A stretch of 64,000 nt of DNA, from the IMG/VR virus record IMGVR_UViG_3300037502_003770, positions 124,001 to 188,000 of that record; one strand, 5' to 3'. The notes beneath the pieces are model-generated. The model was not told the origin of the DNA. It was given only the letters and a program-made list of their open reading frames with translations, and did no database searches. This document shows, one piece after another, positions 1 to 64,000 of this stretch. The number at the start of each line of letters is the position of its first letter. Positions within the stretch are counted from its first letter, which is position 1. The translations under genes and the position numbers were made by a program.

Positions 1-2
1 TA

Positions 3-116
3 TATATTGCAGATGATTTTGAAACATATAATCATGGCAGCCTTTTATATTTTGAATCTAATGGTTTAAAATATTATACCAATCAAAAATTTTTAATTAC
101 TAAAAAAAGAAAATAA
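3..116 (+). CDS. 3' end of hypothetical protein (partial)
   Basis: Open frame YIADDFETYNHG...KKRK* runs in from the window edge and stops just before ORF 119. Confidence 0.6.
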   Translation, partial: YIADDFETYNHGSLLYFESNGLKYYTNQKFLITKKRK

Positions 117-118
117 TA

Positions 119-433
119 ATGAAATACATTTGTTCAGAAACAACTACAGTTTTAGAAAGTCTTCCTTTAATAAAAACAAGGCTTCATATTAATAATGAAA
201 ATGTTGAACATATTTGGATTAAATATGATAAGGCAACAAATAAAATGTGGTTACAAAATAACGCTATTAATTTATATCCTTTTCATAGTTGGGGAATGGA
301 GTTAGATTATTCTTCAAGTTTTGATTTAAACGATACTTTAAATCAAACAGAAATTAAAATTCATCCTGAAACTTTTAAATCAATGATTGTTAAAAATATT
401 ATTGATAATGAAGGAAATCTTATTAAAGAATAA
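119..433 (+). CDS. hypothetical protein
   Basis: 104 aa ORF followed by a terminator. Confidence 0.75.
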   Translation: MKYICSETTTVLESLPLIKTRLHINNENVEHIWIKYDKATNKMWLQNNAINLYPFHSWGMELDYSSSFDLNDTLNQTEIKIHPETFKSMIVKNIIDNEGNLIKE

Positions 434-449
434 AATGATTAAACCCTTT

Positions 450-480
450 AAAACTTATTTCTTTTAGAAATAAGTTTTTT
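450..480 (+). terminator. intrinsic terminator
   Basis: AAAACTTATTTC-tttta-GAAATAAGTTTT followed by a T-run. Confidence 0.75.
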
Positions 481-850
481 CTTTTATATAACACCTTTCC
501 GTTTATAGGTAGGAAACCTAACTAAGTCCGTTTAAGTGGTTGGAGGCTTTGAGGTAGTCCGAAAAAAAGTTCACTTTTTTCAGGTTTTTGAATAGATTAT
601 TCAATTTTGAAATTTTGAGTATATGAATCTAAGGTAAGGATAGTTTCATATAGAGGCTAGATTTTGGCTACATTATGTTAAGTAGAGGGTTAAAAAACCT
701 TAAAAACAGGCTCTTTCTTTAAAAGATTAAAAATTTCTTAAAGAAAGAGGGTTTTTATTAACAAAATAGTAGTAGCAAAGGTAGTATCTATATCAATGAA
801 ACAACGGTAGTACGGAGTTTTTCAGAGAGTAAAAAAAGTTTAAAAAAAGC

Positions 851-972
851 TTGCATACCTCAAAACGATTAACTACCTTTGTAATGTTGAAACAACAAAC
901 GGCAGACGGTCTGAAATAGCGAAAAAAATTAATAAAAAAACTTGCATACCTCAAAAACAATCACTACCTTTG
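851..972 (+). promoter_or_regulatory. two tandem Bacteroidota-type housekeeping promoters
   Basis: TTGCATACCTCAAAA...TACCTTTG at 851-881 and 942-972; matches the -33 TTG / -7 TAnnTTTG consensus. Confidence 0.8.
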
Positions 973-1079
973 TATGGTAGTAATCAAAGTAAGCAAAGCT
1001 TAACCATTAATAATAATAAAGCTATTCTTATTGAAAGCTACAAACAGTATTAACCTTTATAACATTTTAAACAAGTCTT

Positions 1080-2612
1080 ATGGGACAAAACACAAACAAC
1101 ACAGTAGCAAAAGCTACAAGTAATGCAGATGAAACTATTGCTGCATTTCAAAATGAATCAACACCTACTCAAGAAGTAGAAACTACCGAAACTCAAGAGG
1201 TAGAGGAAACTGAAACCAACAGGGATGAGGTTTTAAATGAATTAAAATCTAAGGCAGTTTCTATGCAATCGCACTTAGGTATCAATGCAGAAGAGCAAGA
1301 AATTGTTTCTAACATCATTAACGAAGCTTTCCCTGACCCAACTCAATATGGTTTAAAACAATACCAAGGTGGTAGCGAAGCAGCCAAAAAAGGTGATAAA
1401 GTTGGTTCAATCGCTCTTAGAATGTTAAAAACCACAGGTGAAAATCCTAGGTTTGGTACAAAAGATGCTTATGATGTTGAAACGTTGGCAGAACAAATTT
1501 TAACAATGAAAAGGTTAACCTCACCTATTCATGTTATTGAAAACAATCCAGAAATCACTGGGATTCAAAATCCTGGTTCAAAAGCAATTTATTATATTGT
1601 ACTAGATGGTCACCGCAGAATTAGTGCAATAGAATTATTATTAGCACAAGGTAAAATTGATGCTACTAGTAGTTTAGTAATGAATGTTCCAATTGTTAAA
1701 GTTCCGTTATCGTGGACTAAAGAAAATTGGAGAGAGCGTGTAACTGAATATATGTTAAAACAAAGTGGTTCAGTAAAACCTTTACATTTTGTAGAATTTA
1801 CTAACGCTCTTTTAAAGGTCACAAGATTAGCCAATAAAACAGCTGGCGAATGGTCTAAAACTTTATTAGTACCTATTACCAAAATGAAACAATACTTAGA
1901 TTTAGTTAAGTTTGTTGATTTTACTGGCGATTCTCAAGAAGAAGCACTAGAAATTGAAAAAACTAGAAGTGCATTATTCTTAATCATTCAAGAAAAAGAA
2001 TATACTTTAACTGATGTTTTAAATAAATTAAAAGAATTTAAAACATCTTTCACAAAGGAGAATAACATTGCTCCTGATTTAAATGATATTCTTATCTTCT
2101 TATCTGAAGCAAAAGTATCAAAAAGAGGTCGTATTTCTGAAAAGAATATGACTGAGGCAGAAAAAGAGCAATTTGAAAAAGACCGTTTGGCTAAGGCTCA
2201 GGCTGAAGCTCAAGAGGCTAATGCAAAAGTGGCAGCTTTAAGTGGCAATGCTTCTCAAGCTTCACAAAATTCATTATCAGAAAGTACAAACTCTACTTCT
2301 GAAAATGAAGGTAGTGCTGAAAGTGATGTTGCTCTAACTATGGAACAAAAACATAATAGAGCGAAAATTGAAGGTCGTATGGCATTATTTAGTGAAAATG
2401 CACCTACAATTTTAAACGAGAAATTAAGTCAAAACTTAATTACTCAAGAACAATATGACGCTGCAATTGTTGCACTTAATGTTGTTTCTAATTTGAATAT
2501 ATTAGTAACAACTGTCCTTACAAAAGGTAAGACTTTTGAAGAACAAGTTTTAGATGTTTTAGGAATTACTTTGCCAGTTCAAAGTGATACTGAAAACCCT
2601 GATACTATCTAA
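1080..2612 (+). CDS. ParB/Srx N-terminal (CTPase-like) domain protein with acidic low-complexity ends
   Basis: ENPR, LAEQI...LTSPIHV, YIVLDGHRRISA (ParB GxxR box). Confidence 0.75.
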   Translation: MGQNTNNTVAKATSNADETIAAFQNESTPTQEVETTETQEVEETETNRDEVLNELKSKAVSMQSHLGINAEEQEIVSNIINEAFPDPTQYGLKQYQGGSEAAKKGDKVGSIALRMLKTTGENPRFGTKDAYDVETLAEQILTMKRLTSPIHVIENNPEITGIQNPGSKAIYYIVLDGHRRISAIELLLAQGKIDATSSLVMNVPIVKVPLSWTKENWRERVTEYMLKQSGSVKPLHFVEFTNALLKVTRLANKTAGEWSKTLLVPITKMKQYLDLVKFVDFTGDSQEEALEIEKTRSALFLIIQEKEYTLTDVLNKLKEFKTSFTKENNIAPDLNDILIFLSEAKVSKRGRISEKNMTEAEKEQFEKDRLAKAQAEAQEANAKVAALSGNASQASQNSLSESTNSTSENEGSAESDVALTMEQKHNRAKIEGRMALFSENAPTILNEKLSQNLITQEQYDAAIVALNVVSNLNILVTTVLTKGKTFEEQVLDVLGITLPVQSDTENPDTI

Positions 2613-2624
2613 TATAATTAAATT

Positions 2625-2667
2625 TACCTTGCTAAGTATTTAATTATATTTAGCAAGGTATTTTTTC
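2625..2667 (+). terminator. intrinsic terminator
   Basis: TACCTTGCTAA...TTAGCAAGGTA followed by a T-run. Confidence 0.75.
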
Positions 2668-2688
2668 TTTAAGAAAGGAATAGTTATA

Positions 2689-2889
2689 ATGGCAGCAAAA
2701 AAAATATGTAAACCAATTTTTCATGGTTGGTTTATCAATAGTACTGATGGTACTTTAGAGGTAGTTAAAGTTAGAAGTAATAATTTATCTAACGCTAGAA
2801 TTCTAGCTATAAATAAATTTGAAAATCTCTTTAAATTTGAATCATCTGATTTTTATTTATCTAATGTAGTTCAGGCTACTTTAGGTTAA
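2689..2889 (+). CDS. hypothetical protein
   Basis: 66 aa ORF between two terminators. Confidence 0.65.
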   Translation: MAAKKICKPIFHGWFINSTDGTLEVVKVRSNNLSNARILAINKFENLFKFESSDFYLSNVVQATLG

Positions 2890-2967
2890 CCCTTACCAAT
2901 ATTAAGCCTATATTAAGTTATAGGTTTTTTTTCTTAACATAAAGATAACATTGCAGGTATTGATTTA

Positions 2968-2999
2968 TTAACAAAAAACCCTTATCTTTGTAGTATAAA
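2968..2999 (+). promoter_or_regulatory. composite promoter (host-type TATCTTTG overlapping class II TTAACA-N17-TAGTATAA)
   Basis: TTAACAAAAAACCCTTATCTTTGTAGTATAAA. Confidence 0.6.
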
Positions 3000-3019
3000 T
3001 ACCTTAAATCAGTTAAACG

Positions 3020-4267
3020 ATGTTAACACAGACCCAATTTGAAGAGCAGTTCAGAAATTTAGTAGCTATCATAGATATAGCAAAAACTAAGTTTCCATCA
3101 TATATTAATAATCCTTTCAAATTAAATATAATTGATGGTTTATTAAGTTTATCTTTTTATAAAATTTCTTTTTCAAAAGAAAAGACAATCACCAAATTTT
3201 CTCAAAAGATAAATAAAACTTTAACAAAAAAAGTTGTTGAAGATACTATTGATGTTATAAAAACTGTTCCTATAAATAGTTTTATTCTTTCAGAAGAATT
3301 TCTTTCTTATTTAGATAATAATCTTTTAATAAAGACTTCTGAAAAAAGTAATAAACTTTACTTTTTTAAATCATTAAATGAAGTAAAGCTTAATGATATT
3401 GATTTTACTTTTGATGGTAAAATTCTTAAAAAGAATAAGACTGGCAGTCTTTCAGAAAGAAACAGAAAACTATTTCTTTTAAATTATTTTTATGCTACAT
3501 CGAGCAATAAAACAATAAATAAAAAATATCTTCTTTCAAAGACAGATATTTCTCATATTGAAAATATTGCTTACAGGAAGTATTTTAAAAACAGAAGTAA
3601 AATTGAAATAGAAGATTTTATTTCTGATACTCAAGTAAGAGTATTTCAATATATTTGTTATTTTGATATAACAAAAGCCAATTTTAAAGCTTTCTTTATT
3701 TTTGTAATGAAAAATATTATTAACAGTAATAATGTTAATGATTATAAGAAAGGGAACTTTAGGCAAGTTTCAATTGAAATAGAAAATGAACAAGGCGATT
3801 TTTCACAAAATACAGCTTTAAATTCTTTATCAAGTGAAACTTTTAATTCTGATTTTGATAGGAATTTTAGTAATTCTTCTCAAAAGAATAAAAGGATGTT
3901 TGATTTAATAATAAATTTACCTTTAAGTAACCAAAGTAGAATTATTCTTAGGTCAATATATAACGTAGCTTTAATTGGTAATACTTCTATTCAACAAGAA
4001 GATAAAAGGAAAAAAAATCAGTTCAAAATATCCGTAATGGATGAGTTAAGAAAAACATTTAGAAAAGATATTAGCGATGATTCATATCGTGTATATCTTA
4101 CTAATATGAATAAATATCTTAAACAAATAGGTATTATTGAACCTGATAAGGAAACCCAACATATTCTAAATGAATATAAAAATGGTGAACTTGATATTAA
4201 GATTGCTTATGAATATATGGAGAACAAAATCAAAAACAGTCTTATTTCAGAACCTTGCATTTCTTAA
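3020..4267 (+). CDS. phage sigma70-like RNA polymerase sigma factor
   Basis: Region-2-like HIENIAYRKY..IEDFISDTQVRVFQYICYFDITKANFKAFFIFVMKNII; region-4-like LPLSNQSRIILRSIY...ISDDSYRVYLTNMNKYLK. Confidence 0.65.
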   Translation: MLTQTQFEEQFRNLVAIIDIAKTKFPSYINNPFKLNIIDGLLSLSFYKISFSKEKTITKFSQKINKTLTKKVVEDTIDVIKTVPINSFILSEEFLSYLDNNLLIKTSEKSNKLYFFKSLNEVKLNDIDFTFDGKILKKNKTGSLSERNRKLFLLNYFYATSSNKTINKKYLLSKTDISHIENIAYRKYFKNRSKIEIEDFISDTQVRVFQYICYFDITKANFKAFFIFVMKNIINSNNVNDYKKGNFRQVSIEIENEQGDFSQNTALNSLSSETFNSDFDRNFSNSSQKNKRMFDLIINLPLSNQSRIILRSIYNVALIGNTSIQQEDKRKKNQFKISVMDELRKTFRKDISDDSYRVYLTNMNKYLKQIGIIEPDKETQHILNEYKNGELDIKIAYEYMENKIKNSLISEPCIS

Positions 4268-4340
4268 CAATAAGATAATATTCAAGGCTTGCGAGTAACA
4301 GTAATAACCATTATCTTTGTAAACATTTTAATCTTTATAT

Positions 4341-4733
4341 ATGGAGCGTTATAGTTTCACAATTTCAAAATTTTCTGTAATTGTACAGAAATTAGTTAAT
4401 CCAAAATCTGTATTATTATGCAGGGAAGAGAAATCTTCTGATAGTAATGCAGTAAATTTCATAACAGCATTAATTGATGTTTGTTATGACGAAATAAAAG
4501 ATTTTTTAGAAAATAATAATGACCTTTTCTTAAAAGACTTATTTCTATTAGAAAATAATATTCTTTCTTGCAATCAAAGCAAAGTAAAAGAATTATTTTC
4601 AGTAGATAGTAACGATATTTTAGAGCCGTTTGGTAAAGGAAATATTACTGAGGTTTTAATTAAAAAGCTAGACTTTACTTTAACGATGATAAGTAAAACT
4701 AAATCTTCAGTTGTAATTCTTTTAAACAAATAA
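4341..4733 (+). CDS. hypothetical protein
   Basis: 130 aa ORF after TATCTTTG promoter at 4312. Confidence 0.7.
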   Translation: MERYSFTISKFSVIVQKLVNPKSVLLCREEKSSDSNAVNFITALIDVCYDEIKDFLENNNDLFLKDLFLLENNILSCNQSKVKELFSVDSNDILEPFGKGNITEVLIKKLDFTLTMISKTKSSVVILLNK

Positions 4734-4740
4734 TTTTCTT

Positions 4741-4866
4741 ATGGGAAAATCATATAATTCCAAAATTGAATCTTCTTCTAAAAGAAGTAGTGAGAACTCT
4801 AAAAAAAGAGATGAACAAAGAAAGATTCAAGAAAAAAGACAGTTAAAGAAAATGTTATATCAATAA
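4741..4866 (+). CDS. small basic protein (41 aa, not in ORF track)
   Basis: MGKSYNSKIESSSKRSSENSKKRDEQRKIQEKRQLKKMLYQ*. Confidence 0.5.
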   Translation: MGKSYNSKIESSSKRSSENSKKRDEQRKIQEKRQLKKMLYQ

Positions 4867-5011
4867 TATTCTTTAACAAAAGAACGTGATTTAGGTTACG
4901 GTTTAAGGTTGTATATAAGGAAAAAACCTATTTCTTTTAGAGATAGGTTTTTTATTTTAACAAAAAAGCTTTATTTCTGTAATATAAATAGTTCACTTAA
5001 ACAACTAAATC

Positions 5012-5389
5012 ATGTTAAACTATATCTTACTTTATATTTTCTTTACTTATGGTATTTCTTTTGCATACCATTTCTTATTGTTGATAACTCTTTTCTTTAA
5101 AAAAGATATTTTCCCTAAGATATATAATTTATATTATGGGAGAGAAACTGAAGAATTAAAATTAGAACAGCTAAGTAATAAAAGATATTATAAAAATGAA
5201 CTATTTAGTAGAGGTTATACCACTAAGAATAAAGAACTAACTTGGTTTATTGTAAGTACTTTATTATTTCCTATGTTACCTATAAGTGTTTTTATTATTT
5301 TAATAATACCTACTACTTTAATTTCTTTAATAGAAAAAGAATTTAAAAAATATAGGGATTCAACTAAGAATGGCAGTAACGAAAATTAA
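5012..5389 (+). CDS. membrane protein (2 hydrophobic segments)
   Basis: Hydrophobic N- and C-terminal stretches; class II promoter at 4957. Confidence 0.7.
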   Translation: MLNYILLYIFFTYGISFAYHFLLLITLFFKKDIFPKIYNLYYGRETEELKLEQLSNKRYYKNELFSRGYTTKNKELTWFIVSTLLFPMLPISVFIILIIPTTLISLIEKEFKKYRDSTKNGSNEN

Positions 5390-5395
5390 CAGAAT

Positions 5396-5441
5396 AGTAA
5401 CATTGCAGGTATTGACAAGTTCAAAAATAGTAGTACCTTTG
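5396..5441 (+). promoter_or_regulatory. host-type promoter with upstream TAACATTG box
   Basis: TAACATTGCAGGTATTGACA...TACCTTTG; near-identical copies at 9496 and 18021. Confidence 0.8.
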
Positions 5442-5494
5442 TAATGTAATCAATCACAATCGAGTTCTAAACAACCCTTAACCTTAATCATAGT

Positions 5495-5752
5495 ATGGCA
5501 ACTAAAATAGACAAAAACCTCAATACAGAGAAAGTAGGCACGTTTTTCGTTATGTATGATACAGACGTTAGACAAGCTATTCAGTTCAACCTTGAAGATA
5601 ATAATCTTGTGGAAATTAATAGTGCTGAAGTACAAAACTTTCTAGTAAAAAATATTTCAGAAGCCGAATTAGATGCTCTTTTGGAAAATCTAGTTGATAC
5701 CAAAAAAATCAATTGCTATTGTTATCATGAAGTTCAAGCTAATATGTTATGA
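5495..5752 (+). CDS. hypothetical protein
   Basis: 85 aa ORF directly after the promoter. Confidence 0.75.
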   Translation: MATKIDKNLNTEKVGTFFVMYDTDVRQAIQFNLEDNNLVEINSAEVQNFLVKNISEAELDALLENLVDTKKINCYCYHEVQANML

Positions 5753-5985
5753 GAAAGCCTTTCTTTAACAAATGGTGCTGGTGTTTTAATGATATTTTAA
5801 TTAATAAATATCATAAAACTAATAGTTCTAAAACTCTTGAAATTCAAACTAGGTTACATAAAAATAATTCTAGTGAAATAGTAAAATGTTCAGAAGTTTT
5901 CTTTCGTTATAAAAATGAAAAACCTAATGAACAAGGTCAGGCAATCTTTCGTTTAAAAACGTTAAACCTCAAAAATCTCAAATGA
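5749..5985 (+). CDS. hypothetical protein
   Basis: ATGA overlap with the upstream gene. Confidence 0.65.
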   Translation: MRKPFFNKWCWCFNDILINKYHKTNSSKTLEIQTRLHKNNSSEIVKCSEVFFRYKNEKPNEQGQAIFRLKTLNLKNLK

Positions 5986-6143
5986 AAAATCAAACTCTTT
6001 CAATAATTTGTTTTATTTATATAGTGCTAAATATTAGTATTATATTTATTAAACAAAATGAAGAATCAATTCTATTATTTCTACCTATCTTAGTATCTTT
6101 CTTTCTTGGCGCAAAGAGTCTTTCTTTAAAAAAGAGATATTAA
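5982..6143 (+). CDS. small two-TM membrane protein (53 aa, not in track)
   Basis: MKNQTLSIICFIYIVLNISIIFIKQNEESILLFLPILVSFFLGAKSLSLKKRY*, ATGA overlap. Confidence 0.6.
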   Translation: MKNQTLSIICFIYIVLNISIIFIKQNEESILLFLPILVSFFLGAKSLSLKKRY

Positions 6144-6183
6144 AATAAAAAAAACAGCCTTTCACCCTTAAACACATACCGTA

Positions 6184-6495
6184 ATGGCAGGAGAACCTAG
6201 TATAGTAAATAAAATCAAAGATATTATTTCTCACAAAGAAGCTGAATACTCATTAAGTATTTTAAATGATGTAATAGAAATTATATCAGAAATACTTTCT
6301 ATTACAGGAAAAGATTTTATCTTTATAAATGAAGATAATTTGAAAGATACCTCATTTGGAATGGATAAAGTAACAAGACCAATTAAAGTAAATAAAGATG
6401 TTATTATCTTTAAAAATACTTATCTTGGTGAGTTTACGCTTTTTTTAGATGAGTTACCTTTGCCAGTTTTGATAGAGTTATCAAAAGTGATTTAA
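6184..6495 (+). CDS. hypothetical protein
   Basis: 103 aa; leader CCCTTAAACACATACCG is shared with gene 9579. Confidence 0.7.
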   Translation: MAGEPSIVNKIKDIISHKEAEYSLSILNDVIEIISEILSITGKDFIFINEDNLKDTSFGMDKVTRPIKVNKDVIIFKNTYLGEFTLFLDELPLPVLIELSKVI

Positions 6496-6584
6496 AACTT
6501 TTTGTTTTATTTTGAATATTAAAACCTACTTTCTTTGAAGGTAGGTTTTTTTAACTTTATAAATATTTTTTTGTATTATAAATA

Positions 6585-6905
6585 ATGGAAGGTATTAAAC
6601 TAAAAGTAATTAATGAAATTATTGACTTAATAATATCTTGTAATAGAGGTAAGATTTATCATTTTGATAAATCATTTTTAACATATAATAAAATTAATAA
6701 TATTTATATTGAACATAAAATTATTGCTTTCTTAACAGGTGAAAATATGATTCGTTTTTATGATAATGGTAGTTTAATAGCAAGTGCGATATATTTTAGA
6801 AAATCTAATCAAAATTTAATTATTTATTTAAGTAAATTTACTTTACTTGATTTACAGTATTTAAAATTAATAATGAAACAAGCAAAAAATAGACCTTTTC
6901 AATGA
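6585..6905 (+). CDS. LLDLQ-family paralogue
   Basis: IKLKVINEII ... FTLLDLQYLK. Confidence 0.75.
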   Translation: MEGIKLKVINEIIDLIISCNRGKIYHFDKSFLTYNKINNIYIEHKIIAFLTGENMIRFYDNGSLIASAIYFRKSNQNLIIYLSKFTLLDLQYLKLIMKQAKNRPFQ

Positions 6906-7261
6906 CAGATATTAAAACAAAACAAATAGACATATTCATAAAAAATATTGAACTTTTAAGAAAAAGTCAAGAAAGAAAATATTCCGTAATTACATTTGAA
7001 TTAGATAATATTTATTTTAAATTTAGAGGTGAGAACAGAAAAAATAAGAATATATTAAAGAGAATAACTTACAATTTAAAAACATATAAATATCGAATTA
7101 TATATGGTGATAAAAATTGTATAACAAGTGATTTAATTATAAAAAAAGACTTTTTCTATATATTAGAAAATCTTTCAGTATTAGATTTATTTTATGTAAA
7201 TAACTGTTTAAAACAGGCTTTAATTAAAAAATTTAATTTTTCTTATGAAACCCTTGCTTGA
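6902..7261 (+). CDS. LLDLQ-family paralogue
   Basis: IKTKQIDIFI ... LSVLDLFYVN. Confidence 0.7.
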   Translation: MTDIKTKQIDIFIKNIELLRKSQERKYSVITFELDNIYFKFRGENRKNKNILKRITYNLKTYKYRIIYGDKNCITSDLIIKKDFFYILENLSVLDLFYVNNCLKQALIKKFNFSYETLA

Positions 7262-7298
7262 CCTCCAATACATACATTTAAAATTAACACAAAGTTAA
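7245..7298 (+). CDS. 17 aa motif-only micropeptide or remnant of the LLDLQ family
   Basis: MKPLLDLQYIHLKLTQS*. Confidence 0.4.
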   Translation: MKPLLDLQYIHLKLTQS

Positions 7299-7356
7299 CA
7301 TTGAAAGCTTGACAAAGTGCAAAATTCTTTATACCTTTGTAATAGGTAATTAAACT

Positions 7357-7614
7357 ATGGAAGACTATAAATTTGAGCCGATAATGATAGGAATACATGA
7401 CCGAATGTATCATAATTTGCTTGTTTCTACAATTATCCCTGAAATATATTCTAGTAAATTACCGATATTTATTCCATCGCCACCTGAAAAGATAAAACCT
7501 AATATTCCAAAAATAAAGCTTTCTGATATACTTTACTATCCAAAAATAAGTATAAAAGAACTAGTCTTACCTTACCACAAAACAAGCGAATTTAAAAACT
7601 TCTTTTTAACATAA
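7357..7614 (+). CDS. hypothetical Pro-rich protein
   Basis: Follows host-type promoter 7309-7339. Confidence 0.65.
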   Translation: MEDYKFEPIMIGIHDRMYHNLLVSTIIPEIYSSKLPIFIPSPPEKIKPNIPKIKLSDILYYPKISIKELVLPYHKTSEFKNFFLT

Positions 7615-7657
7615 AGAAGTCTTTTTTTGTAATATAAGTAACTTTTATTTTTAATAT

Positions 7658-7960
7658 ATGATTATGTCTTTAAAAGAAAAGATAATTAATAAAATAATAT
7701 CTTACATAAATAAGGTTGATAATTACATAAGATTAGTTTACTATATACCTGATTATTGTTATGATGAAAATATTTTATTGAGAACAGAAATTTTTATTTC
7801 TTTAATAGATGAATTTAGCTATTATTATAGTTTGTATCGTACTGAAGATAATAGAGAATTTGAAATTACTTTAACATATAAAGAACTTATTTCTTTATTA
7901 AATAAACTTTCTTTGTTGGAACTACAATTTATTTTAATAAAAACAAATGAAAAAAACTAA
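7658..7960 (+). CDS. LLDLQ-family paralogue
   Basis: LKEKIINKII ... LSLLELQFIL. Confidence 0.75.
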   Translation: MIMSLKEKIINKIISYINKVDNYIRLVYYIPDYCYDENILLRTEIFISLIDEFSYYYSLYRTEDNREFEITLTYKELISLLNKLSLLELQFILIKTNEKN

Positions 7961-8249
7961 ATTTTCTTTAAAAAAAGAACTTTCTTTGAAAATATATAAA
8001 TCTCTTTTTTCTCTTTTCGATTGTCAGAAAGATTATGCTATTGAAATTTTAGTTTTTAGTAAATTCTATATAAAAAGAAATAAATTTAATAGTATAGTAC
8101 TTTCTGGTGATAAAAAATTTGGTTTTTCATCTTTTTGTTATTCGTTTGCATATAATGAAAAAAAACAATTTTTAGATTTTATGGTTAAAGAATTTCATTT
8201 ACTTGAATTACAAGTTATATTAAGAACAGTAAAAAAATACGTATGGTGA
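7947..8249 (+). CDS. LLDLQ-family paralogue
   Basis: LKKELSLKI ... FHLLELQVIL. Confidence 0.75.
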   Translation: MKKTKFSLKKELSLKIYKSLFSLFDCQKDYAIEILVFSKFYIKRNKFNSIVLSGDKKFGFSSFCYSFAYNEKKQFLDFMVKEFHLLELQVILRTVKKYVW

Positions 8250-8530
8250 AAAAAACTAAATCTTATCTTAAAAAACAACTTTCTTTGAAAATAATTACTA
8301 TTTTGAATAAATTATTTTTAACAACTTCATTTCCTAAATATGTTGGTTTTAAATCTTTTAAAAATTATATATCTATTACTTACATAAGATTTAATTATTT
8401 AAAAATTGATATTGGTAATAACACAAGATATATGAGTAAAACCGAATTTATTTATACATTTATGACTGAATTTTCTTTAATTGAACTTCAATATATAAAA
8501 AATTATGTTAAAATATATTTTTCTTTTTGA
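8243..8530 (+). CDS. LLDLQ-family paralogue
   Basis: LKKQLSLKI ... FSLIELQYIK. Confidence 0.75.
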   Translation: MVKKTKSYLKKQLSLKIITILNKLFLTTSFPKYVGFKSFKNYISITYIRFNYLKIDIGNNTRYMSKTEFIYTFMTEFSLIELQYIKNYVKIYFSF

Positions 8531-8903
8531 AATAAAAACTTTTCCAATTATAGATTTTAATAAAAGAAATATTGATATTTTAAAAAAATCTCTTACTAAA
8601 GAAATATTATCATCTTTAAAAAAAGGTATTAAATATAAGTTTGCGATTTCTTATGCTTTAATATTTATTTTAGAAGAAAGAATACTCAGGGAATATCCTA
8701 AGTATTTATATGGCTTATTTAATGGTATATACCCTCCATCTCAACCACCAATATTAGATGAACATGGAAAAGAAGAAAAATATTATAATGAAATTAATAC
8801 TTTAGAAACATTTAAAAAAGACTTTTTAATAAATCAATCATTACTTGATTTACAATTTATTTTGAAAATAATTAAACAAACAAATGAAAAACATCTTAAT
8901 TGA
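8505..8903 (+). CDS. LLDLQ-family paralogue
   Basis: LKKSLTKEIL ... QSLLDLQFIL. Confidence 0.75.
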   Translation: MLKYIFLFEIKTFPIIDFNKRNIDILKKSLTKEILSSLKKGIKYKFAISYALIFILEERILREYPKYLYGLFNGIYPPSQPPILDEHGKEEKYYNEINTLETFKKDFLINQSLLDLQFILKIIKQTNEKHLN

Positions 8904-9498
8904 AAAGATTAAATATCTTTTAGAAGTAATTAAACTTAAAGAAATAACTATTTCTAATTGTAATTTTGTTTTAGATTTTTATAATATAAGTGGTTTTGAT
9001 TATAGATGTCCAAAATGGTATGATTTTTTTAATCATAATTATTATAGAAAATCTAACCCTGTTCTTGAAATAAAAATATTTACATCAAAAAAAGAAGTAC
9101 GTTTTAGAATAAAAGATTTACCAAGTATTTTTCGTAATGAAGTAATTACTTGTTATGTTTCTTTTGAAGCATTTTACAAAATCATGGAAAATATGTCTTT
9201 ACTTGATTTACAATTTATTAAAAGAAATCTTTCCAAAATAAAAAATCAACAGATTAAAAAAGATAAAAATAAAATAGTTAACAATATTATAGAAAAAATT
9301 AAATCATATAAAACTTATTTTTGTGTAAATAATGTTTATAATTCAACATTTGAATTTTATGTAAATAAAATTACTGTATTATCAATATCTTTATACATAA
9401 ATGATATACCATATAATTTTAAAGAATTAAAATGGGAACTAAAGAGGTTTCCGTTGCTTGACCTCCAATACATTGATAAAAGATTAACAATTTCTTAA
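8884..9498 (+). CDS. LLDLQ-family paralogue, two fused units
   Basis: MSLLDLQFIK and FPLLDLQYID, each preceded by its own N-helix. Confidence 0.75.
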   Translation: MKNILIEKIKYLLEVIKLKEITISNCNFVLDFYNISGFDYRCPKWYDFFNHNYYRKSNPVLEIKIFTSKKEVRFRIKDLPSIFRNEVITCYVSFEAFYKIMENMSLLDLQFIKRNLSKIKNQQIKKDKNKIVNNIIEKIKSYKTYFCVNNVYNSTFEFYVNKITVLSISLYINDIPYNFKELKWELKRFPLLDLQYIDKRLTIS

Positions 9499-9578
9499 CA
9501 TTGCAGGTATTGACAAACCGAAAAATAGGTTGTACCTTTGTAATGTAATCAATCACGAACCCTTAAACACATACCGAA

Positions 9579-10046
9579 ATGGCAGTAGGAAAAACTTTTG
9601 TCGAAAGTTTAATACATGAACAAAAAGACCTCAGACATAAAATTATATATTCGATAATTGGATATATAAATGATTCACCTCAAAAAAGGATTGAATTTTA
9701 TGGTACAGACCATGATATTAGGTTGAATATTAATCACCCTAATTATACTTCAGCAGTTCACGTAAAATTGCTGGAAATCTCAATGAATCCTAACTATGTA
9801 GTTACTACTAACTTATTTAGTGATTTAGATACTGATAGATATGATTTAGCTGATATTCATCACATTGATAATATTTTATCATTTAAAGTTAAAACTTTAG
9901 ATGATTTAAATCATTATTTAGTTTCTGATGAAGAATTTAGTAATGATTGGGAGAATGAAGATTCACCTTTAAGTTTCAATGATATATTCACAGATGATTT
10001 AATGGAGATATTAAATCGTTTGAGTTTATTAAACGAAACAGAATAA
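9579..10046 (+). CDS. hypothetical acidic protein
   Basis: Follows host-type promoter 9510-9540; terminator at 10063. Confidence 0.75.
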   Translation: MAVGKTFVESLIHEQKDLRHKIIYSIIGYINDSPQKRIEFYGTDHDIRLNINHPNYTSAVHVKLLEISMNPNYVVTTNLFSDLDTDRYDLADIHHIDNILSFKVKTLDDLNHYLVSDEEFSNDWENEDSPLSFNDIFTDDLMEILNRLSLLNETE

Positions 10047-10062
10047 ATATCTCTTTCAAAAG

Positions 10063-10103
10063 AAAATCCCTTTAACAAATAAAGGGATTTTTTATAATAT
10101 AAA
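10063..10103 (+). terminator. terminator hairpin with embedded class II promoter
   Basis: AAAATCCCTTT-aacaaat-AAAGGGATTTT; TTAACA at 10072, N17, TAATATAA. Confidence 0.7.
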
Positions 10104-10112
10104 TAATATATC

Positions 10113-10556
10113 ATGAAAACAACACTTTCCGAAAGAAAAGAATTACTTATTAAAGAAATAATATCTTTAATAAAAAACTTTGATTATTCAAAAATACATA
10201 ATTCAAGATGGAAGGGTATTCATTTTGTTGAAATTGATTATAATTTATCCGAAAGAGATACGTTTAAAATAAAATTAAATGATTTATTTAATATTCGTTA
10301 TAATTATTTTGAAAGAGAATATTATTTATATTGTATTGAATGTAAAGAAGATTTTTCATTTTTCATGAAGGAAAATAAATATAGAGAAGAAAGAAAATAT
10401 AAAATTTGGTACTACACTATAGAACCATATAAATCTGGAGAAGAACATCATTCAACCACTCTAACAATAAGACAATTTAAAAAGTTATTTAATAAAATGT
10501 GTTTACTTGAGTTATTTAGTATTAAGTTAAAAATAAAAAAATTAGGAAGTAAATAA
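10113..10556 (+). CDS. LLDLQ-family paralogue
   Basis: RKELLIKEII ... MCLLELFSIK. Confidence 0.75.
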   Translation: MKTTLSERKELLIKEIISLIKNFDYSKIHNSRWKGIHFVEIDYNLSERDTFKIKLNDLFNIRYNYFEREYYLYCIECKEDFSFFMKENKYREERKYKIWYYTIEPYKSGEEHHSTTLTIRQFKKLFNKMCLLELFSIKLKIKKLGSK

Positions 10557-10563
10557 TTTTACA

Positions 10564-10926
10564 ATGAAAAAAACTTTAGTTAAAATAAAACTAATTTTGA
10601 AAATTCTATTCTCAAGAATGGATAATACAAAAAGATTTATTATTGTAAGAATTAAACCTTACGATAATAATGTTTTTATTGTTAATGAAATACATATTGT
10701 TGAGAATTATGGTCGACATAAAGAAAAATATTTTAGATTTAGATTAACTTGTACCGATAATAATTACGATGAAATTTATCGTACCAATAATAGATTTAGA
10801 ATGTTTCCATATTTATATGATTTATCATTATCAGATTTACAGTTTATTAAAAAAAATATTGAATATGCTTATAGTAAAGATTATCTATCACCTAAAATTA
10901 ATGATTTCTTAACATTGAAACCTTGA
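10564..10926 (+). CDS. LLDLQ-family paralogue
   Basis: VKIKLILKI ... LSLSDLQFIK. Confidence 0.75.
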   Translation: MKKTLVKIKLILKILFSRMDNTKRFIIVRIKPYDNNVFIVNEIHIVENYGRHKEKYFRFRLTCTDNNYDEIYRTNNRFRMFPYLYDLSLSDLQFIKKNIEYAYSKDYLSPKINDFLTLKP

Positions 10927-10988
10927 CATTCTCAAGTAGATGTATTACCTTTACAGAAGTAATACAACCACTCAAACCCTTAATTCGT

Positions 10989-11741
10989 ATGTTAACCACA
11001 ATTGCACAGCCAAGCTTCTTAAAACTAGATTCTGACCTATTCTTGCCAGTATTTTATGTTAGTACTGAAGCAAATCCTACATATATGGATTTTTATCCTG
11101 AAATAATTAATTTCTTTTCAAGAAAATTACTTTTCTCAAAAAAAGAATTATTAAATCATATTGATTATGAAGATAATTATAAACTTCATAATCAAGATAT
11201 TCCTTTAGATAATAAAGGTTTCAGGAAACTTATTCTGAAAGGAATAAGAGAAGCTAGGGAATTAGAATCATATCAAAATCATATTTTCTATATTCATTTG
11301 AGAATAAAAGATGAAAGTTTTGAACCGAATCCTATACCTCATAAATTGTATATTGAAAATTTTGGCAACGAAAATATTGGTAATCGTTATGAAGTAACCT
11401 TTAATTTAACTTATCAAGATAGAGATATTAGTGAAGATATTTCTATTGTAAGAGCAGCTTTTCATAATATTGAAAACAATGAAAGAGTTACTAAAATTAA
11501 AGTTGTTAAACACTTTGATTTACCAATTAAATCACAAAAGTTTTTAATTTCAACAGAAAATAAAAATACAGGTTTAGTTCTTTATGTAGCTGGTAGTGAT
11601 AAACATAAATTCTTTCACTCAAGCAGTATAGACCAAGCAAGAAGATATACTCAAAAAGAAATAGATAAATTTCTCGATAAAGATATTCACTTTAAAGAAA
11701 AGTTTACTATTACAAAAGATTTCAACTCAATAAAATTTTAA
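10989..11741 (+). CDS. hypothetical protein (start moved to ATG 10989)
   Basis: The track's TTG start at 10923 is the TTGACA of its own promoter. Confidence 0.7.
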   Translation: MLTTIAQPSFLKLDSDLFLPVFYVSTEANPTYMDFYPEIINFFSRKLLFSKKELLNHIDYEDNYKLHNQDIPLDNKGFRKLILKGIREARELESYQNHIFYIHLRIKDESFEPNPIPHKLYIENFGNENIGNRYEVTFNLTYQDRDISEDISIVRAAFHNIENNERVTKIKVVKHFDLPIKSQKFLISTENKNTGLVLYVAGSDKHKFFHSSSIDQARRYTQKEIDKFLDKDIHFKEKFTITKDFNSIKF

Positions 11742-11745
11742 CCTT

Positions 11746-11922
11746 ATGGCAGAATTCCCTGAACACTTAATTAAATGGTTTAATAAAATAGATAGAGAAA
11801 ATAAACTTCATATTGAAATGAAGAATAAAAAATATGTGTTGTATTTTAATCGAAAAGATAAAAAACTTCAACCGATAACTCAATTTATTAAACTAACCAA
11901 AAAACACAGACGTAAATACTAA
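11746..11922 (+). CDS. small basic protein (58 aa, not in track)
   Basis: MAEFPEHLIKWFNKIDRENK...HRRKY*; fills the gap in an operon. Confidence 0.55.
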   Translation: MAEFPEHLIKWFNKIDRENKLHIEMKNKKYVLYFNRKDKKLQPITQFIKLTKKHRRKY

Positions 11923-11940
11923 ACAAAACATCTTTCAAAC

Positions 11941-12390
11941 ATGAAAAAATTAAAAAAAGAACTAATCTCTTCTTTAAATAATGATTTTACTTTAAAGGTA
12001 GTAGATTTTCTACAAGATGATGTAAATAAGATTTCTTTTTTAAGAAATTCTTTAAACTTAGATAAACTTGAATCTTACAAGTTTTGCAATACCCATCGAG
12101 GTTTAACATTATCTTTTCAAAAAAGACTTAATGATTTACCGATGACAATTCATATTGGAGTTAAAAGAATAGGTAAACCAAAACAATATGAACCTAATAA
12201 TTTTCATTATGAATTGAGGATTTATCATCGACATTTACATTTTGAAGATGAAAGATTAATCGAAACTTGTAAAAGAATTAAACGTTCTAAACATAGTCCG
12301 TATCATTATTATACAGTAAAAAAGCACCCTTATCTTGGTGCAACTCTTGAATCTTCAATAGAACGATTCTTAACTGAGTTAATAAAGTAA
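11941..12390 (+). CDS. hypothetical protein
   Basis: 149 aa ORF before a terminator. Confidence 0.7.
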   Translation: MKKLKKELISSLNNDFTLKVVDFLQDDVNKISFLRNSLNLDKLESYKFCNTHRGLTLSFQKRLNDLPMTIHIGVKRIGKPKQYEPNNFHYELRIYHRHLHFEDERLIETCKRIKRSKHSPYHYYTVKKHPYLGATLESSIERFLTELIK

Positions 12391-12395
12391 AATAA

Positions 12396-12451
12396 TTCTT
12401 TCCTTAAAAACCTTTCATTCTTAACAAATGAAAGGTTTTTTTGTATATAAT
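12396..12451 (+). repeat. ~55 bp terminator/class II promoter unit, duplicated at 19482-19536
   Basis: TTCTTTCCTTAAAAACCTTTCATTCTTAACAAATGAAAGGTTTTTTTGTATATAA in both places. Confidence 0.85.
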
Positions 12452-12454
12452 AGT

Positions 12455-12742
12455 ATGGAGGAGGTAAGACTTAATTTAATAAAAGAAATTGTAGAAAAAA
12501 ATAAATTATGTTATGTTTCTAATTTAGATTTATTTTATTTTTACAATATTAAATATAAAAATTCTTTAGTTATTGATATTAATAATCGTATTAATGAAAT
12601 AAAAAATATTTTTTATTTTAATGATTATTTTAAATCTTTTGATGATGAAAAAAATAACTTTAATAATATAAAATTATATCAGATATTAGAAACATTACCT
12701 TTATTAAAATTACAATTTATTAACCATTGTCTTTATGAGTAA
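12455..12742 (+). CDS. LLDLQ-family paralogue (start moved to ATG 12455)
   Basis: VRLNLIKEIV ... LPLLKLQFIN; track start lies inside the terminator. Confidence 0.7.
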   Translation: MEEVRLNLIKEIVEKNKLCYVSNLDLFYFYNIKYKNSLVIDINNRINEIKNIFYFNDYFKSFDDEKNNFNNIKLYQILETLPLLKLQFINHCLYE

Positions 12743-13163
12743 AGAACAACTTAAAACTAAAGAAATAGATTTAATAATTGATTTCTTTCTGAAAGAAAAT
12801 AGAAAGCTAGATATTATTAATAGACATACAAGCGCAAGTGGTCATGAATTTAAAGTAAAAAATCCTTTTAATCATAATAAATCAAATATATATAAACATT
12901 TTCTTTTTTCAATTAAATCAAAAGAACTACCGTATGATTTTGATGAAAGAAATATAAATGGTTTTATTTTTACTAAATTTAAAACTAGAAAAATATTTGT
13001 GTTAGAAATATGTTTAGTTAATGATAAAAATGAAAATATTGGAATTGATGATTATAATTATATAGAACTAGAAGTAAAAAAATATTTAAAATCAATGAGT
13101 TTACTTGATTTACAGTTCATTAAAAATAAATCTTTAAATGAAAATAACCCCTTACAAAAATAA
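12735..13163 (+). CDS. LLDLQ-family paralogue
   Basis: MSLLDLQFIK. Confidence 0.75.
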   Translation: MSKEQLKTKEIDLIIDFFLKENRKLDIINRHTSASGHEFKVKNPFNHNKSNIYKHFLFSIKSKELPYDFDERNINGFIFTKFKTRKIFVLEICLVNDKNENIGIDDYNYIELEVKKYLKSMSLLDLQFIKNKSLNENNPLQK

Positions 13164-13530
13164 TAAATTTCTTTTAAAGAAAAGAATTGTCAATCAAATA
13201 GTAAAACTTCTTGATGTTGTTTCTTTTGATAATAGAAAAAATAATTATAATTTATGGTTTAAGAGTACTATTATAAATGTTGAAGCTAAATTTGATTATA
13301 TATTACTTAATTATGTAGTAAATACTTACTTAAATGAAAAAAAAGTTGAATATACTTTTGTTGTTGAAGGTAAAAATGGTCAGTTTTTTGGTATGGAAAA
13401 TTATAAATACGTTACAATTTCTCAACTGAAAAAAATATTTAATTCCTTTAGTTTACTCATGTTACAAAAAATAAAAACAATTCTTCAAAATAAAAAAATA
13501 CAATATGAAAAAACTTCTTACTTAAAGTAA
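13138..13530 (+). CDS. LLDLQ-family paralogue
   Basis: LKKRIVNQIV ... FSLLMLQKIK. Confidence 0.75.
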   Translation: MKITPYKNNKFLLKKRIVNQIVKLLDVVSFDNRKNNYNLWFKSTIINVEAKFDYILLNYVVNTYLNEKKVEYTFVVEGKNGQFFGMENYKYVTISQLKKIFNSFSLLMLQKIKTILQNKKIQYEKTSYLK

Positions 13531-13838
13531 AACTTATAATAGAAATAAATAATTCTATTCAAAAATTTAAATCTGTTAATTATAAACTTGATATATTATT
13601 AAATTCAAATATAAAAATATCTAAAATATATTATAATCATGATAATAGCAGGAAAAGGAAGTTTGAATTTTATTACTCATATAGAAATAATTATGAACAA
13701 AATATGTGTTATTCAAAATTTGATTTTTTAAATTTTTTATTTAAATTAAAATTACAAGATTTACAATACATTCATAATATAATTACATCTGAAAAAGATT
13801 TAAGTGATTTACGTATTCAATTAAGAAAATTATTATGA
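13505..13838 (+). pseudogene. LLDLQ-family paralogue with a +1 frameshift in an A6 run after ATG
   Basis: Removing one A gives MKNFLLKVKLIIEI...LKLQDLQYIH...RKLL*. Confidence 0.7.
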
Positions 13839-14236
13839 TAAAAAACCTCTTTCTTAAAGTAAAGGAATATTTTCTTAAAAAGAAATCAATTAAAGAAAAT
13901 ATAAAACTAAAAAATAAATTAGTTAAAGAAATAATAAACTTCTTAGATAAGTTTCAAGATATTAATTATTCAACTTTTGAAATTAAAATTAATGATAGAT
14001 TAACTATTACTAAATTAAAATTACAGTATAGTGGAATTACTGAAACAACAAAATATGATTTATTTTATACTGCTCTAAACAGTAAACAAGAAGAACATAA
14101 TTTAGATAAATATACATTTAAACGTTTTTTGTTTACTTTAAATTTATTAGATTTACAAAGGTTTCATAAACATATTTTAGATGTAGAAAATATTTATTAT
14201 CATAAAGTTAAATTTAATAGATTGCTTGATATATGA
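13835..14236 (+). CDS. LLDLQ-family paralogue
   Basis: LKNKLVKEII ... LNLLDLQRFH. Confidence 0.75.
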   Translation: MIKNLFLKVKEYFLKKKSIKENIKLKNKLVKEIINFLDKFQDINYSTFEIKINDRLTITKLKLQYSGITETTKYDLFYTALNSKQEEHNLDKYTFKRFLFTLNLLDLQRFHKHILDVENIYYHKVKFNRLLDI

Positions 14237-14592
14237 AAAAACTTTTTATTAAAGTAAGACTGATTTATCAAATAGTCATTTCTCAAAGTGAAAGCTTTAA
14301 GAAAAATAATATCTGTTTAAATGAAGAAGATTATTCTTTTGCAAGTAAAAAACTAATTGAAACAAGGTATTTAAATAGATTTAATAATCCCTCATTTTAT
14401 GGTGGAATTCAAACATTTACTATACATAAATTTACAGGTGCTTTAAAACCTTTAATATTAGTTACACATGAAAAGAATATTGGTTCAAGTGATTATATTA
14501 CAATTTTTAAATTCTTATTAAAATTAAATATTTTAACCTTACAAAAAATAAAAATGGTTTTAAAAAATGTTACAGAAACAAAAACTAATTGA
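14233..14592 (+). CDS. LLDLQ-family paralogue
   Basis: IKVRLIYQIV ... LNILTLQKIK. Confidence 0.7.
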   Translation: MKKLFIKVRLIYQIVISQSESFKKNNICLNEEDYSFASKKLIETRYLNRFNNPSFYGGIQTFTIHKFTGALKPLILVTHEKNIGSSDYITIFKFLLKLNILTLQKIKMVLKNVTETKTN

Positions 14593-14857
14593 AGAAATAT
14601 ATTATTATTCAATATATAATGAAGATGTGATTGAACTTAATTTTAAATTTAATAATTTTGTATTATATAAAATTGAAGATAGAAAACTTCATTATCATAA
14701 AGAAACAAAGATTCATTCATTATTTTATTTTGAAATAAATAACTATCTTTATCTTAAAGATATACCTACTTTGACTATGTTCTTTAGCGAAAATAAAATC
14801 TCTTTACTTGATTTACAGTTTTTAACAAATAAAATTAGAAATAATGCAAACAATTAA
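14567..14857 (+). CDS. LLDLQ-family paralogue
   Basis: QKQKLIEEIY ... ISLLDLQFLT. Confidence 0.75.
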   Translation: MLQKQKLIEEIYYYSIYNEDVIELNFKFNNFVLYKIEDRKLHYHKETKIHSLFYFEINNYLYLKDIPTLTMFFSENKISLLDLQFLTNKIRNNANN

Positions 14858-15152
14858 AGAAAATTTTATTGAACAAATTGAATCCATTCTTTTAGAAAAG
14901 AATATTTCTCATTATAATAATTTATATAATATTTATATTAATAATTATTCTTCAAAAATATTAGAAATAGGTGTTCATTCCAGTAAATATATATTTGTTA
15001 TGTATTCTTTAAATGAAAATACAGATGAAGATACTAATATTAATAGTTTTGATGTTCAATTTTCTTTTGATAAAAATTTTTTATTAAACATTAACCTTCT
15101 TGATTTACAATATATTAAAAATAAATTATGTACATACAGCAATCACCATTAG
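14844..15152 (+). CDS. LLDLQ-family paralogue
   Basis: IKENFIEQIE ... INLLDLQYIK. Confidence 0.75.
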   Translation: MQTIKENFIEQIESILLEKNISHYNNLYNIYINNYSSKILEIGVHSSKYIFVMYSLNENTDEDTNINSFDVQFSFDKNFLLNINLLDLQYIKNKLCTYSNHH

Positions 15153-15469
15153 AAAAACTAAAATTAAAACTTATTGAAGAAATCTATCAAAAGATATTAT
15201 TTATATTAAATAATACTTCTAAGACTGTAAATTTTATTATTTTTAATTATGTTTTTAATAAAAAAACAATTAAAGGTGAATTTAAAACTATTCAATTAAC
15301 CAAAAATTGTATTGTTTTTTTATCACCATTAGGATATATTAAACATACTTCTGATATAAAACTTACTAAAAATTCATTTATTAAACTAAATTTATCTCTT
15401 CTTGAACTACAATATATTAAAATAAATATGAACTCGAGTCTAATCAATCCCGACTTTTGTAATTATTAA
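15128..15469 (+). CDS. LLDLQ-family paralogue
   Basis: LKLKLIEEIY ... LSLLELQYIK. Confidence 0.75.
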   Translation: MYIQQSPLEKLKLKLIEEIYQKILFILNNTSKTVNFIIFNYVFNKKTIKGEFKTIQLTKNCIVFLSPLGYIKHTSDIKLTKNSFIKLNLSLLELQYIKINMNSSLINPDFCNY

Positions 15470-15513
15470 AAAATAACCATCTTTAACAAAAGATATGGTT
15501 TTTTGTATTATAT

Positions 15514-15801
15514 ATGATGAATGAAATAAAAGAAAGCTTAATAAATAGAATTATATTAGAAGGTAAATTATATCATGCAGATACAGGTCATTTCGCTCTT
15601 AATATATTTTATTTTTATAATAAAAAAATTAAAATGTCAATTATTATTAACCCTAGTAAATATATTAATAATAAACCGTACATTTATACATACAATCATA
15701 ATTATCATTTTATGACAGAAATTCATAATGAAAAATTATATAAACTATTAAAACAATTACCTTTATTAGATTTACAATTTATCTTGTACTTTATTTTATG
15801 A
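15514..15801 (+). CDS. LLDLQ-family paralogue
   Basis: IKESLINRII ... LPLLDLQFIL. Confidence 0.75.
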   Translation: MMNEIKESLINRIILEGKLYHADTGHFALNIFYFYNKKIKMSIIINPSKYINNKPYIYTYNHNYHFMTEIHNEKLYKLLKQLPLLDLQFILYFIL

Positions 15802-16214
15802 AAGAAAACTTAATTAAAGAAATAATTGATAACCTTAGTTCAATAAAAGAATATTTTAATATAGGAAACGTAGATACAGTTATTAGAAGTATTTTATTTG
15901 AAAATAAAATCTTTTTTTCAAAAAAGAAATACTTTGATTATATAGAACTTGAATTTGGGGATGGCGTATATTCACATAATTTATTAGAGATAAGGTTTGG
16001 TGAACGTGAATCAAAATATGGTTTTTATATACATAAAGAAATTTATTTCTTAAATCCAAATAAAGTAAATAAATTTTTTAATAAACTAACAATTCTTCAA
16101 TTACAATCATTTCTTATTGAAATAAAACATTTTATTAAATATAATGAGTATTCAATTTATCGCTCTAAATATAGAAAAACAGGAAGAAAAACAAAAGCGA
16201 TTACATATTATTAA
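15798..16214 (+). CDS. LLDLQ-family paralogue
   Basis: MKENLIKEII ... LTILQLQSFL. Confidence 0.75.
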   Translation: MKENLIKEIIDNLSSIKEYFNIGNVDTVIRSILFENKIFFSKKKYFDYIELEFGDGVYSHNLLEIRFGERESKYGFYIHKEIYFLNPNKVNKFFNKLTILQLQSFLIEIKHFIKYNEYSIYRSKYRKTGRKTKAITYY

Positions 16215-16518
16215 AAAGCAGTTAATTAAAAAAATAAAGAAATCTATTTTTAAAAGTAAAACCGTTGACCCTTCAGTTATTATTATTTCAAATAAAATAT
16301 CTTTATTAAGAAATAAAGATTTAACATATTTTAATATGCTTTCAATAGAAAGAAATATTTCAAATAAAATAACTTATATTAATTTTTTTAAATGGTTAAA
16401 TGATAATAGTTTAATTAGAATAACATATCTAAAATATCCAAGTTTAAATTATTTTCTTAATAAATTAACGATTCTTCAATTACAATCAATTCTAATAAAT
16501 TTAAAAAATGATGACTAA
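16144..16518 (+). CDS. LLDLQ-family paralogue
   Basis: IKKQLIKKIK ... LTILQLQSIL. Confidence 0.75.
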   Translation: MSIQFIALNIEKQEEKQKRLHIIKKQLIKKIKKSIFKSKTVDPSVIIISNKISLLRNKDLTYFNMLSIERNISNKITYINFFKWLNDNSLIRITYLKYPSLNYFLNKLTILQLQSILINLKNDD

Positions 16519-16819
16519 AGAAGAACTAAAAACTAAACTTATTTTAGATATTTATTATAATTTAAGATGTTGCTATGATTTTCATTTAAATTCAATTTGT
16601 TTATATAATAATATTAATTATAAAGGTGTTAATTTTAATAAATTGTTTTTAACAGTTAGAGAAGATATTAAATTAAAATATACTACTTATGAACATGATT
16701 ATACAATTAGTGAGATATATAATAAATGTATTTTCTTCAATGAACTAACAATACTTCAATTACAATTGATTTTAGTACATTTTAAACGAGTGGTCAATGA
16801 AAGAAGAGATAAAAAATAA
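16508..16819 (+). CDS. LLDLQ-family paralogue
   Basis: LKTKLILDIY ... LTILQLQLIL. Confidence 0.75.
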   Translation: MMTKEELKTKLILDIYYNLRCCYDFHLNSICLYNNINYKGVNFNKLFLTVREDIKLKYTTYEHDYTISEIYNKCIFFNELTILQLQLILVHFKRVVNERRDKK

Positions 16820-17183
16820 CATTATCAATAAAATAATGTATATAATAGAAAAAGTATATCTTTATTCAAAAGGAAATGATTATATAAATATTCCTTTAAA
16901 TAAAAATCATTTTATTTCTATCAATAATAAAATTTTTAACCATATTATTATAGACCCTGAAGACTTTGAAATATTATTGGTGAACATATTTGACGGTTTA
17001 TACAAAACAAAACGTAATGAAGTTATTCTTAAATCCAATTACTCAACATTTAATGAACATTTATTTAAACAATTTACTTTACTCCAGTTACAATACATAT
17101 TAATTGATTTAATTTCAAAAGAAAATAATCCTTCATTATTAAAAAATAGAATCAATCAGATATGGGAAAAGTATCCACAATAA
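16797..17183 (+). CDS. LLDLQ-family paralogue
   Basis: IKNNIINKIM ... FTLLQLQYIL. Confidence 0.75.
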   Translation: MKEEIKNNIINKIMYIIEKVYLYSKGNDYINIPLNKNHFISINNKIFNHIIIDPEDFEILLVNIFDGLYKTKRNEVILKSNYSTFNEHLFKQFTLLQLQYILIDLISKENNPSLLKNRINQIWEKYPQ

Positions 17184-17653
17184 AGAAAAATTTAATAAAA
17201 GAAGTTATAATTAAGGAAGCAACTTATTTTGTTGAAGAATTTTTATTAAAAAGAAAAATAAAAAAATTTAGTTTTATTAGAAATCATGAATTACTTTTAA
17301 ATTGTAAAAATTTTAAAAGTAAGTTAATTGGTGCTTATGATTATTCATATAACTTTTGTGAATACATACCTAAATATAATAAAACTTTATATTATTTAGA
17401 TGATATAAATATTAATTATTCTCATCGTAATCTTGGTGATATTTTTGAAGTTAAATTAAGATGTTTACCTTTTAATATAAAACATTTCTCTAATGATAGA
17501 TTTAATATGGATAAAGACACCTTTATAGAATTATTATCCACAACAAAAAATTTATTATATTTACAATATATAAATAAGAAAATACAAAGTATCGAACAAA
17601 ATTCTAATTTAATTAATAAACATTATGAGTCTGAGTTCTATTTTAATTGGTAA
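17162..17653 (+). CDS. LLDLQ-family paralogue
   Basis: IKKNLIKEVI ... KNLLYLQYIN. Confidence 0.75.
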   Translation: MGKVSTIKKNLIKEVIIKEATYFVEEFLLKRKIKKFSFIRNHELLLNCKNFKSKLIGAYDYSYNFCEYIPKYNKTLYYLDDININYSHRNLGDIFEVKLRCLPFNIKHFSNDRFNMDKDTFIELLSTTKNLLYLQYINKKIQSIEQNSNLINKHYESEFYFNW

Positions 17654-18000
17654 TAAAAATGATTTTAATTTCTATTCTTAAAATAAAAACTATTTTTCTA
17701 ATAATATATCTTTTATTAAAGAAAAATATTCATACTTACTTTAAAGTAATTAAAATAAATAAAGAATACACATATAGATATATTATTATAGGTAATTTTT
17801 ATTTTGTTAAAAATATTATTTACCTTACTAGAGAAGAATTTTTAAGTATAAAATTTTTGCCTATATTATTTAGTTTACCCTTATCTGATTTACATTATAT
17901 AAAAATTAAATTATCATTAGAAAAACCATATAAAGTAAAAAATTTACCAACAAATAAAACAGTCACCTTTATTCAAGGAAGACGCTTTTTTGCAAAATAG
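17647..18000 (+). CDS. LLDLQ-family paralogue (ATG at 17659 is an alternative start)
   Basis: LPLSDLHYIK. Confidence 0.7.
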   Translation: MVIKMILISILKIKTIFLIIYLLLKKNIHTYFKVIKINKEYTYRYIIIGNFYFVKNIIYLTREEFLSIKFLPILFSLPLSDLHYIKIKLSLEKPYKVKNLPTNKTVTFIQGRRFFAK

Positions 18001-18098
18001 ACCATTTCTTAACAAAAAGATAACATTGTAGGTATTGACAAATCCAAAAATAGGTCGTATCTTTGTAAGGTATTCAGAAACAACCTTAACCGAGCCTT

Positions 18099-18164
18099 AT
18101 GCTAAAAGGAAGAACAATAACCAAAGAAAGATTCAATCTTATTGAAGAAATTATTGAATTATAA
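18099..18164 (+). pseudogene. 5' fragment of an early gene interrupted by the TnpB insertion
   Basis: Host-type promoter 18035-18065, then MLKGRTITKERFNLIEEIIEL* ending where an A/T-only stretch begins; possible 3' remainder at ~19410-19475. Confidence 0.45.
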
Positions 18165-19410
18165 TAAATTATATAATATTTATATTAATAATTATTTTTT
18201 ACTATTTAATAATATACATTTAAATTAATGAAATTAATTCACAAAGGTTATAAATATAGAATCTACCCAAATAAAGAACAAACTGAATTGTTAAATAAAC
18301 ATTTTGGTTCTTGTAGATTTGTATTTAATTATTTCCTTAATTTAAAAATGAATACCTATAAACAAGAAAAGAAAAATCTAAATAATAATTATCTATCTTC
18401 ATTATTAACCCTTCTTAAAAAAGAACAGAATTATTCTTGGTTAAATGAAATTAATTCTCAAAGTTTGCAAGCTTCTTTAAAAAATGTTGACGTTGCTTAT
18501 GATAGGTTTTTTAAAAAGATAAGTCAATATCCAAAATTTAAAAGTAAAAATGATAAACAAAGTTTTAAAGTACCACAGTTTTTAACTATTGAAAATGATT
18601 TATTATATTTGCCTAAATTTAAGAAAGGAATTAAAATAAATATTCATAGAGATTTTAAAGGAAAGATTTTATATGGAACTGTATCAAAAACACCAACAGG
18701 TAAATATTATGTATCTATCACTTGTAAACAAGAATATATTCCTTTTGAAAAGACAGGTTCTATTATAGGAATTGATACTGGTATTAAAGATTTAGCTATC
18801 CTTTCAGATAAAACTGTTTATGAAAATAAAAAGGTTTTAAAGAAGAGGATAAAGAAAATAAAATATAAACAAAGGCAATTAAGTAAGAAAGTAAAAGGTA
18901 GCAAGAGTAGGATAAAACAAAGGAATAAACTTGCAATAGAACATGAGAAAGTAGTAAATATTAGAAAAGATTATTTACATAAAGTAAGTACAGAAATTAT
19001 CAAAAACCACGATATTATATGTATTGAAGACCTTTCAATAAAAAACATGATGAAGAACCATAAATTAGCGCAAGCATTTTCTGATGCAAGTTTAGGTACA
19101 TTCTATGATATGTTAGAATATAAAGCTTCTTTTAATGAGAAGAAAATTATTAAGATAGGAAGATTTTTTGCAAGTAGTAAAACTTGTTCAAAATGTAATT
19201 ATATTAATGAGGAATTAACATTAAAGGATAGGGAATGGACTTGCAAAGGTTGTGGCACGTTGCATGATAGAGATTATAATGCAAGTATAAATATTAAAAA
19301 CGAAGGTTTAAAGATATTATCTGGTTTGGGTTGCAAGTCGGATATAAAACAAAAAGTGATGGAGGCGTTTCCGTTAGGAGAGTCAATGAAATCATATATT
19401 TAGAAATAAA
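18165..19410 (+). mobile_element. IS200/IS605-family element, solo TnpB (IS1341-like), boundaries approximate
   Basis: TnpB ORF without TnpA, interrupting a promoter-gene-terminator unit. Confidence 0.65.
18228..19403 (+). CDS. tnpB: RNA-guided endonuclease TnpB
   Basis: HTH_OrfB start YKYRIYPNKEQ..FGSCRFVFN; RuvC-I GIDTG, RuvC-II IEDL, zinc finger CSKC/CKGC, RuvC-III HDRDYNASINI. Confidence 0.95.
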   Translation: MKLIHKGYKYRIYPNKEQTELLNKHFGSCRFVFNYFLNLKMNTYKQEKKNLNNNYLSSLLTLLKKEQNYSWLNEINSQSLQASLKNVDVAYDRFFKKISQYPKFKSKNDKQSFKVPQFLTIENDLLYLPKFKKGIKINIHRDFKGKILYGTVSKTPTGKYYVSITCKQEYIPFEKTGSIIGIDTGIKDLAILSDKTVYENKKVLKKRIKKIKYKQRQLSKKVKGSKSRIKQRNKLAIEHEKVVNIRKDYLHKVSTEIIKNHDIICIEDLSIKNMMKNHKLAQAFSDASLGTFYDMLEYKASFNEKKIIKIGRFFASSKTCSKCNYINEELTLKDREWTCKGCGTLHDRDYNASINIKNEGLKILSGLGCKSDIKQKVMEAFPLGESMKSYI

Positions 19411-19542
19411 TACAACATGGAGAAAATCCTGATTTTAATATCAATAAAATAAGCCTTGAATTGAACCCTCAATAAAACAATTTCTTTCCTTAAAAACCTT
19501 TCATTCTTAACAAATGAAAGGTTTTTTTGTATATAAAATAGT

Positions 19543-19788
19543 ATGGTAAAGGAAAAATCCGATTTATTGAAAGAAAATCTTATTAAAGAAATAATATTGA
19601 TTAAGTCCGAATCTGAATCAAAAAATATTCCGTCAGGTTCTATTTTAAAACTTATTATTTTTTATAATCCAACTTATAATTTAACTGTTATAAAATTTAA
19701 AAATAAAAGTATTAAAATTATTAAAAATAAATTATTTACATATAATTATGGTCATAGTAGTTCAATACATAAAACAATCTATCATTAA
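19543..19788 (+). CDS. LLDLQ-family paralogue, probably deleted or frameshifted near the C-terminus
   Basis: LKENLIKEII present; C-motif missing in frame but VVQYIK...* appears in another frame at ~19757-19813. Confidence 0.55.
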   Translation: MVKEKSDLLKENLIKEIILIKSESESKNIPSGSILKLIIFYNPTYNLTVIKFKNKSIKIIKNKLFTYNYGHSSSIHKTIYH

Positions 19789-19812
19789 AGAAAATAAACT
19801 TTTGAATTCGTA

Positions 19813-20136
19813 ATGAAAGAAAATCTTATTGAAAAAATATTTTCCCTTGAATGGAAAATACCTAAAAATAATTATGTATATCTTAATAAAGGAAATTTTC
19901 GTTCAAACAAATATTCACTAAATGCAATAAAAATAGAAAATAAAGAAATACTCATACACTATAAAAATAAATATTATGATATATATTTTTATGATGAAGT
20001 AACAACATTAGAAAAAAAGAATGTTCTTAAATCTTTATCTATTTTAGATTTACAATTTATTTTTCTATTTCTAAATTCAGAAAAAAATCAAAAACCTATT
20101 AATATGAAATTAAATTTTGATTCCATACCTAGATAA
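19813..20136 (+). CDS. LLDLQ-family paralogue
   Basis: MKENLIEKIF ... LSILDLQFIF. Confidence 0.8.
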   Translation: MKENLIEKIFSLEWKIPKNNYVYLNKGNFRSNKYSLNAIKIENKEILIHYKNKYYDIYFYDEVTTLEKKNVLKSLSILDLQFIFLFLNSEKNQKPINMKLNFDSIPR

Positions 20137-20147
20137 AATATATTCTT

Positions 20148-20453
20148 ATGAAAGAAAAATTAATTCAAGAAATATTGAATCTTGTTAAAAATACAAGAAA
20201 AGATTTTATTAACGATATTACTAACCCTTTTATCACTAATATCTATTATATAGACCCTGTATATGGCACTCGTAAAATATATTTAATGGATATAGTTGAT
20301 ATAGATATATACCAAATTATTACTGTAAAAAATTTAAATCTAGGTGATGATTATCGTAGTATAATTAATAAAACAGAAATAATAAGAATATTAAACCTTG
20401 TTTCATTATTAGACCTGCAATATATTCTATTATTATTAAAAAAATTTTTATGA
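20148..20453 (+). CDS. LLDLQ-family paralogue
   Basis: MKEKLIQEIL ... VSLLDLQYIL. Confidence 0.8.
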   Translation: MKEKLIQEILNLVKNTRKDFINDITNPFITNIYYIDPVYGTRKIYLMDIVDIDIYQIITVKNLNLGDDYRSIINKTEIIRILNLVSLLDLQYILLLLKKFL

Positions 20454-20752
20454 AAGAAATACTCCTTAAAGAAATAACCTCACTCCTTAAAGAAAAAGAT
20501 TTTACTTTAAAAAGTAACAATTATTATACTATTAATCTAAACCTTAAAAAAATACAAAATAAAGAATATTATTATTTCCTAAGAAATATACATTATAATA
20601 AAAATAATAATTCCTATATTCTAACATACAGTTTTAAAAATCAAACTCATCTAACAGATGATTATATCACACTTAAAAATAAAAATATAACCAAATATAT
20701 AAAACATATTTCCCTTCTTGATTTGCAATTTATAAAATTATCTCTTTTATGA
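20450..20752 (+). CDS. LLDLQ-family paralogue
   Basis: MKEILLKEIT ... ISLLDLQFIK. Confidence 0.8.
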   Translation: MKEILLKEITSLLKEKDFTLKSNNYYTINLNLKKIQNKEYYYFLRNIHYNKNNNSYILTYSFKNQTHLTDDYITLKNKNITKYIKHISLLDLQFIKLSLL

Positions 20753-20982
20753 AAGAAAAACTTATTCAAGAAATAAAAGATATTATTGAAAAATATGACC
20801 TTCATTATATGACAATATATACAGATATATATAAATTATCAAACCATATAAAAACTAATCGTACTCTAATGAAAGAAGTTTTCCTTTCTGATTTAAAAGA
20901 ATTTAACTTACTTGAATTGCAATTTACTTCTATAAAAATAAAAAATGATGCAAATAAACAAAGAAAAAATATCTTTTCTTAA
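20749..20982 (+). CDS. LLDLQ-family paralogue (short insert)
   Basis: MKEKLIQEIK ... FNLLELQFTS. Confidence 0.8.
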   Translation: MKEKLIQEIKDIIEKYDLHYMTIYTDIYKLSNHIKTNRTLMKEVFLSDLKEFNLLELQFTSIKIKNDANKQRKNIFS

Positions 20983-21295
20983 AGAAAAATCTTTACTTAA
21001 ATTTAAAAACCTTTTGGAATCACATAATAATTATGAAAATATCCTTAATTTTAGATATTATGTAAAACAAAAACATGGAGAAATTATAGGATATCCAAAA
21101 CCAATTTTAATAAATAATTATTATACTATACTTGAACTAAGAAAAAAACATTATACCTTATATACCCTACTTTATAAAACCACAAAAGAAAATAAATATA
21201 TATTCAAAGATTATAACCTTAATAAAATTATGAAAATATTTAAAAATATATCACTTCTTGACCTCCAATTTATTCTAATTCATATCAAAAAATAA
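20945..21295 (+). CDS. LLDLQ-family paralogue
   Basis: ISLLDLQFILIHIK. Confidence 0.8.
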   Translation: MMQINKEKISFLKEKSLLKFKNLLESHNNYENILNFRYYVKQKHGEIIGYPKPILINNYYTILELRKKHYTLYTLLYKTTKENKYIFKDYNLNKIMKIFKNISLLDLQFILIHIKK

Positions 21296-21306
21296 AACTT
21301 AATTAT

Positions 21307-21651
21307 ATGGATATATCACTTCTTAAAGAAAACCTTTTTAATCAAATATATAACATACTTGAAAAACAAAAAGAATTAGAATTAACAACACCCAATATTT
21401 ATATAAAATTTTTAGATGCTCATTCTATACATAATAAAAACCTATACCTACTAAAACTAAAATATCTAAATTCAAATAAAAAATATGAACTCCATTATAA
21501 ATATGATTATGATGGTAGTAATTTAAACCATTATAGAGTAAATTATTTAACAATTCAAGGAAAAGATATTTTATTGAAATCTATATCCTTACTTGACTTG
21601 CAATTTATTCTAATTCATATCAAAAACCGCTCACAATCAATTCAAATTTAA
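21307..21651 (+). CDS. LLDLQ-family paralogue
   Basis: LKENLFNQIY ... ISLLDLQFILIHIK. Confidence 0.8.
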   Translation: MDISLLKENLFNQIYNILEKQKELELTTPNIYIKFLDAHSIHNKNLYLLKLKYLNSNKKYELHYKYDYDGSNLNHYRVNYLTIQGKDILLKSISLLDLQFILIHIKNRSQSIQI

Positions 21652-21702
21652 AAAGGATATTCCACTACCAAAATATATTCTTCTCTTAAAATAACCATTT
21701 TT

Positions 21703-21981
21703 ATGAAAGAAAAAGATTTTATTAAAGAAAAACTCTTTAAACAAATAAAATACTATATTAAAAAATATCAACTTTGTTATATCCCATACACAGGTATTAA
21801 TGATTTACATAATATAAATAAAAACTCACCAACATATAAAATGTTTATTCATAATATAAATGAACTCCTTTCAAAAATAAAAACATTCCCACTATCAGAT
21901 TTAATCTTTCTAAAAAACCAAATTAAAAATGATGCACTCAAAAATAAAACAAAAACTAATAAATCAAATTCTTTCACCTAA
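21703..21981 (+). CDS. LLDLQ-family paralogue
   Basis: IKEKLFKQIK ... FPLSDLIFLK. Confidence 0.75.
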   Translation: MKEKDFIKEKLFKQIKYYIKKYQLCYIPYTGINDLHNINKNSPTYKMFIHNINELLSKIKTFPLSDLIFLKNQIKNDALKNKTKTNKSNSFT

Positions 21982-22345
21982 TAATAATCTAGTTGATAAT
22001 AAACATAATGTAGTAATAAGATATACCTCCGTTAATAACCCTAAACTCTATAATATAAAATTCTTTAATAAAGAAAAAACAACACATTACTCACTAAATG
22101 AACTCTCAATTAATAAACTCTTTATTAATACAAAAAAAATTAAAAGACATATAATAATTTATCAAAATAATTACCACCTTAAACCAATAACAATATCTCA
22201 TAAAAAATATATACACTCTTACCTAAACCTTATCCCACTACTTGACCTGCTCTTTATTAAAAATCTAATAATAAAAGAAAATAATAGAATAAAAAATTCT
22301 ATATTAAGAAATACTTTACTACTAGATAAACTTAAAAATGAATAA
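21929..22345 (+). CDS. LLDLQ-family paralogue
   Basis: IKQKLINQIL ... IPLLDLLFIK. Confidence 0.75.
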   Translation: MMHSKIKQKLINQILSPNNNLVDNKHNVVIRYTSVNNPKLYNIKFFNKEKTTHYSLNELSINKLFINTKKIKRHIIIYQNNYHLKPITISHKKYIHSYLNLIPLLDLLFIKNLIIKENNRIKNSILRNTLLLDKLKNE

Positions 22346-22595
22346 AATAACCTTTATTAAAAATACTCTTATTAAAGATATAAATAATTATAAAAATAAA
22401 TCACTTTCTCTTAATATAGAAAATTGTACATTTAAAATAAATAATACCTTATATAAATTAGAATTTTTTCAATATGGTGAAATATGTTATAGTACAAATG
22501 GTTGCTATACTTTCTTAAAAGATGATATTTTTTTATCTAAAATATCTTTACTCGACTTGCAATATATCCTTTTAAAAATGAAATCTTCTTTATGA
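22338..22595 (+). CDS. LLDLQ-family paralogue
   Basis: IKNTLIKDIN ... ISLLDLQYIL. Confidence 0.8.
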   Translation: MNKITFIKNTLIKDINNYKNKSLSLNIENCTFKINNTLYKLEFFQYGEICYSTNGCYTFLKDDIFLSKISLLDLQYILLKMKSSL

Positions 22596-22825
22596 AAGAA
22601 AAACTTGCCCTAAATATCCTACATACTATAAATCATTATAACCTTTTAAATAAAAAAATCCTTTATAATAATTTAATTTATGATTTTAAATCTTTTTATA
22701 CCATACTAGATTTTCAAGACCTACCCTTACTTGAACTACAATATTTGAAAATATTCCTTAAAACGATTGCAACCTATGGAAAAAATTACTCTTATTGGAA
22801 AAATTCTATCCCTTCTGAAAAATAA
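22592..22825 (+). CDS. LLDLQ-family paralogue (short insert)
   Basis: MKEKLALNIL ... LPLLELQYLK. Confidence 0.75.
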   Translation: MKEKLALNILHTINHYNLLNKKILYNNLIYDFKSFYTILDFQDLPLLELQYLKIFLKTIATYGKNYSYWKNSIPSEK

Positions 22826-23078
22826 AAACTTCTCACTAATAAAAAATAATAACCTAAAATTTATTTTAACTAATCAATATAATGGCTCATTATATTTCAT
22901 CTCTTATAATAATGTAAACAGTTATTATTATATACATTATTTTTACAATAATGACACCCATTTAACTACTGACTCTATTACAGAAAAAGAACTTTATTCA
23001 TACCTACTCTCTATGAATCTACTTGATATTCTCTTTATAAAATCTTATCTTATTAAAAATTCTATATATTACAGTTAG
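22767..23078 (+). CDS. LLDLQ-family paralogue (ATG at 22776 likely)
   Basis: EKITLIGKIL ... MNLLDILFIK. Confidence 0.75.
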   Translation: MQPMEKITLIGKILSLLKNKNFSLIKNNNLKFILTNQYNGSLYFISYNNVNSYYYIHYFYNNDTHLTTDSITEKELYSYLLSMNLLDILFIKSYLIKNSIYYS

Positions 23079-23083
23079 TAACC

Positions 23084-24035
23084 TAAAACATTTATAACAT
23101 TCTTTTAAATAAAACAATGTTTCCAAAACATAAATAGTTAAATATCAAAGAGTTATGAAAAATAATGGTATGTAATAATCACAAAGATTGTTTATTGAAA
23201 AGAATGTTTATACAAAACATTCTTTACTTAATAAAAAGAATCTTCTTAATAAAAACATTGTTCCTGATGAAAACATTGTTTTTTTTTAACAGCACTTTTT
23301 TTTAATAAAACATTCTTTCTAATAAAAACATTCTTCCCTTATATATTACATACATTGTATATAAAACATTGTTCTTAATAAGTAATATATTCTATTACAA
23401 TTACTTATATATAATAAAATAAACTTTTCTTGAATAAAAAGTTGTTTTTATATAGTACTTTTTTTATTGAAACCTATTTTTTCTATAGCACTTTTTTTCT
23501 TTTATATTATAGTTTTTATCTAAAAAAGGTTATTTTACTTGAAAACCTAATTTTTTCTACAGTACTTTTTCTTTAAAGAAGATACTTTTTTAATAAAAGT
23601 TGTTTTTTTCTATAGTACTTTTTTTCTTTTAAAAAAGATTATTTTACTTGAAAACCTAATTTTTTCTATAGTACTTTTTTTCTTTAAGTAAGGTTATTTC
23701 TTTCAGAAGGGAAGCTGTTTATCCCCTCGCCCATCGAGACACTCTAATTTTTTGAAATAAGTTTTCTTAAAGAAGACTTTTTTTCAAAAAACATATATTT
23801 CTTTAAGAAAACTTATTTTTTTATACAGCACTTTTTTTCAGAAAGTAAGTTTTTTATACAGCACTTTTTTTCTAAAACATATTCTTTTTTAAAGGGATAA
23901 ATTTTTCTTAGTAATTATTTCTTTTACAAAGGTAAAACTTTTTTCTTTAAAAACAAAATATTTCTTTAAAGTTTTATTTTTTCCTACAGCACTTTTTTTC
24001 TAAAAGTAAGTTTTTTTCTATAGTACTTTTTTTCT
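23084..24035 (+). repeat. non-coding iteron-like array
   Basis: About 9 AAA(C/G)A(T/A)T(G/C)TT boxes (23084-23375) and 10 A(C/T)AG(C/T)ACTTTTT boxes (23289, 23452, 23485, 23559, 23612, 23668, 23825, 23858, 23986, 24020); ~55 bp duplication 23522/23631. Confidence 0.8.
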
Positions 24036-24236
24036 TTTACAAAGATAGATATAATTTTTATATATACAAAATATTTCTTTAAAAAATTTCTTACCTTATA
24101 TATAGGTATGTTATACCGCTATGTTCCTGATGCCTGAAAAAAAACTTAAAAAACTTTAAGAAAAATTTGGTGGTATGAAAAATTGCCTTTATCTTTGCAG
24201 TAGATAAACAACCCAATAACCTTAACCGCTACTAAT

Positions 24237-24917
24237 ATGGCAAGTGAACTTAAAAGAGTACTGCACAAAGAAAGTAAAATTTTGTTTGTTGCAACCTATT
24301 CTGAGGATGCAGAAAGTCCTCGCACAATGTATGACAACTTATGCACTATGTTATGTTTTCATAATAGGTATAATTTAGGTGATACTGATTCACTTTTAAG
24401 AAAAAAAGGTTTCAACTATGATAGTGATGATTATGATAGTTGGGAAGAGATGGAGAAAGCTATCATAAAGGAGAATGATATTGCAATAATATTGCCTTTA
24501 TGGTTATACGACCACAGTGGATTAACAATTTCTTTTGGTAGAACTTGCAGCTGGGATAGTGGACAGGTAGGTTTTATACTTGTTGATAAAGCAACTATAA
24601 GAAAAGAATATAGTTGTAAGAGAATAAGTAAGAAACTTTTACTTAAAGTAGAAGAAATTCTAAAAAATGAAGTAAAAGAGTACGATTCATATTTAAGAGG
24701 TGATGTATATGACCTTAACCAATATACAATTTCTGATGAATATATGTCAGAAATAGAATCTGAAAATATCGATATTGATGAAATAGATATTGATATGTTA
24801 GAAGAGGTTGAATCTTGTTCCAATTATATTGGAGAAAGTTGGTTAGATGATGCTATAAATAATAGTATATCTTATCTAAATAAAAAATATCTTTCTCAAA
24901 AAGCTGAAACAATTTAA
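24237..24917 (+). CDS. conserved-looking phage hypothetical protein
   Basis: LPLWLYDHSGLTIS...WDSGQVGFI...YDSYLRGDVY; promoter at 24166-24197. Confidence 0.8.
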   Translation: MASELKRVLHKESKILFVATYSEDAESPRTMYDNLCTMLCFHNRYNLGDTDSLLRKKGFNYDSDDYDSWEEMEKAIIKENDIAIILPLWLYDHSGLTISFGRTCSWDSGQVGFILVDKATIRKEYSCKRISKKLLLKVEEILKNEVKEYDSYLRGDVYDLNQYTISDEYMSEIESENIDIDEIDIDMLEEVESCSNYIGESWLDDAINNSISYLNKKYLSQKAETI

Positions 24918-24938
24918 AATAGGGTTATATTGAACTTT

Positions 24939-25040
24939 AAAGCCTATCTTTTTTAAAGGTAGGTTTTTTTTCTTAAAGGTATTGTTTTATTCAGAAAAAA
25001 GGTTTATCTTTGTAATAAGTAAAACGAACTAATAACCTTT
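24939..25040 (+). repeat. terminator+promoter cassette repeat (related copies at 25446, 26222, 26386, 27317)
   Basis: AAAGCCTATCTTTTTTAAAGGTAGGTTTTT; TTATTCAGAAAAAAGGTTTATCTTTGTAATAAGTAAAACGAACTAATAACCTTT repeated at ~26393-26446. Confidence 0.8.
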
Positions 25041-25056
25041 AACCCTTAGAAAAGCT

Positions 25057-25416
25057 ATGTTAAACCATATAGGCGTAAGAGTAAAAAATTTGAGTGAACT
25101 TGTAGGTATATTTTTTACCACAGGTGAGCAGGTACAAAGTATTTCTAATACTTGTACTTTACATGATAATCATTTTTATCCTGATTCAAGGATTGAATTA
25201 TGGTTATACAGAACTTGCATAGCAAGGATAACAAAAGATGGTAAGTTATTTATTACTTATGGTGAGTATGGTAATAGTATGACTACTTCCAAAAGATTAA
25301 ATACTATTTTAAAAGATAGTAGTTTGAACTTGAGTAGAGAAAAAATTGCTCATTACACTAAATTGGCAAGGGAAAAAAAGCCTAATGAAGTGGAAATAAT
25401 AGAGTACAAAAAATAG
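25057..25416 (+). CDS. hypothetical protein
   Basis: Promoter-gene-terminator unit. Confidence 0.75.
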   Translation: MLNHIGVRVKNLSELVGIFFTTGEQVQSISNTCTLHDNHFYPDSRIELWLYRTCIARITKDGKLFITYGEYGNSMTTSKRLNTILKDSSLNLSREKIAHYTKLAREKKPNEVEIIEYKK

Positions 25417-25905
25417 TATTAATGATTGGGATTTTGGTTTATTTAAAGCCTACTTTTTTTAAAGGTAGGTTTTTTTCTTATATACTGATTCTTACTTAAC
25501 ATAATGAAAGCCTTTAGAATTGAATAAAAACTTTTATCCTGAAAGAAAGGTCGAATACTTAAAAATTTTACTTATTAAAAAAAGTTAAGTTTTTTGGTAA
25601 GAGTATTGTTTATTGAAAAAAATATGTTTATCTTTGTAATAAGTAAAGCAGTTCAAAAGAAAGAGCCTTTACCCAAGATTAAAACTTTTTTTCTTAAAGA
25701 AGTAGGATATATCAAAAATAGTCCTTATCTTTACAGAAAGAAAAGTACCACAAAGAAAGAGGCTTTCCTCAAGGAACAAAAAAACTTTAAAAATATTTCG
25801 CTTAAAGTTTGGAAGTATCAAAATAAAGTCTTAACTTTGTATAAGTAAAAACAATCAACCCAACCAATTTACCTTATGGTGTAGAGGCTAACCAAAATAC
25901 ATATT

Positions 25906-26157
25906 ATGAAAAAGTACACAATCGAGTTTTCAGTAACTTCAAAGAAGTTAAACACTACTTTAAATTCCGAGATGGAAATGCAAAGTAGTTCTGAAAATAT
26001 GGTACAAGCTTTTAAAGAAGCTACCATATTAGTAAATAAGTTAGCACCTATGTTTTCTGGTGAGGTCGAGTTCGATGTTACCAACGTGAAAATGAATAAG
26101 GTACATACTAAACCACGTAAAAGCAAAAATGAACCAGCAGCACCAGTAACCGCTTAA
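25906..26157 (+). CDS. hypothetical protein
   Basis: Promoter TAACTTTG at 25832; terminator at 26222. Confidence 0.7.
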   Translation: MKKYTIEFSVTSKKLNTTLNSEMEMQSSSENMVQAFKEATILVNKLAPMFSGEVEFDVTNVKMNKVHTKPRKSKNEPAAPVTA

Positions 26158-26453
26158 TATGTCCTGAGTACCTTGTAAACTACTCACTTCATATATACAA
26201 GTCAATAATATTTTACTTTCAAAAAACCTATCTTTCTTTAAGGATAGGTTTTTTCTTATATAATTAATTTTATCCTGATACCTTACTTAACATAATGAAA
26301 GCCTTTAGAATTGAATAGATTTTTATTAGTAGGATATTTCCTTGAATAAAGAAATTTTATATAAGGAAAAAATATTTTCAGAAAGTTATTGTTTATTCAG
26401 AAAAAAGGTTTATCTTTGTAATAAGTAAAACGAACTAATAACCTTTAGAAAAT

Positions 26454-26687
26454 ATGAGAAAAAACTCAACCCTTAGCAGAATAATTACTAAAGTAAATTG
26501 TTTTTATGGTGCACCTATGGGAAGGCAAAATGTAGGTAATTTACCTGATAATAAAACTATCTTTGATTGTAAAGTACCTATGAATGGTGCTTATGACGTT
26601 GGTGGCGTTTATTGGGGTTTAGGTTCTGAATTAAGGGTGTCTTATACAAAAGATTTAACCTTTATACATTTTTACAGAAAAGAATAA
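26454..26687 (+). CDS. hypothetical protein, Gly-rich
   Basis: YGAPMGR...GAYDVGGVYWGLG. Confidence 0.75.
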   Translation: MRKNSTLSRIITKVNCFYGAPMGRQNVGNLPDNKTIFDCKVPMNGAYDVGGVYWGLGSELRVSYTKDLTFIHFYRKE

Positions 26688-26771
26688 AAATATTTCCTTA
26701 AAGATTAGGTTTATTCAAAAAAATACCTTATCTTTACAGTAAGTTAAAACCTCAAAAAACCCTTATTCCTT

Positions 26772-26939
26772 ATGAAAAAATTCCTTTCCATTATCCTGAT
26801 TGCAGTTGTACTTTCAAGTTGTGCAACTTATCAATATCAACAACCTTGCCCACCTACCTATAAAGGTACGAGCAAAAAACGTACTAAATATATTAGTACT
26901 GAAAAGAATTGTTTAACCTATAAAAGAAATTCTAACTAA
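26772..26939 (+). CDS. small lipoprotein (55 aa, not in track)
   Basis: MKKFLSIILIAVVLSSC: signal peptide II with LSSC lipobox. Confidence 0.75.
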   Translation: MKKFLSIILIAVVLSSCATYQYQQPCPPTYKGTSKKRTKYISTEKNCLTYKRNSN

Positions 26940-26940
26940 T

Positions 26941-27273
26941 ATGAGAAAGTTCTTGCAAAATTGTTATTACAATATAGGTGGAATTATCCTTTCAAAAGGT
27001 GTTTCTATCTTAAATAAGATTCCTTTTTTTAAGAAAAGAGTTTCTTATATGGTTAAGCAAACAATAGTAGCTATCATATTTGATAATATGGTGTTACTTG
27101 TTAGTACAATAATATTTATTAGAATAACTAATTTGATAGTTTCTAATAATATTGTTAGTCAATATGCTGAATATGTTATATTGTCTTTAATGGTAATATA
27201 TTTTGTACCTGCAATGTATATACTTTGGAGACGTATGGAAAGGCATAGATTAGCATCAAAAGAACTAGAATAG
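26941..27273 (+). CDS. membrane protein
   Basis: Two hydrophobic segments. Confidence 0.7.
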   Translation: MRKFLQNCYYNIGGIILSKGVSILNKIPFFKKRVSYMVKQTIVAIIFDNMVLLVSTIIFIRITNLIVSNNIVSQYAEYVILSLMVIYFVPAMYILWRRMERHRLASKELE

Positions 27274-27450
27274 AATTAAGGTATTTGGTTAAATTTGGTT
27301 TAAGTAAAACGTTATTAAAGCCTATCTTTTTTAAAGGTAGGTTTTTTCTTATATAAAATTTTTTTTCTTAAAGGTATTGTTTTATTCAGAAATTATGTTT
27401 ACCTTTACACTAGGTAATTAAACCAATAACCTTTAACCCTTTGGCAGTCT

Positions 27451-27903
27451 ATGAATACAGAAGTGGCAACCCTAACCAACAAAGAACGTATCAAAAAACA
27501 TTTCTTTCAGATAATGAAGGATGTAAAATTTGTAAATACTTCTGATAATTTTTTAGAAGTATTAAACAATTATGATACAGTAGATATTGAAGAAATATCA
27601 AAAAAGTTATTAAAAGAATTATCAAAAGTTAGTGATTTTCTAAGAAAAGAGAATATACATTTATTAGATTATGATATAAGTTTAAAAATTTATGAACTAA
27701 TAATTCAACATTCGTTAGTTTATTGTATTTTAAGAGAAAGTATATATCTTGACGTTTCAATTGCTAGATATTTTGCTAGTATTGCTAGATTAAATTATAG
27801 AAAAGAAAATAATTTAAGTGACACTTTTATTACTACTGAACAAACTAGAATAGAAGGTAAAGCTTATTTAGATGCAATTTCTAAATTTAAGTATAAAGAA
27901 TAA
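27451..27903 (+). CDS. hypothetical protein
   Basis: Promoter-gene-terminator unit. Confidence 0.75.
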   Translation: MNTEVATLTNKERIKKHFFQIMKDVKFVNTSDNFLEVLNNYDTVDIEEISKKLLKELSKVSDFLRKENIHLLDYDISLKIYELIIQHSLVYCILRESIYLDVSIARYFASIARLNYRKENNLSDTFITTEQTRIEGKAYLDAISKFKYKE

Positions 27904-27984
27904 CCTAGAAGAATCTTTTATTTGAGAAAAACCTATTTCTTTTAGAAGTAGGTTTTTTTGTATATGAGAATTTTTCTATTATAT

Positions 27985-28510
27985 GAAAAAAAGTGCTGTT
28001 GAAAAAAATAGAATTTTATTAAATAAAACAATCTTTTTAATAAAACATTGTCTCAAATAAAAGAATCTTTATCTTAAAAGAATGTTTTTATAAAGAATGT
28101 TTATATATTTTAAGAGAAAATCTTCTTTTATTAGAAAAAAGTACCGTTGTAAATGGAGTTTCTTTTAGAAACTACAATACAAAAAGTATAATATTCAAAA
28201 AAAGTGCTGTACTAAAAATAGAATTTTACTTAAAAAGATACCAATTTTCAAAAAAAGTGCTATACAAAAAGTATAATTATATCATAATGTATGTATATAT
28301 TTTAATAAAAAAGAGTTTTATTAAAAAAAAGTACAGTACTAAAAATAGAAAATTCTTATATAATGGAATATTTTGCTATACAAAAAGTGTAAAATTAAAA
28401 AAAGTACTGTAGTATTTTTTACTTTTAAAGAATTTTAGTCCAATATAAGAGAAAAATTCCCTTATTAGAGAATAGTTTTTCTTTAATAAGAGAATTTTTT
28501 TGCTGTAGTA
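27985..28510 (-). repeat. second iteron-like array, inverted relative to the 23.3-24.0 kb array
   Basis: AAAAAAGT(G/A)C(T/C/A)(G/A)T at ~27987, 28135, 28198, 28251, 28325, 28398, plus AAA(C/G)A(A/T)T(C/G)T boxes at 28025-28102. Confidence 0.7.
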
Positions 28511-28766
28511 TTTTTCTATATGAGAATTTTTTTCTTATGGTAGATTTTTTTTCTCAAAAAGTATTTTCTCATTTAGTAGAATTTTTCTCCTATTGTATAT
28601 TTCTTATTGTAGAAAAGAGGTTTTCTCAAAAAGTAGTATCATTTCTAGCAAAGTATATCATTTCTTTGAGAAAAAAATAATTAAAAAAAAGTTTGGATAT
28701 ATGAAAAATAGATGTTTACTTTGTCTTGTTATTGCAATGGTGCTTTAACATTAACCCTTAAACCGT

Positions 28767-29267
28767 ATGGCAACTGCATTGTTAACCTTAGAAAATTGTA
28801 TTTACGAAATTGTAAACAATGGAAAAAATATAATTTTCCCTAAAGAAATTGAATCATTCAGTAATATTCTGATTGATAAAGAAAAAATATTAAATGAATA
28901 TGATTTTAATAAATTTGGATATATTCCTAGTTTAGAAAATCAATCTTTAAAAACAATTATTCAACATAATACAGAATTCAATGAATATCCGAATTATTGT
29001 TTACGTTCAATAATTGCAAACTTAATTCAAAATGAATTTAGTAATTATTATCAAAGTATATTTGATAAAAATATTAATGACCATAAATACATACCTGATG
29101 CAGAATATTTAGGTACACAATATCATAATTTCGTTTACAATAAAACGATGTTAGAAGTAATACAACACTTCAAACTAAATTTTAACTATAATCATTATAT
29201 AAATGATTTAGTTTTTCTTACTGATTTATTATACAAATATTCAGATTATGAAAAAGTAAATAATTAA
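28767..29267 (+). CDS. hypothetical protein
   Basis: Promoter-gene-terminator unit. Confidence 0.75.
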   Translation: MATALLTLENCIYEIVNNGKNIIFPKEIESFSNILIDKEKILNEYDFNKFGYIPSLENQSLKTIIQHNTEFNEYPNYCLRSIIANLIQNEFSNYYQSIFDKNINDHKYIPDAEYLGTQYHNFVYNKTMLEVIQHFKLNFNYNHYINDLVFLTDLLYKYSDYEKVNN

Positions 29268-29352
29268 TTGAAAGTAAAGCCTATTTCTTAATGAAGTAGG
29301 CTTTTTTTATATCCTTACTTTTTCTTAATGGTTACTACTTGTTTAGGTAGTC

Positions 29353-29570
29353 TTATTTCTTTAAGTAAAGCAGTTTTAAAGGTTCCTGATACTGCAAAGG
29401 TAGTTTGATACCTTTAAACTTTACAGTTGCTTAGATAGTCTTTCTAGTGGTTCCTGATACCCTAGAAAAAAAGTTTACTGAAAATTTGGATAACTCAAAG
29501 TAAGGTTATATCTTTGCAAGTGAATAGTAATAAAGCTATTCAATAACCTTAAACCTGATTCCCTTATGAA
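29353..29570 (+). repeat. upstream regulatory block duplicated at 31721-31943
   Basis: TTATTTCTTTAAGTAAAGCAGTTTTAAAGGTTCCTGAT, GGTTCCTGATACCCTAGAAAAAAAGTTTACTGAAAATTTGGATA and AAACCTGATTCCCTTATGAA are shared. Confidence 0.8.
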
Positions 29571-31461
29571 GTACCAACTTAACCCAAGATTAGATAGCTG
29601 CCAACTTAATGCAGTTAATACAGTTGCTCAAGCTACTGAAAATGAAGTTGTAAAAGTTGAGGCTGTTGCTGGTTCAGGCAAAACTACTACAATCATTGAA
29701 TCTATTAAGGAACTTGTAAATAGGGACTTAATACAATACAATAATAATGTATTGGTTCAGTTTAATAAAAATATTGCAACTGAAACAAAAGAGAAAATTA
29801 TGTTCAATAAATTAGATAAGTTTATTGATTGCAGAACTATTCATTCTGTATTTTTTCCTGCATTAAATGTAGTAAAAAAGTTCTTTGGAAAATTGCAAGT
29901 TAAATTAGTTGAGGATAATTTTAAAGCTACCTCAATTGTGAATAAGTATGTAGATGCTTATTGTGAAAATAATAATATTGATTCAGAAAAATCAATTGAA
30001 TTATTTAATCTTTCTGATATGTCAAGATTATTCGATTTAATCCGTTTATTTGCAATTACTGATTATTCAGATGTGGATGCAATTAACGAAATAATAGAAC
30101 GTTACAGTTTAAATATTTCACCGATTGCATTACAATTAATGCAAAATATCTTTGAACTGCAATATCCAAGTAGATATAAAGATATTGAAGTATTTACTAG
30201 TGGTGCTTTTAAATATAGTTTCTATTCACGTTCTGATAAAAAAACTGTAACCGTTTTTGAAAAGAACTTAAATAATAATATTCCTTATATGTATTTTGAT
30301 TTTACCGATATGCTTTATATTGCATATAAGTATTATTCAAGCTTACAAAACGAGCTACCTAGTTTTGAATACATATTTATAGATGAGGCTCAAGACTTAT
30401 CTAAATTGGATTATTGTTTAATTCAATTGATTAAACAAAAAAATTCAAAACTTATTTATGTTGGAGACCACCTGCAAGCTATTAATATGTTTAAAGGTGC
30501 TTTACCTGAATTGTATAAAAATTTCGATGCTACATACAATTGTGAATTAAATTACAATTACCGTAGTGGTTCCGAAATAATTCAGTATGTAAATGAAAAT
30601 ACAGTATGTAAAAATATTGTAAGTGGTTTAAATACTCAAGGTATAATTAATACCGATTATTTAACTACTTCTGAAAATAAAAACAAACTAATATCTTTTG
30701 TAAATGAATTAAAATCATTTTCCGAAGATAAAAGTAATAAAGAAAAACATTTAATACTTTCTGAAAAAAACGATATTTTAATTTCGTTGTATATTCAGTT
30801 AGCAAAAAATAATGTTTCTGATATTACTTTAAAAGGTGTAGCCGAATTATTAACAAGTTACAATACTTGTTTAAACTTTCAGAATGATAAAATGAAAGTA
30901 AAAGCAGTTAAAGATACTGATTCAATCGATACCGTTTTAAATGCAATACAATTGCAATTAAATATGAAAAGAAAAACTTTGCAGTCTTTGTATAATTTCG
31001 ATAATGAAAACGATTATCTAAAAGATACTGATTACTTCAATTTTAGTATCATTGAATATTTAGTAAAAGAACTTACTTCAATGAAGGAATATAATTCTGT
31101 AAAAGAATTAAGTTTGCAAGTAAATAAAATATTGAATAGTTATGATAGTGGTAAGCTTAGTAATAAAATTACCCTAATGACTGTTCATAAAGCCAAAGGT
31201 TTAGAAAGTGATATTGTAACTATCGTTAATTCAGATTTTAAACCTAAAGAAAAATTAAATAAAAATACAGGCAAACCTTATCCAATACCTAACTGGTTAG
31301 TTGAACAGTTTGAAAATTTAAAATATGTTGCTTTTACTCGTGCAGTAAAACAATTAAATATTTTAACATTGCCACAAACTGAAAATGAAAAAACAGGTTT
31401 TAAAAATAGTGGTAGGATGTATAAGGAAAATAACAAAGGTCAAACAGTAAGGAATTTTTAA
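29566..31461 (+). CDS. UvrD/Rep-like superfamily 1 helicase
   Basis: AVAGSGKTT, FNKNIA, RTIHS, DFTDML, FIDEAQD, VGDHLQAI, NYRS, TVHKAKGLE, YVAFTRA. Confidence 0.92.
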   Translation: MKYQLNPRLDSCQLNAVNTVAQATENEVVKVEAVAGSGKTTTIIESIKELVNRDLIQYNNNVLVQFNKNIATETKEKIMFNKLDKFIDCRTIHSVFFPALNVVKKFFGKLQVKLVEDNFKATSIVNKYVDAYCENNNIDSEKSIELFNLSDMSRLFDLIRLFAITDYSDVDAINEIIERYSLNISPIALQLMQNIFELQYPSRYKDIEVFTSGAFKYSFYSRSDKKTVTVFEKNLNNNIPYMYFDFTDMLYIAYKYYSSLQNELPSFEYIFIDEAQDLSKLDYCLIQLIKQKNSKLIYVGDHLQAINMFKGALPELYKNFDATYNCELNYNYRSGSEIIQYVNENTVCKNIVSGLNTQGIINTDYLTTSENKNKLISFVNELKSFSEDKSNKEKHLILSEKNDILISLYIQLAKNNVSDITLKGVAELLTSYNTCLNFQNDKMKVKAVKDTDSIDTVLNAIQLQLNMKRKTLQSLYNFDNENDYLKDTDYFNFSIIEYLVKELTSMKEYNSVKELSLQVNKILNSYDSGKLSNKITLMTVHKAKGLESDIVTIVNSDFKPKEKLNKNTGKPYPIPNWLVEQFENLKYVAFTRAVKQLNILTLPQTENEKTGFKNSGRMYKENNKGQTVRNF

Positions 31462-31938
31462 AATATCCTTACCTCAATATAAAACCTATCTTTTTTAAAG
31501 ATAGGTTTTTTTATATCCTTACTTTATCCTGATACCTACCTTAGTTCTCTATATAGTCTTATTAACGTTTTAAAGCCTCGTTAAGCTACTCTAAATACTA
31601 AATGATAGTTTGATACCTTTATACTATCCTGATGCCTTAAAGATACCTTTATGTAAGGAATAGAACTACCTACCTAGATAACCTTACTTAGTTGTGAAGT
31701 AGTAACCCTATATAAATAGCTTTATTTCTTTAAGTAAAGCAGTTTTAAAGGTTCCTGATTAGTGGTAAAGTAATTTACTATTAAAATAGCTTAGGTTCGC
31801 TTAGAGAGGCTTTATATAGGTTCCTGATACCCTAGAAAAAAAGTTTACTGAAAATTTGGATATATGAAAATAAAGTATTAACTTTGCAGTAGTTAAAGCA
31901 ATCAAGCTTTAATCATAACCAATAAACCTGATTCCCTT

Positions 31939-32124
31939 ATGAAAAATTTAATCTATGTAACTAATTTCCTGATAGGTGCTTTAACCTTATTATTACCTAT
32001 TACTTTATATCGTTTTGGTTTAGGAAATAATAATGCAATAATAGTAACTATTTTCTTACTGATTGAATTATTCTTATTAGTAAGATTAAATATTATATTC
32101 AGAAAATTAAATACAACTAAATAA
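31939..32124 (+). CDS. small two-TM membrane protein
   Basis: Hydrophobic 61 aa ORF after a promoter. Confidence 0.7.
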   Translation: MKNLIYVTNFLIGALTLLLPITLYRFGLGNNNAIIVTIFLLIELFLLVRLNIIFRKLNTTK

Positions 32125-32154
32125 ACCTATTCACTTAAAAACAATTTAATCCTT

Positions 32155-32325
32155 ATGGAAAAGACTTTCAGAAAATCAATTGCCTTAATAATTGATTCAT
32201 TATTGTATTTAATACTTTTATTAGTATTGAATTATTCAATTGAAAACATATTTCTTTTAATAGGAAGTGTTTTATTAGGAACATATATATATTTAATTCA
32301 TATAATTAAAAAATATCCTGATTGA
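32155..32325 (+). CDS. small two-TM membrane protein (56 aa, not in track)
   Basis: MEKTFRKSIALIIDSLLYLILLLVLNY...IKKYPD*. Confidence 0.6.
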   Translation: MEKTFRKSIALIIDSLLYLILLLVLNYSIENIFLLIGSVLLGTYIYLIHIIKKYPD

Positions 32326-32357
32326 ACGATGTCGCAAATAGTATTCTCATATATGGG

Positions 32358-32373
32358 AGTTCCACGTGGAACA
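32358..32373. promoter_or_regulatory. parS-like centromere site
   Basis: AGTTCCACGTGGAACA: perfect 14 bp palindrome, 15/16 match to the chromosomal parS form TGTTCCACGTGGAACA. Confidence 0.7.
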
Positions 32374-32376
32374 GTA

Positions 32377-32437
32377 GGGGTGGGGGTGGGTATCCCCTAG
32401 GGGGAGGGGAGGGGAGGTGGGGAGGACAGGGGTGGGG
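32377..32437 (+). other. G-rich tract with G-quadruplex potential
   Basis: Nine runs of 3 or more G in 61 nt, in an otherwise very AT-rich genome. Confidence 0.75.
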
Positions 32438-32483
32438 ACTACATCGAAACATTTTTTCCAAAAAAACAGAATTTTTCTAAGGA

Positions 32484-32624
32484 ACTTTTTTTTAAAGAAA
32501 ATAACCCTTTCTTAAAGGAAGAAATTGATTTACAGATACTTATGTTTTATTTAAAAGACTTTTTTTTAAAGAAAATAAGCTTTCTTTAAGAAAGAAATTG
32601 ATTTAGAGATAGTTATGTTTTATT
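32484..32624 (+). repeat. tandem imperfect repeat, period 74 bp, 2 copies
   Basis: ACTTTTTTTTAAAGAAAATAA...AAGAAATTGATTTA.AGATA.TTATGTTTTATT twice. Confidence 0.8.
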
Positions 32625-32836
32625 CTAAATAAATCTTTTTCAGAAGGTTATAAAATTTTAAGAAAACAGAATTTTTCTAAAGTACTTTTTCTTTACAAGA
32701 ATATTCTTTATGTGTAGATTTTCTAATAGGGGAAGGGGGGGGGTATTTTTATGAGTGGTCAATAAAATTTTTTTGTGGAAAAATTATGATTTTATAAAGA
32801 GAGCTATTTATTTAGAAAGGCGAATAATATTTAAAG

Positions 32837-34345
32837 ATGAGAGATATTAAGAACATTGATAAGCTGAGTGATAATAATCATAAGATAGATATTTTATCTT
32901 TAAATAAATTTTTAATTGAGAGGGGAGATAATTTTTTAGAAACTATTATTACAAACAATTATACCTTTATTAAGAGGGAAGATATTACAAAAGAATTTTT
33001 TCAATTAAATTATAAAAAGATTTTTCATGGTGAAAGTATTGATGATTTGGATTTTCTTGGTAAAGATTTTCCTATTGAGTGGTATAATGTGGATATTTTT
33101 AAATATATTCTTGATACATATTTTATTTTATTTCCAGCTTTTAAAACAATAAAATTATTTCCAAAGGAGATATTCTATATTTATAATTATTGCGAATTAT
33201 TTATTAAATATAATACAGTATTTTTAGAATATATACCAAAAGATATTGAGAATTATTATGAACTTGTTAAACAAGCTTTTATCAAATATGATGAGATAAT
33301 ATGGAAAAATTGGTTTCCAAAGGAATATATTCCTCAATTAAGAAAAGACTTTCCTGATAATTTAACTGTTAAAGCTTATATTCAATTAAAAAATTTATCA
33401 GAAAATAAAAATTCTTTATTAAGGGAAGATTATCGTTATGTATTAACTAATAGTGATGTATATCTTACTAAGAAGATAGAAGCTGTAAGTGATAAAAATA
33501 AGTTTGATGCTATTGCTTTTGATAAGTATTTACTTTCTTTTGGAAATAATGATTTACACAAGATATTATTTAATAAAAGGTATATTATTCCTAGTAAGGA
33601 GAGATTTCAAAAAAATTACATGAATATTTTAAGAAAGAATAATACTGTTAAAAATATTCATGGTTATGATGATGAGAAATATGGTTATTTAAGTTCTTTA
33701 ATACCTAAAGAGTATTATACTAAAGAAATGGTAGATAAGATAGTTGAACATTTTGGTTTATTTACTGTGGTAAAAAAGAGTCTAATAAATCAAAATGTTG
33801 ATGGGTTTGCTAATTTGGTTAAGGAGTATATTACGAATAGGGCTGTTTATTCAATACTTGCCAACATTAATCCTTATATTGAGGGTTATTATGATTTATT
33901 TAAATATGCAATTGAGAAAAATCCTTTTTCGATTAAATATTTAAATACTGAATTTGATAGGTATGAAGAGCTTGCTTTATTTGCTGTTTCTATTAGTGCT
34001 GGTGTCTTATTTTATATACCAGAATATAAAAGAAGTTATTATGTTTGTTTAAAAGCTGTTTCTGAAAATGGTTTTTTAATAAAAAGAGTACCAGAAGATG
34101 TTGAAAACTATTATTCTTTAGTAAAAGTTGCTTATTTACAGAATAAAGATAGTATTAATGAAATTAATTTAAATCCTTATTATATTGATATGTTAAAAAA
34201 GGATTTTCCTGAAGACGAGGAGCTTCAAAAAAAGAAAGGTTTTGATGATGTATTTGATGACCCTTATAATTTTCTTAAAGAACATATTTCAAAACAGGTA
34301 AGAAAGTTATTAAAAGAAGCTATTTATAAGAAAGGAAATTTTTAA
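32837..34345 (+). CDS. two-module DUF4116-like repeat protein with L-x-E linker and C-terminal tag; putative internal head protein
   Basis: KIDILSLNKFLIERGD start, (I/V)PxD(I/V)ENYY repeats, linker LSENKNSLLRE, tail LKEHISKQVRKLLKE. Confidence 0.7.
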   Translation: MRDIKNIDKLSDNNHKIDILSLNKFLIERGDNFLETIITNNYTFIKREDITKEFFQLNYKKIFHGESIDDLDFLGKDFPIEWYNVDIFKYILDTYFILFPAFKTIKLFPKEIFYIYNYCELFIKYNTVFLEYIPKDIENYYELVKQAFIKYDEIIWKNWFPKEYIPQLRKDFPDNLTVKAYIQLKNLSENKNSLLREDYRYVLTNSDVYLTKKIEAVSDKNKFDAIAFDKYLLSFGNNDLHKILFNKRYIIPSKERFQKNYMNILRKNNTVKNIHGYDDEKYGYLSSLIPKEYYTKEMVDKIVEHFGLFTVVKKSLINQNVDGFANLVKEYITNRAVYSILANINPYIEGYYDLFKYAIEKNPFSIKYLNTEFDRYEELALFAVSISAGVLFYIPEYKRSYYVCLKAVSENGFLIKRVPEDVENYYSLVKVAYLQNKDSINEINLNPYYIDMLKKDFPEDEELQKKKGFDDVFDDPYNFLKEHISKQVRKLLKEAIYKKGNF

Positions 34346-34944
34346 TGAAGAATTTTAATAAATTAAATGATACTAAACATGAGATAGATTTAATTTCTTT
34401 AAGTGATTTTTTACTTGAGAAGGATGATGATTATTTAGATAAGTTTATAAAAAAAGAATTTAAAAAACCTGAAGATATAACAGAGACATATCTTAAATTA
34501 TGGTATAAGTATATATTTAATATAGATAGTTATTTTGGTGTATCATACACTGAGTTTGATTTTACTGGTGATGATTTTCCTATTGAGTGGTATATGGATG
34601 CAAAATTTTTAGATACTTTATTTGAAGAATCTGGTATTAAGTTTTTAATGTGTGTACCAAAAGTATTAAGATATGATTATGAAGTTTGTGAACGTTCTAT
34701 TAATAAAAACCCTATTTCTTTAAAGTATGTCCCAAAAGATATTGAGAATTATTATGGTTTAGTAAAGCTTGCTTTTAAGAAAAAACAAAATTTAATTGGA
34801 CAAAAATGGTTTCCAAAGGAATATATTCCTCAATTAAAGAATGATTTGGATGATGAATTATCTCAACATTATTTAAATCTTCAGGAGCATATTTCAAAAG
34901 AAGTGAGGAAACTTTTAAAAGAATACTATTTAAAGAAAATATAG
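34345..34944 (+). CDS. DUF4116-like repeat protein with C-terminal tag
   Basis: EIDLISLSDFLLEKDD ... LQEHISKEVRKLLKE. Confidence 0.7.
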   Translation: MKNFNKLNDTKHEIDLISLSDFLLEKDDDYLDKFIKKEFKKPEDITETYLKLWYKYIFNIDSYFGVSYTEFDFTGDDFPIEWYMDAKFLDTLFEESGIKFLMCVPKVLRYDYEVCERSINKNPISLKYVPKDIENYYGLVKLAFKKKQNLIGQKWFPKEYIPQLKNDLDDELSQHYLNLQEHISKEVRKLLKEYYLKKI

Positions 34945-34948
34945 TTAG

Positions 34949-36511
34949 ATGGGATTAGTGTATAATAATAAGAGGATTAAAAAAGATATAAGTGATATTC
35001 ACAATATTGATATTATTTCTTTAAATAAATTTCTTCTTGATAAGGGTGATAAATTTTTTGGAAAGTTATTATATTACAATTGGTGTTTACTTCCTGATAA
35101 GGAGACTTTTCAAAAGAATTGGATGTATTATATTGAAAAGTACGATAAATACAATGAAGATGGTTTTGGTAAAAAATCAAATTTAATACCAAAAGAATAT
35201 TATACAAAAGAGATAATTAATTCTATATTAAAAACTGATTTTGATAGTAATCATAGTTTTACTTTAATTAATCAATATGCTGATGGTTTTGCTGAAAGTG
35301 TTAAGGGTTATTTATTAGATAGAGTTATGTATACAAATTTGTTATATTTTATTAAATCTGATATACCTGGTTATTTTGAGTTATGTAAATCTTTAATAAA
35401 AAAGAACCCATCATATATTGACTATGTACCTAAGACTTATGATAATCAAAAATTAGTTGAGCTTTGTGCGTTAGCTGTTTCTATTGATGGTATGATTTTA
35501 AGATATGTTAGAGATAAAATTGATTTATTTTCAAATCCAAATGTTATATATACGGCAATTAAAAATAATACAATAGCTTTAAGATTTGTACCTACTAGTA
35601 TAGAAAATTATTATTCTTTTCTTAAAACAGCTTATACATTAAATAAAAGAATAATTTCAATAGATAGTGCAAAAGAATATCTTGATGATTTAAAAAGAGA
35701 TTTTCCTGAAGATATAGATTTTATTGAGAAGCGAATTAATCTTCAAGAAAATAAATCTTTATTAAAGGAAGAGAATTTTAATGAGGAGTCTTTTGTTTTT
35801 ACTTCAGATAGACATAAGATAGATATTAAATCTTTAAGCAATTTCTTAATTGAGAAGGGTGACAGGGTTTTAGATACATTATTATATGCTCGTGGTTATA
35901 AGGAAATAGATTATTATTCAGATTTTTTTAGGGAAGAGATTATAAAATATGTTAATTCTGATATTATTAAAAAGATTCCAAAAGAATTGTGGGATGATTA
36001 TTCTTTTTGTTTAACAGTTTCTTCAAGAAATGGTTATTATGCAATTGATTTTATTAATGAAGATTTTTTAAATGATTATAATATTGTAAAAAATCTTTTA
36101 ACTCAACAAGGTGAATTAATAAATAAAGTTAATCCTGATATTTTGGATGAGAAATTAATTAGATTAGCGAATAAAACAAATACTAGTGGAAAAGATTTAA
36201 CTGATACTTGTTATTTTTGGGAACATTATGATGGGAGGTATGAATTATTAAAGAAAATTATTTCTGTATACCCTGATAAAATAAGGTTTATTAGACCTAG
36301 TGATAGTAGATTTGCTGTTGATAAAAAATATTATGAATTATTAAAAATAGCTTACTTAAAGAATAAGAATATTTTAAGATATAAAGATATTAAATACAAG
36401 TATACACCTTATTATGAAAAATTAAAAAATGAGTTTGGTATTAAATTTTATTTAAAAGAGTATATTTCAAAACAGGTAAGAAAGTTATTAAAAGAAAAAA
36501 TCTCCTTATAA
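34949..36511 (+). CDS. two-module DUF4116-like repeat protein
   Basis: Two ID.xSL..FL..KGD starts, linker LQENKSLLKEE, tail LKEYISKQVRKLLKE. Confidence 0.7.
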   Translation: MGLVYNNKRIKKDISDIHNIDIISLNKFLLDKGDKFFGKLLYYNWCLLPDKETFQKNWMYYIEKYDKYNEDGFGKKSNLIPKEYYTKEIINSILKTDFDSNHSFTLINQYADGFAESVKGYLLDRVMYTNLLYFIKSDIPGYFELCKSLIKKNPSYIDYVPKTYDNQKLVELCALAVSIDGMILRYVRDKIDLFSNPNVIYTAIKNNTIALRFVPTSIENYYSFLKTAYTLNKRIISIDSAKEYLDDLKRDFPEDIDFIEKRINLQENKSLLKEENFNEESFVFTSDRHKIDIKSLSNFLIEKGDRVLDTLLYARGYKEIDYYSDFFREEIIKYVNSDIIKKIPKELWDDYSFCLTVSSRNGYYAIDFINEDFLNDYNIVKNLLTQQGELINKVNPDILDEKLIRLANKTNTSGKDLTDTCYFWEHYDGRYELLKKIISVYPDKIRFIRPSDSRFAVDKKYYELLKIAYLKNKNILRYKDIKYKYTPYYEKLKNEFGIKFYLKEYISKQVRKLLKEKISL

Positions 36512-37165
36512 AAGGAGATTAATTTTTATTTGTTTAATTTCTTCTTTAAGAATTTTCTTTACTTGTTTTTGTATATATTCTTCAAGATAATTTCTATCGA
36601 TTTTATTTGGATTAACAATATTTAGTTTAATATTTCTTTGATTACAAAGGTTTTGTAGTTCATCTATAATTTCTTGAGGGTCACGATAATCCACATCCTC
36701 ATAATAATTATCTACTTTTTTTATATCTATTTGAATAATGTATTTTGAAAAATTTTCAATTCTATCTTTATTTGATAAAATCCTATCTTCATACTCAAAA
36801 TTCCTATCATCTTTATTAGCAAATTTAAAATGGTTAAATGGTTGACCTTTATAAGTTTGTGAAAGTTTTCTACCATCTAATTTTAATCTAACAATAAAAT
36901 CTAAATCATATAATTCTTTTTCATTCCAATCATTATTTAATTTATAAAAACCAGTTTTTGATGATTTAGTTCTACTTAGTGATAAATAATTATATCCATT
37001 TATATAATCATCATCTTCACCATATTTTAAATAAAAAATATCATCTTTTAAAATACTTATAATACTACTTAACGTTGTAAAATGATATACTTCATCAGTT
37101 ACAGATTCTTTTAATAAACTCTTTACTTGTTTTTGTATATATTCTTTTAATAATTGATTTTCCAT
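36506..37165 (-). CDS. ADP-ribosyltransferase-like domain flanked by two tags
   Basis: VYHFT...LSLSR...LDGRKL...FEYEDRILS; LKEYIQKQVKSLLKE at the N-end and LEEYIQKQVKKILKE at the C-end. Confidence 0.6.
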   Translation of the reverse strand: MENQLLKEYIQKQVKSLLKESVTDEVYHFTTLSSIISILKDDIFYLKYGEDDDYINGYNYLSLSRTKSSKTGFYKLNNDWNEKELYDLDFIVRLKLDGRKLSQTYKGQPFNHFKFANKDDRNFEYEDRILSNKDRIENFSKYIIQIDIKKVDNYYEDVDYRDPQEIIDELQNLCNQRNIKLNIVNPNKIDRNYLEEYIQKQVKKILKEEIKQIKINLLL

Positions 37166-37236
37166 TAAAAATAACTCTTTTATATAAATAGGTTTTATTT
37201 TAAAATTACTATTTAAGAAAAAGATGATTATTTTTA

Positions 37237-40200
37237 ATGAAAGATATTAATGTAATAAATGATAATAATAAGATAGATTTAAGTTCTTTGAATAAATTTC
37301 TTATTAGTAAAGGTGATGAGTATTTAGAATATTTATTAATTAGTAATGTTTATAATAAAAATATTACAGAAGACAAAATTAGAGAATATGTTTTAAAAGG
37401 TTATAATATTAAAGAAGAATTATTAAAGTTTGTTACAAAAGATAAAGAATTATATTCATATATTAGTTTAATGAATAAAGTACTTGAAGAAATATATAAA
37501 GAAAATTCAAGCGAAGAAGATACTGAGTTTTATATATTACCTTTAGATTTTATTAAAAGTAATAAATATTTTTCAATAGATAAATTTTTTAGTGTATATG
37601 GTGGGTATGCTATTAGATTTATACCATATGAATTACAAACAAAAGAATTATGGGAATTTTCAGCTTTAAAATCACCTTATTTTATAAGTGATGATAGTTT
37701 TCCTCAAGAGTATAAAAGTTATAATTTATTTTTAAAATTAATTGAGATTGAATCATCTCTTATTTATGATGCAGCTGATAGTAATATTTTTAATAAAGAT
37801 GAGATTTATAATTTATTCGAGTTTACATACAAAAAATATATTAAAGAAAATAATGTATCTGAATTTTGGAAAACACATAGATATAACCCATTAGATTTTA
37901 AAGATATATATCTTAAATTAGCAAGTAATTTTAAACATGAATCATATTTAAAAAAATATGGGATTCCTGATATTCATGATGTACCTAGATTTGCATTTAA
38001 TGAAAGTAAGTCTTTATTAAAAGAAGAAACTTTATTGGATAAATTTAAATTAATGGATGAAAATAAGATTGATTTATTTTCTTTAAATAAATTTCTTCTT
38101 TCAAAAGAAGATAATTTATTAGAATATTTATTATTAGAGAATAATTTAATTTTTGGTTTAGATGAAAATAAAATTAGAAACTTTATATTAAAAGGTTATA
38201 AACCGTTAGAAACATTTCCTAATAATATAAAAATTGATATGGATTTAAAGGAGTATGTTAATGTATTATTAACTTTTGAATCTATTAAATATATTCCTAA
38301 TGAGAAATATACTGTTTCGTATGCTAAATTAAAAGATAATAAATATATTTCAATAGAAGGTCTTTTAAAATATAATTCTTTATTTATTAGGTATATCCCT
38401 GAAAATTTATTAACACAAGAAATATGTAATAATGTATATAATAAAAATTACAGAATTTTTAGAGAAATTCCAAATAGGTTTAAAACATATGAAATGTGTG
38501 AAAATGTTATAGGTAAAAACGCATATTTTTTTGTTTATTTACCTGACCCTTTGGATAATGGTACTTTAATTACGGTTCAGGAATGTTATAAATTATTAAA
38601 ACTTGCTCATACTTATTATATTGATAAAGATAAATTTTCAAATGGTGTTGAACAATTTTGGAGTGATGCTATTGTTTCAAAATTAGATAGAGATTATTTT
38701 GTTAGATTAATGTATGAAGTAAATGCACAAGAATATGTAGGAAAATACGGTCAGGGTGGTATTAAGAAAAATAATAATCTTCAAGAAAGTAACTCTTTAT
38801 TAAAGGAAGAAGAATTCTTTAATGTAGAACAACTAGAATATGATTCAGATAAAAATAAAATAGATTTACAAGAATTAAGTGAATTTTTATATAATAACGG
38901 AGATGATTATTTAGAATATTTATTAGCCAATAAAGAATATATTAAAGTTGATAGTAAAAATGTTTTTAGATTATATAAAAATAAAAATTTTAAAGATGTA
39001 ACTGAATTTTTAAATATTGGTTATGATTTTTTAAATGTAATATTAACTGACCCTATTGAAAAAAACAAAATAGAACAATTTTATTTAAAAAACCGATACC
39101 CTCATGATTATCCAGATATTTTATGGGAAAGTCGTGCATTTTGTGAGGCTGCTTTAATTAAACAAAAGAGTTGTTTATATAAAGTACCACTTAAATTTAG
39201 AGATTATAAAATGTGTAAGCTTGCTGTTAGTTTTGATGGTGATAATATAAAAAGTGTACCTGAAAATATTGAGAATTATTATTCTCTTTGTGAAATGGCT
39301 GTTTCTCAAAGGGCTTGGTCTTTGATGTTAATTGATAAGAATAAATGGGATTATAATTTATATGAAAAAGCTGTTTCTCAGAATGGTGGTGTTTTATTTT
39401 ATATACCTGAAAAATATAGAGACTATAATTTATGTGAAAAAGCTGTATCTAGTGAACCTAGTTCAATATATGATGTACCTAAAAATATTGAGAATTACTA
39501 TTCTTTAATAAAACTTGCTTACTCAAAGGATAAAACAGTTATATTAGATATGAATTTACCAAAAGAGTATTTTGATAAATTAAAAAATGATTTTCCTAAA
39601 GACTTTAATCTTCAAGAAAGTAAGTCTTTGTTAAAGGAAGGAATTACTGATGAGGTATATCATTTTACAACATATCAATCAGCTGCTGAAATATTACAAT
39701 ATAATAGATTTAAATTTTCTATTGAGACTGAAGGTGATTCTTTATCAAGGATGAATAATTACAAAAATTATATGTCTGTAAGTAGGACTAAGTCTTTAAA
39801 TAAAGGTTTTTTTAATACAATAAAGAATGGTGTTAATTTAGTTATTAGATTTAAACTTGATGGTAGAAAATTAGCTCAAAAATATAAAGGTATTCCATTT
39901 AATTATTTCCCTGCTTGGGGTAAAGAAAATTATGCTTTTGAATATGAGGATAGATTGCTTTCAAATGATGAATATATTGAAAATTTTTCAAAATATCTTT
40001 TATCTGTAGATATTATTGATTTAACTATTGGAAATAATATAAATAAAACAAAAATCCATACAATAAAAGAATTATCTCAAAAATTAAATCTTGTTTGCAA
40101 TGTTTATAAACATGATGATAATAATATTGTAAGAAAACAATTTCAATCCGACCCGATTAATTTTATTAAAAATAAAGGAACTTTTGTTTTAAATGATTCT

Positions 40201-42216
40201 TTTTTTACAAAAGAAATTGTTGATGAAATATATAATCATTTTAAAGAAAATATTTATACATATATTCGTTTATCTCAAATACCAGCTGAATTTAGAAATT
40301 ATGAGCTTTGTGAATTATATATAAAAAAGAACCCTATTAATATTATAGGAGTACCTTCACCAAATAATACTTTAATAAAAAACAATTTAATATCAAGAGA
40401 AGAATATATGTCTTTGGTAAGGATAGCTTTTTCTTTAGATAAAAATATAATAGATTATATCCCAGATGAATTTGAGAAAATATTAAGAGATGAAATTAAT
40501 AAAGCAAGTAATAATAATCTTCAAGAAAGTAAATCTTTATTAAAGGAAGGTATTACTGATGAGGTGTATCATTTTACAAGTTTAGAAAATTTTATTAAAA
40601 TAATGAATACAAATACATTTAGATTTTCAGATTTATTATATGATTTAAGTGATGTTATTCATAATACACCTTTAAAAAAATATAAATATTATATGTCTTT
40701 AAGTAGGACTGGTTCAATAAAAACAGGTTATGGTAACTATCAAAGTGATAATAGTAATTTTATTGTTAGATTAAAAATAGATGGTAGAAAACTTTCGCAA
40801 AGTTATAAAGGTCAACCAATAAATTATCATAATTATGGTAGAAAACAAAAATCTAGTAAAAAAACTAGTTTTAGATTTGAATATGAGGATAGAATATTAT
40901 CCAATAAACCAACTATTGAGAATTTTTCAAATTATGTTTTAAGTGTTGATATTATTAAAATTACTAATTCATCTAATAATTTTTTATTAGATGATGATAT
41001 GAAATCATTAGAATATATATTAAAAAATAAAGAAAATTATAACGCACCAATAAATTTCACAAATGAAAAAAATTCACCTCTTAATGAAAATAAATCTTTA
41101 TTAAAGGAAGGTATTACTGATGAGGTGTATCATTTTACAAGTTTAGAGAATTTAATTAGAATATTAAAAAGTAATTCTTTAAATTTAAGTTTTATGGATA
41201 ATGATATTAATCAGACTTGGAATAGGAAAGATAGCAATATACATAAAACTTTAAATAAATATATGTATTTTTTATCATTAAGTAGAACAAAGAGTATTGA
41301 TAAAGGTTATGCTCAAGTATTAAAATCACAAAATATACCTGTCATTACCAGAATTAAACTTGATGGTAGAAAACTTTCTTTTAATAATAAAATTATACCT
41401 TTTGATTATAATCAAACTATTAGCCGAAATGTTAATAAAAATGATAAATATTTTGAATACGAAGATAGATTAGTTAGTGATAAATCTTCAATTAAAAATA
41501 TAAATAATTATATTTTAGAGATTGATATTTTTATGTATTATAATTATGATTTTCAAAAAGATAGTTTTTTATTCTTAAAAGAATATCAAAATACCACAAA
41601 TATACCGATAAAAGTTTTTAATAAAGTAAAAAATAATTCTTTAAATGAAAGTAAATTATTATTAAAGGAAGATTATACAGAGGAAGAAGTTTTAGAAGAA
41701 ATAAGTGATAAAAATAAAATAGATTTAATTTCTTTAAATAAATTTCTAAAAGAAAATAATGATGATTATTTAGAATATTTATTATTTTATAATGATTTTT
41801 TAAATATAGAAAGAAATATTATAAAAATAGTAAAAAATAAATACATTACAGGTTTTGGTAGTTTCCCAATAAAATATTTATATCAACCAAAAGTAATAAG
41901 AGAAATAGTATTAAGAAATCCTGAATTATTAGAAAGATTGAATTTATATTACTTAGAAAGAATGGAAGATAGTAAACAGGAAATGAAAGATATTTACAAA
42001 TACGCTGTAATAAATAAACCAAATATGTTATCACGTATACCAACTAATCTACCTTATTATGATGAACTGCTTGAGGTGATGTTTCAAAAAGATAGAGGTA
42101 ACTTATTTGATTTATTAATTATTCAACCAAAATCTATTCAACAAAGTAATATGTTAAATAAAGTAATATCTTTTTTACAAAATAAAGGTTATACTTTAGG
42201 AAAAAATCCTTCTTAA
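37237..42216 (+). CDS. 1659 aa seven-module polyprotein (4 DUF4116-family-type modules and 3 ART-like modules)
   Basis: Six (L/F)(Q/N)E(S/N)(K/N)(S/L)LLKE linkers at 37996, 38779, 39610, 40519, 41080, 41641. Confidence 0.75.
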   Translation: MKDINVINDNNKIDLSSLNKFLISKGDEYLEYLLISNVYNKNITEDKIREYVLKGYNIKEELLKFVTKDKELYSYISLMNKVLEEIYKENSSEEDTEFYILPLDFIKSNKYFSIDKFFSVYGGYAIRFIPYELQTKELWEFSALKSPYFISDDSFPQEYKSYNLFLKLIEIESSLIYDAADSNIFNKDEIYNLFEFTYKKYIKENNVSEFWKTHRYNPLDFKDIYLKLASNFKHESYLKKYGIPDIHDVPRFAFNESKSLLKEETLLDKFKLMDENKIDLFSLNKFLLSKEDNLLEYLLLENNLIFGLDENKIRNFILKGYKPLETFPNNIKIDMDLKEYVNVLLTFESIKYIPNEKYTVSYAKLKDNKYISIEGLLKYNSLFIRYIPENLLTQEICNNVYNKNYRIFREIPNRFKTYEMCENVIGKNAYFFVYLPDPLDNGTLITVQECYKLLKLAHTYYIDKDKFSNGVEQFWSDAIVSKLDRDYFVRLMYEVNAQEYVGKYGQGGIKKNNNLQESNSLLKEEEFFNVEQLEYDSDKNKIDLQELSEFLYNNGDDYLEYLLANKEYIKVDSKNVFRLYKNKNFKDVTEFLNIGYDFLNVILTDPIEKNKIEQFYLKNRYPHDYPDILWESRAFCEAALIKQKSCLYKVPLKFRDYKMCKLAVSFDGDNIKSVPENIENYYSLCEMAVSQRAWSLMLIDKNKWDYNLYEKAVSQNGGVLFYIPEKYRDYNLCEKAVSSEPSSIYDVPKNIENYYSLIKLAYSKDKTVILDMNLPKEYFDKLKNDFPKDFNLQESKSLLKEGITDEVYHFTTYQSAAEILQYNRFKFSIETEGDSLSRMNNYKNYMSVSRTKSLNKGFFNTIKNGVNLVIRFKLDGRKLAQKYKGIPFNYFPAWGKENYAFEYEDRLLSNDEYIENFSKYLLSVDIIDLTIGNNINKTKIHTIKELSQKLNLVCNVYKHDDNNIVRKQFQSDPINFIKNKGTFVLNDSFFTKEIVDEIYNHFKENIYTYIRLSQIPAEFRNYELCELYIKKNPINIIGVPSPNNTLIKNNLISREEYMSLVRIAFSLDKNIIDYIPDEFEKILRDEINKASNNNLQESKSLLKEGITDEVYHFTSLENFIKIMNTNTFRFSDLLYDLSDVIHNTPLKKYKYYMSLSRTGSIKTGYGNYQSDNSNFIVRLKIDGRKLSQSYKGQPINYHNYGRKQKSSKKTSFRFEYEDRILSNKPTIENFSNYVLSVDIIKITNSSNNFLLDDDMKSLEYILKNKENYNAPINFTNEKNSPLNENKSLLKEGITDEVYHFTSLENLIRILKSNSLNLSFMDNDINQTWNRKDSNIHKTLNKYMYFLSLSRTKSIDKGYAQVLKSQNIPVITRIKLDGRKLSFNNKIIPFDYNQTISRNVNKNDKYFEYEDRLVSDKSSIKNINNYILEIDIFMYYNYDFQKDSFLFLKEYQNTTNIPIKVFNKVKNNSLNESKLLLKEDYTEEEVLEEISDKNKIDLISLNKFLKENNDDYLEYLLFYNDFLNIERNIIKIVKNKYITGFGSFPIKYLYQPKVIREIVLRNPELLERLNLYYLERMEDSKQEMKDIYKYAVINKPNMLSRIPTNLPYYDELLEVMFQKDRGNLFDLLIIQPKSIQQSNMLNKVISFLQNKGYTLGKNPS

Positions 42217-42236
42217 TTAGAAGGATTTATTTTTTT
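42203..42236. terminator. bidirectional terminator between convergent genes
   Basis: AAATCCTTCT-taatt-AGAAGGATTT. Confidence 0.7.
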
Positions 42237-42258
42237 ATAATAAGATACCTCGTTTATT

Positions 42259-43221
42259 TTATTTAAATTTTTCATTTTTTATACCCATTTTATAATATTT
42301 TTCAAAAGTAAATTTTGCTTTAGTTAGTTGTATTTTTAAAAATTCCCAATACTTTTTAAAAATCTTTTTTAATATAAAAGAAATTCTTTTATAATGTTTT
42401 AATTCCACATAAGAATATAGTTTATTAAAATCATTAGTTATTTGATTATCTTTAATATTATTAAATATTGGTTTTAAACTATCCAATAGATATCTTGTAA
42501 TACCATCATCATATACAACATCATCAATATTTTTATATAATTCATATTCATTATTTGTTAAAATATTTTCAATATCTTGATAATATATTTTATATATCTT
42601 TGTTTTAGTTTTATCAGCTTTACATCTACCAAATACATAAAAATTAATAGTATTTGCTCTAATTTCTTGGTCGGACAAATAATAAATCATCCTTTTATCT
42701 ATTACAAGTGTTAATTCTTGAATAATTTCTTTTTCATTATTATAAGATTTGTATAAGTTATTTAAATATTTATTAGATGTATTATTAATGTTTTCGATTT
42801 CATCAAAATAATGTCTTAATTCATGAAAAACTGTTCTATATAATCTTTTTAGATAAGCGTGTTTATAATTTATCTTATCATCAATATCTAAATCTATCGC
42901 ATCATTAATATAATAATTATTAATTATAATTTCATGTATCCTAGAGTTTTTAAAATAATTACCTAATAACTCTTCTTTTTTATCAGATATTACATTTATT
43001 CGTAAATCTTTTTCTTTATTAAATTTTATATTAAAAAAATCAGAGTTAAAATCATATATATTATTATTATCAAAATTATAATATAACGACAACCGTTTAT
43101 TTAATTCAAAAGTTTTTAAATTAATAACAGAAAATATTTTTTTTGTTATATTAAAAGCAAGTTCTTTAATTCTTTTATTTATAATATTTTCTGATACTTT
43201 ATATTCGTTTAATTTTTTCAT
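42259..43221 (-). CDS. HExxH zincin-like protein
   Basis: TVFHELRHYFD...QEIRAN; N-terminal MKKLNE. Confidence 0.55.
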   Translation of the reverse strand: MKKLNEYKVSENIINKRIKELAFNITKKIFSVINLKTFELNKRLSLYYNFDNNNIYDFNSDFFNIKFNKEKDLRINVISDKKEELLGNYFKNSRIHEIIINNYYINDAIDLDIDDKINYKHAYLKRLYRTVFHELRHYFDEIENINNTSNKYLNNLYKSYNNEKEIIQELTLVIDKRMIYYLSDQEIRANTINFYVFGRCKADKTKTKIYKIYYQDIENILTNNEYELYKNIDDVVYDDGITRYLLDSLKPIFNNIKDNQITNDFNKLYSYVELKHYKRISFILKKIFKKYWEFLKIQLTKAKFTFEKYYKMGIKNEKFK

Positions 43222-43224
43222 GTT

Positions 43225-45411
43225 TTATCTACGTTTAACTACATAATAAGTATTATTTTCAAATTCAAAATCACCTAAAATAGTTTCATAAGCTAATATA
43301 TCATGTGCGCTGTATTCATATATAGTATTACTTACTAATTCTGTAATATAATCACTATACTTAGAACTATTACCAGTAAAATCAATATATTGTATTAGAT
43401 TTGAATAGCCATATAATTCAGTTACATAATCATTTATTATATTAATCATTTTTCCTTGTAATACTTTTTCTTTTACTTTTTCTTTTAACAAATTTATATA
43501 GTCTTCATCTAATATATCAGAATTATTATTGTTATATGATAAATAAAAAGCAATAGGATATTTATATTTTTTTCTTTTACTATAAAGATAAAGGTTTAAT
43601 CGATAAATATAATTTGATAGATTATTACCTTTTGGTACAACAAGAATATTAGCTTTTTCAAAATAAAATGTACTCTTATATAATTTTTTTATTTTATCAC
43701 ATAATTCAATTATCTCAGAATTATTTTCTTTTTTAGCTATTGCTTTTACTGTATATAATAAATTTTTTATGAAAAAATCATTATTAGGTCCAGGTAGTCT
43801 TATTTCATAAAACATGTTTTCTTTTTGATTTAAATAAAATTCATTTTCTTTTTCATTATTATTTGAATAATTTAAATAATGTCTATTTAAAAGTTCGTAT
43901 AATTTATATGGTTTACTTTGATAATAATTTAAATATTCAAACGGAAAAATATTTCTATCTAATTCAAGAAATTCTGTATATTTTTTTAAATCATTAATAA
44001 AATTTTGTCTATTACCGTTATATAAATTTTTTATTATACCATTTATATTAAATATTTTTTCATTATAGAATATATCAGTAAATAAATTTAAATCATTAAA
44101 ACTATATTCTAAATTATCAATAATATACTGACGAATTTCATCTGAGTCAAAATTATCATTTATATTATCCTCATTCCATTCTAATTTATCTAAAAATTGG
44201 TTAATATATTTTTTATTTTCAGCAAAGTCATCATAATAAGAACCAAAATTATCACGATAGAAAGAATCATATAAACTATCATGTTCATATACTTCATATT
44301 TATCACCGTCATTATCTATATAAACATTAGGTTCTGGTTCATCTACGATTTTAACTCCTAGGAAATCAGCTAAAGCTTCTTCAAAAGTTTCACTTTCTAC
44401 TTCTAACCCATCTGGTGTTAAAAACTTAGCTTTTAAACCATTATCAAGATATGGTAAAGATAACCCTTTAACGGCTGTACCATGATATGTTTCAGTAGTA
44501 TTTGTTGTTACTTTAAAACCTAGATTATTATTAATATAATTTTTTATTAAGTCACTATCTAAAACACCGTAAGTTCTATCTAAATAAAATTCACCTTTTT
44601 CTTTATAAAGAGTTTCTATATAACGAATAATATTTCTACTTAAAGGTGTATAATTAACTTTATTACCAGCTTGGTCAATAAAAGGTTCATCATATATCAT
44701 ATAACAGACTTTCATATTTTTATCAAAAACATTATTAAGAAGTTTTTGATTATGTGAACCATTATATAAATTTTGACAACTATTAAAAAAACAACTTACT
44801 GACATATTTAATACGTCAATAGGTTTATCACTTATATAAATATAAGCTTTCTTTAATTTATTATTATTTACAATTAAAGTTAAATTTGTTATACCATTAA
44901 TAATACCGTTAATTGTTTTTTCTTCAGATTTTAAATCTTGTGAAGTATATGATAAATTAAAATTATTTTTTTCACAATGGGTTAAAAAATTATAAAGAGA
45001 TGTTTTATTATTAGATATCTCTAATGTTTGAAAATTCTTTATTAAATAATATTCTTTACTTAGTATTTTTCTAATTTCATCTACCATTAAATAATCATCT
45101 TCATCACTAACATTATGATTAATATTTTTTAAAACATTAATTTTTGTTAGATAATCAACCAATTCAGATTTAGCAAATTTAGTTTTACGCAATTGTTTAA
45201 TTATATTTTTACTATTCTGTTTAATAATCTGTTCTTTAATAACTGATAATAATTTTTGGTCAGTTATTTCTTTTTTAATATTAGGTATTATAGGATTTTT
45301 TTCAGGAACTTCTAAATCAAGAGCTTTATCACCATGTTTTACAGCTTTTTGCATGTATTGAGGTACTACATCTCTAAACTTTGCTTCATCTATATATTTT
45401 CTTTTCATCAT
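43225..45411 (-). CDS. large hypothetical protein
   Basis: 728 aa; DVLNMS..FFNSCQ..LDRTYG; no confident family. Confidence 0.75.
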   Translation of the reverse strand: MMKRKYIDEAKFRDVVPQYMQKAVKHGDKALDLEVPEKNPIIPNIKKEITDQKLLSVIKEQIIKQNSKNIIKQLRKTKFAKSELVDYLTKINVLKNINHNVSDEDDYLMVDEIRKILSKEYYLIKNFQTLEISNNKTSLYNFLTHCEKNNFNLSYTSQDLKSEEKTINGIINGITNLTLIVNNNKLKKAYIYISDKPIDVLNMSVSCFFNSCQNLYNGSHNQKLLNNVFDKNMKVCYMIYDEPFIDQAGNKVNYTPLSRNIIRYIETLYKEKGEFYLDRTYGVLDSDLIKNYINNNLGFKVTTNTTETYHGTAVKGLSLPYLDNGLKAKFLTPDGLEVESETFEEALADFLGVKIVDEPEPNVYIDNDGDKYEVYEHDSLYDSFYRDNFGSYYDDFAENKKYINQFLDKLEWNEDNINDNFDSDEIRQYIIDNLEYSFNDLNLFTDIFYNEKIFNINGIIKNLYNGNRQNFINDLKKYTEFLELDRNIFPFEYLNYYQSKPYKLYELLNRHYLNYSNNNEKENEFYLNQKENMFYEIRLPGPNNDFFIKNLLYTVKAIAKKENNSEIIELCDKIKKLYKSTFYFEKANILVVPKGNNLSNYIYRLNLYLYSKRKKYKYPIAFYLSYNNNNSDILDEDYINLLKEKVKEKVLQGKMINIINDYVTELYGYSNLIQYIDFTGNSSKYSDYITELVSNTIYEYSAHDILAYETILGDFEFENNTYYVVKRR

Positions 45412-46211
45412 TATTCAGGTTTATTAATATTATTTTTGATACTAAATAATTCTTGGTTATTAACACTATATTTATTAATAATTGAAGTTGGTGCTTTCAC
45501 TATTTGGAAATCTGATTTCTTAATAAGATAACCTCTTAAAACAACTTTAAATACTTTTACATAATATCTTTTTCCTTCAAGGTCATTTAATGTTCCATCG
45601 GAACTAACATCTTCAAGATTTAAAGGCATGTAATGACCGTTTACATTAATATATAATTGTCTTTCATTAAACTTATTTAAATAAAGTTCAACCATTTCAT
45701 TTACATCGGTTATAAAAGCTGATATTAATCTTATTTCATATTCAATATCTATTGGAGTTGGTTGAGTTATTTTATAATGAATATATGTTAACATATCATT
45801 TTCAATAACAGGCATTTTATAATAACTAAAAGCTTTTTTATTAGGAATATTAAATTTCTCTCCGTAGATAGTTCCTTTAAGAATATTGGTTCTTTCCATT
45901 GTTATAAATGGAGGAACAAGGTTTTTATTATCATCTTGCAAGTGCCAAGTTTTTTGAAATTCACCCCATCTTTCATTATTCATAAAAATTGTATCAACTT
46001 TAACTCTTTCATCATTTTCACTAAGAATTGATAATGATAAATCACCTTCATTTGTACAATTAAATACAGCAATATCCAAATCGGCAATATCAATACTTTG
46101 AGGTAAAAAAGTAGAGTTTTCATCTGTTTGATTTAACAGTTCTTCAACACGAACAATTCCAACATTTGTAGGGTATGTATTTCTTAAAGAAGTTTTTTTA
46201 GGTAGAGCCAT
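45411..46211 (-). CDS. tail completion / sheath terminator (T4 gp15-like)
   Basis: VPPFITMER and QPTPIDIEYEIRLISAFITDVNEMVE resemble gp15-family motifs; structural gene context. Confidence 0.55.
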   Translation of the reverse strand: MALPKKTSLRNTYPTNVGIVRVEELLNQTDENSTFLPQSIDIADLDIAVFNCTNEGDLSLSILSENDERVKVDTIFMNNERWGEFQKTWHLQDDNKNLVPPFITMERTNILKGTIYGEKFNIPNKKAFSYYKMPVIENDMLTYIHYKITQPTPIDIEYEIRLISAFITDVNEMVELYLNKFNERQLYINVNGHYMPLNLEDVSSDGTLNDLEGKRYYVKVFKVVLRGYLIKKSDFQIVKAPTSIINKYSVNNQELFSIKNNINKPE

Positions 46212-46965
46212 TTACTTTTCTTTTAAATAGTAATTCTTTTAAAAGTTTTTTTACCTCTCTTGAAATATATTCTCTTAAATTAAACTTCTCTTTTATTTGT
46301 TTTAATATCAAAGGGTCTTCTATATAGTAAATAAGGGTTTTATCATTAGAAACAACTATTTCCCAAAGGTGAAAATCTTGTAAATGTTTAGGTACATGAA
46401 ATATTGAATCAGAAAAACTTAAAACAGCTTTTTCACAAAGAGAGTAATCTATAATTTTTTTAGATACATATGGTAAACAACCATATTGAGACGTAACAGC
46501 TTTTTCACAAAGAGAGTAATAATTTTCAATATTATCAGGTACAAATTGTAAAGCTGTGCCATCTTGAGAAATAGCTTTCTCGCAAAGAGAATAATCTCTT
46601 AATTCTTCTGGCACAAATTCTAAAGCTGTTCCATTTGTAAAAACAGCTTTCTCACAAATAGAATAATCTCTTAAATGTTTAGATACAAATTCTAAAATCC
46701 AACCATTTTTAGAAACAGCTTTTTCACGAAAAGAATATATATTCCATAATTCTTTTGGTATACGTTTAATATCATCTTCTTCATTGCTGTATATTATACT
46801 TATATAATAATTTAGTAATCTTTTATTAGAAAGGTTTTTTTCTTTAAAACCATTTACTTGCAATAATATATCTATTAAATCATCTCCTTTCTCAAGTAAA
46901 AAATTATTTAAAGAAAGTAAATCTATTTTATGTTTATCACTTATATTTTCTAACTTATTATTCAT
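46198..46965 (-). CDS. DUF4116-like repeat protein with C-terminal tag
   Basis: 25 aa repeats VPEELRDYSLCEKAxxxGxALxF; tail LREYISREVKKLLKE. Confidence 0.8.
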   Translation of the reverse strand: MNNKLENISDKHKIDLLSLNNFLLEKGDDLIDILLQVNGFKEKNLSNKRLLNYYISIIYSNEEDDIKRIPKELWNIYSFREKAVSKNGWILEFVSKHLRDYSICEKAVFTNGTALEFVPEELRDYSLCEKAISQDGTALQFVPDNIENYYSLCEKAVTSQYGCLPYVSKKIIDYSLCEKAVLSFSDSIFHVPKHLQDFHLWEIVVSNDKTLIYYIEDPLILKQIKEKFNLREYISREVKKLLKELLFKRKVNGST

Positions 46966-47002
46966 TATAAAAAATTACTTTTCTTTTAAATAGTAATTCT
47001 TT
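46212..47002. repeat. 28 bp perfect direct repeat flanking gene 46198-46965
   Basis: TTACTTTTCTTTTAAATAGTAATTCTTT at 46212-46239 and 46975-47002. Confidence 0.85.
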
Positions 47003-47010
47003 ACTATTTA
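46987..47010. promoter_or_regulatory. divergent pair of putative late promoters (CTATTTA)
   Basis: TAAATAG at 46987 (minus) and CTATTTA at 47004 (plus); motif recurs before most late genes. Confidence 0.6.
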
Positions 47011-47025
47011 CAATAAACAATATTT

Positions 47026-47502
47026 ATGGAAATTTATTTCAAAATAAATTATGACAAAAATTTTGATTTTACTTTAGAAAATAAACAAGATAAAATGGAT
47101 TTCATAATAAGAAAAAACTCAACTTTACCAATATTAAGATTAGAACCAATTAGAGTTTTAGATTATAAAGATTTAGTTGAAAATATTGAGAACGCAGCTG
47201 TAACATTTTCTATGATTGATATAGAAAATGGTTCATATAGAATAGCAAATAAGGCTGGTTATATTGAAATAAATGAAAGAGATAATGATACAAAAGTTAA
47301 AACAGGTAATGGTGATATGAAACCTGATTTTTATATATGTTATAAATTTACTGAATTTGATACAAGAGTTAATGGAGTATTTAGAGGTGAATTTAAAATA
47401 GATTTTATTAAAGATAATTGTGTTAATTCTTTAATTGCTCCCATTAAAAATGATTTATATATTCATATATTAGATTCTATTACAAAAACAAGTTTTATTT
47501 AA
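47026..47502 (+). CDS. putative virion structural protein (Ig/BppU-like beta sandwich)
   Basis: FIIRKNSTLPILRLE...AAVTFSM...YKFTEFDT...GVFRGEFKIDF. Confidence 0.45.
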   Translation: MEIYFKINYDKNFDFTLENKQDKMDFIIRKNSTLPILRLEPIRVLDYKDLVENIENAAVTFSMIDIENGSYRIANKAGYIEINERDNDTKVKTGNGDMKPDFYICYKFTEFDTRVNGVFRGEFKIDFIKDNCVNSLIAPIKNDLYIHILDSITKTSFI

Positions 47503-47506
47503 GAAA

Positions 47507-48991
47507 ATGAAAATTAAAAATATAAAAAGAATTTTAAAGGAAGAAACCAAAGGTGAAAGATATTTGAATAGTAAACTATCTAATATGGGTCCTATGGGTA
47601 TATCAAGACAGATTAGTAATCTTGGTGGTTACGGTCAAATAGATACTTTAAAGAAAGCTGAAGAAGAATTTTATAAATTACATAGAGTAGAATTTAAATT
47701 AAATAATCAAAAATATGAGGGTTATTTTATTGTATATCCTCAAAGTGATAATACTCTTATTTTTTATGATGGTTTACCCTTTGCAAAAAAGAGAGATACG
47801 ATGTATACAGGCGGTGAATTAAATAAAGATAAATCTGTAATATTTACAGGTTCAAGAGTAGATTTACAACTTTTAAAAACATATCAAAACTTTCTAAAAA
47901 GATTTAATTTAAAAAGTATAGTGTTAAAAGGATTTCCTGATATTACTGAACAAATTAAAAAAAATATAATTGTTGATGTAAAATTATTTTTTGAACAATT
48001 ATATAATCTTTTTATTATAAAAAATGAATTTTATAAAGAAATAGATGATTTTATAAATATATTTACTCAATTAAAAAAATACCCAAAAAATAGTAGATTG
48101 AATCGTAATGTAATTGATAAATATACTAATTTTAGAAATAATTTTGTTAATAGTAATGTATTGGAAAATAATATATTTAATGTCTTTAATAGTTATAATG
48201 TTGATGAAGCTTTTAATACTAGTGATATATCTGGTTTGTATATATATTTTAATTTTATAAAAAATAATATCGAAGAAATAAGAAATTCATCATCACAAAT
48301 AATTAAATTTTTAGAAAATTTATCTAATAAAAATAGTACCAGAATTAGTCAACCGTTTATCAGTAGTGATAAATATGATGTTAGTTATATTGTTAACGTA
48401 AAAAATAATTTATTACCAGGTGTTAAATCAGAATTAAAAAATCAAATACTTGAATTTACCTATATTAGTGAAAACTTAATAGATAAATCTAACTATAAAA
48501 TGGGTAAATCTTTGGGTGTTATGAAAATTAATGGTATATCTTTGAATATGAGGGATAAAAATGATAAATATGAAATAATATTTGATGCTGAAAAAAGTAT
48601 TATTTCATTAACTATTAACGGTAATAAACAATCTGGTAGTGATAGGGATAATAGTCTTAAAAAAATATTAGATAATATTTTTATTCAAAAATTTAATGGT
48701 GAATTTAATTATATAAATACTAAATTAATAAATGATGCTATAAATAATAAAATGTATAATTTTAATTATATTGAAAATAATAATAGACATTATCGTTTAG
48801 GTAGGTCAGGCGCACCTTTTAAATTTGATATTCTTTTCTATAATGACTTAGATGGTACAATGTTTAAAGGTAAATTACCTAACATTAATATTATATCCTT
48901 ACAAATAAATGATTTTAAAATATTAAAAGAACAGACAACATATATAGATGAAATAAAAATAAATATTGAATTTATATCAACAAATAATTAA
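47507..48991 (+). CDS. hypothetical protein with N-terminal ILKEE tag
   Basis: MKIKNIKRILKEE. Confidence 0.7.
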   Translation: MKIKNIKRILKEETKGERYLNSKLSNMGPMGISRQISNLGGYGQIDTLKKAEEEFYKLHRVEFKLNNQKYEGYFIVYPQSDNTLIFYDGLPFAKKRDTMYTGGELNKDKSVIFTGSRVDLQLLKTYQNFLKRFNLKSIVLKGFPDITEQIKKNIIVDVKLFFEQLYNLFIIKNEFYKEIDDFINIFTQLKKYPKNSRLNRNVIDKYTNFRNNFVNSNVLENNIFNVFNSYNVDEAFNTSDISGLYIYFNFIKNNIEEIRNSSSQIIKFLENLSNKNSTRISQPFISSDKYDVSYIVNVKNNLLPGVKSELKNQILEFTYISENLIDKSNYKMGKSLGVMKINGISLNMRDKNDKYEIIFDAEKSIISLTINGNKQSGSDRDNSLKKILDNIFIQKFNGEFNYINTKLINDAINNKMYNFNYIENNNRHYRLGRSGAPFKFDILFYNDLDGTMFKGKLPNINIISLQINDFKILKEQTTYIDEIKINIEFISTNN

Positions 48992-48993
48992 AT

Positions 48994-51483
48994 ATGAGTA
49001 TATCAAAAAAAGAAATAGCTGATGCTTTAGCTAGAAGTAATGCTGAAATGGAAAAGTATTCACAAAGTCTGAATACTCAAATGGATATACACGAAAAAAT
49101 TGCTAATTTAATTGATAAATCTAATAGTTCAATAGCTTCTTATTTTAAAACTTCTAAGGATATTAATAATCTTGAAAAAAAGAATCTTCAATTAGCTAAT
49201 GAAAGAAAAAAACTTGAAGAACAATTAAATACTTTAAGAGAAGCTCAAAGTAAAATTGAAAAGAAGATATTAAAAACTGTTGATGAAGAAAAAGAAAAAG
49301 CACTTAAATCTCAATTAGAATTACTAACAAAAAATCTAACAGCTTTAGAAAAACAATCTCTTCAACTAGAAAATAATATAGACGCAAATAATGAAATAGT
49401 AAGAGGATTTAAAGAACAAACATCATTACTTGGAACAATTGGTCAATCTATTCAGGATAATCTAGTTAATAGAATGGTTAATTTTAGTAAATCTATTTAT
49501 GGTTATTTTAATGAAGCTGATAGAGCTATAAAAGACTTAAATTTATCATTAGGTAAATCAGGAGCTAATTCTGCTATGCTTAGAGATAATATGACTGATG
49601 TTGCTATGCAAGCAGCTTATTTTGGTTTAAGTGTTAAAGATTTAGCAAGTATTCAAGAAAGATATGCTGAGGCAACAGGTAAAGCTAACGGTTTAAGAAG
49701 AGATGAATTAAATTCAGTAATGTTAATTGCTAAAGGTACTTCTTTAGGAAGTGAGGCTGCTGGTGAAATGGTAGGTAATTTTGAAACTATTGGATTGTCT
49801 GCTGTTCAAACAAAAAACTTTGTAGAAAAAACTGTTAACTTAAATGAAAAATTTGGTGTTAATTCAGGAAAAGTTTTAAAAACCATTAATCAAAATTTTA
49901 GTAAATTAAATGAATATAGATTTCAAAATGGTGTAGAAGGTCTTGCAAAAATGAGTAGACTTGCAGAAATAACTAAAATTTCAATAGAAAGTACTTTTTC
50001 CGCAATAGATAAATTTAGAACATTACAAGGTACATTAGAAGCTTCTGCAAGACTTATGACTATGGGTGGTAAGTTTGCTCAAGCTGACCCTTTTAAACTA
50101 TCTTTCTTATCAAGAAATCAACCTGAAAAGTTTGCTCAATCAATAGCTGATATGACTAGAGGAATAGCTACTTTTAATAAAGAAACTAGGGAATTTGAAT
50201 TGTCAGCTTTAGATATGGATAGATTAAGAGAAGTATCAGAAGCTACAGGTATTTCAGTTAAAGAATTAGCTGCTTCAGCAAAAGAAGTTTCAAAAATAGA
50301 TTTAGCTAAGAAAAGTATATTTATTGGAACTAAAGAAGATAGAGATTTTCTTGGTAGAATGGCTAAGTTTGGTGATAATGGTAGAATGGTTGTTGAAATT
50401 GATGGTCAAAATGTTGATTTACAAAATGTTACTAAATCACAATTAGATGTTTTAAAAGGTTCAGCTAAAAATTTAAAAGAAAGAGCTGATGCTGCAAAAA
50501 CATTTGATGAAATTTTTGTAAATACTGTAAATGAATTAAAAGCTTCTTTATTACCTTTCTTAAAACAATTTAATGCGTTAGCAACAAGTTTAAATAGTTT
50601 TATAGATGGTATAGATAATAATAAAGGTGTTTGGCAAATTATGGGTTCTATTGCTGTTATTGCAGGTGCAACATTACCATTTATTGCTGCTGCTGGCGGT
50701 ATAAAATCTATTCTTGGTGGAATAGGTGATATGATAAGTAATACAAAAGATAAAATAGTTGATAAATTAATAGATAAAAGTGTTGATACCGCTGTTAATA
50801 GAGGAGGTTCTTTATTAAATTCAGGTGCTAGTGCAGGAGCAACTGCAAGTAATTATAGTTTTGCAGCATCACTCGCTGCTGTTGGTGTAGCTGCTGCTGG
50901 TATTGGTTTTGGTATTAAACAAGCAACAGAAGGATTTGCAAGTTTGGCTACAGCTATGAAAGGTTTAACTGGTTCAGAAATGGAAGGTTTAAAAGATATA
51001 TTATTAGGTGTAGGTATTGGTATTGTTGCAATTGGAGGTGGATTAGCTGCTTTAGCTTATAGTCCTGCTGGACCTGGAGCTTTACTTATGTTAGGCGGTA
51101 TAACAGCTTCATTTATGGGTATTAGTTGGGCAACAAGAAATGTATTAGATGGTATTACAGATGTTGTAACAGGAATAGGTAAATTATCAAATGTAAATTA
51201 CGCAGGTATATTAAGACCTATTAATGATTTAATAAATGTTGATTTAGGTAAATTACAAAAATTAGAAGATTTCTTCACTAATTTAAGTCAAATCAAATAT
51301 AATAATTTTGCTACATTAGAACAAATATCTAAAGATGGTATTAAATTAGTTTTACCTGATAAAGTACCATTTAATATAGAAATAGATTTTACTGCGACAT
51401 TAGATAAAACTCAATTATCTAAACAATTAGCAAAACAAATACAAGTAGAAATATATAAAGGAAAAACAGGAAAAAGTAGTTAA
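48994..51483 (+). CDS. tape-measure-like protein
   Basis: N-terminal coiled coil, Ala/Gly-rich helical body, hydrophobic Gly/Ala C-terminal segments; next to the spike gene. Confidence 0.7.
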   Translation: MSISKKEIADALARSNAEMEKYSQSLNTQMDIHEKIANLIDKSNSSIASYFKTSKDINNLEKKNLQLANERKKLEEQLNTLREAQSKIEKKILKTVDEEKEKALKSQLELLTKNLTALEKQSLQLENNIDANNEIVRGFKEQTSLLGTIGQSIQDNLVNRMVNFSKSIYGYFNEADRAIKDLNLSLGKSGANSAMLRDNMTDVAMQAAYFGLSVKDLASIQERYAEATGKANGLRRDELNSVMLIAKGTSLGSEAAGEMVGNFETIGLSAVQTKNFVEKTVNLNEKFGVNSGKVLKTINQNFSKLNEYRFQNGVEGLAKMSRLAEITKISIESTFSAIDKFRTLQGTLEASARLMTMGGKFAQADPFKLSFLSRNQPEKFAQSIADMTRGIATFNKETREFELSALDMDRLREVSEATGISVKELAASAKEVSKIDLAKKSIFIGTKEDRDFLGRMAKFGDNGRMVVEIDGQNVDLQNVTKSQLDVLKGSAKNLKERADAAKTFDEIFVNTVNELKASLLPFLKQFNALATSLNSFIDGIDNNKGVWQIMGSIAVIAGATLPFIAAAGGIKSILGGIGDMISNTKDKIVDKLIDKSVDTAVNRGGSLLNSGASAGATASNYSFAASLAAVGVAAAGIGFGIKQATEGFASLATAMKGLTGSEMEGLKDILLGVGIGIVAIGGGLAALAYSPAGPGALLMLGGITASFMGISWATRNVLDGITDVVTGIGKLSNVNYAGILRPINDLINVDLGKLQKLEDFFTNLSQIKYNNFATLEQISKDGIKLVLPDKVPFNIEIDFTATLDKTQLSKQLAKQIQVEIYKGKTGKSS

Positions 51484-51488
51484 TTAAT

Positions 51489-52418
51489 ATGGATTTATTT
51501 TTTGATAAACAAACATTATTGGATAGAGAAACTAGTAATCCTACTAGTTCAAACCCTACTGGTCTTAGAAGTACTAAGACTATACATAAGGGTATTGTTG
51601 TTAGTGTAGATGATAGTGAGAATGGTAAAAGAATTAAAGTTCGTTTAACTGGTTTTGATGATGGCGTTACTGATGAAAATTTACCTTATTGTTATCCTTT
51701 ACTTCCTTTTAATATTACAATTACACCAACAGAAAAGAGTATTGTAAGAGTAATTATTTCTGATATTTCAGCTCCTTATCAAGATAGATTATATATTTCA
51801 GAAGTTATTTCACAATTTCAAAATTTAAATGGTCAACCGTTTTTTATTGATACTAAAAATAAATATAGTGAAGAAGCTTTATTTAATCAAAATAAAAATC
51901 AACCAATAAAAAATATACCAACAGTAGGTGATTTATACCCTAAAAATAAAAAAGAATTATTAGATACAATTTCATTTAATAGTAAAAACGGTAAAACCGA
52001 TTTATTATTAAATGAAAACTATTATTCTTTAAGGACAAATAAATTTAAAGTAAGTAATACTGAAAAGAATTTAACTAACCCTTGTTATATAAACGGTTTT
52101 TTAGAACCAAAGAAAAATGTTAACTATAATATAATTAATTCTGATAAGATATTTTTACTTTCAAATAAAACCAATCTTAATTATAATAAGAATTTAATAG
52201 AAAGTAAAGACTCTCAAGAAATAGATAATTTATTAAAACAAGTTCATAATGTTGGTTATGGTGATACCATTGCAGAGTTTTTAGATTTATTTAGAAAGGC
52301 TTTTACAAACCACGTTCATTCTTATGATGGTAAAGAACCAATTAATAGTGATTTTATTAAAAAATTAAATGAATTTGATTTATCAAGAATATTCTCAAAA
52401 GATATACATATTAATTAA
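51489..52418 (+). CDS. baseplate central spike (gp5/gpV/VgrG-type OB-fold)
   Basis: GIVVSVDD..GKRIKVR...LPYCYPLLP...RLYI; C-terminal NHVH metal-binding motif. Confidence 0.7.
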   Translation: MDLFFDKQTLLDRETSNPTSSNPTGLRSTKTIHKGIVVSVDDSENGKRIKVRLTGFDDGVTDENLPYCYPLLPFNITITPTEKSIVRVIISDISAPYQDRLYISEVISQFQNLNGQPFFIDTKNKYSEEALFNQNKNQPIKNIPTVGDLYPKNKKELLDTISFNSKNGKTDLLLNENYYSLRTNKFKVSNTEKNLTNPCYINGFLEPKKNVNYNIINSDKIFLLSNKTNLNYNKNLIESKDSQEIDNLLKQVHNVGYGDTIAEFLDLFRKAFTNHVHSYDGKEPINSDFIKKLNEFDLSRIFSKDIHIN

Positions 52419-52455
52419 AATAATATACTATTTATAATTAAAATAATTAATAATT

Positions 52456-53211
52456 ATGATTAATTTAGGTATTATAAAAACAAATCTGAGTAGAGTTGTA
52501 GCTGAGAATCTATTATCTGAAAATAAAGATATTAATAAAGTTGATTTATATAAAAATTTTTTAAATATTCTTAAAACATCAGATATTCTTATGTTGGAAT
52601 ATAATATATTTAAAAATTTTGAACAAAAGAATCATTCTATTGAATCAGCTTATAATTTAATATCTGAAAATTTAAGACCGATAAAGTCTTTTACAAAGAA
52701 AGAAATTATTAATGAGAATAAAAAAATAAAAGATTTTAATTTAAAAAATAATCTTTCTCAAAAAGAAAACACTTTTTATAATGCTATTCATAATTTAATT
52801 ATGGAATCAACAGCTAAATATCCTGATATTAATCTTTTACATGAATCACATGAAATTATATTAAATTCTTTACTTGAAAAAAAATCTCTTATTAAAGAAG
52901 AAAGACAAATTAATAAAGTAAATAATGCTGTTATAAATTTGGCTACTAAAAAAATTAATGAAGAGATAGGTAAATTCTCTTCTAAAGAAAAAGATATATT
53001 GCAAACTTTATCTAAAGGAACTTTTAATGATAAAGTAATGTTGCTTGAAAATATTAAAGGTGAGTGTAAGATATTAATAGAAGATTCTAAATCTTTAATA
53101 GAAGATTATGTTTATGAAAATACTATTAATAAAATAAATAATATTGATGCAACGCCTGAAACTATAAATGAATCAATACTTGATTTATATTCTTTGTTAA
53201 GTGATGAATAA
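52456..53211 (+). CDS. hypothetical late protein
   Basis: 251 aa with many L/I-x-E sites; CTATTTA at 52428. Confidence 0.75.
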   Translation: MINLGIIKTNLSRVVAENLLSENKDINKVDLYKNFLNILKTSDILMLEYNIFKNFEQKNHSIESAYNLISENLRPIKSFTKKEIINENKKIKDFNLKNNLSQKENTFYNAIHNLIMESTAKYPDINLLHESHEIILNSLLEKKSLIKEERQINKVNNAVINLATKKINEEIGKFSSKEKDILQTLSKGTFNDKVMLLENIKGECKILIEDSKSLIEDYVYENTINKINNIDATPETINESILDLYSLLSDE

Positions 53212-54007
53212 ATTAAAAGTAATTAATGATAATAATCAAATAGATTTACTTTCTTTAAGTAATTTTTTATTAAGAAAAAAAGATGATTATCTTGAAGCTT
53301 TATTAAAAATAAATGGTTATAAAAAATTAATTATTGATTATAATAGTGATTTCTTTTTTGATAGAATTTTACCATACGGAGAATCAAAATATTTTAATGT
53401 AAATATAATACCAGACCAATATTGGTATAATTATGATTTTTGTATGAGAGCCATTTCGTCTAATGGCTGTGGTTATTTATTATCTTATGTACCGAAAGAA
53501 TTAAGAGATTATAAACTTTGTAAGAAAGCTGTATCTGATAAAAATAGTGCTGGTATTATTTTAGGTTTTGTTCCAAAAAAATTAAGAGATTATTCTCTTT
53601 GTGAAATAGCTGTTTATAGTGATTGGATGAATTTAGAATATGTACCAGAAAATTTAATAGATTCTTCTTTATGTGAAATAGCTATCACTCAAAATGGTTA
53701 TTCTTTAAAATTTGTACCGAAAGAATTAAGAGATTATTCTCTTTGTGAGAAAGCTGTTAATAATAATGCTTTCGCTTTACAGTTTGTTCCTAAAAATATT
53801 GAAAATTATTATTCTTTACTAAAAATAGGTTTTAAACAATACGATTCAGCTTTAGTTAGTAATGAATGGTTTCCAATAAACTATATTCCTCAATTAATCA
53901 AAGATTTTCCACAATATAAAGAATCACTTGAATCGTATCTTCTTCAAGAATATATTAAAAAAGAAGTAAAGAAATTATTAAGGGAGTACTATTTAAAAGA
54001 AAAATAG
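53201..54007 (+). CDS. DUF4116-like repeat protein with C-terminal tag
   Basis: VPKELRDYSLCEKAV repeats; LQEYIKKEVKKLLRE. Confidence 0.8.
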   Translation: MMNKLKVINDNNQIDLLSLSNFLLRKKDDYLEALLKINGYKKLIIDYNSDFFFDRILPYGESKYFNVNIIPDQYWYNYDFCMRAISSNGCGYLLSYVPKELRDYKLCKKAVSDKNSAGIILGFVPKKLRDYSLCEIAVYSDWMNLEYVPENLIDSSLCEIAITQNGYSLKFVPKELRDYSLCEKAVNNNAFALQFVPKNIENYYSLLKIGFKQYDSALVSNEWFPINYIPQLIKDFPQYKESLESYLLQEYIKKEVKKLLREYYLKEK

Positions 54008-54008
54008 T

Positions 54009-55250
54009 ATGTCGTTTTTCAATTGTAACCTTGATGAAATCAATAAATATAAGATAGTAGATATTGATATATCAGATAATAAATCATGGAATTTAAATAC
54101 TGGTTTAACTATTAATTCATTAAAAAAATATAATGATGCAATAACATCTACTTTTGAATTACCTACTTATGGATTAACAGCGTTTGATTATGGTTTAGTT
54201 AATTCATTAACAGCAACAACTACCATCAATTATACAGATAATAAATTAAAATTACAAAGAGTAGGAGAAAATGATTTTACTGGTAATACAAGTTATACTG
54301 GGTATAGTATTACACCTGTAACAACAGCTACTACTGTAGGGAATTATTTTCTTTTAGAAGGAGGATATTTTACAGGGTTTTATAAACTTCATGATTATGA
54401 ATATGAAATATTACCTTATAGATATAACGAAGGTTTAACTATTTCAACATGGATTAATGTACAATCAGGTATTACTTTTGAAAATATTTTATCTGAAAAA
54501 GATGGTTTCTTTTTTTATATGGGTGCTTTAGCTGAGAATAAATATTCATTAGCTTATTCAGGTGATACAATATATTCTTCTTTTACTGGAACAAATATCA
54601 CAAAAAATGTAGATTTATCAGGAAATACAACAGGTTTAACAAATATTTTTTTAAATGACCATACTGATTTAGAATCAGGTATTACTAAAAATATAATAGC
54701 TTTTAGAATAAATCAAAATAAACAGATAGGTTATAGATTTTTAGATTATACTGGAAATACAATAGAAAATTATTCTGATAAAGAAATTTCTTATGGATGG
54801 AATAATATTACAATAACATTTAAACCAAAAGAATTAATTAAAGATAAAGATTTATTAAATTGTTATAAAGATAGGGATATGGTATTGACAATTTATTTAA
54901 ATGGGATTATTATTTATGAAGAAATAGATTTTAAAGAAATATGGTTTAAAGAAATGTTTACTGAAAGAGAAAAACAATTACATATACCATATGTTATTAA
55001 TTGGGGTGGAGGTAGTTTTGGTTTAAAACATTCTTGGCATTTCAATAATTCATTAAATGAGTTTATTCAAGATGAAAGAAAAAAAGATTTATTAATTGAG
55101 AAAAATTTTGATGGTTCTTTTTATGGTGGTATTCAAAAATTGGAATTATATAATAAAGCGTTAAATTTTATTGAGGTAAGAAAAATTATTGAATATTATT
55201 CAAAATATAATATAAATAATTTTAAAGGCGGAAGATTGATTAATATATAA
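54009..55250 (+). CDS. LamG/concanavalin-A-like virion protein
   Basis: LTISTWIN, GWNNITITF, TIYLNG, FYGGIQKLELYNKALNFIEV. Confidence 0.65.
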   Translation: MSFFNCNLDEINKYKIVDIDISDNKSWNLNTGLTINSLKKYNDAITSTFELPTYGLTAFDYGLVNSLTATTTINYTDNKLKLQRVGENDFTGNTSYTGYSITPVTTATTVGNYFLLEGGYFTGFYKLHDYEYEILPYRYNEGLTISTWINVQSGITFENILSEKDGFFFYMGALAENKYSLAYSGDTIYSSFTGTNITKNVDLSGNTTGLTNIFLNDHTDLESGITKNIIAFRINQNKQIGYRFLDYTGNTIENYSDKEISYGWNNITITFKPKELIKDKDLLNCYKDRDMVLTIYLNGIIIYEEIDFKEIWFKEMFTEREKQLHIPYVINWGGGSFGLKHSWHFNNSLNEFIQDERKKDLLIEKNFDGSFYGGIQKLELYNKALNFIEVRKIIEYYSKYNINNFKGGRLINI

Positions 55251-55837
55251 TGAAGAATATTGATAAGGTTAGTGATAGAAATCAAATAGATTTACTTTCT
55301 TTAAATAAATTCTTTATTGAGAAAGGGGATGATGAATTAGAATATTTATTATGGAATAATCAACTTATAGATACTAATTATTCAAATGAACGTATACAAA
55401 ATTATATTATAAAAAGATTTCAACCTAATGAAATAAAGAATGAGTTTTATTTATCATATAAATTTTGTGAAAAAATAGTTACTAAAGATGGTATGGCTTT
55501 AATGTATGTACCCGAACATTTAAAAGATTATAATCTTTGTGAGAAAGCTGTTAATAATGAACCATATGCTATACATTTTATACCAAAAACAATAGAAAAT
55601 TACTATGAATTAGTAAAAATTGTTTTTAAATTAGCAGTTAAATGGAAATTAAAAGAGTCTGAAATTTTTAAATATATATCAAGAGATGATTTAATACAAT
55701 TAAAAAAAGATTTTCCAGAACATATAGATTTTTTTGATGAGCTTAACTTAAAAGAATATATTTCCAAAGAAGTAAGAAAATTATTAAAAGAACAAATTTT
55801 TAAAAATAAAAACTATTTAATTAAAAATATAAAATAA
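55250..55837 (+). CDS. DUF4116-like repeat protein with C-terminal tag
   Basis: QIDLLSLNKFFIEKGD ... LKEYISKEVRKLLKE. Confidence 0.75.
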   Translation: MKNIDKVSDRNQIDLLSLNKFFIEKGDDELEYLLWNNQLIDTNYSNERIQNYIIKRFQPNEIKNEFYLSYKFCEKIVTKDGMALMYVPEHLKDYNLCEKAVNNEPYAIHFIPKTIENYYELVKIVFKLAVKWKLKESEIFKYISRDDLIQLKKDFPEHIDFFDELNLKEYISKEVRKLLKEQIFKNKNYLIKNIK

Positions 55838-58236
55838 TGAATATTAAGAAATATTTAGAAGGTAAATCAATTACAGAAGCCGAATATAAAGGAAGAAAAG
55901 TAAGTTTAAATAAACCTTTCAGAACACCAGGCGGACCTAAGAAATTTAGTGTGTATGTTAAAAATGAAAAAGATAATGTAGTTAAAGTTAATTTTGGAGA
56001 CCCAAATATGAGGATTAAAAGAAATTCCCCTGAAAGAAGAAAAAGTTTTAGAGCAAGACACAAATGTGATACACCAGGTCCAAAAACAAAAGCAAGATAT
56101 TGGAGTTGTCAAGCAGGTTGGAATAAAACAAAATCTGTAAAGGATTTAATTAAGGAAGAATATAAAAGTAAATCATCTCATTTTAGATGGGAAGATACTT
56201 ATAAGAGTGAAGAACAGGCTTGTAGTGATTATATGGCTGGTGTTAATTCTTCAAGTGGGACTATACAAATAGTAGACCCAAAAATTTCTTGTTATTATGA
56301 ATTATGTAAAATATCAGTTTCAAAAAATTGGTCAAATTTAAAATTTATATCAGGTGCTTATCTTGAAAATTATGATGATATATGTTTAATTGCTATTAAA
56401 CAAGATGAGAGTGCTTTTCGTTTTATTGAAATTAAATTTGTTAAATCTAATAATTTAAAACAAATGTATAACGAATATCATCAGAAATATTTAGATAGAG
56501 AAACAACTTGGGATAATAGTACTAAAGAAGATTATAGGAATTATTACGGATTAAATAATATTAATGAAAGTAAAACTTCAATTAAAAAAATAATTACTGA
56601 AGAAATACTAAAACAATTAAAAGAAAATACTCAAACAAAAGAATATGAAAATCATTTAAAAGATAAATTAAGAAAAAATGGTTTAGCTTTACAGGATGTA
56701 CCAAAAGATATTATTAATTATGATTTATTATGTAAGATAGCTCTTACACAAAATGGTCATGCTATTCAATTTATAGACCCTTCAAACGAATCATATTATC
56801 AGTTTTGTCAAATTGCAATTAGACAAAATCCTTATTCAATATCTTTAATTGATGAAAATAGTTTTTCTGAAAAAGAACTTTATTTCCGTCTTTGTGAAAG
56901 AGCTTATTTAATTAATCCTGATGTAATTAAATCTATTCCGCAAGAATATCAAGAGAAATTAAAAACTTCTTTTAATAATCCAGAATATAGAAAAGAAAAA
57001 GAAAATCAATTTCCTCAATCTGGTGATATTATGGAATCAGATGACCTTCAAGAAGGTTGGAGAGATAATATAACAAAAGTATTAGCTGGTTTGTCTTTAA
57101 TTACAACTTTAAATACAGGTGTTTCTTTTGCAAAAGGTGGTGAAAAAGATAGGGCTGTTAAAGAATATATTTCAAAGAAATTTACTGGGAATATTGAAGA
57201 TGTTGCTGGCTATACAAAAGGTGGTTATCCTGTTTATAAAAAAGATTCTCCTTCAGCAAAAGAATTCAATGCTAAATATAATAATGCTATTGAAAATAAA
57301 ATTCCTTCTTTTGAATATAACGGTTTTACTTATCAAGTAAATAATAATAGTAGGGAAAAATTAGATATTTTAGGTATTGCTCAATTAGGTCTTAAAACCG
57401 ATTTAAAACAACCTGAAATTAGTAATAAGCGTTATGATGTACCAGCTGTTAAAAGTGTCTCTGAGCCTGAAAGTGGGGGTAATTCAGTAGATAATAGTAA
57501 GAGTACAAACATATCCAAATTTAATAAGAATAAAATTTATGATTTATCGGCAGAAATAAATAATAATATTCGTAATAGTGATAATGAATGGTTTGAATTA
57601 CCTGATGATTATATGAAGTATTTAAAATCGTATGGTAAAGAAATCCAATCAACTTACAACGTTAAAGGTTTAAGAGATACAAAAACAAATAAGATTTATT
57701 TAGCTTTACCAAAAACTAAAGAAGGTGTTAATTCATACATACAAATATTTAAAAAATATATTTTACCAAAAATGAAAGGTATTGAAGCCGTTAAAACTTT
57801 AGATGGTAAAGTTGTTTCAGTACAAGATTTCTTAGGTGGTCAATTAAATGAATTATTGTTATTTAATAAAGATGCAAGGAAAAAAGGTTTTGACGCTGAA
57901 CAAGAAAAATATAAAGATAATCCAAACGCTATTCATTATAAATCAGAACCTCAACCCACAGCAAAATATAAACCTAAAACAAATTCAATATACGATGTAG
58001 TGGATAGTAAAAAATTAAAAGAGGAAAATGAGTCTAATAATTATGTAAAAGAAATTTTATATAGACATAAACGTGGTAATAAATGGCATGAATTACCATT
58101 ATTTCTACATGGTAAACCTATGAATCTTACATATGAAAAAGCATTAAAATATGTTGAAGAAAATTTTGGCGTTTTTAAAGTTATTAATAAAAATATTTTA
58201 AAAAGTCAAGATGATATAATTAAAATAAAATTCTAA
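55837..58236 (+). CDS. multi-module protein: basic RRKSFRARH(K/N)C domain, DUF4116-like modules and others, separated by x-x-E sites
   Basis: ITEAEYKGRKVSLNKP...FGDPNM..RRKSFRARHKC..KARYWSC; LIKEE, INES..ITEE..LKEN, LQEG, LNE, LKEE. Confidence 0.7.
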   Translation: MNIKKYLEGKSITEAEYKGRKVSLNKPFRTPGGPKKFSVYVKNEKDNVVKVNFGDPNMRIKRNSPERRKSFRARHKCDTPGPKTKARYWSCQAGWNKTKSVKDLIKEEYKSKSSHFRWEDTYKSEEQACSDYMAGVNSSSGTIQIVDPKISCYYELCKISVSKNWSNLKFISGAYLENYDDICLIAIKQDESAFRFIEIKFVKSNNLKQMYNEYHQKYLDRETTWDNSTKEDYRNYYGLNNINESKTSIKKIITEEILKQLKENTQTKEYENHLKDKLRKNGLALQDVPKDIINYDLLCKIALTQNGHAIQFIDPSNESYYQFCQIAIRQNPYSISLIDENSFSEKELYFRLCERAYLINPDVIKSIPQEYQEKLKTSFNNPEYRKEKENQFPQSGDIMESDDLQEGWRDNITKVLAGLSLITTLNTGVSFAKGGEKDRAVKEYISKKFTGNIEDVAGYTKGGYPVYKKDSPSAKEFNAKYNNAIENKIPSFEYNGFTYQVNNNSREKLDILGIAQLGLKTDLKQPEISNKRYDVPAVKSVSEPESGGNSVDNSKSTNISKFNKNKIYDLSAEINNNIRNSDNEWFELPDDYMKYLKSYGKEIQSTYNVKGLRDTKTNKIYLALPKTKEGVNSYIQIFKKYILPKMKGIEAVKTLDGKVVSVQDFLGGQLNELLLFNKDARKKGFDAEQEKYKDNPNAIHYKSEPQPTAKYKPKTNSIYDVVDSKKLKEENESNNYVKEILYRHKRGNKWHELPLFLHGKPMNLTYEKALKYVEENFGVFKVINKNILKSQDDIIKIKF

Positions 58237-58256
58237 ATTATAAAAAAAATAATAAT

Positions 58257-58862
58257 ATGAAAATTAAATCAAGTGAACTAAAAAAATTAATTAATGAAGC
58301 TATCGATACTGAAATGAAAGCTTTACTTAAAGAGGGTTATACCCAAGAACAATTAGATGAAATTGATTTTTCTAAAGTAGGGAACTTTTTCAAAGGTGCA
58401 GCTAGAGGTGTAAAAGATTTAGCTGTTGATACAAAGAAAAATTATTTTGATAATTCTGATTTAAATTTAGAAAGTGAAATAAAAAAACTTACTAAAATAT
58501 ATATGACTTTAAGTGAAGAAGTAGCTGATTTAACAGAAAATCTTTCTTCTATGAAGCAACAATTAAAAGATTTACAAAGAACAATTAAAGAAAAGAAATC
58601 TCAATTAGAGAAAATTAAAAAAGAAAGAGGTTCAGACCCTTACTTTAAGAAATATTCTCATGAAGATAGATATAAAAATGAGAAAAAACCTGTATCTAAA
58701 AAAGAACCTGAATCTAAGGAATCAACACCAGAAACAGAAAAAAGTAAACCTTCAATTGATGTAAATAGAGATGCTTCTACTTTTGAAAAAGACCCAAAAT
58801 CAGGACAAAGATTTAGAAGAAAAATGCAAGAAATGAAATTAAAAAGAAGTTTAAATAAATAA
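58257..58862 (+). CDS. coiled-coil protein with L/I-x-E leader
   Basis: LKKLINE...LLKE...LDEID. Confidence 0.7.
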   Translation: MKIKSSELKKLINEAIDTEMKALLKEGYTQEQLDEIDFSKVGNFFKGAARGVKDLAVDTKKNYFDNSDLNLESEIKKLTKIYMTLSEEVADLTENLSSMKQQLKDLQRTIKEKKSQLEKIKKERGSDPYFKKYSHEDRYKNEKKPVSKKEPESKESTPETEKSKPSIDVNRDASTFEKDPKSGQRFRRKMQEMKLKRSLNK

Positions 58863-58953
58863 ACTTTTATATTAAAAATAATTTACAATAAAAAAGCATA
58901 TATTCGTAAAAAATATATGCTTTTACTATTTAATAAAAAATATTGTACATACA

Positions 58954-60156
58954 ATGGATAACAAATTAAAACAAAGATTAAGAGCTTTAGGTGATGTAGA
59001 TAAAGTTAGAGTAAATGAAAATAAACTTTCTAATCTAATTTATCGTAAAAACACTATTAAAGGTGAAACTTTTGGTATTATAAATGAAAGTGGTAAATAC
59101 TTTATAAAAAAATCAAATAAATTAAATTCAGAAGATTCTAAAGATTTTGAATATATCGGTGGTTTAAAAAATAAATTACAAGAAAGTTATTCATCATATA
59201 ATTCAGCTTTACATAGATTAAATGAAAAAATTAAATTAATAAATGAATCCACAAAAGAAGAATTTATTGAAGATAAGAAAGAAGAAAAAACTGAAAAAGA
59301 AACTACTTCTGAAACAAAGAACACTATATTAGAAAAACTTTTATCTAAAATAGAAAAAAATGAAGGTAAAGAATGTGATTTATACAAAGATTTAGAAAGT
59401 GAAACTAAATCTATGTTAAATAAAGAAACTTTATCAAAAGACGATATTGATGATATTAAAAATATTTTAGATGACCACGATTGTTTAGATGAATATAGTT
59501 ATTTATTAAAGAAAAAAGTAAAAACTTCTGACAAAAAGGAAGAACCTTCAACTGATAAAGAAGAAAAGAAAGAAGAGCCTTTGGAAGAAAAACTAACTAA
59601 AGATGCTCGTGAAGAAAAACTTTTAAATAAATTAGATAAAGAAAAAGAAGATAATAATAAGCCAGTTCAACCAGCTGCGCCCGCACAACCTTCAGCTCCA
59701 GATATGATGGGTGGTGATTTACCTCCTGTTGATGATAAACCAATTGATACTAACGAACCTCAATTTGATTTGGGTGGTGAAGAAGGTGAATCGGAAGAAA
59801 GCATTGATACAACTGATAGCGAATCAGATGATGAAGAAAGTGAATCTGATGACCCAGCTAATGAAGCTTTAAAATTAATGGGTAAGATTACTAAGAATTG
59901 GGGTAAATTACAATCACCTGATAAAGACACCGCTAAAAATCTTTTTGGTCAATTAATTACTGCAACCAAAGAAGAAATTGGTGAAATGGATGATGAAGAA
60001 AAAACTAAAATTATCAAAAGAATTGAAAAGAATGGTGAGAAAATAGAGGAAGGTAAAAACTATACTATTCCAAGAGTTTCTATTAATGAAAATGTTAAAA
60101 ATTTAGTTAAAAAAATTGTTTCTGAAGAGATAAATAAATTTAAAGGTAAATTATAA
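58954..60156 (+). CDS. acidic/Pro-rich putative prohead core or scaffold-like protein
   Basis: Highly charged, PAAPAQP linker, many L/I-x-E sites, tail VKNLVKKIVSEE. Confidence 0.45.
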   Translation: MDNKLKQRLRALGDVDKVRVNENKLSNLIYRKNTIKGETFGIINESGKYFIKKSNKLNSEDSKDFEYIGGLKNKLQESYSSYNSALHRLNEKIKLINESTKEEFIEDKKEEKTEKETTSETKNTILEKLLSKIEKNEGKECDLYKDLESETKSMLNKETLSKDDIDDIKNILDDHDCLDEYSYLLKKKVKTSDKKEEPSTDKEEKKEEPLEEKLTKDAREEKLLNKLDKEKEDNNKPVQPAAPAQPSAPDMMGGDLPPVDDKPIDTNEPQFDLGGEEGESEESIDTTDSESDDEESESDDPANEALKLMGKITKNWGKLQSPDKDTAKNLFGQLITATKEEIGEMDDEEKTKIIKRIEKNGEKIEEGKNYTIPRVSINENVKNLVKKIVSEEINKFKGKL

Positions 60157-60165
60157 TTAGAAAGA

Positions 60166-60594
60166 ATGGATATAACATTATTACTTAGTATACTAGGTCC
60201 GATTATCTTGAGTGAGAGTATTACTTATTTTAAGGTTATACCTGAATTAAAGGGTAAAATAATTTCTTTAGAAGAAAAAACTTTAAACTTGGAAGCTGAA
60301 TATAAAAGTAATACAGATAACAGTAATGAATCAACTAAAGAATTAGTTAAAATTACAGAGAAGTTAGAAAACTTAGAAAAATCTAACAACGAACAAAAAC
60401 AAGAGAATAAAGAGTTATCTAAAATTGTTACAAAATTTGAAAATTTAGAAAAAAATTTTGACGAGCAAAAAAAAGAGAATAAAGAATTATATAAAGAAAT
60501 GCAAAAAACTTTAGAATTAAATACTTTAGCAATTGGTAAATTAGATACTACTTTAAAGAATTTAGAAAAAATGATTGATAGAACAAATAGTTAA
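60166..60594 (+). CDS. membrane-anchored coiled-coil protein
   Basis: Hydrophobic N-terminus, internal repeat (T/N)KELxKIxxKxENLEK. Confidence 0.65.
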   Translation: MDITLLLSILGPIILSESITYFKVIPELKGKIISLEEKTLNLEAEYKSNTDNSNESTKELVKITEKLENLEKSNNEQKQENKELSKIVTKFENLEKNFDEQKKENKELYKEMQKTLELNTLAIGKLDTTLKNLEKMIDRTNS

Positions 60595-61006
60595 TTTATT
60601 TATGAATGATTTATATTTAATATATGTTAAGGATTGTGGGGAAAATTTTAGAAAGGAAAGACTTTATGAATTTATTTTCTCCACAAAACCTGACGAAGCT
60701 ACAGGTGTTAACTGGCATTTAACATGTAAATATGGTGGGGTTGAACCTCCAGCTGATGAATTTATTGATTTTGTTTTAAAAGTTGAAATACCTGAATCAG
60801 AATTTACTTTAGAATTATTAGAAAATAGTACTGAATTTACATATTTTGATGGTGTTTATAATATTGTTGCTTTAGCTTGGGAATATATTGAAGACTATAA
60901 AGTATTTAATTTTGATAAGAAATTAACTGTATTTAAATACAGGGATTCATTAGAAAATATTAAAGAAATATTAGAAGATAAAGAAATAAATTTTTTAGAA
61001 TATTAA
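60575..61006 (+). CDS. hypothetical acidic protein (ATG at 60602 likely)
   Basis: ORF track. Confidence 0.7.
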   Translation: MIEQIVNLFMNDLYLIYVKDCGENFRKERLYEFIFSTKPDEATGVNWHLTCKYGGVEPPADEFIDFVLKVEIPESEFTLELLENSTEFTYFDGVYNIVALAWEYIEDYKVFNFDKKLTVFKYRDSLENIKEILEDKEINFLEY

Positions 61007-61061
61007 GATAATTACATTAAAATAATAAAAATCTCTATTTATAATAAAATAGAGATTTTTT

Positions 61062-62408
61062 ATGAAAAAACCAAAAATGTTAAAAAAAGCAGTAGAAGGA
61101 AGAGAAGATGCTACTGATATGATTGTACCTGATTATGTGTACACAGATAATGGGATTGAATTTGTAGATAGTATAAATTCTTTTCAGTATAATAATAAAG
61201 AGTATAAATTAAAAGAATTAACTGGTACTAGTTATAACGTACAATTTAGTATATCAAGATATATGAAAGTTGAACCTGATTTTGTATTTCATATATATGA
61301 TTTACAAACAAGAGAATTTACTTATAGAAAAGCTAAAGATTTAAAACTAGGTGATTATGTAATTCATAAAGACGAAATAAAACCTTATGTAAATAAAAAT
61401 AATAAAATAAATAAACTTTTTATTTTAGAAAAAGACTTTCTTTATTTTTATGGTTTAACTCTTAGAAATTTAGATAAATTAAATAAAAAAAACAATGACT
61501 TTGTAATTAAAAGAATTGGTAGATTTTCGTATATAGATGATATATTAAATAAAATAGACCCTGATTTTAAACATGATTCAATAAGTGATAAATTTACAGT
61601 AACACACCCTAGATTTAGAAAATTATTTAAAAGATTTCATATTAATTATAATGATAAAGTTTTAAAGGAATGGTTATTTACTTTAGATAAAGAAGCTATT
61701 ATAGATTTTTTAAGCGGTTACGCAGAAGGTCATATTAAAATAAGTGAATTTGATGGTGGATTAATGTCAACTAGTAATAATTTAGACAATATGTTAAAAA
61801 TTGCTTTACTTTTTAGACTAGTTGGTATTGAATGTACTGTTTTATCAAGACCTAGAAGACATTATAAGGGGAGATTAGATTTTCAATACTATCATAAATT
61901 TACAAGTGAAGGTGTTCAAAACTTTTATAATATAATTAAATTTAAAATACCTTCTAATAAAAAGAAGATAAGTAGAAGACCTAGAAAATTAGATAGGTCA
62001 ACAATTTTACCTGATATATTTTATCAAATACAAAAAGGTTTAGAACCAACAGATAAAAATATTTTAAGACCTATATTTCATGGTTATAGTAAACATAAAT
62101 GGTTTAAAGCTTTATATGGTTATAGTGCAAATATACAAAAAGCTTTAACTAGAAATTCATTTAAAAAAATATATTATGAACAGTTTTTACAACCTAATTT
62201 AGATAAAATAACTCTTTCTCAAGAATTTAAATCTAATTTAGAAAAATATTATTTAAGTGAAGAATACTCATTTATGGAAGTATCAAAAATAAGAATAAAA
62301 GAAAATGATGTATGGAAAAAAGTAGATAATGACGAACCATATTCATTTAGTGAATTTAGTTATATAGATTATATAGAAGAATGGAAGAAATTGCAAATAA
62401 AAAATTAA
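61062..62408 (+). CDS. free-standing degenerate intein (HINT) plus LAGLIDADG-like protein
   Basis: VYTDNG..I, KAKDLKLGDYV (HINT-N), FYGLTLRN and FLSGYAEG (LAGLIDADG-like), LLFRLVGIEC, FMEVSKIRI (HINT-C); no Cys1, block-B His or terminal HN. Confidence 0.6.
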   Translation: MKKPKMLKKAVEGREDATDMIVPDYVYTDNGIEFVDSINSFQYNNKEYKLKELTGTSYNVQFSISRYMKVEPDFVFHIYDLQTREFTYRKAKDLKLGDYVIHKDEIKPYVNKNNKINKLFILEKDFLYFYGLTLRNLDKLNKKNNDFVIKRIGRFSYIDDILNKIDPDFKHDSISDKFTVTHPRFRKLFKRFHINYNDKVLKEWLFTLDKEAIIDFLSGYAEGHIKISEFDGGLMSTSNNLDNMLKIALLFRLVGIECTVLSRPRRHYKGRLDFQYYHKFTSEGVQNFYNIIKFKIPSNKKKISRRPRKLDRSTILPDIFYQIQKGLEPTDKNILRPIFHGYSKHKWFKALYGYSANIQKALTRNSFKKIYYEQFLQPNLDKITLSQEFKSNLEKYYLSEEYSFMEVSKIRIKENDVWKKVDNDEPYSFSEFSYIDYIEEWKKLQIKN

Positions 62409-64000
62409 CAAAAGCTCAGATTACTGAAGAATTTATAAAAATTTCTTTGGATATAGAATATTTCGCTTTAAATTATTGTAAAGTAAAAGATAAAGCTAAA
62501 GGTGTTATAGGTCCTTTTAAAGTTATGCCTACACAAAAAAAGGTTTTAAAAGCTTATATGGAAAATGATTATGTAGGTGTTTTAAAATATAGGCAAGGAG
62601 GTATTACAACAGTAACTATTTTATATGTGTGTTGGTTAATTTGTACTCAAAATGATTTAAAAATTGCTATTGTTGCTGATAAACTTAAATTATCAATAAC
62701 AGATATTGTAATGCCAATACATAATATGTTAATGGATTTACCAGAGTGGCTTAGACCCACTTTATCAATCGATAGACAAGAGTTAAAACAATATAGTAAT
62801 GGATGTGTGCTAAAAGCAGTTGCAGCTTCTAAAGACGGTTTAAGAGGTATGTCTCCTGATTATTTAATAATTGATGAAGCAGCTTATTTACAATATGGTG
62901 AAGCATTTTGGACATCAGCATCAGGTACATTATCTGTCGCAGGGAAATGTATTATGATTTCAACACCTAATGGTCAAGACCCTGTTTATTTTGCTCAATA
63001 TGAAGCATCAAGAATAGGTGAAAGCGGATTTCATTTTGTGGAAATTAAATGGTATGAAGATATAAGATTTAATAAAGGGTTAGTTTGGAAACAAGGTAAT
63101 GAAATTATGGTTGAAGGTGAGGAAGCATTAGATGAAACAAAATTTAATGAATATATACAACTAGGTTATAAAGCTTCTTCTCCTTGGTATGTTACTATGT
63201 GTAAAACTTATTTTGGTGATAAAAAACGTATTGCTCAAGAAATTGAAAATAGTTTTATTGGTTCAGGTGGTGCAATGATACATGATGAAGATTTAATTAG
63301 ACATGAAAGAATTGCAAAAACTTTTCCATTTAGAGAATTAAATAGAGAACCGAATTTATGGATTTTTGAAGACCCTATTCCAACAGAAGATTATGTATTA
63401 TCAGCTGACGTTGCATCTGGAGGAGAAGATTATTCAACTTTTCAGATAGTTAGAATAGATAAAGTTTCAGGAAAATTAATTCAAGTTGCAGAATATCAAA
63501 ATAAAGTAAAAAATGATGTTTTAGCTCCAACTGTTTTTGAATTTGGTAGATTATATAATTTTGCTTATCTTGTTGTCGATGTTACAGGTTCACATGGTTT
63601 ACCTTTAGTTGAAAGATTAATAGAATTAAAATATCCTAACCTTCATTATAGTGATTATTCAACATCAGCTATTTCTGAAAGAATAGAAGGTTTAGAAAGT
63701 TTTGATGGTAAAAAACCTGGTTTTATTGTAGGGGGTGGTCAAATTAGACAATTAATATTGGCTAAATTTGAAGAAATGGTAAGACTTGATACTTTACAAA
63801 TTAGGTCAGTTAGATTAATTTCAGAAATGAAAACATTTGTATGGATGCCTTCAAAAAATAGATATGACCACACAAGAACTAAACACGATGACTTATTATT
63901 TGCTATGGCAATAGCTTGTTATGTTGTTGAATATTCTATTATTAAAAGTAAAAATAATAAAGAAGGTGTTAAAAATATGTTGGATAGTTGGACTTTTGTT
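62381..64000 (+). CDS. terL: terminase large subunit, T4 gp17-like (partial, runs off the window; not in track)
   Basis: MEEIANKKL...; adenine motif PTQ, Walker A KYRQGGITT, Walker B LIIDEAAY, coupling motif ISTPNG, nuclease ADVASG..DYS and HDDLLFA. Confidence 0.92.
   Translation, partial: MEEIANKKLTKAQITEEFIKISLDIEYFALNYCKVKDKAKGVIGPFKVMPTQKKVLKAYMENDYVGVLKYRQGGITTVTILYVCWLICTQNDLKIAIVADKLKLSITDIVMPIHNMLMDLPEWLRPTLSIDRQELKQYSNGCVLKAVAASKDGLRGMSPDYLIIDEAAYLQYGEAFWTSASGTLSVAGKCIMISTPNGQDPVYFAQYEASRIGESGFHFVEIKWYEDIRFNKGLVWKQGNEIMVEGEEALDETKFNEYIQLGYKASSPWYVTMCKTYFGDKKRIAQEIENSFIGSGGAMIHDEDLIRHERIAKTFPFRELNREPNLWIFEDPIPTEDYVLSADVASGGEDYSTFQIVRIDKVSGKLIQVAEYQNKVKNDVLAPTVFEFGRLYNFAYLVVDVTGSHGLPLVERLIELKYPNLHYSDYSTSAISERIEGLESFDGKKPGFIVGGGQIRQLILAKFEEMVRLDTLQIRSVRLISEMKTFVWMPSKNRYDHTRTKHDDLLFAMAIACYVVEYSIIKSKNNKEGVKNMLDSWTFV

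Follow-up and report, generated by a model that had tools for sequence, protein, structure and literature searches.

The T4-type capsid-targeting sequence is a short N-terminal peptide of 10 residues, common to unrelated cargo and ending in a single (L/I)-x-E unit. Documented cuts of the T4 prohead protease gp21 fall after this motif, at ITE-6 and LTE-619 in Alt and at LIE-9 in gp21 itself (PMC5694885; PMC9026906). Known leaders include MKTYQEFIAE/A in ipII and ipIII and MAKINELLRE/S in gp24, and residues 8, 7, 4 and 10 matter for processing and targeting (PMC9026906). In Alt, an ADP-ribosyltransferase (ART), gp21 removes something from each end, the ART-fold enzyme lying between two propeptides bounded by (I/L)-x-E (PMC5694885); the C-terminal propeptides of Alt and gp21 are the sole precedents for a tag in that position. 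In the phiKZ-like giant phages phiKZ, 201phi2-1 and SPN3US, a gp21-related protease processes numerous head and ejection proteins, whole sets of paralogues among them, and cleaves behind Glu (PMC5694885). A further parallel comes from the polyvalent proteins that phages and conjugative elements encode (Iyer et al., 2017, PMC5512222) and from head-packaged ARTs (PMC9503650), in which one large polypeptide combines several effector modules, ARTs included; polyvalent proteins often also contain MuF, portal or peptidase domains.

The window analysed here is a 64,000-nucleotide stretch (bases 124001-188000) of a 312,694-bp contig from an uncultured jumbo phage of the T4 superfamily. The phage genome, at ~22% G+C and with proteins rich in K, E, L, I and N, carries the markers T4-type TerL, Portal_T4, Gp23 and Peptidase_S77. 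Genes of a DUF4116 family whose products bear a recurrent peptide tag are interspersed with tail, baseplate, portal, protease and capsid genes (Table 1; genes are named by their lowest position in the window). From its likeness to the T4 system, we consider it probable that this tag is a bipartite, position-independent signal for capsid targeting and gp21 cleavage, an enlarged and movable version of the T4 peptide.

As in T4, a short peptide ending in (L/I)-x-E is common to unrelated cargo, its long form has hydrophobic P3, P4 and P7 (PMC9026906), and a gp21-family protease is encoded in the genome. Unlike the T4 peptide, the tag has 15 residues and two L-x-E units, is mostly C-terminal or internal, and doubles as a polyprotein spacer; its presumed cargo consists of an extensive family of DUF4116 solenoids, where T4 has small basic proteins. 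A 219-aa ART-like protein tagged at both ends parallels Alt, although its clade differs, the fold matching Tpt1/DarT and not Alt/VIP2; it is also much smaller than Alt (~170-residue core) and recurs in three copies inside a polyprotein. As with polyvalent proteins, the large multi-module polypeptide has its gene close to head genes and would be injected, but its modules are separated by a repeated site of prohead-protease type, and a single repeat family supplies most of them; in the tagged proteins Pfam detects DUF4116 only, and neither MuF nor portal nor Zn-peptidase domains. The phiKZ-like proteases use (S/A/G)-x-E rather than (L/I)-x-E and mostly remove long N-terminal propeptides, and neither a portable shared tag nor a polyprotein spacer was found described in the literature consulted on phiKZ-like giant phages.

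Table 1. Positions in the window of the tagged and DUF4116 genes, their ART-like modules and the two forms of the tag.
Feature	Position	Strand	Remark
502-aa protein	32837..34345	+	two head+DUF4116 modules; short tag at aa 187-197, long tag C-terminal
199-aa protein	34345..34944	+	one head module; C-terminal long tag; DUF4116 sub-threshold
520-aa protein	34949..36511	+	two head+DUF4116 modules; short tag between, long tag C-terminal
219-aa protein	36506..37165	-	ADP-ribosyltransferase fold (Tpt1/DarT-like); long tag at both ends
1659-aa polyprotein-like gene	37237..42216	+	head, head, head, ART+DUF4116, ART, ART, head; six short tags
ART-like module 1	39640..40518	+	in polyprotein; with headless DUF4116-like stretch; starts directly after LLKE
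ART-like module 2	40549..41079	+	in polyprotein
ART-like module 3	41110..41640	+	in polyprotein
255-aa protein	46198..46965	-	head+DUF4116; C-terminal long tag; all-alpha solenoid model
268-aa protein	53201..54007	+	head+DUF4116; C-terminal long tag
195-aa protein	55250..55837	+	head+DUF4116; C-terminal long tag
799-aa protein	55837..58236	+	DUF4116 repeats; no head, no canonical tag
Long tag LKEHISKQVRKLLKE	34274..34318	+	
Long tag LQEHISKEVRKLLKE	34879..34923	+	
Long tag LKEYISKQVRKLLKE	36452..36496	+	
Long tag	36542..36586	-	C-terminus of 219-aa protein
Long tag	37106..37150	-	N-terminal leader of 219-aa protein
Long tag LREYISREVKKLLKE	46234..46278	-	
Long tag LQEYIKKEVKKLLRE	53942..53986	+	
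Long tag LKEYISKEVRKLLKE	55748..55792	+	
Short tag LSENKNSLLRE	33395..33427	+	between two modules of 32837
Short tag LQENKSLLKE	35741..35770	+	between two modules of 34949
Short tag FNESKSLLKE	37996..38025	+	polyprotein junction 1
Short tag LQESNSLLKE	38779..38808	+	polyprotein junction 2
Short tag LQESKSLLKE	39610..39639	+	polyprotein junction 3, before ART 1
Short tag LQESKSLLKE	40519..40548	+	polyprotein junction 4, before ART 2
Short tag LNENKSLLKE	41080..41109	+	polyprotein junction 5, before ART 3
Short tag LNESKLLLKE	41641..41670	+	polyprotein junction 6, before last head module
Candidate leader MKIKNIKRILKE	47507..47542	+	N-terminal, 494-aa protein; upstream of tape measure gene
Candidate leader	58257..58334	+	N-terminal (LINE-14, LLKE-26), 201-aa coiled-coil protein

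A regular-expression scan of the window in six frames for the head motif [KQEN][IF]D[LIA]x[SEA][LF][SND]x[FY][LF] returned exactly 12 copies, all within genes 32837, 34345, 34949, 37237, 46198 (minus strand), 53201 and 55250. Pfam detected DUF4116 (PF13475) at 35-81 bits, against a gathering cut-off of 24.9 bits, in genes 32837, 34949, 37237, 46198, 53201, 55250 and 55837, while gene 34345 fell short at 20.1 bits. The original prediction, which had described 12 head modules in seven genes, mostly followed by DUF4116-like repeats of ~25 aa, was thus borne out: the motif count is the same, six of the seven head genes exceed the gathering score and the repeat period, read directly off the sequences, is 24-25 aa; gene 55837 had been absent from its count. 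The AF2 model of the 46198 protein is an all-alpha solenoid (pLDDT 89.9) that matches DUF4116 proteins in BFVD, with E as low as 7e-8, and the same helical repeat and solenoid characterise DUF4116 proteins of giant viruses, bacteria and eukaryotes (PMC8078820). The conserved N-terminal head, a WFPKEYIPQL(I/K)KDFPE block and the tag, by contrast, occur only in the clade around this phage, more distant DUF4116 matches having none of the three. When 16 family members were aligned, head and tag stood out as the two best-conserved blocks, although paralogues are only 28-54% identical overall. The role of the conserved head is left unaccounted for by a capsid tag.

The long tag, L-x-E-[YH]-I-x-[KR]-[EQ]-V-[RK]-[KS]-L-L-[KR]-E, was found exactly eight times in the window by six-frame scanning: six copies stand at gene ends and two on gene 36506, in agreement with the earlier description of six genes ending in the tag and of an ART-like protein bracketed by it. 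Across 14 long tags (13 from this genome and one from the relative L012), L15, E13, I11, V7, L3 and E1 are invariant. The hydrophobic P3, P4 and P7 and the Glu at P1 correspond to T4 residues 8, 7, 4 and 10; V at P7 and L/F/I at P4 are invariant or almost so, whereas P7 in the short tags is S, N or K. The tag can be N-terminal, C-terminal or internal, and it accompanies three unrelated types of cargo, the third being found in relatives (P0021, L012 7389, L017 6872). An N-terminal position is seen in just three genes: 36506, with a leader of 20 aa, and 47507 and 58257, with candidate leaders of 12 aa and of 14 or 26 aa. Among the DUF4116 genes the tag is C-terminal or internal, unlike classical T4 targeting peptides, and cleavage of a C-terminal tag would remove just 4-26 residues, so that targeting by a C-terminal helix is an extrapolation.

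A shorter form, [LIF]-x-E-[SN]-[KN]-(N)-[SL]-L-L-[KR]-E, is a class that had been overlooked and stands at every module junction of the multi-module proteins, with one copy each in 32837 and 34949 and six in 37237. In these eight copies and four more from L012, P4-P3 is LL and P1 is E without exception, with K at P2 in 11 copies and R in one. Perhaps the short form serves for cleavage alone; it is without the hydrophobic P7 common to long tags and T4-type leaders. The 1659-aa polyprotein, with seven modules of two kinds, contains short tags and no long tag, which weakens the case for its targeting. Weaker tags had been proposed for three further genes: the starts of 47507 (MKIKNIKRILKE) and 58257 (MKIKSSELKKLINE...ALLKE) are credible leaders, whereas the C-terminal candidate in 58954 lacks L-x-E and is unconvincing. 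Small proteins of another family, at 10-23 kb of the window, likewise begin MKE.L(I/L).E, and in a proteome rich in K, E, L and I a motif such as (L/I)-x-E carries little weight.

A search for a gp21-like protease elsewhere in the genome found one (L010:9329-9997; Peptidase_S77, Pfam E 1.2e-27), 12 kb outside the window. It is 36% identical to T4 gp21, retains the His (HP) and Ser (SSRGLGS) motifs, and lies within a gp21-scaffold-gp23 module, adjoining the gp23 capsid gene. The site in the capsid protein does not align residue for residue with the LTE/A of T4, the nearest L-x-E (MLNE) lying 12 residues upstream. In the relative L017, processing-type motifs are kept in the protease (LLE-8, LLKE-19), at the C-terminus of the scaffold ((V/I)LKE) and in a head-module protein of 365/367 aa (LLTE-7), and the LLKE of a 394-aa head-module protein is not retained. 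The T4 late-promoter word TATAAATA showed no enrichment.

The original label 'ART-like' fits the predicted structure of the module, whose AF2 model (pLDDT only 72.7) matched Tpt1 (7yw4, E 2e-4) and DarT1 (8baq, E 7e-4) in Foldseek; VIA-align gave Z 11.0 to Tpt1 and 9.4, 9.3 and 8.4 to DarT, ahead of numerous toxin ARTs. The catalytic/NAD motif of ARTs is an H-Y-E or R-S-E triad. Judged by a 12-sequence alignment alone, Y27, S62, R65, D97-K100, E124, E126, D127 and R128 are invariant in the module; H28 is invariant in the phage's own four copies and is R in P0003. The Tpt1 match is limited to the NAD-binding lobe (7yw4 residues 107-230), the module beginning at strand 1 after the tag. The N-terminal RNA-binding lobe of Tpt1, which holds most of the Arg-His-Arg-Arg catalytic tetrad, is absent, and the module does not show the two-lobe architecture of a Tpt1/KptA RNA 2'-phosphotransferase. 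In the AF2 model of the 219-aa protein, the N-terminal tag forms a helix (residues 2-18), residues 15-21 (KSLLKES) are the lowest-confidence hinge before strand 1, and the putative cleavage site looks exposed.

A profile search with the ART module yielded 3,330 clusters. Among sampled members whose domain begins within 30 residues of the N-terminus, 73 of 77 starts (95%) have [LIVMF]-x-E at -6 to -4. These homologues carry leaders of 6-25 residues ending in (L/I)-x-E, such as MKTYYDYITE and MLTYKQYIAE, some near-identical to the MKTYQEFIAE of T4, and the LLKE of this phage ends exactly where their L-x-E sits, which supports the earlier reading of a capsid-loading tag. Homologous ART polyproteins, with up to eight detected tandem modules, have L/I-x-E-G ahead of each module. 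On the TARA contig L014, an ART homologue stands in a row of different genes with the common leader MKYLK(I/L)FE(Q/S)FL(N/R)E, just as ipII and ipIII share theirs in T4. By these comparisons the ART module appears to be a widespread type of head cargo. A structural role could account for part of the constant spacing that ART family members keep from L-x-E to strand 1.

Other readings of the tag were weighed against the same evidence. It could be an uncleaved amphipathic helix used for coiled-coil oligomerisation or for docking to the capsid surface, neck or fibres, with the short form as a flexible linker; we regard this as unlikely. Its place within a long terminal helix (218-253) of the confident 46198 model, hydrophobics recurring every 3-4 positions and the location of the genes among tail and baseplate genes would suit such a helix, which nevertheless gives no account of a tag ahead of an enzyme domain at the very place where thousands of homologues have T4-type L-x-E leaders, and leaves unexplained both the two invariant L-x-E units in the two tag forms and their N-terminal, C-terminal and internal usage. 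Slightly less likely again is that the proteins are cytoplasmic and unpackaged and act in the producing cell, their tags serving another protease or staying unprocessed and the ART repairing RNA like KptA/Tpt1. Jumbo phages do encode KptA for tRNA repair (PMC9503650) and the module's fold is nearest Tpt1, but its match excludes the RNA-binding N-lobe; homologue leaders near-identical to the T4 sequence, and those shared along the L014 gene row, favour head packaging.

Conservation of the tags mainly as DNA homology boxes for module duplication, deletion and swapping, with a roleless peptide, seems improbable. The polyprotein of a relative has 1255 aa against 1659 aa here, the differences being whole tag-bounded modules, and related phages reshuffle modules at tags, some pairs of which share 27-49 nt exactly. 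The longest DNA word shared between long tags nonetheless has a median of just 11 nt, and distant homologues retain L-x-E on unrelated DNA. Codon pairs within tags are 54% identical, 20% synonymous and 27% non-synonymous, the amino acids being fixed, against 78-85% non-synonymous in the diverged flanks. The tags are conserved as peptide and not as DNA, selection acting on the peptide, and recombination at tags is more likely a by-product. We give almost no credence to a compositional accident of an AT-rich genome combined with recent gene duplication. The base and amino-acid composition described above would favour motifs of this kind and paralogy inflates their counts; even so, and with that inflation, LL[KR]E occurs 31 times in ~30,000 residues of the genome against 3.2 +/- 1.7 in within-protein shuffles, a ten-fold excess, and SLL[KR]E 10 times against 0.2. 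The shuffle, alignment and codon-pair results already contradict an accident, and the presence of the tag on unrelated domains also tells against it.

Given the resemblance of the tag to the T4 targeting and cleavage signal, the tagged proteins probably enter the head, are released by cleavage and accompany the DNA on injection; we infer core binding, cleavage, packaging and head retention, injection and cargo action from comparison throughout. Late in infection, the tagged proteins would be synthesised together with head and tail proteins, and the amphipathic tag helix would bind the prohead scaffolding core, so that the cargo is enclosed as the gp23 shell forms. The activated protease would then cut behind two Glu residues, those of the first L-x-E and of LL(K/R)E, releasing each module from the core and from its neighbours and dividing the 1659-aa product into seven pieces. 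The freed modules would remain in the head with the DNA and be ejected into the next host as DUF4116 alpha-solenoids with an N-terminal head and Tpt1/DarT-like ADP-ribosyltransferase-fold enzymes. There, the diversified solenoids are likely to bind host components and the enzymes to modify them, with defence or nucleic-acid targets being plausible.

The original prediction had placed 12 head motifs, the conserved N-terminal block of DUF4116 modules, in seven genes of the window, with a long peptide tag at gene ends and around a 219-aa ART-like protein. A six-frame scan of the window recovered exactly 12 head motifs and exactly eight long tags, and the Pfam check returned DUF4116 above threshold in six of the seven head-motif genes as well as in a gene with neither head nor tag (55837-58236). 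This confirms the observation, to which a short tag, further family members and relatives are added. The long tag follows the consensus L-x-E-[YH]-I-x-[KR]-[EQ]-V-[RK]-[KS]-[LFI]-L-[KR]-E and the short one [LIF]-[QNS]-E-[SN]-[KN]-S-L-L-[KR]-E; each contains two L-x-E units and finishes in LL(K/R)E. The short tag is found at every junction of multi-module proteins and, because it occupies each junction, the 1659-aa gene 37237 has a seven-module layout (head, tag, head, tag, head, tag, ART(+DUF4116), tag, ART, tag, ART, tag, head module).

At least seven further family genes lie outside the window, within ~36 kb of additional contig sequence, including one between TerL and portal and two immediately upstream of the protease gene. 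A strict degenerate DNA pattern for the tag, searched across IMG/VR, matched this contig only, at 12 sites, and under-counts because TAC-coded Tyr is missed, as in the tag of the L005 gene at 6041. Relatives are instead present in ENA/JGI assemblies. In relatives the tag also begins proteins with a third domain type that is unrelated to the other two (P0021, L017 6872). Some tagged genes of the two related phages are split with respect to their homologues, which could reflect assembly errors or natural breaks: an ART gene stops early at 159 aa, its C-terminal piece starting the next ORF, and a third-domain gene is divided into 109 + 391 aa, against 444 aa in P0021.

Features of the contig and of related phages (window coordinates unless prefixed; L001, L005 and L010, stretches of the same contig whose listed features lie outside the window; L012 and L017, loci of related phages; P0021, homologous protein)
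Feature	Location	Strand	Description
Run of small ORFs	~6000-23100	+	~45 ORFs of 80-160 aa
TnpB/IS605 OrfB-like gene	18228-19403	+	Among small early-type genes
GC-skew region	20001-24000		Skew ~-0.35 despite + strand ORFs; positive in other + strand gene blocks
DUF4116 gene without head or tag	55837-58236	+	799 aa; basic Cys-containing N-terminal region (~residues 17-100) and long C-terminal part, neither with a Pfam match
Family member with variant tag	L001 13096-14127	+	Just past window end; tag LIEFIKKEIARVLTE, then K-rich, very basic tail of ~50 residues (4-14 residues in others)
Portal gene	L001 14549-16954	-	~1.6 kb past window end; Pfam order Portal_T4, Intein_splicing, Portal_T4; long Gly-rich C-terminal tail
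Two-part family member	L001 17066-18337	+	423 aa; weak nucleotidyltransferase-like N-terminal region (MTPAP-like palm, E 7e-4, below threshold) and head+DUF4116 module; joint is a tag-like stretch, YTLKEGIFKKVKKHLKE
N/S/T-rich protein genes	L005 3938-6040 and 6569-9082		700 and 837 aa; no Pfam match; possibly fibre-like or other structural
Second TnpB/IS605 OrfB-like gene	L010 5370-6572	-	Within head-gene region, between DUF4116 genes
Prohead protease gene	L010:9329-9997		Peptidase_S77, E 1.2e-27
Mom-like + GIY-YIG (+NUMOD1) gene	L010 14547-16070	-	507 aa; directly after gp23 capsid gene
Third tag-bearing domain	L012 7389-10157; P0021; L017 6872-7201		EVYGNKAI.YHRT...GSMYG(A/S)GLYTT; no Pfam match; not in window
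Split tagged genes	L012 6879-10157; L017 6872-8339		Split versus homologues

The window corresponds to bases 124001-188000 of a 312,694-bp contig (Ga0310151_0000017, JGI metagenome 3300037502; IMGVR_UViG_3300037502_003770). On sequence evidence, the phage belongs to the T4 superfamily as a jumbo phage. Its TerL is of T4 type, with ~30% identity to cultured myoviruses, and the intein-containing portal gene is followed by a head gene cluster encoding a 367-aa protein, Peptidase_S77, a 394-aa protein, an acidic 482-aa scaffold-like protein and Gp23. The AT-rich window (G+C ~22%) also encodes a helicase, a TnpB-like gene, a tape-measure-like protein and a baseplate-hub-like protein; PHROGs and Pfam searches of neighbouring structural genes mostly gave no matches. 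Both a near-identity DNA search of INPHARED phages and tblastn of a 255-aa family member against them at E 1e-5 returned 0 matches, and no close cultured relative appears in that collection. Both TnpB-like genes carry OrfB_IS605 and a Cas12f1-like TNB (PHROG transposase, E 1.6e-126), the two N/S/T-rich genes alternate with two further tagged DUF4116 genes, and the place of the GIY-YIG gene is equivalent to that of the GIY-YIG homing endonuclease gene segD after gene 23 in T4.

The tag might be an accident of composition, a DNA-level repeat or a selected peptide. A compositional accident was rejected on the basis of shuffle counts (31 occurrences of LL[KR]E against 3.2 in within-protein shuffles, a ten-fold excess), of an alignment of 16 members, 28-54% identical, in which head and tag are the two best-conserved blocks, and of codon comparison of the tags. 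Among 14 long tags of this genome, paired codons were identical in 54% of cases, with 20% synonymous and 27% non-synonymous changes, against 85% non-synonymous in the ten codons before and 78% in the six codons after; the longest DNA word common to tag pairs had a median of 11 nt, reaching 27-49 nt in a few pairs. By this codon-change pattern and the shortness of the common words, selection is on the tag peptide. Occasional recombination at the tags is likely a by-product, and would explain two proteins of ENA KRAE22 scaffold_4011, a polyprotein version of 1255 aa whose module count differs, and a protein of 922 aa that has the long tag between a DUF4116 and an ART module. Taken singly, (L/I)-x-E carries little information in this phage's proteome, and a family of small proteins at 10-23 kb likewise begins MKE.L(I/L).E. 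Many of the small ORFs near the start of the window are paralogous and begin MKE(K/N/I)L(I/L)(Q/K)E(I), so that several contain LIKE or LLKE within their first 20 residues, which makes LLKE on its own less specific; these proteins may have an unrelated N-terminal helix or may be small internal-protein-like cargo.

The gp21-like protease expected elsewhere in the genome was located in the head gene cluster; it is 36% identical to T4 gp21 and keeps the catalytic His and Ser motifs. T4 gp21 cleaves after (L/I)-x-E, with documented sites at ITE-6 and LTE-619 of Alt and a candidate site at LIE-9 of gp21 itself (PMC5694885, PMC9026906). Leaders taken from the T4 genome are MKTYQEFIAE/A (ipII, ipIII), MAKINELLRE/S (gp24) and MNEPQLLIE/T (gp21), where the slash follows the (L/I)-x-E unit; the gp24 leader thus shares the terminal LL(K/R)E word with the tag. 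Sequence variation in the targeting peptide is tolerated by T4. In a second related phage, KRAE22 scaffold_180, the protease sites LLE-8 and LLKE-19 are kept, as are LLTE-7 of a 365-aa protein, the capsid-protein motifs NLQE and MLNE, and, close to the C-terminus of the scaffold, ILKE; the LLKE in the 394-aa protein is not. When the capsid protein was aligned to T4 gp23, T4 LTE/A fell on ETV-A, the closest L-x-E being 12 residues upstream, and this alignment, being weak, was not counted as support. Complex prediction of the protease with the 219-aa ART-like protein scored 0.00, counting neither for nor against. The T4 late-promoter word TATAAATA was not enriched (47 found, 43.6 expected), a count made uninformative by the AT-rich genome; among the copies is one 47 nt upstream of 37237.

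The 255-aa DUF4116 member was modelled as an all-alpha solenoid (pLDDT 89.9) with three or four short helices as its head and the tag on the last helix (218-253). Matches to the model are DUF4116 proteins from giant viruses and from a small number of phages; against PDB, Foldseek returned generic helical repeats only, none below E 0.05, and searching the atlas with just the head (residues 1-62) gave noise-level scores and no known match. For the other cargo, the designation 'ART-like' proved correct at fold level. Searching PDB sequences with a profile of the ART alignment gave chance matches only, so that fold comparison was needed: a module model built from 12 sequences (pLDDT 72.7) was nearest Tpt1 and DarT by Foldseek (E 2e-4 to 7e-3), and with an independent structure aligner Z was 11.0 for Tpt1 and 9.4-8.4 for DarT, ahead of a long series of ART toxins. 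The predicted fold places the module in the nucleic-acid-directed part of the ART superfamily; a Tpt1 orthologue was rejected, as the NAD lobe alone is present. In cultured phages, every member of the family is annotated 'hypothetical protein'; carriers include Vibrio jumbo phages of ~253 kb, Dickeya phage JA29, Salicola phage SCTP-2 and Alishewanella phage Slickus01.

The ART module profile matched 3,330 clusters among 1.84 billion representatives. Within the best 150 of these clusters, 77 domains start no more than 30 residues from the N-terminus, and [LIVMF]-x-E stands at -6 to -4 from the conserved Asp of the first strand in 73 of the 77 (95%); this fixed spacing could be partly structural. 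In the model, residues 15-21 around the site form the lowest-confidence hinge, from tag helix to strand 1. Homologue leaders span 6-25 residues, some nearly T4's own (MKTYYDYITE, MLTYKQYIAE), and LLKE in this phage ends at the same position as their L-x-E (LLKE/GITDEVYHFT). On a TARA contig, an ART homologue lies in a row of four different genes with the common leader MKYLK(I/L)FE(Q/S)FL(N/R)E, much as T4 internal-protein genes have one leader in common. Other ART-family polyproteins reach ten matched module stretches, with (L/I)-x-E-G preceding each of up to eight motif-scan copies; spacer use is therefore not peculiar to this genome.

The original prediction of a portable capsid-loading tag, cleaved after (L/I)-x-E and delivering cargo into the host with the DNA, is supported by every computational test that it invited. 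The long tag, whose hydrophobic P3, P4 and P7 match positions important in T4 (PMC9026906), would act as a capsid-targeting helix and dock the cargo onto the scaffolding core; after shell assembly, the gp21 homologue would cut at both L-x-E units, separating single modules from the core and from one another, and the freed modules would stay with the DNA and then be injected. Since it has no hydrophobic P7, the short tag may be a cleavage site only. Motif and protease are present; every further step we infer, and we regard this load-cut-inject mechanism as fairly likely. For the 219-aa protein with its two tags, the closest individual precedent is T4 Alt, an ART with cleavage at each end; more generally, head-packaged ARTs and polyvalent proteins come nearest (PMC9503650, PMC5512222). 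In contrast to classical T4 targeting peptides, most tags here are C-terminal or internal; the 1659-aa polyprotein carries no long tag.

T4-type capsid targeting and prohead-protease processing are already known; the apparently new elements are the bipartite 15-residue form, its position independence, its use as a polyprotein spacer, and the DUF4116 and unannotated Tpt1/DarT-like ART cargo. That the tag is the T4-type system enlarged in these respects, on DUF4116 solenoids and Tpt1/DarT-like ARTs, is reasonably probable. We hold a broader joint reading more tentatively, as possible but slightly on the doubtful side: a position-independent, bipartite load-and-cut cassette derived from the T4 targeting peptide would bring up to seven independent proteins per gene into the virion head and would have driven the expansion of an injected library, 16 or more DUF4116 genes that share the head motif as a functional handle, and the ART family (~3,300 clusters) would be a class of enzymes, very common in T4-like and jumbo phages but so far unrecognised, that the prohead protease processes and that are injected.

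If true, the reach of T4 capsid targeting would grow in three respects: the N-terminal leader of 10 residues would become a tag independent of position, processing inside the prohead would take in polyproteins as well as single proteins, and the cargo, in T4 a few small internal proteins, would include a large family that is diversifying. A small tag that first loads and afterwards releases its cargo, whichever end it occupies, could broaden the range of T4-type protein-packaging tools in current use (PMC9026906). DUF4116, a widespread repeat, would gain its first concrete biological setting in phages, as candidate injected host-binding proteins, and an unannotated ART family of thousands of clusters is flagged as probable head cargo.

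Follow-up and report, generated by a model that had tools for sequence, protein, structure and literature searches.

Paralogous modules with a predicted ADP-ribosyltransferase fold in a 313-kb phage genome: a probable phage-restricted family and candidate cargo of a T4-type head

The stretch of DNA analysed here (the window, 64,000 nucleotides) belongs to a phage genome of 312,694 bp (~313 kb) from a subsurface metagenome, and includes a run of neighbouring genes assembled from repeated modules. Three plus-strand open reading frames (ORFs) of DUF4116 repeats (32837..36511; 502, 199 and 520 aa) form the immediate context; each ends in the motif xYISKQVRKLLKE, and the third has an additional internal linker, NLQENKSLLKE. 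A small ORF on the minus strand (36506..37165; 219 aa) consists of three parts, namely a leader of 20 aa with two L-K-E sites, a module with a predicted ADP-ribosyltransferase (ART) fold (module D, 36716..37114, minus strand; aa 18-150), and a C-terminal tail in which the motif EYIQKQVKKILKE is repeated. The large ORF (37237..42216, plus strand) encodes a polyprotein-like product of 1659 aa with seven modules, of which three are ART-fold modules and four are non-ART modules bearing either a KIDLxSLNKFL motif or DUF4116 repeats. Its ART-fold modules, all on the plus strand, are module A (39631..40029; aa 799-931), which is followed by a DUF4116-like extension reaching aa 1093, module B (40540..40986; aa 1102-1250), and module C (41101..41568; aa 1289-1444). 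The predicted candidate active-site residues include H28, S62, R65, E124 and E126 in module D, H809, E902 and E904 in module A, H1112, E1215 and E1217 in module B, and H1299, E1407 and E1409 in module C.

All modules of the large ORF are joined by an 11-aa linker, L(Q/N)E(S/N)(K/N)(S/L)LLKE, which occurs in six plus-strand copies: linker 1 (37993..38025; NESKSLLKE type, its L-K-E end a candidate prohead-protease site), linker 2 (38776..38808; LQESNSLLKE), linkers 3 (39607..39639; LQESKSLLKE), 4 (40516..40548; LQESKSLLKE) and 5 (41077..41109; LNENKSLLKE), which adjoin the starts of modules A, B and C, respectively, and linker 6 (41638..41670; LNESKLLLKE), downstream of module C. This repeated linker does not figure in the earlier, sequence-only reading of the window. 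An L-x-E site stands before every module; across the large ORF, [LI]-x-E occurs 40 times against about 25 expected, in an AT-rich proteome in which the motif is common, a point against reading these sites as signals of head cargo.

The four ART-fold modules, each of ~140 aa, are diverged paralogues. They lie where the sequence-only reading had placed them, the segment GITDEVYHFT starting at 39640, 40549 and 41110, with its small-ORF copy beginning at aa 21, and the motifs it had described as shared hold up as the blocks VYHFT, SxSRT, DGRKL and FEYEDR, invariant in all four. Pairwise identities of 44-51% over about 145 aa are far beyond chance, and chance repeats were rejected as their source; a profile search of the 312,694-bp genome found no further copies. 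The same reading was also right that the loops between the motifs differ, since identity falls from 58-61% in the core segments to 8-17% in the three loops between them, and loops 1 and 2 differ in length as well.

A structure model built from 148 sequences (pLDDT 84.4, pTM 0.78) displays the split beta-sheet of the ART fold. Whether the predicted fold is that of an ART had been named beforehand as the check on the original proposal, and the best 50 structural matches in an unbiased search were all ART-superfamily folds, as were Foldseek's own candidates on a second look. The highest structural Z scores (8.0-8.8, rmsd 2.4-3.3) were obtained with Tpt1/KptA and the longest structural alignments (120-126 residues) with DarT, while the AFDB cluster names among the matches were HYD1, DUF4433/DarT and DUF952. 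Protein-language-model neighbours were clusters of viral DarT/PARP (the top neighbour), Arr, HYD1 and OspC. Together, these predictions support membership of the modules in the ART superfamily at the level of the fold.

Conservation over 148 diverse homologous domains, with a mean per-column identity of about 26%, points to a candidate active site, with equivalence to the ART positions assigned by secondary-structure position and motif. Both glutamates of an E-x-E motif (E107 and E109) are present in 148/148 domains, at the junction between a loop and strand 5 (109-114), of which E109 is the first residue; S45, R48 and R111 are each conserved in 147/148. Position H11, on strand 1 (8-14) and ahead of a helix (15-24), is His in 136 domains, Arg in 11 and Phe in 1 (92% His, 7% Arg). 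S45 lies on strand 2 (42-47) within the motif [YF]-x-S-[TL]-x-R-[ST], whose Arg is almost invariant; the [YF]-x-S-T-x-R form is similar to the Y-V-S-T-S motif of R-S-E toxins, a likeness at the level of the motif, with equivalence taken from position in the model. Of the residues proposed to match the three catalytic positions of ARTs, His, the first Ser (a candidate for the strand-2 position) and E-x-E are the most conserved; the second Ser of S-x-S is not conserved. Invariant polar residues at canonical active-site positions in such diverse sequences form a pattern typical of an enzyme, and from the alignment the family signature appears to be H/R-S-ExE. The idea that this signature mixes two classes is in keeping with the alternation of His with Arg, as seen between the H-Y-E and R-S-E clades; the combination of His with [Q/E]-x-E is, however, not unprecedented, because DarT pairs His with Q-x-E (PMC11281641).

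Comparison with named ART families places the modules near several of them and inside none. Curated models find no match above threshold on the window's own modules; Tox-ART-HYD1 (PF15633) gives 11.4 bits and E 0.53 for the window ORF against a cut-off of 25 bits. This model is also the commonest sub-threshold Pfam match among family members (10/148, followed by DarT with 3/148, best E 0.0073) and recurs among the AFDB and language-model neighbours, and two multi-copy relatives exceed its cut-off once their partial hits are summed (P0022, 39.9 bits; P0019, 31.6 bits). However, the matches are limited to the first 20-40 profile positions, and the HYD1 signature is H-Y-D in contrast to the family's H/R-S-E. 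Tpt1/KptA (PF01885; RNA 2'-phosphotransferase) shares a Y-H-x-T strand 1 with the modules, and one relative (P0014) has a Tpt1 match of 22.5 bits. Because the structural matches are confined to Tpt1 residues 86-186, the C-terminal NAD+-binding lobe, the two-lobed architecture is not reproduced: the N-terminal lobe is missing from modules that start at strand 1 and measure ~140 aa. Tpt1, of the H-H-h clade, also does without a catalytic Glu, whereas E-x-E is invariant in the family. From DarT (DUF4433, PF14487; the ssDNA-base ART of DarTG) the modules differ in scoring below the Pfam threshold, in missing the long ARTT insertion, and in being encoded by a phage rather than serving as a host defence toxin; nor was a DarG partner seen, no Macro domain being found in the genome. 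In hhalign comparisons with purpose-made DarT and Tpt1 alignments, the segment comprising YHFT and the following helix is matched with the YHIT motif of DarT (P 3e-4) and with YHGT in Tpt1 (P 1.4e-3); beyond strand 1 and helix 1 no profile-profile likeness to either was found, any further similarity to DarT is not significant, and the global hhalign alignments are not trustworthy.

These relationships bear on the alternative that best survives, to which we give appreciable though clearly less than even credence, namely that the modules use NAD+ for something other than protein ADP-ribosylation, as a DarT-like ART of DNA bases or RNA, a Tpt1/KptA-like transferase acting on nucleic-acid phosphate, or a plain NADase. 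That Tpt1/KptA and DarT are the best structural matches and the viral DarT/PARP cluster the top language-model neighbour speaks for such chemistry, and so does an almost invariant Arg at the third position past the strand-2 Ser, a placement shared with the F-Y-F-x-P-R51-S segment of DarT, which likewise pairs His with Q-x-E (PMC11281641). Yet E-x-E is the usual motif of ARTs that modify Arg in proteins, the sequence likeness to DarT and Tpt1 ends as early as helix 1, the Tpt1 N-terminal lobe is absent, and a phage injecting an NADase would be starving itself.

The modules most likely belong to a large, so far unnamed and phage-restricted family within the ART superfamily, judged by their sequence relationships. 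The family numbers at least 3,371 clusters at 50% identity in metagenomes, and no Pfam or PHROG model covers it or the window's modules. Searches of PDB sequences with profiles of 4 and 148 sequences returned only noise, all with E above 0.05, and the DHFR, ferredoxin reductase and designed helix bundle entries among these hits were rejected on that basis. No match to the locus was found by blastn against phage records. No relative turned up when 185,579 species genomes were scanned with a pattern, and at the sensitivity of that scan cellular genomes seem to lack the family. Members from cultured phages, whose hosts are Alishewanella, Dickeya, Vibrio, Pseudomonas, Rhizobium, Salmonella and Microcystis, are annotated only as 'hypothetical'. 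Some relatives are fused to NUDIX, ART-PolyVal, GNAT or nucleotidyltransferase domains, architectures that are those of polyvalent proteins. The window's ART domain is itself not of the ART-PolyVal family, and the ART-PolyVal model (PF18760) matches regions of two relatives (P0015 and P0117) that are separate from the family domain.

The genome also encodes a prohead protease and a capsid protein of T4 type. A Peptidase_S77 match (T4 gp21-type prohead protease, PF03420) is found at 199979-200467 of the genome (G000) with 96.8 bits, the protease itself being placed at 199874-200542, and a gp23-type capsid protein (PF07068) with 197.8 bits, the latter having a propeptide with NLQE-20 and MLNE-60 sites. 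In T4, gp21 cuts the packaged ART Alt at ITE-6 and LTE-619 (PMC5694885), and the sequence-only reading had cited Alt as a precedent for packaged, protease-processed cargo. The precedent is apt: in both phages an ART-fold, E-x-E protein flanked by (L/I)-x-E sites, here in leaders and before domains, occurs together with a protease of gp21 type and a capsid protein of gp23 type, and delivery with the DNA is predicted for both. There are also differences, in that no sequence similarity to Alt is detectable, Alt has about 680 aa compared with about 140 aa for the window domain, the window has four copies with three inside one polyprotein, and packaging has been demonstrated for Alt and is inferred for the window modules. 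Of the Arg, S-T-S and E-x-E of the T4 Alt/VIP2-type R-S-E enzymes, E-x-E is present in the four modules, and the strand-1 Arg is replaced by His. By analogy, these features lend indirect support to the idea that the modules, like Alt, are head cargo and are injected.

Leader and linker sequences point in the same direction. The modal leader length in relatives is 9-10 aa, close to the T4 capsid-targeting sequence (CTS) MKTYQEFIAE (PMC8442874), and [LIVMF]-x-E occurs 4-7 aa upstream of the His in 127/155 family proteins; (L/I)-x-E directly precedes the domain in the small ORF, the large ORF and relatives, as in T4-type head proteins. Linkers ending in L-K-E are kept in related phages. In Alishewanella phage Slickus01, whose genome encodes an S77 protease, nine adjacent genes share the leader MKIDxLYESLLEE and 5/9 belong to the ART-fold family, and a marine contig shows the same pattern of a leader common to neighbouring genes. 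Such arrays of unrelated genes with a short, ~10-aa leader ending in L-x-E are also characteristic of the T4 CTS internal proteins, and several effector domains per polypeptide are likewise seen in the polyvalent proteins of phages and conjugative elements (PMC5512222, PMC9503650), but the window differs from both in its regular, repeated 11-aa linker between all modules, an arrangement that suggests the polypeptide is systematically cut into single domains.

The same elements could instead belong to ART-fold enzymes that are never packaged and act in the cytoplasm during infection, like T4 ModA/ModB, with the LLKE linkers and leaders serving only as conserved helical connectors or as part of the domain. 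We consider this unlikely. It draws on the conservation of leader residues L1 and E3 across the family and on the fair confidence with which the L-x-E residues adjoining the domain are modelled (pLDDT 88 for residues 1-10), which might mean that these residues are partly a structural element of the domain. Homologues in JA11, Lu11 and Sen-NF do without an L-x-E leader; these three phages also gave no Pfam S77 match, and the joint lack of leader and protease match speaks for the cargo reading, in a comparison of protease and leader co-occurrence that spanned five genomes only. Some relatives carry family genes among non-structural genes, one marine relative among genes for Hsp70, DnaJ and PhoH. 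Against it, the linker also separates non-ART modules, a longer form of it ends many other ORFs in the genome, unrelated neighbouring proteins in two other phages share a leader in the pattern of T4 internal proteins, and the genome has the T4-type protease and capsid genes. A literature search found no virion proteome of the cultured relatives.

The reading that we favour, of packaged, cleaved and injected ART modules, is moderately probable as a whole. The proteins would be made late, alongside the head proteins, and be taken up into a T4-type prohead via CTS-like leader or linker sequences, whereupon the gp21-type prohead protease would cut after the Glu of L-x-E sites; the 1659-aa precursor would thereby yield three ART and four non-ART modules, and the 219-aa protein would be trimmed. 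The modules would then be ejected, together with the DNA, into the host, and each would use NAD+ to ADP-ribosylate a different host macromolecule. NAD+ would be held by the strand-1 His (or Arg) and the strand-2 Ser, catalysis would fall to the second Glu of E-x-E, and the variable loops would choose the target. A protein target has a little under an even chance; a nucleic-acid target is a serious possibility, given the DarT/Tpt1-like features that include the almost invariant Arg (cf. DarT R51); NAD+ hydrolysis or some other chemistry is improbable. The view that the modules are catalytically dead ART-fold relics, used as structural or scaffolding head proteins or as binding modules, was rejected as highly improbable: they do occur alongside abundant DUF4116 repeat proteins in the structural region of a genome in which a search for NAD+-related partners, a Macro domain for example, found none, but the conserved polar pattern is enzyme-like, with E-x-E-D-R, S..R, H/R and D-G invariant at canonical active-site positions in 148 diverse sequences, and the His-Arg alternation has meaning only for NAD+ contact.

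T4 Alt is already known as a packaged ART, and polyvalent proteins have been predicted to include such enzymes; the ART-fold family described here lies outside Pfam and PHROGs, yet numbers thousands of sequence clusters in environmental phages. More tentatively, the H/R-S-ExE clade may routinely serve as head cargo via T4-like leaders and expand into arrays and cleavable polyproteins, some members being injected, DarT-like nucleic-acid ARTs. Since relatives exist in culture, these ideas can be put straight to the test. With its repeated linkers, the large ORF would be a natural example of cargo made as a polyprotein and cleaved by a protease within a T4-type head. If active, the modules would form an arsenal of effectors, widespread and injected, that depend on NAD+ and diversify in their target loops, which, if true, bears on host takeover and counter-defence.

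The virus record (312,694 bp, 22% G+C, CheckV completeness 96%; the window spans its bases 124001-188000), whose DNA was recovered nearly in full in a subsurface metagenome run, encodes four copies of a module, and a profile search of the genome returned no more. One copy lies in a small ORF (36506-37165, minus strand, 219 aa), where SVTDEVYHFT is found at residue 21, and three lie in a large ORF (37237-42216, plus strand, 1659 aa), with GITDEVYHFT starts at 39640, 40549 and 41110. These starts, together with pairwise identities of 44-51% over an alignment of ~145 aa, confirm the paralogous modules proposed in the sequence-only reading; the blocks VYHFT, SxSRT, DGRKL and FEYEDR are without variation in all four. 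The proposal that the loops differ also held, as core segments are 58-61% identical vs 8-17% for the three intervening loops, the first two of which vary in length as well.

Pfam and PHROG models gave no match to the window's modules, the sole trace being a sub-threshold Pfam match of Tox-ART-HYD1 to the YHFT region (E 0.53). When 1.84 billion cluster representatives were searched with a profile of 13 sequences, 3,371 proteins nonetheless matched at E <= 0.001, 1,935 of them at E <= 1e-10. The majority are ~300 aa long with this domain at the N-terminus, and in a set of 155 proteins, drawn largely from the top matches, 24 carry 2-8 copies. Aligning 148 diverse domains (mean column identity 26%; numbered on 36671-37114, minus strand) leaves E107 and E109 as the sole invariant columns; S45, R48, G81 and R111 are each kept in 147, and position 110 is Asp in 144 and Glu in 4. 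Position 11 is His in 136 and Arg in 11, and such alternation inside one family is a typical feature of ADP-ribosyltransferases (ARTs). The first serine of the "S-x-S" motif first read from the four modules thus stands as S45, but column conservation across the 148 domains replaces the motif with [YF]-x-S-[TL]-x-R-[ST].

Structure prediction (pLDDT 74 with 13 sequences; pLDDT 84.4 and pTM 0.78 with 148) yielded the element order strand 8-14 (with H11), helix, short strand, strand 42-47 (with S45), strand, helix, strand, strand 109-114 (E109 first) and two further strands. The best Foldseek matches in the PDB, with weak E-values, were Tpt1/KptA, CC0527, DarT, cholera toxin and pierisin. In a structural search of 48,161 PDB representatives that was independent of Foldseek, the 50 best matches were all ART-superfamily structures, among them KptA, Tpt1, DarT, CC0527, TreX, HopF/AvrPphF, pertussis toxin, Scabin, PltA, LT, Tne2, CARDS toxin, PARPs, diphtheria toxin, RES toxins, SPN, MTX, SopF and Tse2. 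Further matches, to HYD1, DUF4433/DarT, DUF952, DUF2971 and Tpt1, came from AFDB clusters and ESM Atlas models, and protein-language-model neighbours were viral DarT/PARP, Arr, HYD1 and OspC clusters. The ART interpretation is supported computationally.

Weak Pfam matches across the 148 members were most commonly to Tox-ART-HYD1 (10), then DarT (3). Summed scores exceeded the HYD1 cut-off of 25 in the multi-copy relatives P0022 (39.9 bits) and P0019 (31.6 bits), and another homologue, P0014, matched Tpt1 at 22.5 bits. In profile-profile comparisons with DarT and Tpt1 alignments assembled from genomes, the family's YHFT corresponded to YHIT of DarT (P 3e-4) and YHGT of Tpt1 (P 1.4e-3), the alignable part being strand 1 and helix 1 only. 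In DarT this strand-1 His is accompanied by R51, an Arg that follows strand 2 within F-Y-F-x-P-R-S, and by Q-x-E at 158-160 (PMC11281641), a set with which the DarT sequences from genomes agree. Judged by motif, S-T-x-R-S and E-x-E of the family appear to resemble the R51 motif and Q-x-E. The "H-S-E" combination singled out earlier is real as a sequence conservation pattern, but, since His and [Q]-x-E already occur together in DarT, it is less of a hybrid than first supposed.

Within the large ORF, each module is set off from the next by an 11-aa linker of the LQESKSLLKE type (n=6, ending at residues 263, 524, 801, 1104, 1291 and 1478), and the same linkers are kept in related metagenomic phages with different module numbers (P0012, P0013). 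A longer form, xYISK(Q/E)V(R/K)KLLKE, brackets the small ART ORF and ends ~10 other ORFs in the genome. A T4 gp21-type prohead protease (PF03420, 96.8 bits) is among the genome's products, as is a gp23-type major capsid protein (197.8 bits; outside the window, at 203284-205053 of the whole record) with an N-terminal propeptide of ~60 aa. The propeptide contains NLQE at 20 and MLNE at 60, the latter presumably, with T4 gp23 as a guide, ~20 aa ahead of the conserved core of the mature protein; both are of the L-x-E kind seen in the polyprotein linkers. T4 gp21 cuts a 10-aa capsid-targeting sequence, MKTYQEFIAE, off internal proteins (PMC8442874) and cleaves Alt at ITE-6 and LTE-619 (PMC5694885). 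Within the family, [LIVMF]-x-E lies 4-7 residues ahead of the His in 127 of 155 proteins, and leaders are most often 9-10 aa long (e.g. MKLTELLTE, MKYLKIFEQFLNE).

Alishewanella phage Slickus01, which has an S77 protease, carries nine adjacent genes sharing the leader MKIDxLYESLLEE (5857-12459 of its genome), five belonging to this family and four encoding unrelated proteins; this pattern recurs on a marine contig. In one of the non-family genes (6862-7374) the leader is directly followed by a WYHGS motif, and its product may be an ART of another kind. Phages JA11, Sen-NF and Lu11 gave no Pfam S77 match, and their homologues begin right at the strand-1 motif, so the leader is separable from the fold. 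Relatives also show fusions to NUDIX, ART-PolyVal, GNAT and nucleotidyltransferase domains, the pattern of polyvalent proteins, for which delivery together with DNA has been proposed (PMC5512222, PMC9503650). P0025, a metagenomic relative of the small ORF, has the same leader and ART-fold module followed by a ~260-aa extension, with a weak L544-like nucleotidyltransferase match at the junction (residues ~150-234, E 6e-5). A search for published proteomes found none for virions of a cultured relative. Collectively, the linkers, leaders, protease and capsid genes and relatives point indirectly to a head-cargo role and processing of the modules.

DUF4116-repeat proteins are greatly expanded (40 Pfam repeat matches in the genome), at window positions 32837-36511, 46198-46965 (minus strand), 53201-54007 and 55250-58236 and at 6449-7915, 10001-10522 and 188157-198659 of the whole record. 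Interspersed with tail and head genes, many start with KIDLxSLNxFLLEKGD and close with xYISKEVRKLLKE followed by 5-8 residues; as users of the same motif, these proteins may also serve in the head or in ejection. The window also contains a transposase gene (18228-19403; phrog_506, E 1.6e-126) and seven paralogous ORFs of ~100-140 aa arrayed in tandem (19813-23078, plus strand), each with a conserved terminal SLLDLQFI motif, in the sole strongly negative GC-skew stretch of the plus strand (-0.34 to -0.36). A 400-aa ORF at 195915-197117 of the record (minus strand), which lies within the head-gene block but on the opposite strand, may by its look be another mobile-element protein. Four minus-strand genes at 42259-46965 (320, 728, 266 and 255 aa) are flanked by plus-strand genes; the first three had no database match. 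Further along, at 51489-52418, is a baseplate-hub-like gene (phrog_430, weak match).

We propose that the modules' proteins would be directed to the prohead, cut into single modules on the C-terminal side of the Glu in L-x-E, and ejected into the host, where they would catalyse a putative NAD+-dependent ADP-ribosyl transfer. H11 and S45 are predicted to hold NAD+, E109 to be catalytic, and E107 and R48 to act on the acceptor, with each paralogue's own target set by its variable loops. E-x-E and the Alt precedent would point to protein targets; the DarT/Tpt1 likeness and the conserved Arg, to nucleic acid. Three NUDIX genes are present in the genome, and a search of it for a Macro domain gave no match.

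Scanning 185,579 prokaryote species genomes with a pattern turned up no relative of the family. Members occur in cultured phages of Alishewanella, Dickeya, Vibrio, Pseudomonas, Rhizobium, Salmonella, Salicola and Microcystis, every one annotated as hypothetical. While phage-delivered ARTs as a kind are already known, this is a large, unannotated family that is new among them at the family level, and its cultured relatives open it to experiment.

Follow-up and report, generated by a model that had tools for sequence, protein, structure and literature searches.

The locus lies on a 312-kb metagenomic contig of an uncultured phage that is known here from its sequence alone; 88 kb of the contig were examined, and the stretch of 64,000 nt that was analysed as a whole is referred to below as the window. 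The genome has a GC content of 22%, and leucine, lysine and glutamate are abundant in its proteins. The dominant gene of the locus (Table 1) had been described as a phage polyprotein cut into units by six linkers, and all six were located in an intact reading frame, ending at residues 263, 524, 801, 1104, 1291 and 1478. The predicted order of the units, A-A-A-B-B-B-A, is revised to A-A-A-(B+a)-B-B-A, as unit 4 possesses an extra DUF4116-like tail at its C-terminus; four A units and three B units comprise eight domains in seven units. The two consecutive units of 561 bp were recovered as units 5 and 6, each of exactly 561 nt, and both module types are also present as stand-alone genes in the neighbourhood, type B in one ORF on the minus strand and type A in six.

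Table 1. Features of the polyprotein locus and related genes (positions in the window)
Feature	Position	Strand	Remarks
LLKE-leader non-family proteins	20450-20752, 21307-21651, 58257-58862		N-terminal leader
Two-unit A paralog	32837..34345	+	internal linker LSENKNSLLRE (about 33395-33427); C-terminal long motif 34280-34318
One-unit A paralog	34345..34944	+	ends in long motif and tail YYLKKI
Two-unit A paralog	34949..36511	+	short linker 35741-35770; C-terminal long motif 36458-36496
Stand-alone B gene	36506..37165	-	219 aa; long motif at both ends
Polyprotein ORF	37237..42216	+	open, 1659 aa, seven units; five-unit orthologue P0002 in related genome
Unit 1, type A	37237..38025	+	N-terminal motif NKIDL..SLNKFL..GD.YLEYLL, helical body; linker FNESKSLLKE 37996-38025
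Unit 2, type A	38026..38808	+	linker LQESNSLLKE 38779-38808; 74% identity to P0002 unit 1
Unit 3, type A with DUF4116 repeats	38809..39639	+	linker LQESKSLLKE 39610-39639
Unit 4, B (ART-fold) and DUF4116-like tail	39640..40548	+	303 aa; linker LQESKSLLKE 40519-40548; 89% identity to P0002 unit 3
57-nt tract, linker end and B start	40530..40586	+	identical copy at 41091-41147
Unit 5, B domain	40549..41109	+	187 aa / 561 nt; linker LNENKSLLKE 41080-41109
Unit 6, B domain	41110..41670	+	187 aa / 561 nt; linker LNESKLLLKE 41641-41670
Unit 7, type A, short	41671..42216	+	without terminal motif
One-unit A paralog	46198..46965	-	DUF4116 E 3.8e-23; C-terminal long motif
Non-A/non-B protein	47507..48991	+	N-terminal LLKE-type leader MKIKNIKRILKE
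One-unit A paralog	53201..54007	+	C-terminal long motif
One-unit A paralog	55250..55837	+	C-terminal long motif

Each linker consists of 10 residues, is nearly identical to the others and carries two hydrophobic-x-E sites, [LF]-[NQ]-E and L-K-E. A further repeat had been expected near position 35738, and a seventh copy (LQENKSLLKE) was indeed found at nt 35741 within one of the two-unit A paralogs. The linker is a shortened form of a 15-aa motif, L-x-E-Y-I-S-K-x-V-K-K-L-L-K-E, which closes every stand-alone A paralog and borders the stand-alone B gene on both sides; the linker can be aligned with the motif at the C-terminus of at least 12 stand-alone paralogs, as well as with both leader and trailer of the B gene. 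The leader of the latter (M-E-N-Q-LLKEYIQKQVKSLLKE) is 20 aa long and brings LLKE directly ahead of the B domain, and its trailer (LEEYIQKQVKKILKE) lies 11 aa ahead of the stop. In the stand-alone genes the motif is kept and followed by a short conserved tail; motif and tail together (LLKEYISKEVKKLLKEYYLKEK) display a regular amphipathic, basic, helix-like repeat, conserved past the putative cut. The short linkers have lost the helix middle and kept both x-x-E sites. The two glutamates are invariant in 13 of 13 short linkers from three polyproteins with varying flanking positions. The linkers form low-confidence ends in the AF2 models of both an A and a B unit, and are therefore probably exposed.

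Similar peptides were also encountered in other phages. An LRR protein of another phage contig has the linker-type motif as its leader, nine adjacent genes of Alishewanella phage Slickus01 with different domains have one common leader ending in L-x-E, and in a Vibrio phage of the Straboviridae the B protein begins with MKKFNEF..., comparable to the T4 IPII/IPIII leader MKTYQEFIAE. Among 166 B domains, hydrophobic-x-E almost always precedes the domain; this family-wide feature may serve to cap the fold structurally instead of marking a cut. L-x-E is, moreover, a weak motif in an L/K/E-rich genome of such low GC content, which counts against the cleavage reading.

The B module, described earlier as ART-like, matches no Pfam family (the DarT model included) and no PHROGs family in any of its units, and a profile search of PDB sequences returned nothing meaningful; Tox-ART-HYD1 gave a faint signal (E 0.012) in only 3 of 46 B members. 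The assignment is sustained at the level of the fold. When the AF2 model of unit 5 (pLDDT 84, pTM 0.83) was compared with the PDB by Foldseek, DarT was the best match (E 3e-4, probability 1.00, TM 0.46-0.49), followed by Tpt1, TreTu and cholera toxin A1; the DarT/Tpt1 structural matches (7yk3_C, E 3e-4; 8baq, E 3.2e-4; 7omw; 8tg3) have TM-scores of only 0.40-0.49. The modelled structure thus supports an ADP-ribosyltransferase fold. Across 46 B sequences, H8, S50, E113 and R115 never vary and R53, E111 and D114 are almost fully conserved, and all are retained in units 4-6; the conserved pattern, H ... [YF]xSx[ST]R ... ExEDR, would fit a putative ART site of the H-Y-E type. A role of B as a Ser-His-Asp protease cutting its own linker was rejected, the fold search having given ART folds only. 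The B family comprises more than 900 clusters at 50% identity.

Assignment of the A module to the DUF4116 family (PF13475) holds for unit 3, which scores 41 bits (E 1.4e-10) against a Pfam cutoff of 24.9 bits, but not for the remaining A units by this threshold, unit 2 reaching 16.4 bits and units 1 and 7 giving no Pfam match to DUF4116. Units 1 and 7 were placed in family A by BLASTP paralogy and the common N-terminal motif. The AF2 model of unit 3 is an all-alpha solenoid (pLDDT 84), for which Foldseek retrieved only generic helical repeats from the PDB, all with E above 0.4. Paralogs of A are interspersed with portal, protease and baseplate-like genes, and family genes are also scattered among replication genes.

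Pfam and PHROGs detected no peptidase family in any unit of the polyprotein. Its N-terminus (MKDINVINDNNKIDL) is devoid of a T4-style cleavable leader and of any L-x-E-terminated or LLKE leader. Internal translation starts at the unit boundaries were rejected, since in-frame start codons are not consistent. A T4 late-promoter-like sequence (TATAAATA) lies 54 nt 5' of the ORF; such sequences are only mildly enriched 5' of genes (10/95) and constitute weak evidence. When 24 kb were compared with cultured phages by megablast, no match was obtained; the window yielded nothing in Rfam and tRNA scans, and a protein search of the ORF-free interval 31461-32837 revealed no decayed family gene. Most of the large neighbouring ORFs received no function from PHROGs or Pfam.

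Head-assembly genes are located on the same contig, about 12-17 kb to the right of the window, and the polyprotein gene is not adjacent to them. They include a T4 gp21-type Peptidase_S77 gene (L018 9329-9997; Pfam E 1.2e-27), whose product is 36% identical to T4 gp21 with aligned catalytic His and Ser blocks, and the genes of a T4-type portal (PF07230) and a gp23-type capsid protein (PF07068). A terminase is found on the same contig, and an acidic 482-aa scaffold-like protein is encoded between the protease and capsid genes. T4 gp21 cleaves after L/I-X-E (PMC9026906), and the linker sites fit this published specificity. In T4, an Asp in place of the Glu prevents processing. The capsid protein, when aligned with T4 gp23, shows no L-x-E where the T4 protein is cut, so that the specificity is assumed for the protease of the contig, a point against the cleavage reading; candidate sites in this capsid protein are LNE (residues 59-61) and SFE (about residues 68-70).

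The leader-type peptide is not confined to families A and B. Six of 81 non-family proteins, the S77 protease itself and its neighbour gene among them, contain [LI]L[KR]E within their first 30 residues, where shuffling expects 0.5-0.84; this is an enrichment of about 7- to 12-fold at the N-termini of unrelated proteins, reached by 0-1 of 5000 shuffles. The protease gene on the contig, the fit of the linker sites to gp21 and the LLKE leaders on unrelated proteins argue circumstantially for maturation by the prohead protease, as the original prediction had it.

With 6-8 copies, the linker-coding DNA makes up a repeat family, in agreement with the repeat reported earlier. The identity of about 55 bp noted at 40530 and 41091 is exact over 57 nt, and outside this tract units 5 and 6 have about 42% protein identity. 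Together with the rare codons common to the linkers (AAG, CTT), the 57-nt identity indicates concerted evolution at the DNA level. The same codon is used at identical residues in 85% of cases in linkers versus 66-81% in B bodies, a difference too small, given the strong codon bias, and DNA-level selection on the linkers was not accepted on this ground. In a syntenic relative, the polyprotein has five modules against seven here, with mosaic module identities ranging from 95% to none. Neighbouring genes are fused or split in the relative exactly at copies of the motif, and one deletion lies there too; at the position of the end motif of 34345..34944, the relative instead reads through a short linker in frame into the next unit. 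The comparison of module number and order that had been proposed as a check places breakpoints at the motif: whether a module has been added, removed, exchanged, fused or split off between the genomes, the change falls exactly at a linker or terminal motif. An expandable, modular cassette reshuffled at its linkers is well supported by these comparisons.

The ORF is best read, in our judgement with somewhat better than even confidence for the explanation as a whole, as a precursor in which a T4-related jumbo phage concatenates seven cargo modules. Each junction is an abbreviated version of one lineage-specific peptide (L-x-E ... L-L-K-E), which also serves as leader or C-terminal extension of single-module paralogs. 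The chain would be made late and join the prohead core; the gp21-type S77 serine protease would then cut after Glu at one or both L-x-E sites of each linker, releasing free modules that would remain inside the capsid until they pass along with the DNA into the host, where the B units may ADP-ribosylate a nucleic acid or protein target of the host. Linker-coding DNA would be the recombination site for duplication, deletion, swap, fusion and split of modules. The unit anatomy, the modelled folds, the protease gene, the distribution of the motif and the reshuffling of modules between genomes are observed; packaging and cleavage of the chain are strongly suggested and, like injection and enzymatic activity, inferred. 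The N-terminus of the polyprotein has no LLKE leader that would explain its route into the prohead, which counts against the packaging reading, as do the location of the gene away from the head genes and the weak late-promoter evidence.

It is also possible, although we consider it doubtful, that the A modules serve as bulk material inside the head (scaffold- or inner-body-like, comparable to the phiKZ/SPN3US paralogs) and are protease-cleaved, the polyprotein loading structural filler stoichiometrically with the ART units as passengers. About one fifth of the coding capacity in the examined 88 kb belongs to the A family, its module is a non-enzymatic alpha-solenoid without a PDB match, its paralogs lie among the portal, protease and baseplate-like genes, and processed inner-body paralog families are known in giant phages (PMC9026906, PMC5694885). 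However, the acidic 482-aa protein is already available as a separate scaffold-like candidate, and the fast turnover and mosaicism of the A modules resemble conflict-driven more than structural evolution.

An uncleaved multidomain 'polyvalent' protein is an unlikely explanation of the ORF. The linkers would then be no more than what is left of the terminal helices of paralogs that used to be separate, with tandem duplication and gene conversion maintaining their similarity, and the protein would act as one 195-kDa chain, packaged or not. The concerted evolution of linker DNA agrees with this, as do the tandem B proteins of other lineages (P0012, P0038), which have no separate linker beyond the conserved start of the domain; many polyvalent proteins, such as the N4 virion RNAP, are delivered unprocessed (PMC5512222). 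Such a chain nevertheless leaves unexplained the occurrence of the peptide as a leader at the N-termini of non-homologous proteins, the protease among them, the motif and short conserved tail of the stand-alone genes, and the invariant Glu pair in 13 linkers with varying flanks. That the motif is cut or bound by another agent (a host protease, or as an amphipathic docking or oligomerisation helix in the cytoplasm), the proteins not being virion cargo, is improbable: the amphipathic, basic character of motif and tail, conserved past the putative cut, and the family genes among replication genes fit it, but the short linkers dispense with the helix middle and keep both x-x-E sites. The head protease is the better candidate, given that the linkers match the gp21 specificity, that the protease itself carries the motif at its N-terminus and that T4 IP and Alt offer precedents.

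The proposed cleaved precursor is a variant that extends two known systems, the T4 internal proteins and the polyvalent proteins. T4 IPI, IPII, IPIII and Alt carry capsid targeting sequences cut by gp21 (PMC3012670, PMC9026906). As in T4, diverse cargo including an ART (Alt in T4) bears a short common peptide ending in L/I-x-E, this conserved peptide is the sole part common to otherwise unrelated cargo (PMC3012670, PMC9026906), and a gp21-type protease is encoded in the same genome; gp21 trims Alt at both ends, and the same is predicted for the stand-alone B gene product. Unlike in T4, the peptide has 15 aa or is shortened to 10 aa, is mostly C-terminal and intermodular rather than N-terminal only, and joins up to seven cargo units per chain, the cargo families being the DUF4116 solenoid and the DarT-like ART.

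Polyvalent proteins are large multidomain proteins of phages and conjugative elements that are predicted to be packaged and injected, with ART as the commonest modifying enzyme; their domains turn over in a mosaic fashion, and a release of the domains by proteolysis has been proposed (Iyer et al. 2017, PMC5512222). The ORF resembles them in that one chain holds a number of conflict-related domains within their range of 2-15, and in that the phage encodes a portal and a terminase for packaging. Those proteins, however, as a rule bring together a wide range of enzymatic domains, and about one in three (frequently, not universally) carry an MPTase or other embedded peptidase, whereas the ORF repeats two module types only, has no detectable peptidase and possesses explicit repeated linkers matching the specificity of a trans-acting head protease. 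In the giant phages phiKZ, 201phi2-1 and SPN3US, a diverged gp21-type protease likewise cuts after the Glu of a three-residue motif, and head-internal paralogs have identical N-terminal propeptides, some with several cleavage sites (PMC5694885). Their motifs, (S/A/G)-x-E or A-x-E, differ and their proteins are encoded by separate genes; a concatenated seven-unit precursor with repeated linkers is not described in the literature cited here. In structure, the B module is matched best by DarT/DarTG and Tpt1/KptA, but B differs from DarTG in having no DarG-like antitoxin partner and in its context of phage cargo rather than a toxin-antitoxin pair, and from DarT in having no sequence-level match to the PDB or the Pfam DarT model.

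If the linkers are cut, the ORF would represent a clear tailed-phage polyprotein strategy for injected cargo, with one gene, one targeting event and a fixed stoichiometry of several effectors, which the head protease would set free. The sequence rule of a leader or linker ending in L-L-K-E could be used to predict which proteins of an uncultured jumbo phage are located inside the head, and is directly testable. The breakpoints at peptide-coding DNA extend the idea that T-even phages swap internal-protein genes via a conserved targeting sequence. The B family points to a large, uncharacterised DarT/Tpt1-like ART family in big myoviruses, almost always with a short leader ending in hydrophobic-x-Glu. 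Quite tentatively, a short amphipathic peptide of this ending, flanking any domain, may constitute a portable 'packaging grammar' of T4-superfamily phages for prohead loading and gp21-type release, the units being concatenated in some jumbo phages and recombining in the peptide DNA, and the B family may then comprise a widespread and previously undescribed class of head-packaged and injected DarT-like ARTs that act on nucleic acids.

Translation of the ORF and a pattern search confirm the original description of a 1659-aa chain with six linkers, a linker-DNA repeat and two 561-nt units. The open ORF 37237..42216 (+) carries six copies of [LF][NQ]E[SN][KN][SL]LLKE, ending at residues 263, 524, 801, 1104, 1291 and 1478, and one further copy lies at nt 35741 within the neighbouring ORF 34949..36511; at the DNA level the linkers constitute a family of direct repeats. 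Units 5 and 6 measure exactly 561 nt each and display only ~42% protein identity, despite an identical tract of 57 nt (40530-40586 and 41091-41147). The described unit order A-A-A-B-B-B-A, with A a DUF4116-family module and B an ART-like module, holds in outline, except that in unit 4 (303 aa) the B domain continues into a DUF4116-like tail. The placement of A in the DUF4116 family is upheld by Pfam for unit 3 only; unit 2 falls below the threshold, and units 1 and 7 count as A members on the grounds of BLASTP and the common N-terminal motif ..IDL.SLN.FL..KGD..LE.LL. The polyprotein lacks an N-terminal leader of its own.

All stand-alone A paralogs end in a long motif, L-x-E-[YH]-I-S-K-x-V-[KR]-K-L-L-[KR]-E, with a short tail behind it that is conserved in part; the window holds six such genes, two-unit genes included, and other parts of the contig another five. 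In the stand-alone B gene, the first copy of the motif is a 20-residue N-terminal leader abutting the B domain, and the second lies 11 residues ahead of the stop codon. The 10-residue linkers align with the terminal long motif in the family alignment, by which the linker is a shortened long motif retaining both x-x-Glu sites. When a degenerate DNA pattern of the long motif was scanned over the viral contig collection, matches were obtained in two contigs only, 13 of them in this contig; the second contig is a phage, in which a leucine-rich-repeat protein has the motif as its N-terminal leader.

Coordinates of features in the window, elsewhere on its contig (L016) and in other contigs
Feature	Location	Strand	Remark
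Stand-alone B gene	36506..37165	-	Long motif twice
T4-type portal, intein-interrupted	L016 14549-16954, about 13 kb right of window	-	Intein_splicing E 2.9e-9
PARP-like third cargo module	L003 6975-9332 (syntenic relative), residues ~21-260; also P0162	-	Behind same leader
Nine-gene 'hypothetical' tandem array adjoining terminase	L013 8028-14630, OQ508957		Alishewanella phage vB_AspM_Slickus01
Tandem-B proteins	L021 10001-13783 (P0012); L020 1992-5594 (P0038)		Unrelated metagenomic phage-like contigs

The window belongs to IMG/VR contig 3300037502_003770 (312,694 bp), which encodes, to the right of the window, a large terminase and a portal, both T4-type and the latter intein-bearing, a prohead protease matching Peptidase_S77 (E 1.2e-27), an acidic scaffold-like protein and a gp23-type capsid protein. 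The protease shares 36% identity with T4 gp21, and the His and Ser blocks align. In T4, gp21 cleaves C-terminal to the Glu of L/I-X-E, internal proteins bear capsid targeting sequences of 10-20 residues, the ADP-ribosyltransferase Alt is trimmed N- and C-terminally, and diverse internal proteins conserve the targeting sequence alone (PMC9026906, PMC3012670, PMC5694885). Two TnpB / IS605 OrfB-type genes occur on the contig, one at 18228-19403 of the window and one at 5370-6572 (-) of L018, a stretch right of the window, the latter amid A paralogs between portal and prohead protease. Between a UvrD-like helicase and the first A paralog, 1.4 kb (31461-32837) is devoid of ORFs of at least 80 aa and shows no similarity to Rfam, tRNA or proteins; it contains a G-rich island at about 32330-32440 in a genome of 22% GC, and a 73-nt tandem repeat holding linker-like DNA (32484-32629, with part of a third copy near 32660). 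A 799-aa protein (55837-58236) combines a PHROG 7595 N-terminal domain (E 2.6e-13), DUF4116 repeats and, towards the C-terminus, a long region without assigned function.

Of 81 proteins that belong to neither the A nor the B family, encoded in 88 kb of the contig, six carry [LI]L[KR]E in the first 30 residues, as compared to an expectation of 0.5 by whole-protein shuffles and 0.76-0.84 by shuffles keeping the N-terminal composition; 0-1 of 5000 shuffles reach six. Two of the six are the prohead protease, with ..GLLKE at residues 16-20, and the product of the next gene downstream, with ..FLLKE at residues 20-24. This downstream gene (L018 10001-11185; 394 aa, with a 24-residue LLKE-terminated leader) occupies the position of the T4 scaffold gene, and one segment appears GNAT acetyltransferase-like by eye, with no Pfam match. 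Two small proteins among the six, at 20450-20752 and 21307-21651, have LLKE-type N-terminal leaders; across 20000-24000, where they lie, the GC skew falls sharply to about -0.35, yet the ORFs are still oriented along the plus strand.

A short leader ending in hydrophobic-x-Glu almost always precedes the domain in 166 library B domains. Nine adjacent genes of Slickus01 share a ~13-residue leader, MKID.LYESLLEE, five encoding B and four other domains, and the array, in a cultured phage, resembles a locus for internal proteins. The B protein of a Straboviridae Vibrio phage starts MKKFNEFAKELEE, and the leader of T4 IPII/IPIII is MKTYQEFIAE according to the T4 record. In P0012 and P0038, tandem-B proteins of other lineages, [FILM]-x-E stands ahead of every copy. 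These observations speak for the peptide as a portable signal, part of which may cap the fold. P0012 and P0038 have B domains in tandem, five or six per protein, each after [FILM]-x-E-[GA]-K-Q, and P0012 additionally has a NUDIX domain.

No match of B was found in Pfam, PHROGs or PDB sequences, and its sole recurring Pfam hint is Tox-ART-HYD1 (E 0.012, in 3 of 46 members); an exhaustive profile-free search returned 928 cluster representatives at E <= 1e-3. Across 46 aligned members, H8, S50, E113 and R115 are invariant and R53, E111 and D114 nearly so, and the conserved residues are kept in all three polyprotein copies. The AlphaFold model is confident (pLDDT 84, pTM 0.83), and the ART-like nature predicted for B is backed by its fold matches in the PDB, led by DarT (E 3e-4) and including DarT1, Thermus DarT, Tpt1, the Rhs ART TreTu and cholera toxin A1, with moderate TM-scores of 0.40-0.49. 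Among predicted viral structures, B matches uncharacterised large-myovirus proteins (Dickeya JA11, Bacillus SP-15 and G, Agrobacterium Atu_ph07). B is concluded to adopt an ART fold, probably in its H-Y-E form, with a putative ADP-ribosyltransferase activity and target.

The A unit was modelled as an all-alpha solenoid (pLDDT 84), and a PDB search with the model gave no significant match. Close relatives of A are confined to a narrow group of metagenomic phages, and the family accounts for about a fifth of the coding capacity of the 88 kb; this abundance favours the solenoids being bulk inner-body-like material rather than effectors.

The predicted reshuffling of modules is evident in a syntenic relative (L003/L004), whose 1198-aa orthologue has five units, A-A-(B with DUF4116-like tail)-B-A, and four linkers, as compared to seven units in the window. 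These units are 74, 42, 89, 95 and 43% identical to window units, the order of the first two is swapped, and window units 3 and 6 have no counterpart. Differences in the neighbouring genes fall exactly at the motif. In the relative, the window's ORF 34345 is fused via a short linker to the second unit of ORF 34949, whereas the window's reading frame closes there with the long terminal motif and a stop codon. A 785-aa minus-strand gene of the relative comprises a leader, a PARP-like-looking module, a DUF4116 array, motif, B and motif; the window's 219-aa B gene equals this gene minus all between two motif copies. The PARP-like module, absent from the window, shows VYHRT and GAGLYTT motifs, resembles a PARP-type (H-Y-E) ART and has no Pfam match on record. 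P0003, a third polyprotein, has yet another unit arrangement.

The main rival explanation is an uncleaved polyvalent protein, the linkers of which are inherited domain termini; weak points of the packaging and cleavage reading are the missing N-terminal leader of the polyprotein, the protease specificity taken over from T4, and the simplicity of the motif in a proteome rich in Lys, Leu and Glu. Model confidence is low at both modelled unit ends, which fits exposed linkers. CTS-type leaders, gp21-type cleavage, packaged ARTs and polyvalent proteins are already known (PMC5512222, PMC9503650), as are processed paralog families in giant phages. Their union in one chain of several units, with explicit repeated linkers of protease type and no embedded peptidase, is not described in the literature cited here (PMC5512222 and PMC9503650 among it). 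The best-supported interpretation is that the polyprotein is a concatenated precursor of head-internal cargo, which the S77 protease, with a specificity assumed from T4, would process at the linkers, and the evolution of which would proceed by recombination within the linker-coding DNA.

What the first reader, a model, noticed from the sequence alone, without database searches (positions are those of the whole stretch)
46212..47002. DUF4116-like gene flanked by a perfect 28 bp duplication of a late promoter
TTACTTTTCTTTTAAATAGTAATTCTTT occurs at 46212-46239 and 46975-47002 and contains the minus-strand CTATTTA. Deleting one copy plus the gene restores a simple promoter-to-tail-completion-gene junction. 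This looks like a target-site duplication or integration by recombination at the promoter, with no transposase or integrase in view, and suggests how the family spreads.
Basis: partly seen in the sequence, partly recalled or inferred. Interest (0 to 1): 0.65.

Follow-up and report, generated by a model that had tools for sequence, protein, structure and literature searches.

The report
Promoter-bounded swappable gene slot in phage
In an uncultured 313-kb T4-like phage, a repeat-protein gene sits between two identical copies of a late-promoter-like sequence, and close relatives have this same spot empty or filled with a different family member, so the promoter copies appear to act as recombination handles for a plug-in gene cassette.

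Summary
The 28-mer occurs exactly twice in the window and in the whole 312,694-bp virus record, at 46212-46239 and 46975-47002. It brackets a 255-aa DUF4116 ORF.

The repeat is not a target-site duplication. The copy next to the gp15-like tail gene is also the last nine codons of the DUF4116 ORF. It is homologous to the conserved 3' end of about 10 paralogues. That end carries CTATTTA in three different reading frames, so the DNA motif is conserved rather than the peptide.

CTATTTA is rare genome-wide, yet 62 of 132 copies lie 8-45 nt upstream of start codons, including those of the Gp23 capsid and tail sheath genes.

Relatives show that the slot is exchangeable:
- One contig with about 91-95% identical flanks has no gene there and a single promoter copy.
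- A second contig has the same empty geometry, but its DNA could not be read.
- Others carry two unrelated family members (about 40-44% aa identity) between flanks that are 96-98% identical to each other (85-92% to the window).

Best reading: homologous recombination at promoter copies. This is a late-promoter analogue of the T4 PeSL cassettes, in which the cassette supplies the promoter for the gene downstream. Promoter activity, the direction of each event and circular intermediates are inferred, not shown.

The parts
46975..47002 (-). Upstream copy (U) of the 28-mer. It is a late-promoter-like element that drives the DUF4116-family gene, with the CTATTTA core at 46987-46993. With the + strand core at 47004-47010 it forms a back-to-back divergent promoter pair.
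   Evidence: The core lies 22 nt before the ATG at 46965, inside the 8-45 nt window seen for 62 sites.
46966..46974 (-). 9-nt T-rich leader between U and the cassette ATG. A similar T-rich stretch ending in TTTTTA or TTTA directly precedes the ATG of other family members.
   Evidence: leaders of the family genes at genome 7915, 161237 and 188157, and of the slot genes in L005 and L018.
46198..46965 (-). DUF4116-family gene, 255 aa. It has a conserved N-terminal segment, four 24-aa (72-nt) repeats at 46443-46733, and a conserved C-terminal helix ending in KKLLKE plus a tail. The predicted fold is an all-alpha repeat.
   Evidence: (repeat family D14).
46212..46239 (-). Downstream copy (D) of the 28-mer. 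It encodes the last nine full codons of the cassette ORF and also places CTATTTA (46224-46230) 13 nt before the ATG of the gp15-like gene. An extra T (TTAC instead of TAC) shifts the tail from the canonical KEYYLKEK-stop to KELLFKRKVNGST-stop.
45411..46211 (-). 266-aa gene resembling T4 gp15 (tail sheath stabiliser / tail completion). It is the gene served by the D copy.
   Evidence: Atlas lead. Searches show homologues sitting in tail and baseplate neighbourhoods.
47004..47502 (+). Divergent late-promoter core (47004-47010) and the 158-aa gene it precedes (47026-47502). This is the fixed left-hand flank of the slot.

Best explanation
The two 28-mers are two copies of a family-specific version of this phage's late-promoter-like motif (consensus tA-CTATTTA-wAa.AAAa). 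They bound an exchangeable gene cassette made of a short leader, a DUF4116-family ORF and a promoter-bearing tail. The cassette sits in a slot between the divergent promoter of the 158-aa gene and the gp15-like tail gene.

The upstream copy drives the cassette. The downstream copy is written into the cassette's last codons and re-starts transcription for the gp15-like gene, so a cassette can be present, absent or swapped without silencing its neighbour.

Cassettes are lost, gained and replaced by homologous recombination between promoter copies and flanking homology. This could occur within a genome or between co-infecting relatives, and it uses general recombination functions rather than a transposase or integrase. 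The genome encodes a RecA/UvsX-like protein.

The perfect 28/28 identity arose in one of two ways. Either the resident promoter was duplicated at the recombination joints, or short-patch gene conversion copied the upstream copy onto the downstream one. Either route also explains the one-base frameshift in the ORF tail.

Shown: the repeat, the family's 3'-end homology, the motif statistics, the empty allele and the alternative fillings. Inferred: promoter activity and late timing, the recombination pathway, the direction of each event, and any circular intermediate.
For: 1. Repeat: it is exact and unique in the genome.

2. Motif statistics. CTATTTA ranks 98th of 105 permutations of its own letters (132 copies). 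Yet 62 copies lie 8-45 nt upstream of ORF starts, most of them 15-25 nt. Extra conserved positions appear only at those positioned sites. The sites precede the Gp23 major capsid and tail sheath genes. Along the genome they are complementary to host-type promoter matches.

3. Family tails. Of 10 paralogues with the KLLKE end, 9 carry CTATTTA in the tail, in three reading frames: TAC TAT TTA, CTA TTT A and GCT ATT TAT. Homologues in other contigs show the YYL and LF tails that correspond to two of those frames. Of 15 family genes with a co-directional downstream ORF, 11 carry the motif in the tail or gap. Neither of the 2 that face a convergent gene does.

4. Empty allele. L017 is a 1,593-nt contig from a different study. 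Its flanks are 90.5% (gp15-like gene) and 94.7% (158-aa gene) identical to the window. It has one promoter copy and no cassette. That single copy reads K-E-Y-Y-L-K-E-K-stop, which is the family's 3'-end footprint. The contig carrying P0016 has a minus-strand ORF starting 51 nt upstream of the gp15-like gene, the same geometry, in the other clade.

5. Replacement. The slot genes of the window/L003, of L005 and of L018/L020 are only 40-44% identical, which is no closer than random paralogues, and they do not group together on a tree. L005 and L018 are about 98% identical in the flanks. Identity falls below 50% starting inside the upstream promoter and recovers about 100 nt into the gp15-like gene.

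6. Enzymes. No Phage_integrase or Resolvase is present. A RecA-like ORF is present.

7. Precedent. PeSL-mediated shuffling and mini-circles in T4-type phages (PMC2839356, PMC4122927).
Against: No transcript data exist. No RNA run holds the locus, so promoter function and late timing rest on sequence statistics and on gene identities.

Only one empty allele is verified at the DNA level, from a single 6x contig.

The right-hand breakpoint between L005 and L018 lies about 100 nt inside the gp15-like gene, not at the promoter. That exchange could therefore be ordinary allelic recombination through the flanks. It says nothing about how a cassette first entered the slot.

The solo copy in L017 differs from a clean one-copy product of the window's alleles by two 1-nt indels and by TAC versus TTAC. 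No excision joint appeared in the source sample's contigs. No near-identical paralogues exist within the genome, so no recent intragenomic copying is visible.
Confidence: 0.67

Rival explanations
1. Target-site duplication: a transposable element carrying the DUF4116 gene inserted at the promoter and duplicated 28 bp of target DNA.
For: The gene is flanked by a perfect direct repeat, and one relative has the site empty with a single copy. The genome holds six TnpB (OrfB_IS605) genes, one of them in the window at 18228-19403.
Against: The left copy is not target DNA. It is the family's own conserved 3' end, shared with about 10 paralogues elsewhere. The cassette contains no transposase and no second ORF that could encode one, and the repeat search run here covered direct repeats only, so terminal inverted repeats were not tested. 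The nearest TnpB lies 27 kb away. From general knowledge, IS200/IS605 elements make no target duplications, and 28 bp is far longer than usual duplications. In L005 the two copies differ by indels, which is unlike a duplication made at insertion, though not decisive after divergence.
Confidence: 0.04
2. No mobility: the gene is an old, vertically inherited resident. The two promoter copies look alike only because both must work as promoters, with occasional gene conversion between them. The differences among relatives reflect very fast divergence of a repeat protein plus one chance deletion.
For: All nearby relatives with 10 kb or more of context carry a DUF4116 gene at this position. Repeat number varies within one cassette type: L018 has 316 aa and L020 has 253 aa. 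The perfect repeat already existed before the window and L003 diverged.
Against: Slot genes of different clades are no closer to each other than to random paralogues. The L018/L020 gene groups with a paralogue found at another place in the window's genome, with support 100/96. Identity between L005 and L018 falls from about 98% to below 50% over a few bases inside the promoter, leader included. That is a recombination boundary, not gradual drift. Empty geometry is seen in both clades.
Confidence: 0.12
3. CTATTTA is not a promoter. It is another kind of signal, for example an RNA-processing or translation-coupling site, or the recognition or target-adjacent motif of a nuclease such as TnpB. The resulting breaks would stimulate recombination at these places.
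For: No transcript data exist. All six TnpB genes sit directly behind a CTATTTA site. The family-type sites contain TTAC, which from memory is a known IS608 target; this is a lead only.
Against: The motif precedes about 60 ORFs of all kinds, including the capsid and sheath genes, at a fixed short distance, often as back-to-back divergent pairs in intergenic DNA. That is the pattern of a promoter. It has no nearby hairpin or terminator. Its distribution is complementary to host-type promoter matches. A nuclease role would add to the recombination model rather than replace it.
Confidence: 0.1
4. The empty-site contigs are assembly artefacts: a repeat collapsed, so no real genome lacks the cassette.
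For: L017 is a single short contig at about 6x depth. Contigs of run X2 break at the inner edges of both repeats, at 46239 and 46980, which shows that assemblers struggle at this locus.
Against: By my understanding, Logan contigs are built with a k-mer of 31, longer than the 28-nt repeat; this was not checked here. L017's single copy has its own sequence (TAC, one extra A, one extra T). Both of its flanks are uniformly diverged from every other relative, as expected of one distinct lineage and not a chimera. No X4 contig covers a cassette at this locus. An independent assembly in the other clade shows the same geometry.
Confidence: 0.07

Closest known systems
PeSL (promoter-early stem-loop) mobile regulatory cassettes of T4-type phages (Arbiol et al. 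2010, PMC2839356; Comeau et al. 2014, PMC4122927)
   Same: Short conserved regulatory sequences are repeated through a T4-like genome and flank non-essential genes. Insertions, deletions and replacements between close relatives have their boundaries at these sequences. Recombination is homologous and needs no dedicated recombinase. This phage is T4-like by its Gp23 capsid and gp15-like proteins. Its early region also holds terminator-plus-host-type-promoter repeats that look like true PeSLs.
   Different: A PeSL is an intergenic early sigma-70-type promoter joined to a terminator hairpin, and it flanks unrelated ORFans in hyperplastic regions. Here the element is a late-type motif with no hairpin. 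It lies in the structural-gene module and serves one paralogous family. One copy is embedded in the coding tail of the cassette, so the cassette itself carries the promoter for the next gene. Mini-circles were demonstrated for PeSLs. None has been shown here.
Morons of lambdoid phages (own knowledge: Juhala, Hendrix and colleagues, 2000)
   Same: A moron is an extra gene inserted between two genes that are adjacent in relatives, and it brings its own transcription signal.
   Different: A moron carries a promoter for itself plus a terminator and is usually expressed from the prophage. This cassette borrows the resident promoter and donates a replacement to the downstream gene. It has no terminator and appears to be a late lytic gene.
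T4 late promoters (TATAAATA, gp55/gp33-dependent; own knowledge)
   Same: A single short A+T-rich element with no -35 partner lies close upstream of structural genes in a T4-like phage. In T4 it often lies inside the end of the preceding gene.
   Different: The core sequence differs (CTATTTA plus an A-rich extension). No gp55 homologue was searched for, and no transcription data exist.
Integron gene cassettes
   Same: Promoterless or minimal ORF units are inserted at a fixed slot next to a promoter, and their content varies among relatives.
   Different: Integrons need an IntI tyrosine recombinase and attC/attI sites. No Phage_integrase or Resolvase domain is present in this genome, and the bounding sequence behaves as a general promoter motif.
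IS200/IS605-TnpB elements
   Same: They are present in this genome in six copies and near the gp15-like gene in two distant relatives.
   Different: They lie 27 kb from the slot, carry no DUF4116 gene and, from general knowledge, make no target duplication.

Membership tests
Pfam DUF4116 (PF13475) repeat proteins | Match to the family profile above the curated gathering score | tested here: met
   E 3.8e-23, 81.2 bits against a cut-off of 24.9, in two stretches. Four 24-aa repeats are present (family D14). The predicted fold is all-alpha repeat, with mean pLDDT 69.
PeSL-type mobile regulatory cassettes | A conserved regulatory motif repeated through the genome that flanks dispensable genes | tested here: met
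   62 positioned CTATTTA sites exist, and family-type versions lie on both sides of family genes. The gene is dispensable, since an empty allele exists.
PeSL-type mobile regulatory cassettes | Composite of an early sigma-70-like promoter and a terminator stem-loop | tested here: not met
   There is no terminator-like hairpin and no excess of sigma-70-like sites in 45300-47600. The motif precedes capsid and sheath genes, so it is late-type.
PeSL-type mobile regulatory cassettes | Indel and replacement boundaries between close relatives coincide with the motif | tested here: met
   The boundaries of the empty allele fall at the repeat. The left breakpoint between L005 and L018 lies inside the promoter. 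The right breakpoint lies about 100 nt beyond it.
PeSL-type mobile regulatory cassettes | Excised mini-circles formed by recombination between neighbouring copies | not testable with these tools
   Only contigs were available, not raw reads. No 46211-to-46975 joint appeared in the source sample's contigs, and contigs drop rare forms.
Transposon with target-site duplication | The repeat is duplicated target DNA lying outside the element, and the element has its own ends and a transposase | tested here: not met
   The left copy is the family's conserved coding 3' end. The 763-bp unit has no other ORF or transposase. No integrase or resolvase is in the genome. TnpB genes lie elsewhere.
Integron-like cassette system | A site-specific tyrosine recombinase and attC-type sites | tested here: not met
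   There is no PF00589 match in the 312,694-bp record, while the control genomes all gave matches.
T4 gp15 (tail sheath stabiliser / completion), for the neighbouring 266-aa gene | Sequence or fold match to PF16724 T4-gp15_tss | tested here: inconclusive
   There is no direct Pfam or PHROG hit. The nearest Atlas clusters carry PF16724 in 15-17% of members, with score 0.94-0.95 and TM 0.71-0.79.

The most novel reading that the evidence does not exclude
A phage gene family has its exit promoter written into its own last codons, kept at the DNA level in three reading frames. Each member is therefore a self-contained, non-polar plug-in. A pool of such cassettes is exchanged among related jumbo T4-like phages by recombination at late-promoter copies, possibly through small excised circles (763 bp here). 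On this reading, late promoters double as the attachment sites of a recombinase-free cassette system within the structural-gene module.
Probability: 0.45. Interest if true: 0.72.

Novelty: new variant of a known kind. Interest (0 to 1): 0.6.

Why it matters
Shuffling at repeated regulatory sequences is known for early promoter-terminator units (PeSLs) in the hyperplastic regions of T4-type phages. Three points here go beyond that.

First, the same logic appears to operate at late promoters, inside the otherwise conserved tail-gene module.

Second, the cassette family has merged the promoter with its coding end. Insertion or loss therefore never leaves the downstream essential gene without a promoter. 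This is a simple answer to how phages can add accessory genes among structural genes without polar damage.

Third, it offers a concrete natural test bed. One slot has at least four states (empty and three cassette types) in metagenomes from several studies. That makes rates and mechanisms of recombinase-free gene flux measurable.

It also yields a candidate late-promoter consensus for an uncultured, 22% G+C, 313-kb phage lineage.

Tried and rejected
- Blastn of 45000-48000 against 50,697 phage records found no match.
- The search for related loci found no relatives with the gp15-like protein in viral contigs, or with the family alignment in viral and metagenome contigs.
- A degenerate pattern for further empty junctions found nothing in metagenome or viral contigs.
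- The genome search could not reach the relatives' records, so other family slots could not be compared between genomes.
- No RNA run holds the locus, so transcript starts were not testable. The runs are kept as contigs, so rare excision joints and circles were not testable either.
- PHROGs gave only one unnamed family for the cassette and nothing for its neighbours.
- Foldseek of the AF2 model against the PDB gave no match at E <= 0.001, only generic designed helical, armadillo and TPR repeats. The cargo's function therefore stays open.
- Distant homologues of the gp15-like gene (35-45% aa identity) have a different gene order. They are not usable as empty-site alleles.
- I first read the slot gene as an old ortholog because all long relatives have a DUF4116 gene there. 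I rejected that after the tree and identity tables.
- I first took window versus L003 as 8% diverged. Locally the divergence is only 1-2%, so the persistence of the perfect repeat between them says little.

Full report
**Setting.** The window is bases 124001-188000 of a 312,694-bp IMG/VR virus record, estimated 96% complete, with 22% G+C. The phage is T4-like: it has a Gp23-family major capsid protein and a tail sheath. The 266-aa gene beside the finding resembles T4 gp15, the tail sheath stabiliser / completion protein, as an Atlas lead at score 0.95 and TM 0.71-0.79. The first half of the window is an early region. It holds small + strand genes behind repeated hairpin-plus-promoter units of the TTG...TAnnTTTG type. 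From memory, that is the Bacteroidota promoter form. The second half of the window holds structural genes.

**The observation.** The 28-mer is present exactly twice, at 46212-46239 and 46975-47002. No third copy exists with up to 3 mismatches in the window or in the whole genome. Between the copies lies a minus-strand ORF (46198-46965, 255 aa) with a clear DUF4116 match and four 24-aa repeats. The repeat period is 763 bp. Such repeats are not rare in this genome. It has 79 exact direct repeats of 20 nt or more within 3 kb, against none in Markov simulations. Among 8,646 pairs of CTATTTA sites, this pair is the fourth longest exact match.

**CTATTTA behaves like a late promoter.**
- The heptamer is depleted: 132 copies, rank 98 of 105 among permutations of its own letters.
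- Yet 62 copies lie 8-45 nt upstream of an ORF start, most at 15-25 nt, often as back-to-back divergent pairs.
- Only these positioned copies share further conserved bases, giving tA-CTATTTA-wAa.AAAa.
- They precede the major capsid and tail sheath genes.
- They are scarce at 100-140 kb, where matches to the host-type promoter are frequent, and the next bin (140-160 kb) has the most host-type matches (14) but also 4 late sites, at the edge of the late module.
- No hairpin terminator or sigma-70-like excess accompanies them at the locus.
- This is statistical evidence. No RNA run holds the locus.

**The left copy is part of the gene.** The genome has about 17 paralogues of the ORF. Each has a conserved N-terminal segment and a conserved C-terminal helix ending in ...EYISKEVKKLLKE, followed by a short tail. 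In 9 of the 10 members with that ending, the tail DNA contains CTATTTA 13-33 nt before the next gene's ATG. It appears in three reading frames: TAC TAT TTA (Tyr-Tyr-Leu, five members), CTA TTT A (Leu-Phe, three members) and GCT ATT TAT (one member). Homologues on other contigs show the YYL and LF tails that correspond to two of those frames.

So the DNA word is conserved, not the peptide. Of 15 family genes with a co-directional downstream ORF, 11 carry the motif in the tail or the gap. Neither of the two that face a convergent gene does.

Each family gene therefore appears to hand a promoter to whatever lies downstream. In the window's gene the tail has TTAC where most paralogues have TAC. 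This shifts the ending from KEYYLKEK-stop to KELLFKRKVNGST-stop and makes the ORF overlap the gp15-like gene by 14 nt. This excludes a target-site duplication in the usual sense, because the repeat is element DNA.

**Relatives.** The gp15-like protein has 11 database relatives. Their contigs give three clades by flank identity.

| Clade | Members | Flank identity to the window |
|---|---|---|
| A | window, L003, L004 | 98-99% locally |
| B | L017 | 90.5% (gp15-like gene), 94.7% (158-aa gene) |
| C | L005/L006, L018, L020/L021, P0016 contig | 85-92% |

- **Clade A** carries the same 255-aa cassette. In L003/L004 the upstream copy has one mismatch.
- **L017** is a 1,593-nt contig from a wastewater metagenome of another study. 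It was first seen as a joint when contigs were laid on the window (X4 record 22) and was then fetched. It has no cassette. The 158-aa gene start, the divergent promoter, one family-type promoter copy and the gp15-like ATG follow each other within 52 nt. Its single copy reads K-E-Y-Y-L-K-E-K-stop, which is the footprint of a family 3' end.
- **The P0016 contig** (clade C) has a minus-strand ORF starting 51 nt upstream of the gp15-like gene, the same geometry.
- **Filled clade C alleles** hold other family members. L005 has a 210-aa type with the canonical KEYYLKEK-stop and two imperfect promoter copies. L018 (316 aa) and L020 (253 aa) hold a third type that differs between them in repeat number.

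Across types the proteins are only 40-44% identical, no closer than random paralogues. On a tree the L018/L020 gene groups with a paralogue located elsewhere in the window's genome, with support 100/96. L005 and L018 are about 98% identical in both flanks. Identity falls below 50% starting inside the upstream promoter and recovers about 100 nt into the gp15-like gene.

Contigs of a further run (X2) end at 46239 and begin at 46980, the inner edges of the two repeats. This is expected where a population branches at that point, but it is weak evidence.

**Mechanism.** The genome has no tyrosine or serine recombinase. The cassette holds no other ORF. The six TnpB genes lie elsewhere, the nearest 27 kb away. 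A RecA/UvsX-like ORF is present. The simplest account is general homologous recombination between promoter copies 20-28 nt long, and through the flanks between co-infecting relatives.

The closest precedent is PeSL-mediated shuffling in T4-type phages, where recombination between neighbouring promoter-terminator units also yields mini-circles (PMC2839356, PMC4122927).

The direction of each event is not settled. With midpoint rooting and the 52-55% identical outgroup P0003, filled and empty states occur in both major clades. Several events are therefore needed under any history.

The perfect 28/28 identity could come from either of two routes:
- later conversion of the downstream copy by the upstream one.

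Both routes explain the extra T and the shifted tail. The data do not separate them.

**Cargo.** The AF2 model is an all-alpha repeat (mean pLDDT 69) with a long C-terminal helix and no significant PDB match. Family members cluster in the tail and late module. Some are fused into very large proteins. A late-expressed protein-binding repeat protein, possibly virion-associated, is my best guess, and it is untested.

**Verdict.** The transposon reading is wrong. The reading of recombination at the promoter is largely upheld, and it extends to a family-wide design in which the cassette carries the next gene's promoter. This is a new variant of a known kind (PeSL-like shuffling). It is of moderate to good interest, and the remaining doubts can be settled with reads and transcript mapping.

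Noticed in passing
window 23200-28600 (for example 24986-25041 = 26392-26447, 56 nt exact); also genome 118200/119356 (87 nt exact): The early region is full of repeated units made of a hairpin (AAAGCCTA...TAGGTTTTTT) followed by a host-type promoter (TTG...TAnnTTTG). They flank small ORFs. These look like true analogues of T4 PeSL cassettes.
   Followed up: partly
window 18228-19403 (+); genome 22209-23447, 62727-63953, 195915-197117, 216501-217736, 299232-300485: There are six TnpB (OrfB_IS605 / Cas12f1-like TNB) genes in one phage genome. Every one sits directly behind a positioned CTATTTA site. Two distant relatives also have TnpB within 2-4 kb of their gp15-like gene. Whether TnpB cutting feeds recombination at late promoters is open.
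   Followed up: partly
window 37237-42216 (+): The 1,659-aa ORF is a chain of family modules fused in frame. The N-terminal motif (..NKIDLxSLNKFL..) recurs at residues 13, 278, 542 and 1495. Each later occurrence is preceded by ..SLLKE.. and a former start Met, as if the tail promoters and stops between tandem cassettes had decayed.
   Followed up: partly
genome 7952 and 10504 (outside the window; locus L026): A second perfect promoter repeat (21 nt, ATACTATTTAAAAGAAAAATA) brackets a two-gene unit. The unit is a 674-aa ORF plus the family gene 10001-10522.
   Followed up: no
genome 192084 (-) and 199851 (+) (outside the window; loci L027, L023): Two family-type promoters have no family gene attached. 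One shares 23 nt with the promoter of the 1,659-aa gene and is followed only by another promoter. The other reads ..LKEYYLK-stop in intergenic DNA. They are possible scars of lost cassettes.
   Followed up: no
L003:9943-12177 versus window about 42228: The close relative L003 has a 744-aa gene between the 324-aa gene and the large family gene. The window's genome lacks it entirely; no blastn match of 150 nt or more was found.
   Followed up: no
L018:5043-5993 versus L020:4370-5131: The same cassette type differs by about 190 nt of DUF4116 repeats (316 versus 253 aa) between relatives whose flanks are 99.5% identical. This is repeat-number variation inside the cargo.
   Followed up: partly
genome 69747-71057, 76259-77566, 86891-88204 (minus strand, outside the window): Three paralogous genes of about 436 aa share up to 43 nt of identical promoter plus leader. 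These are the longest promoter-centred matches in the genome. Their function was not examined.
   Followed up: no
window 46239 and 46980: In run X2 (an aquatic metagenome from another study) the flanking contigs stop at the inner edges of the two 28-mers. This is as expected if several slot states coexist in that sample.
   Followed up: no
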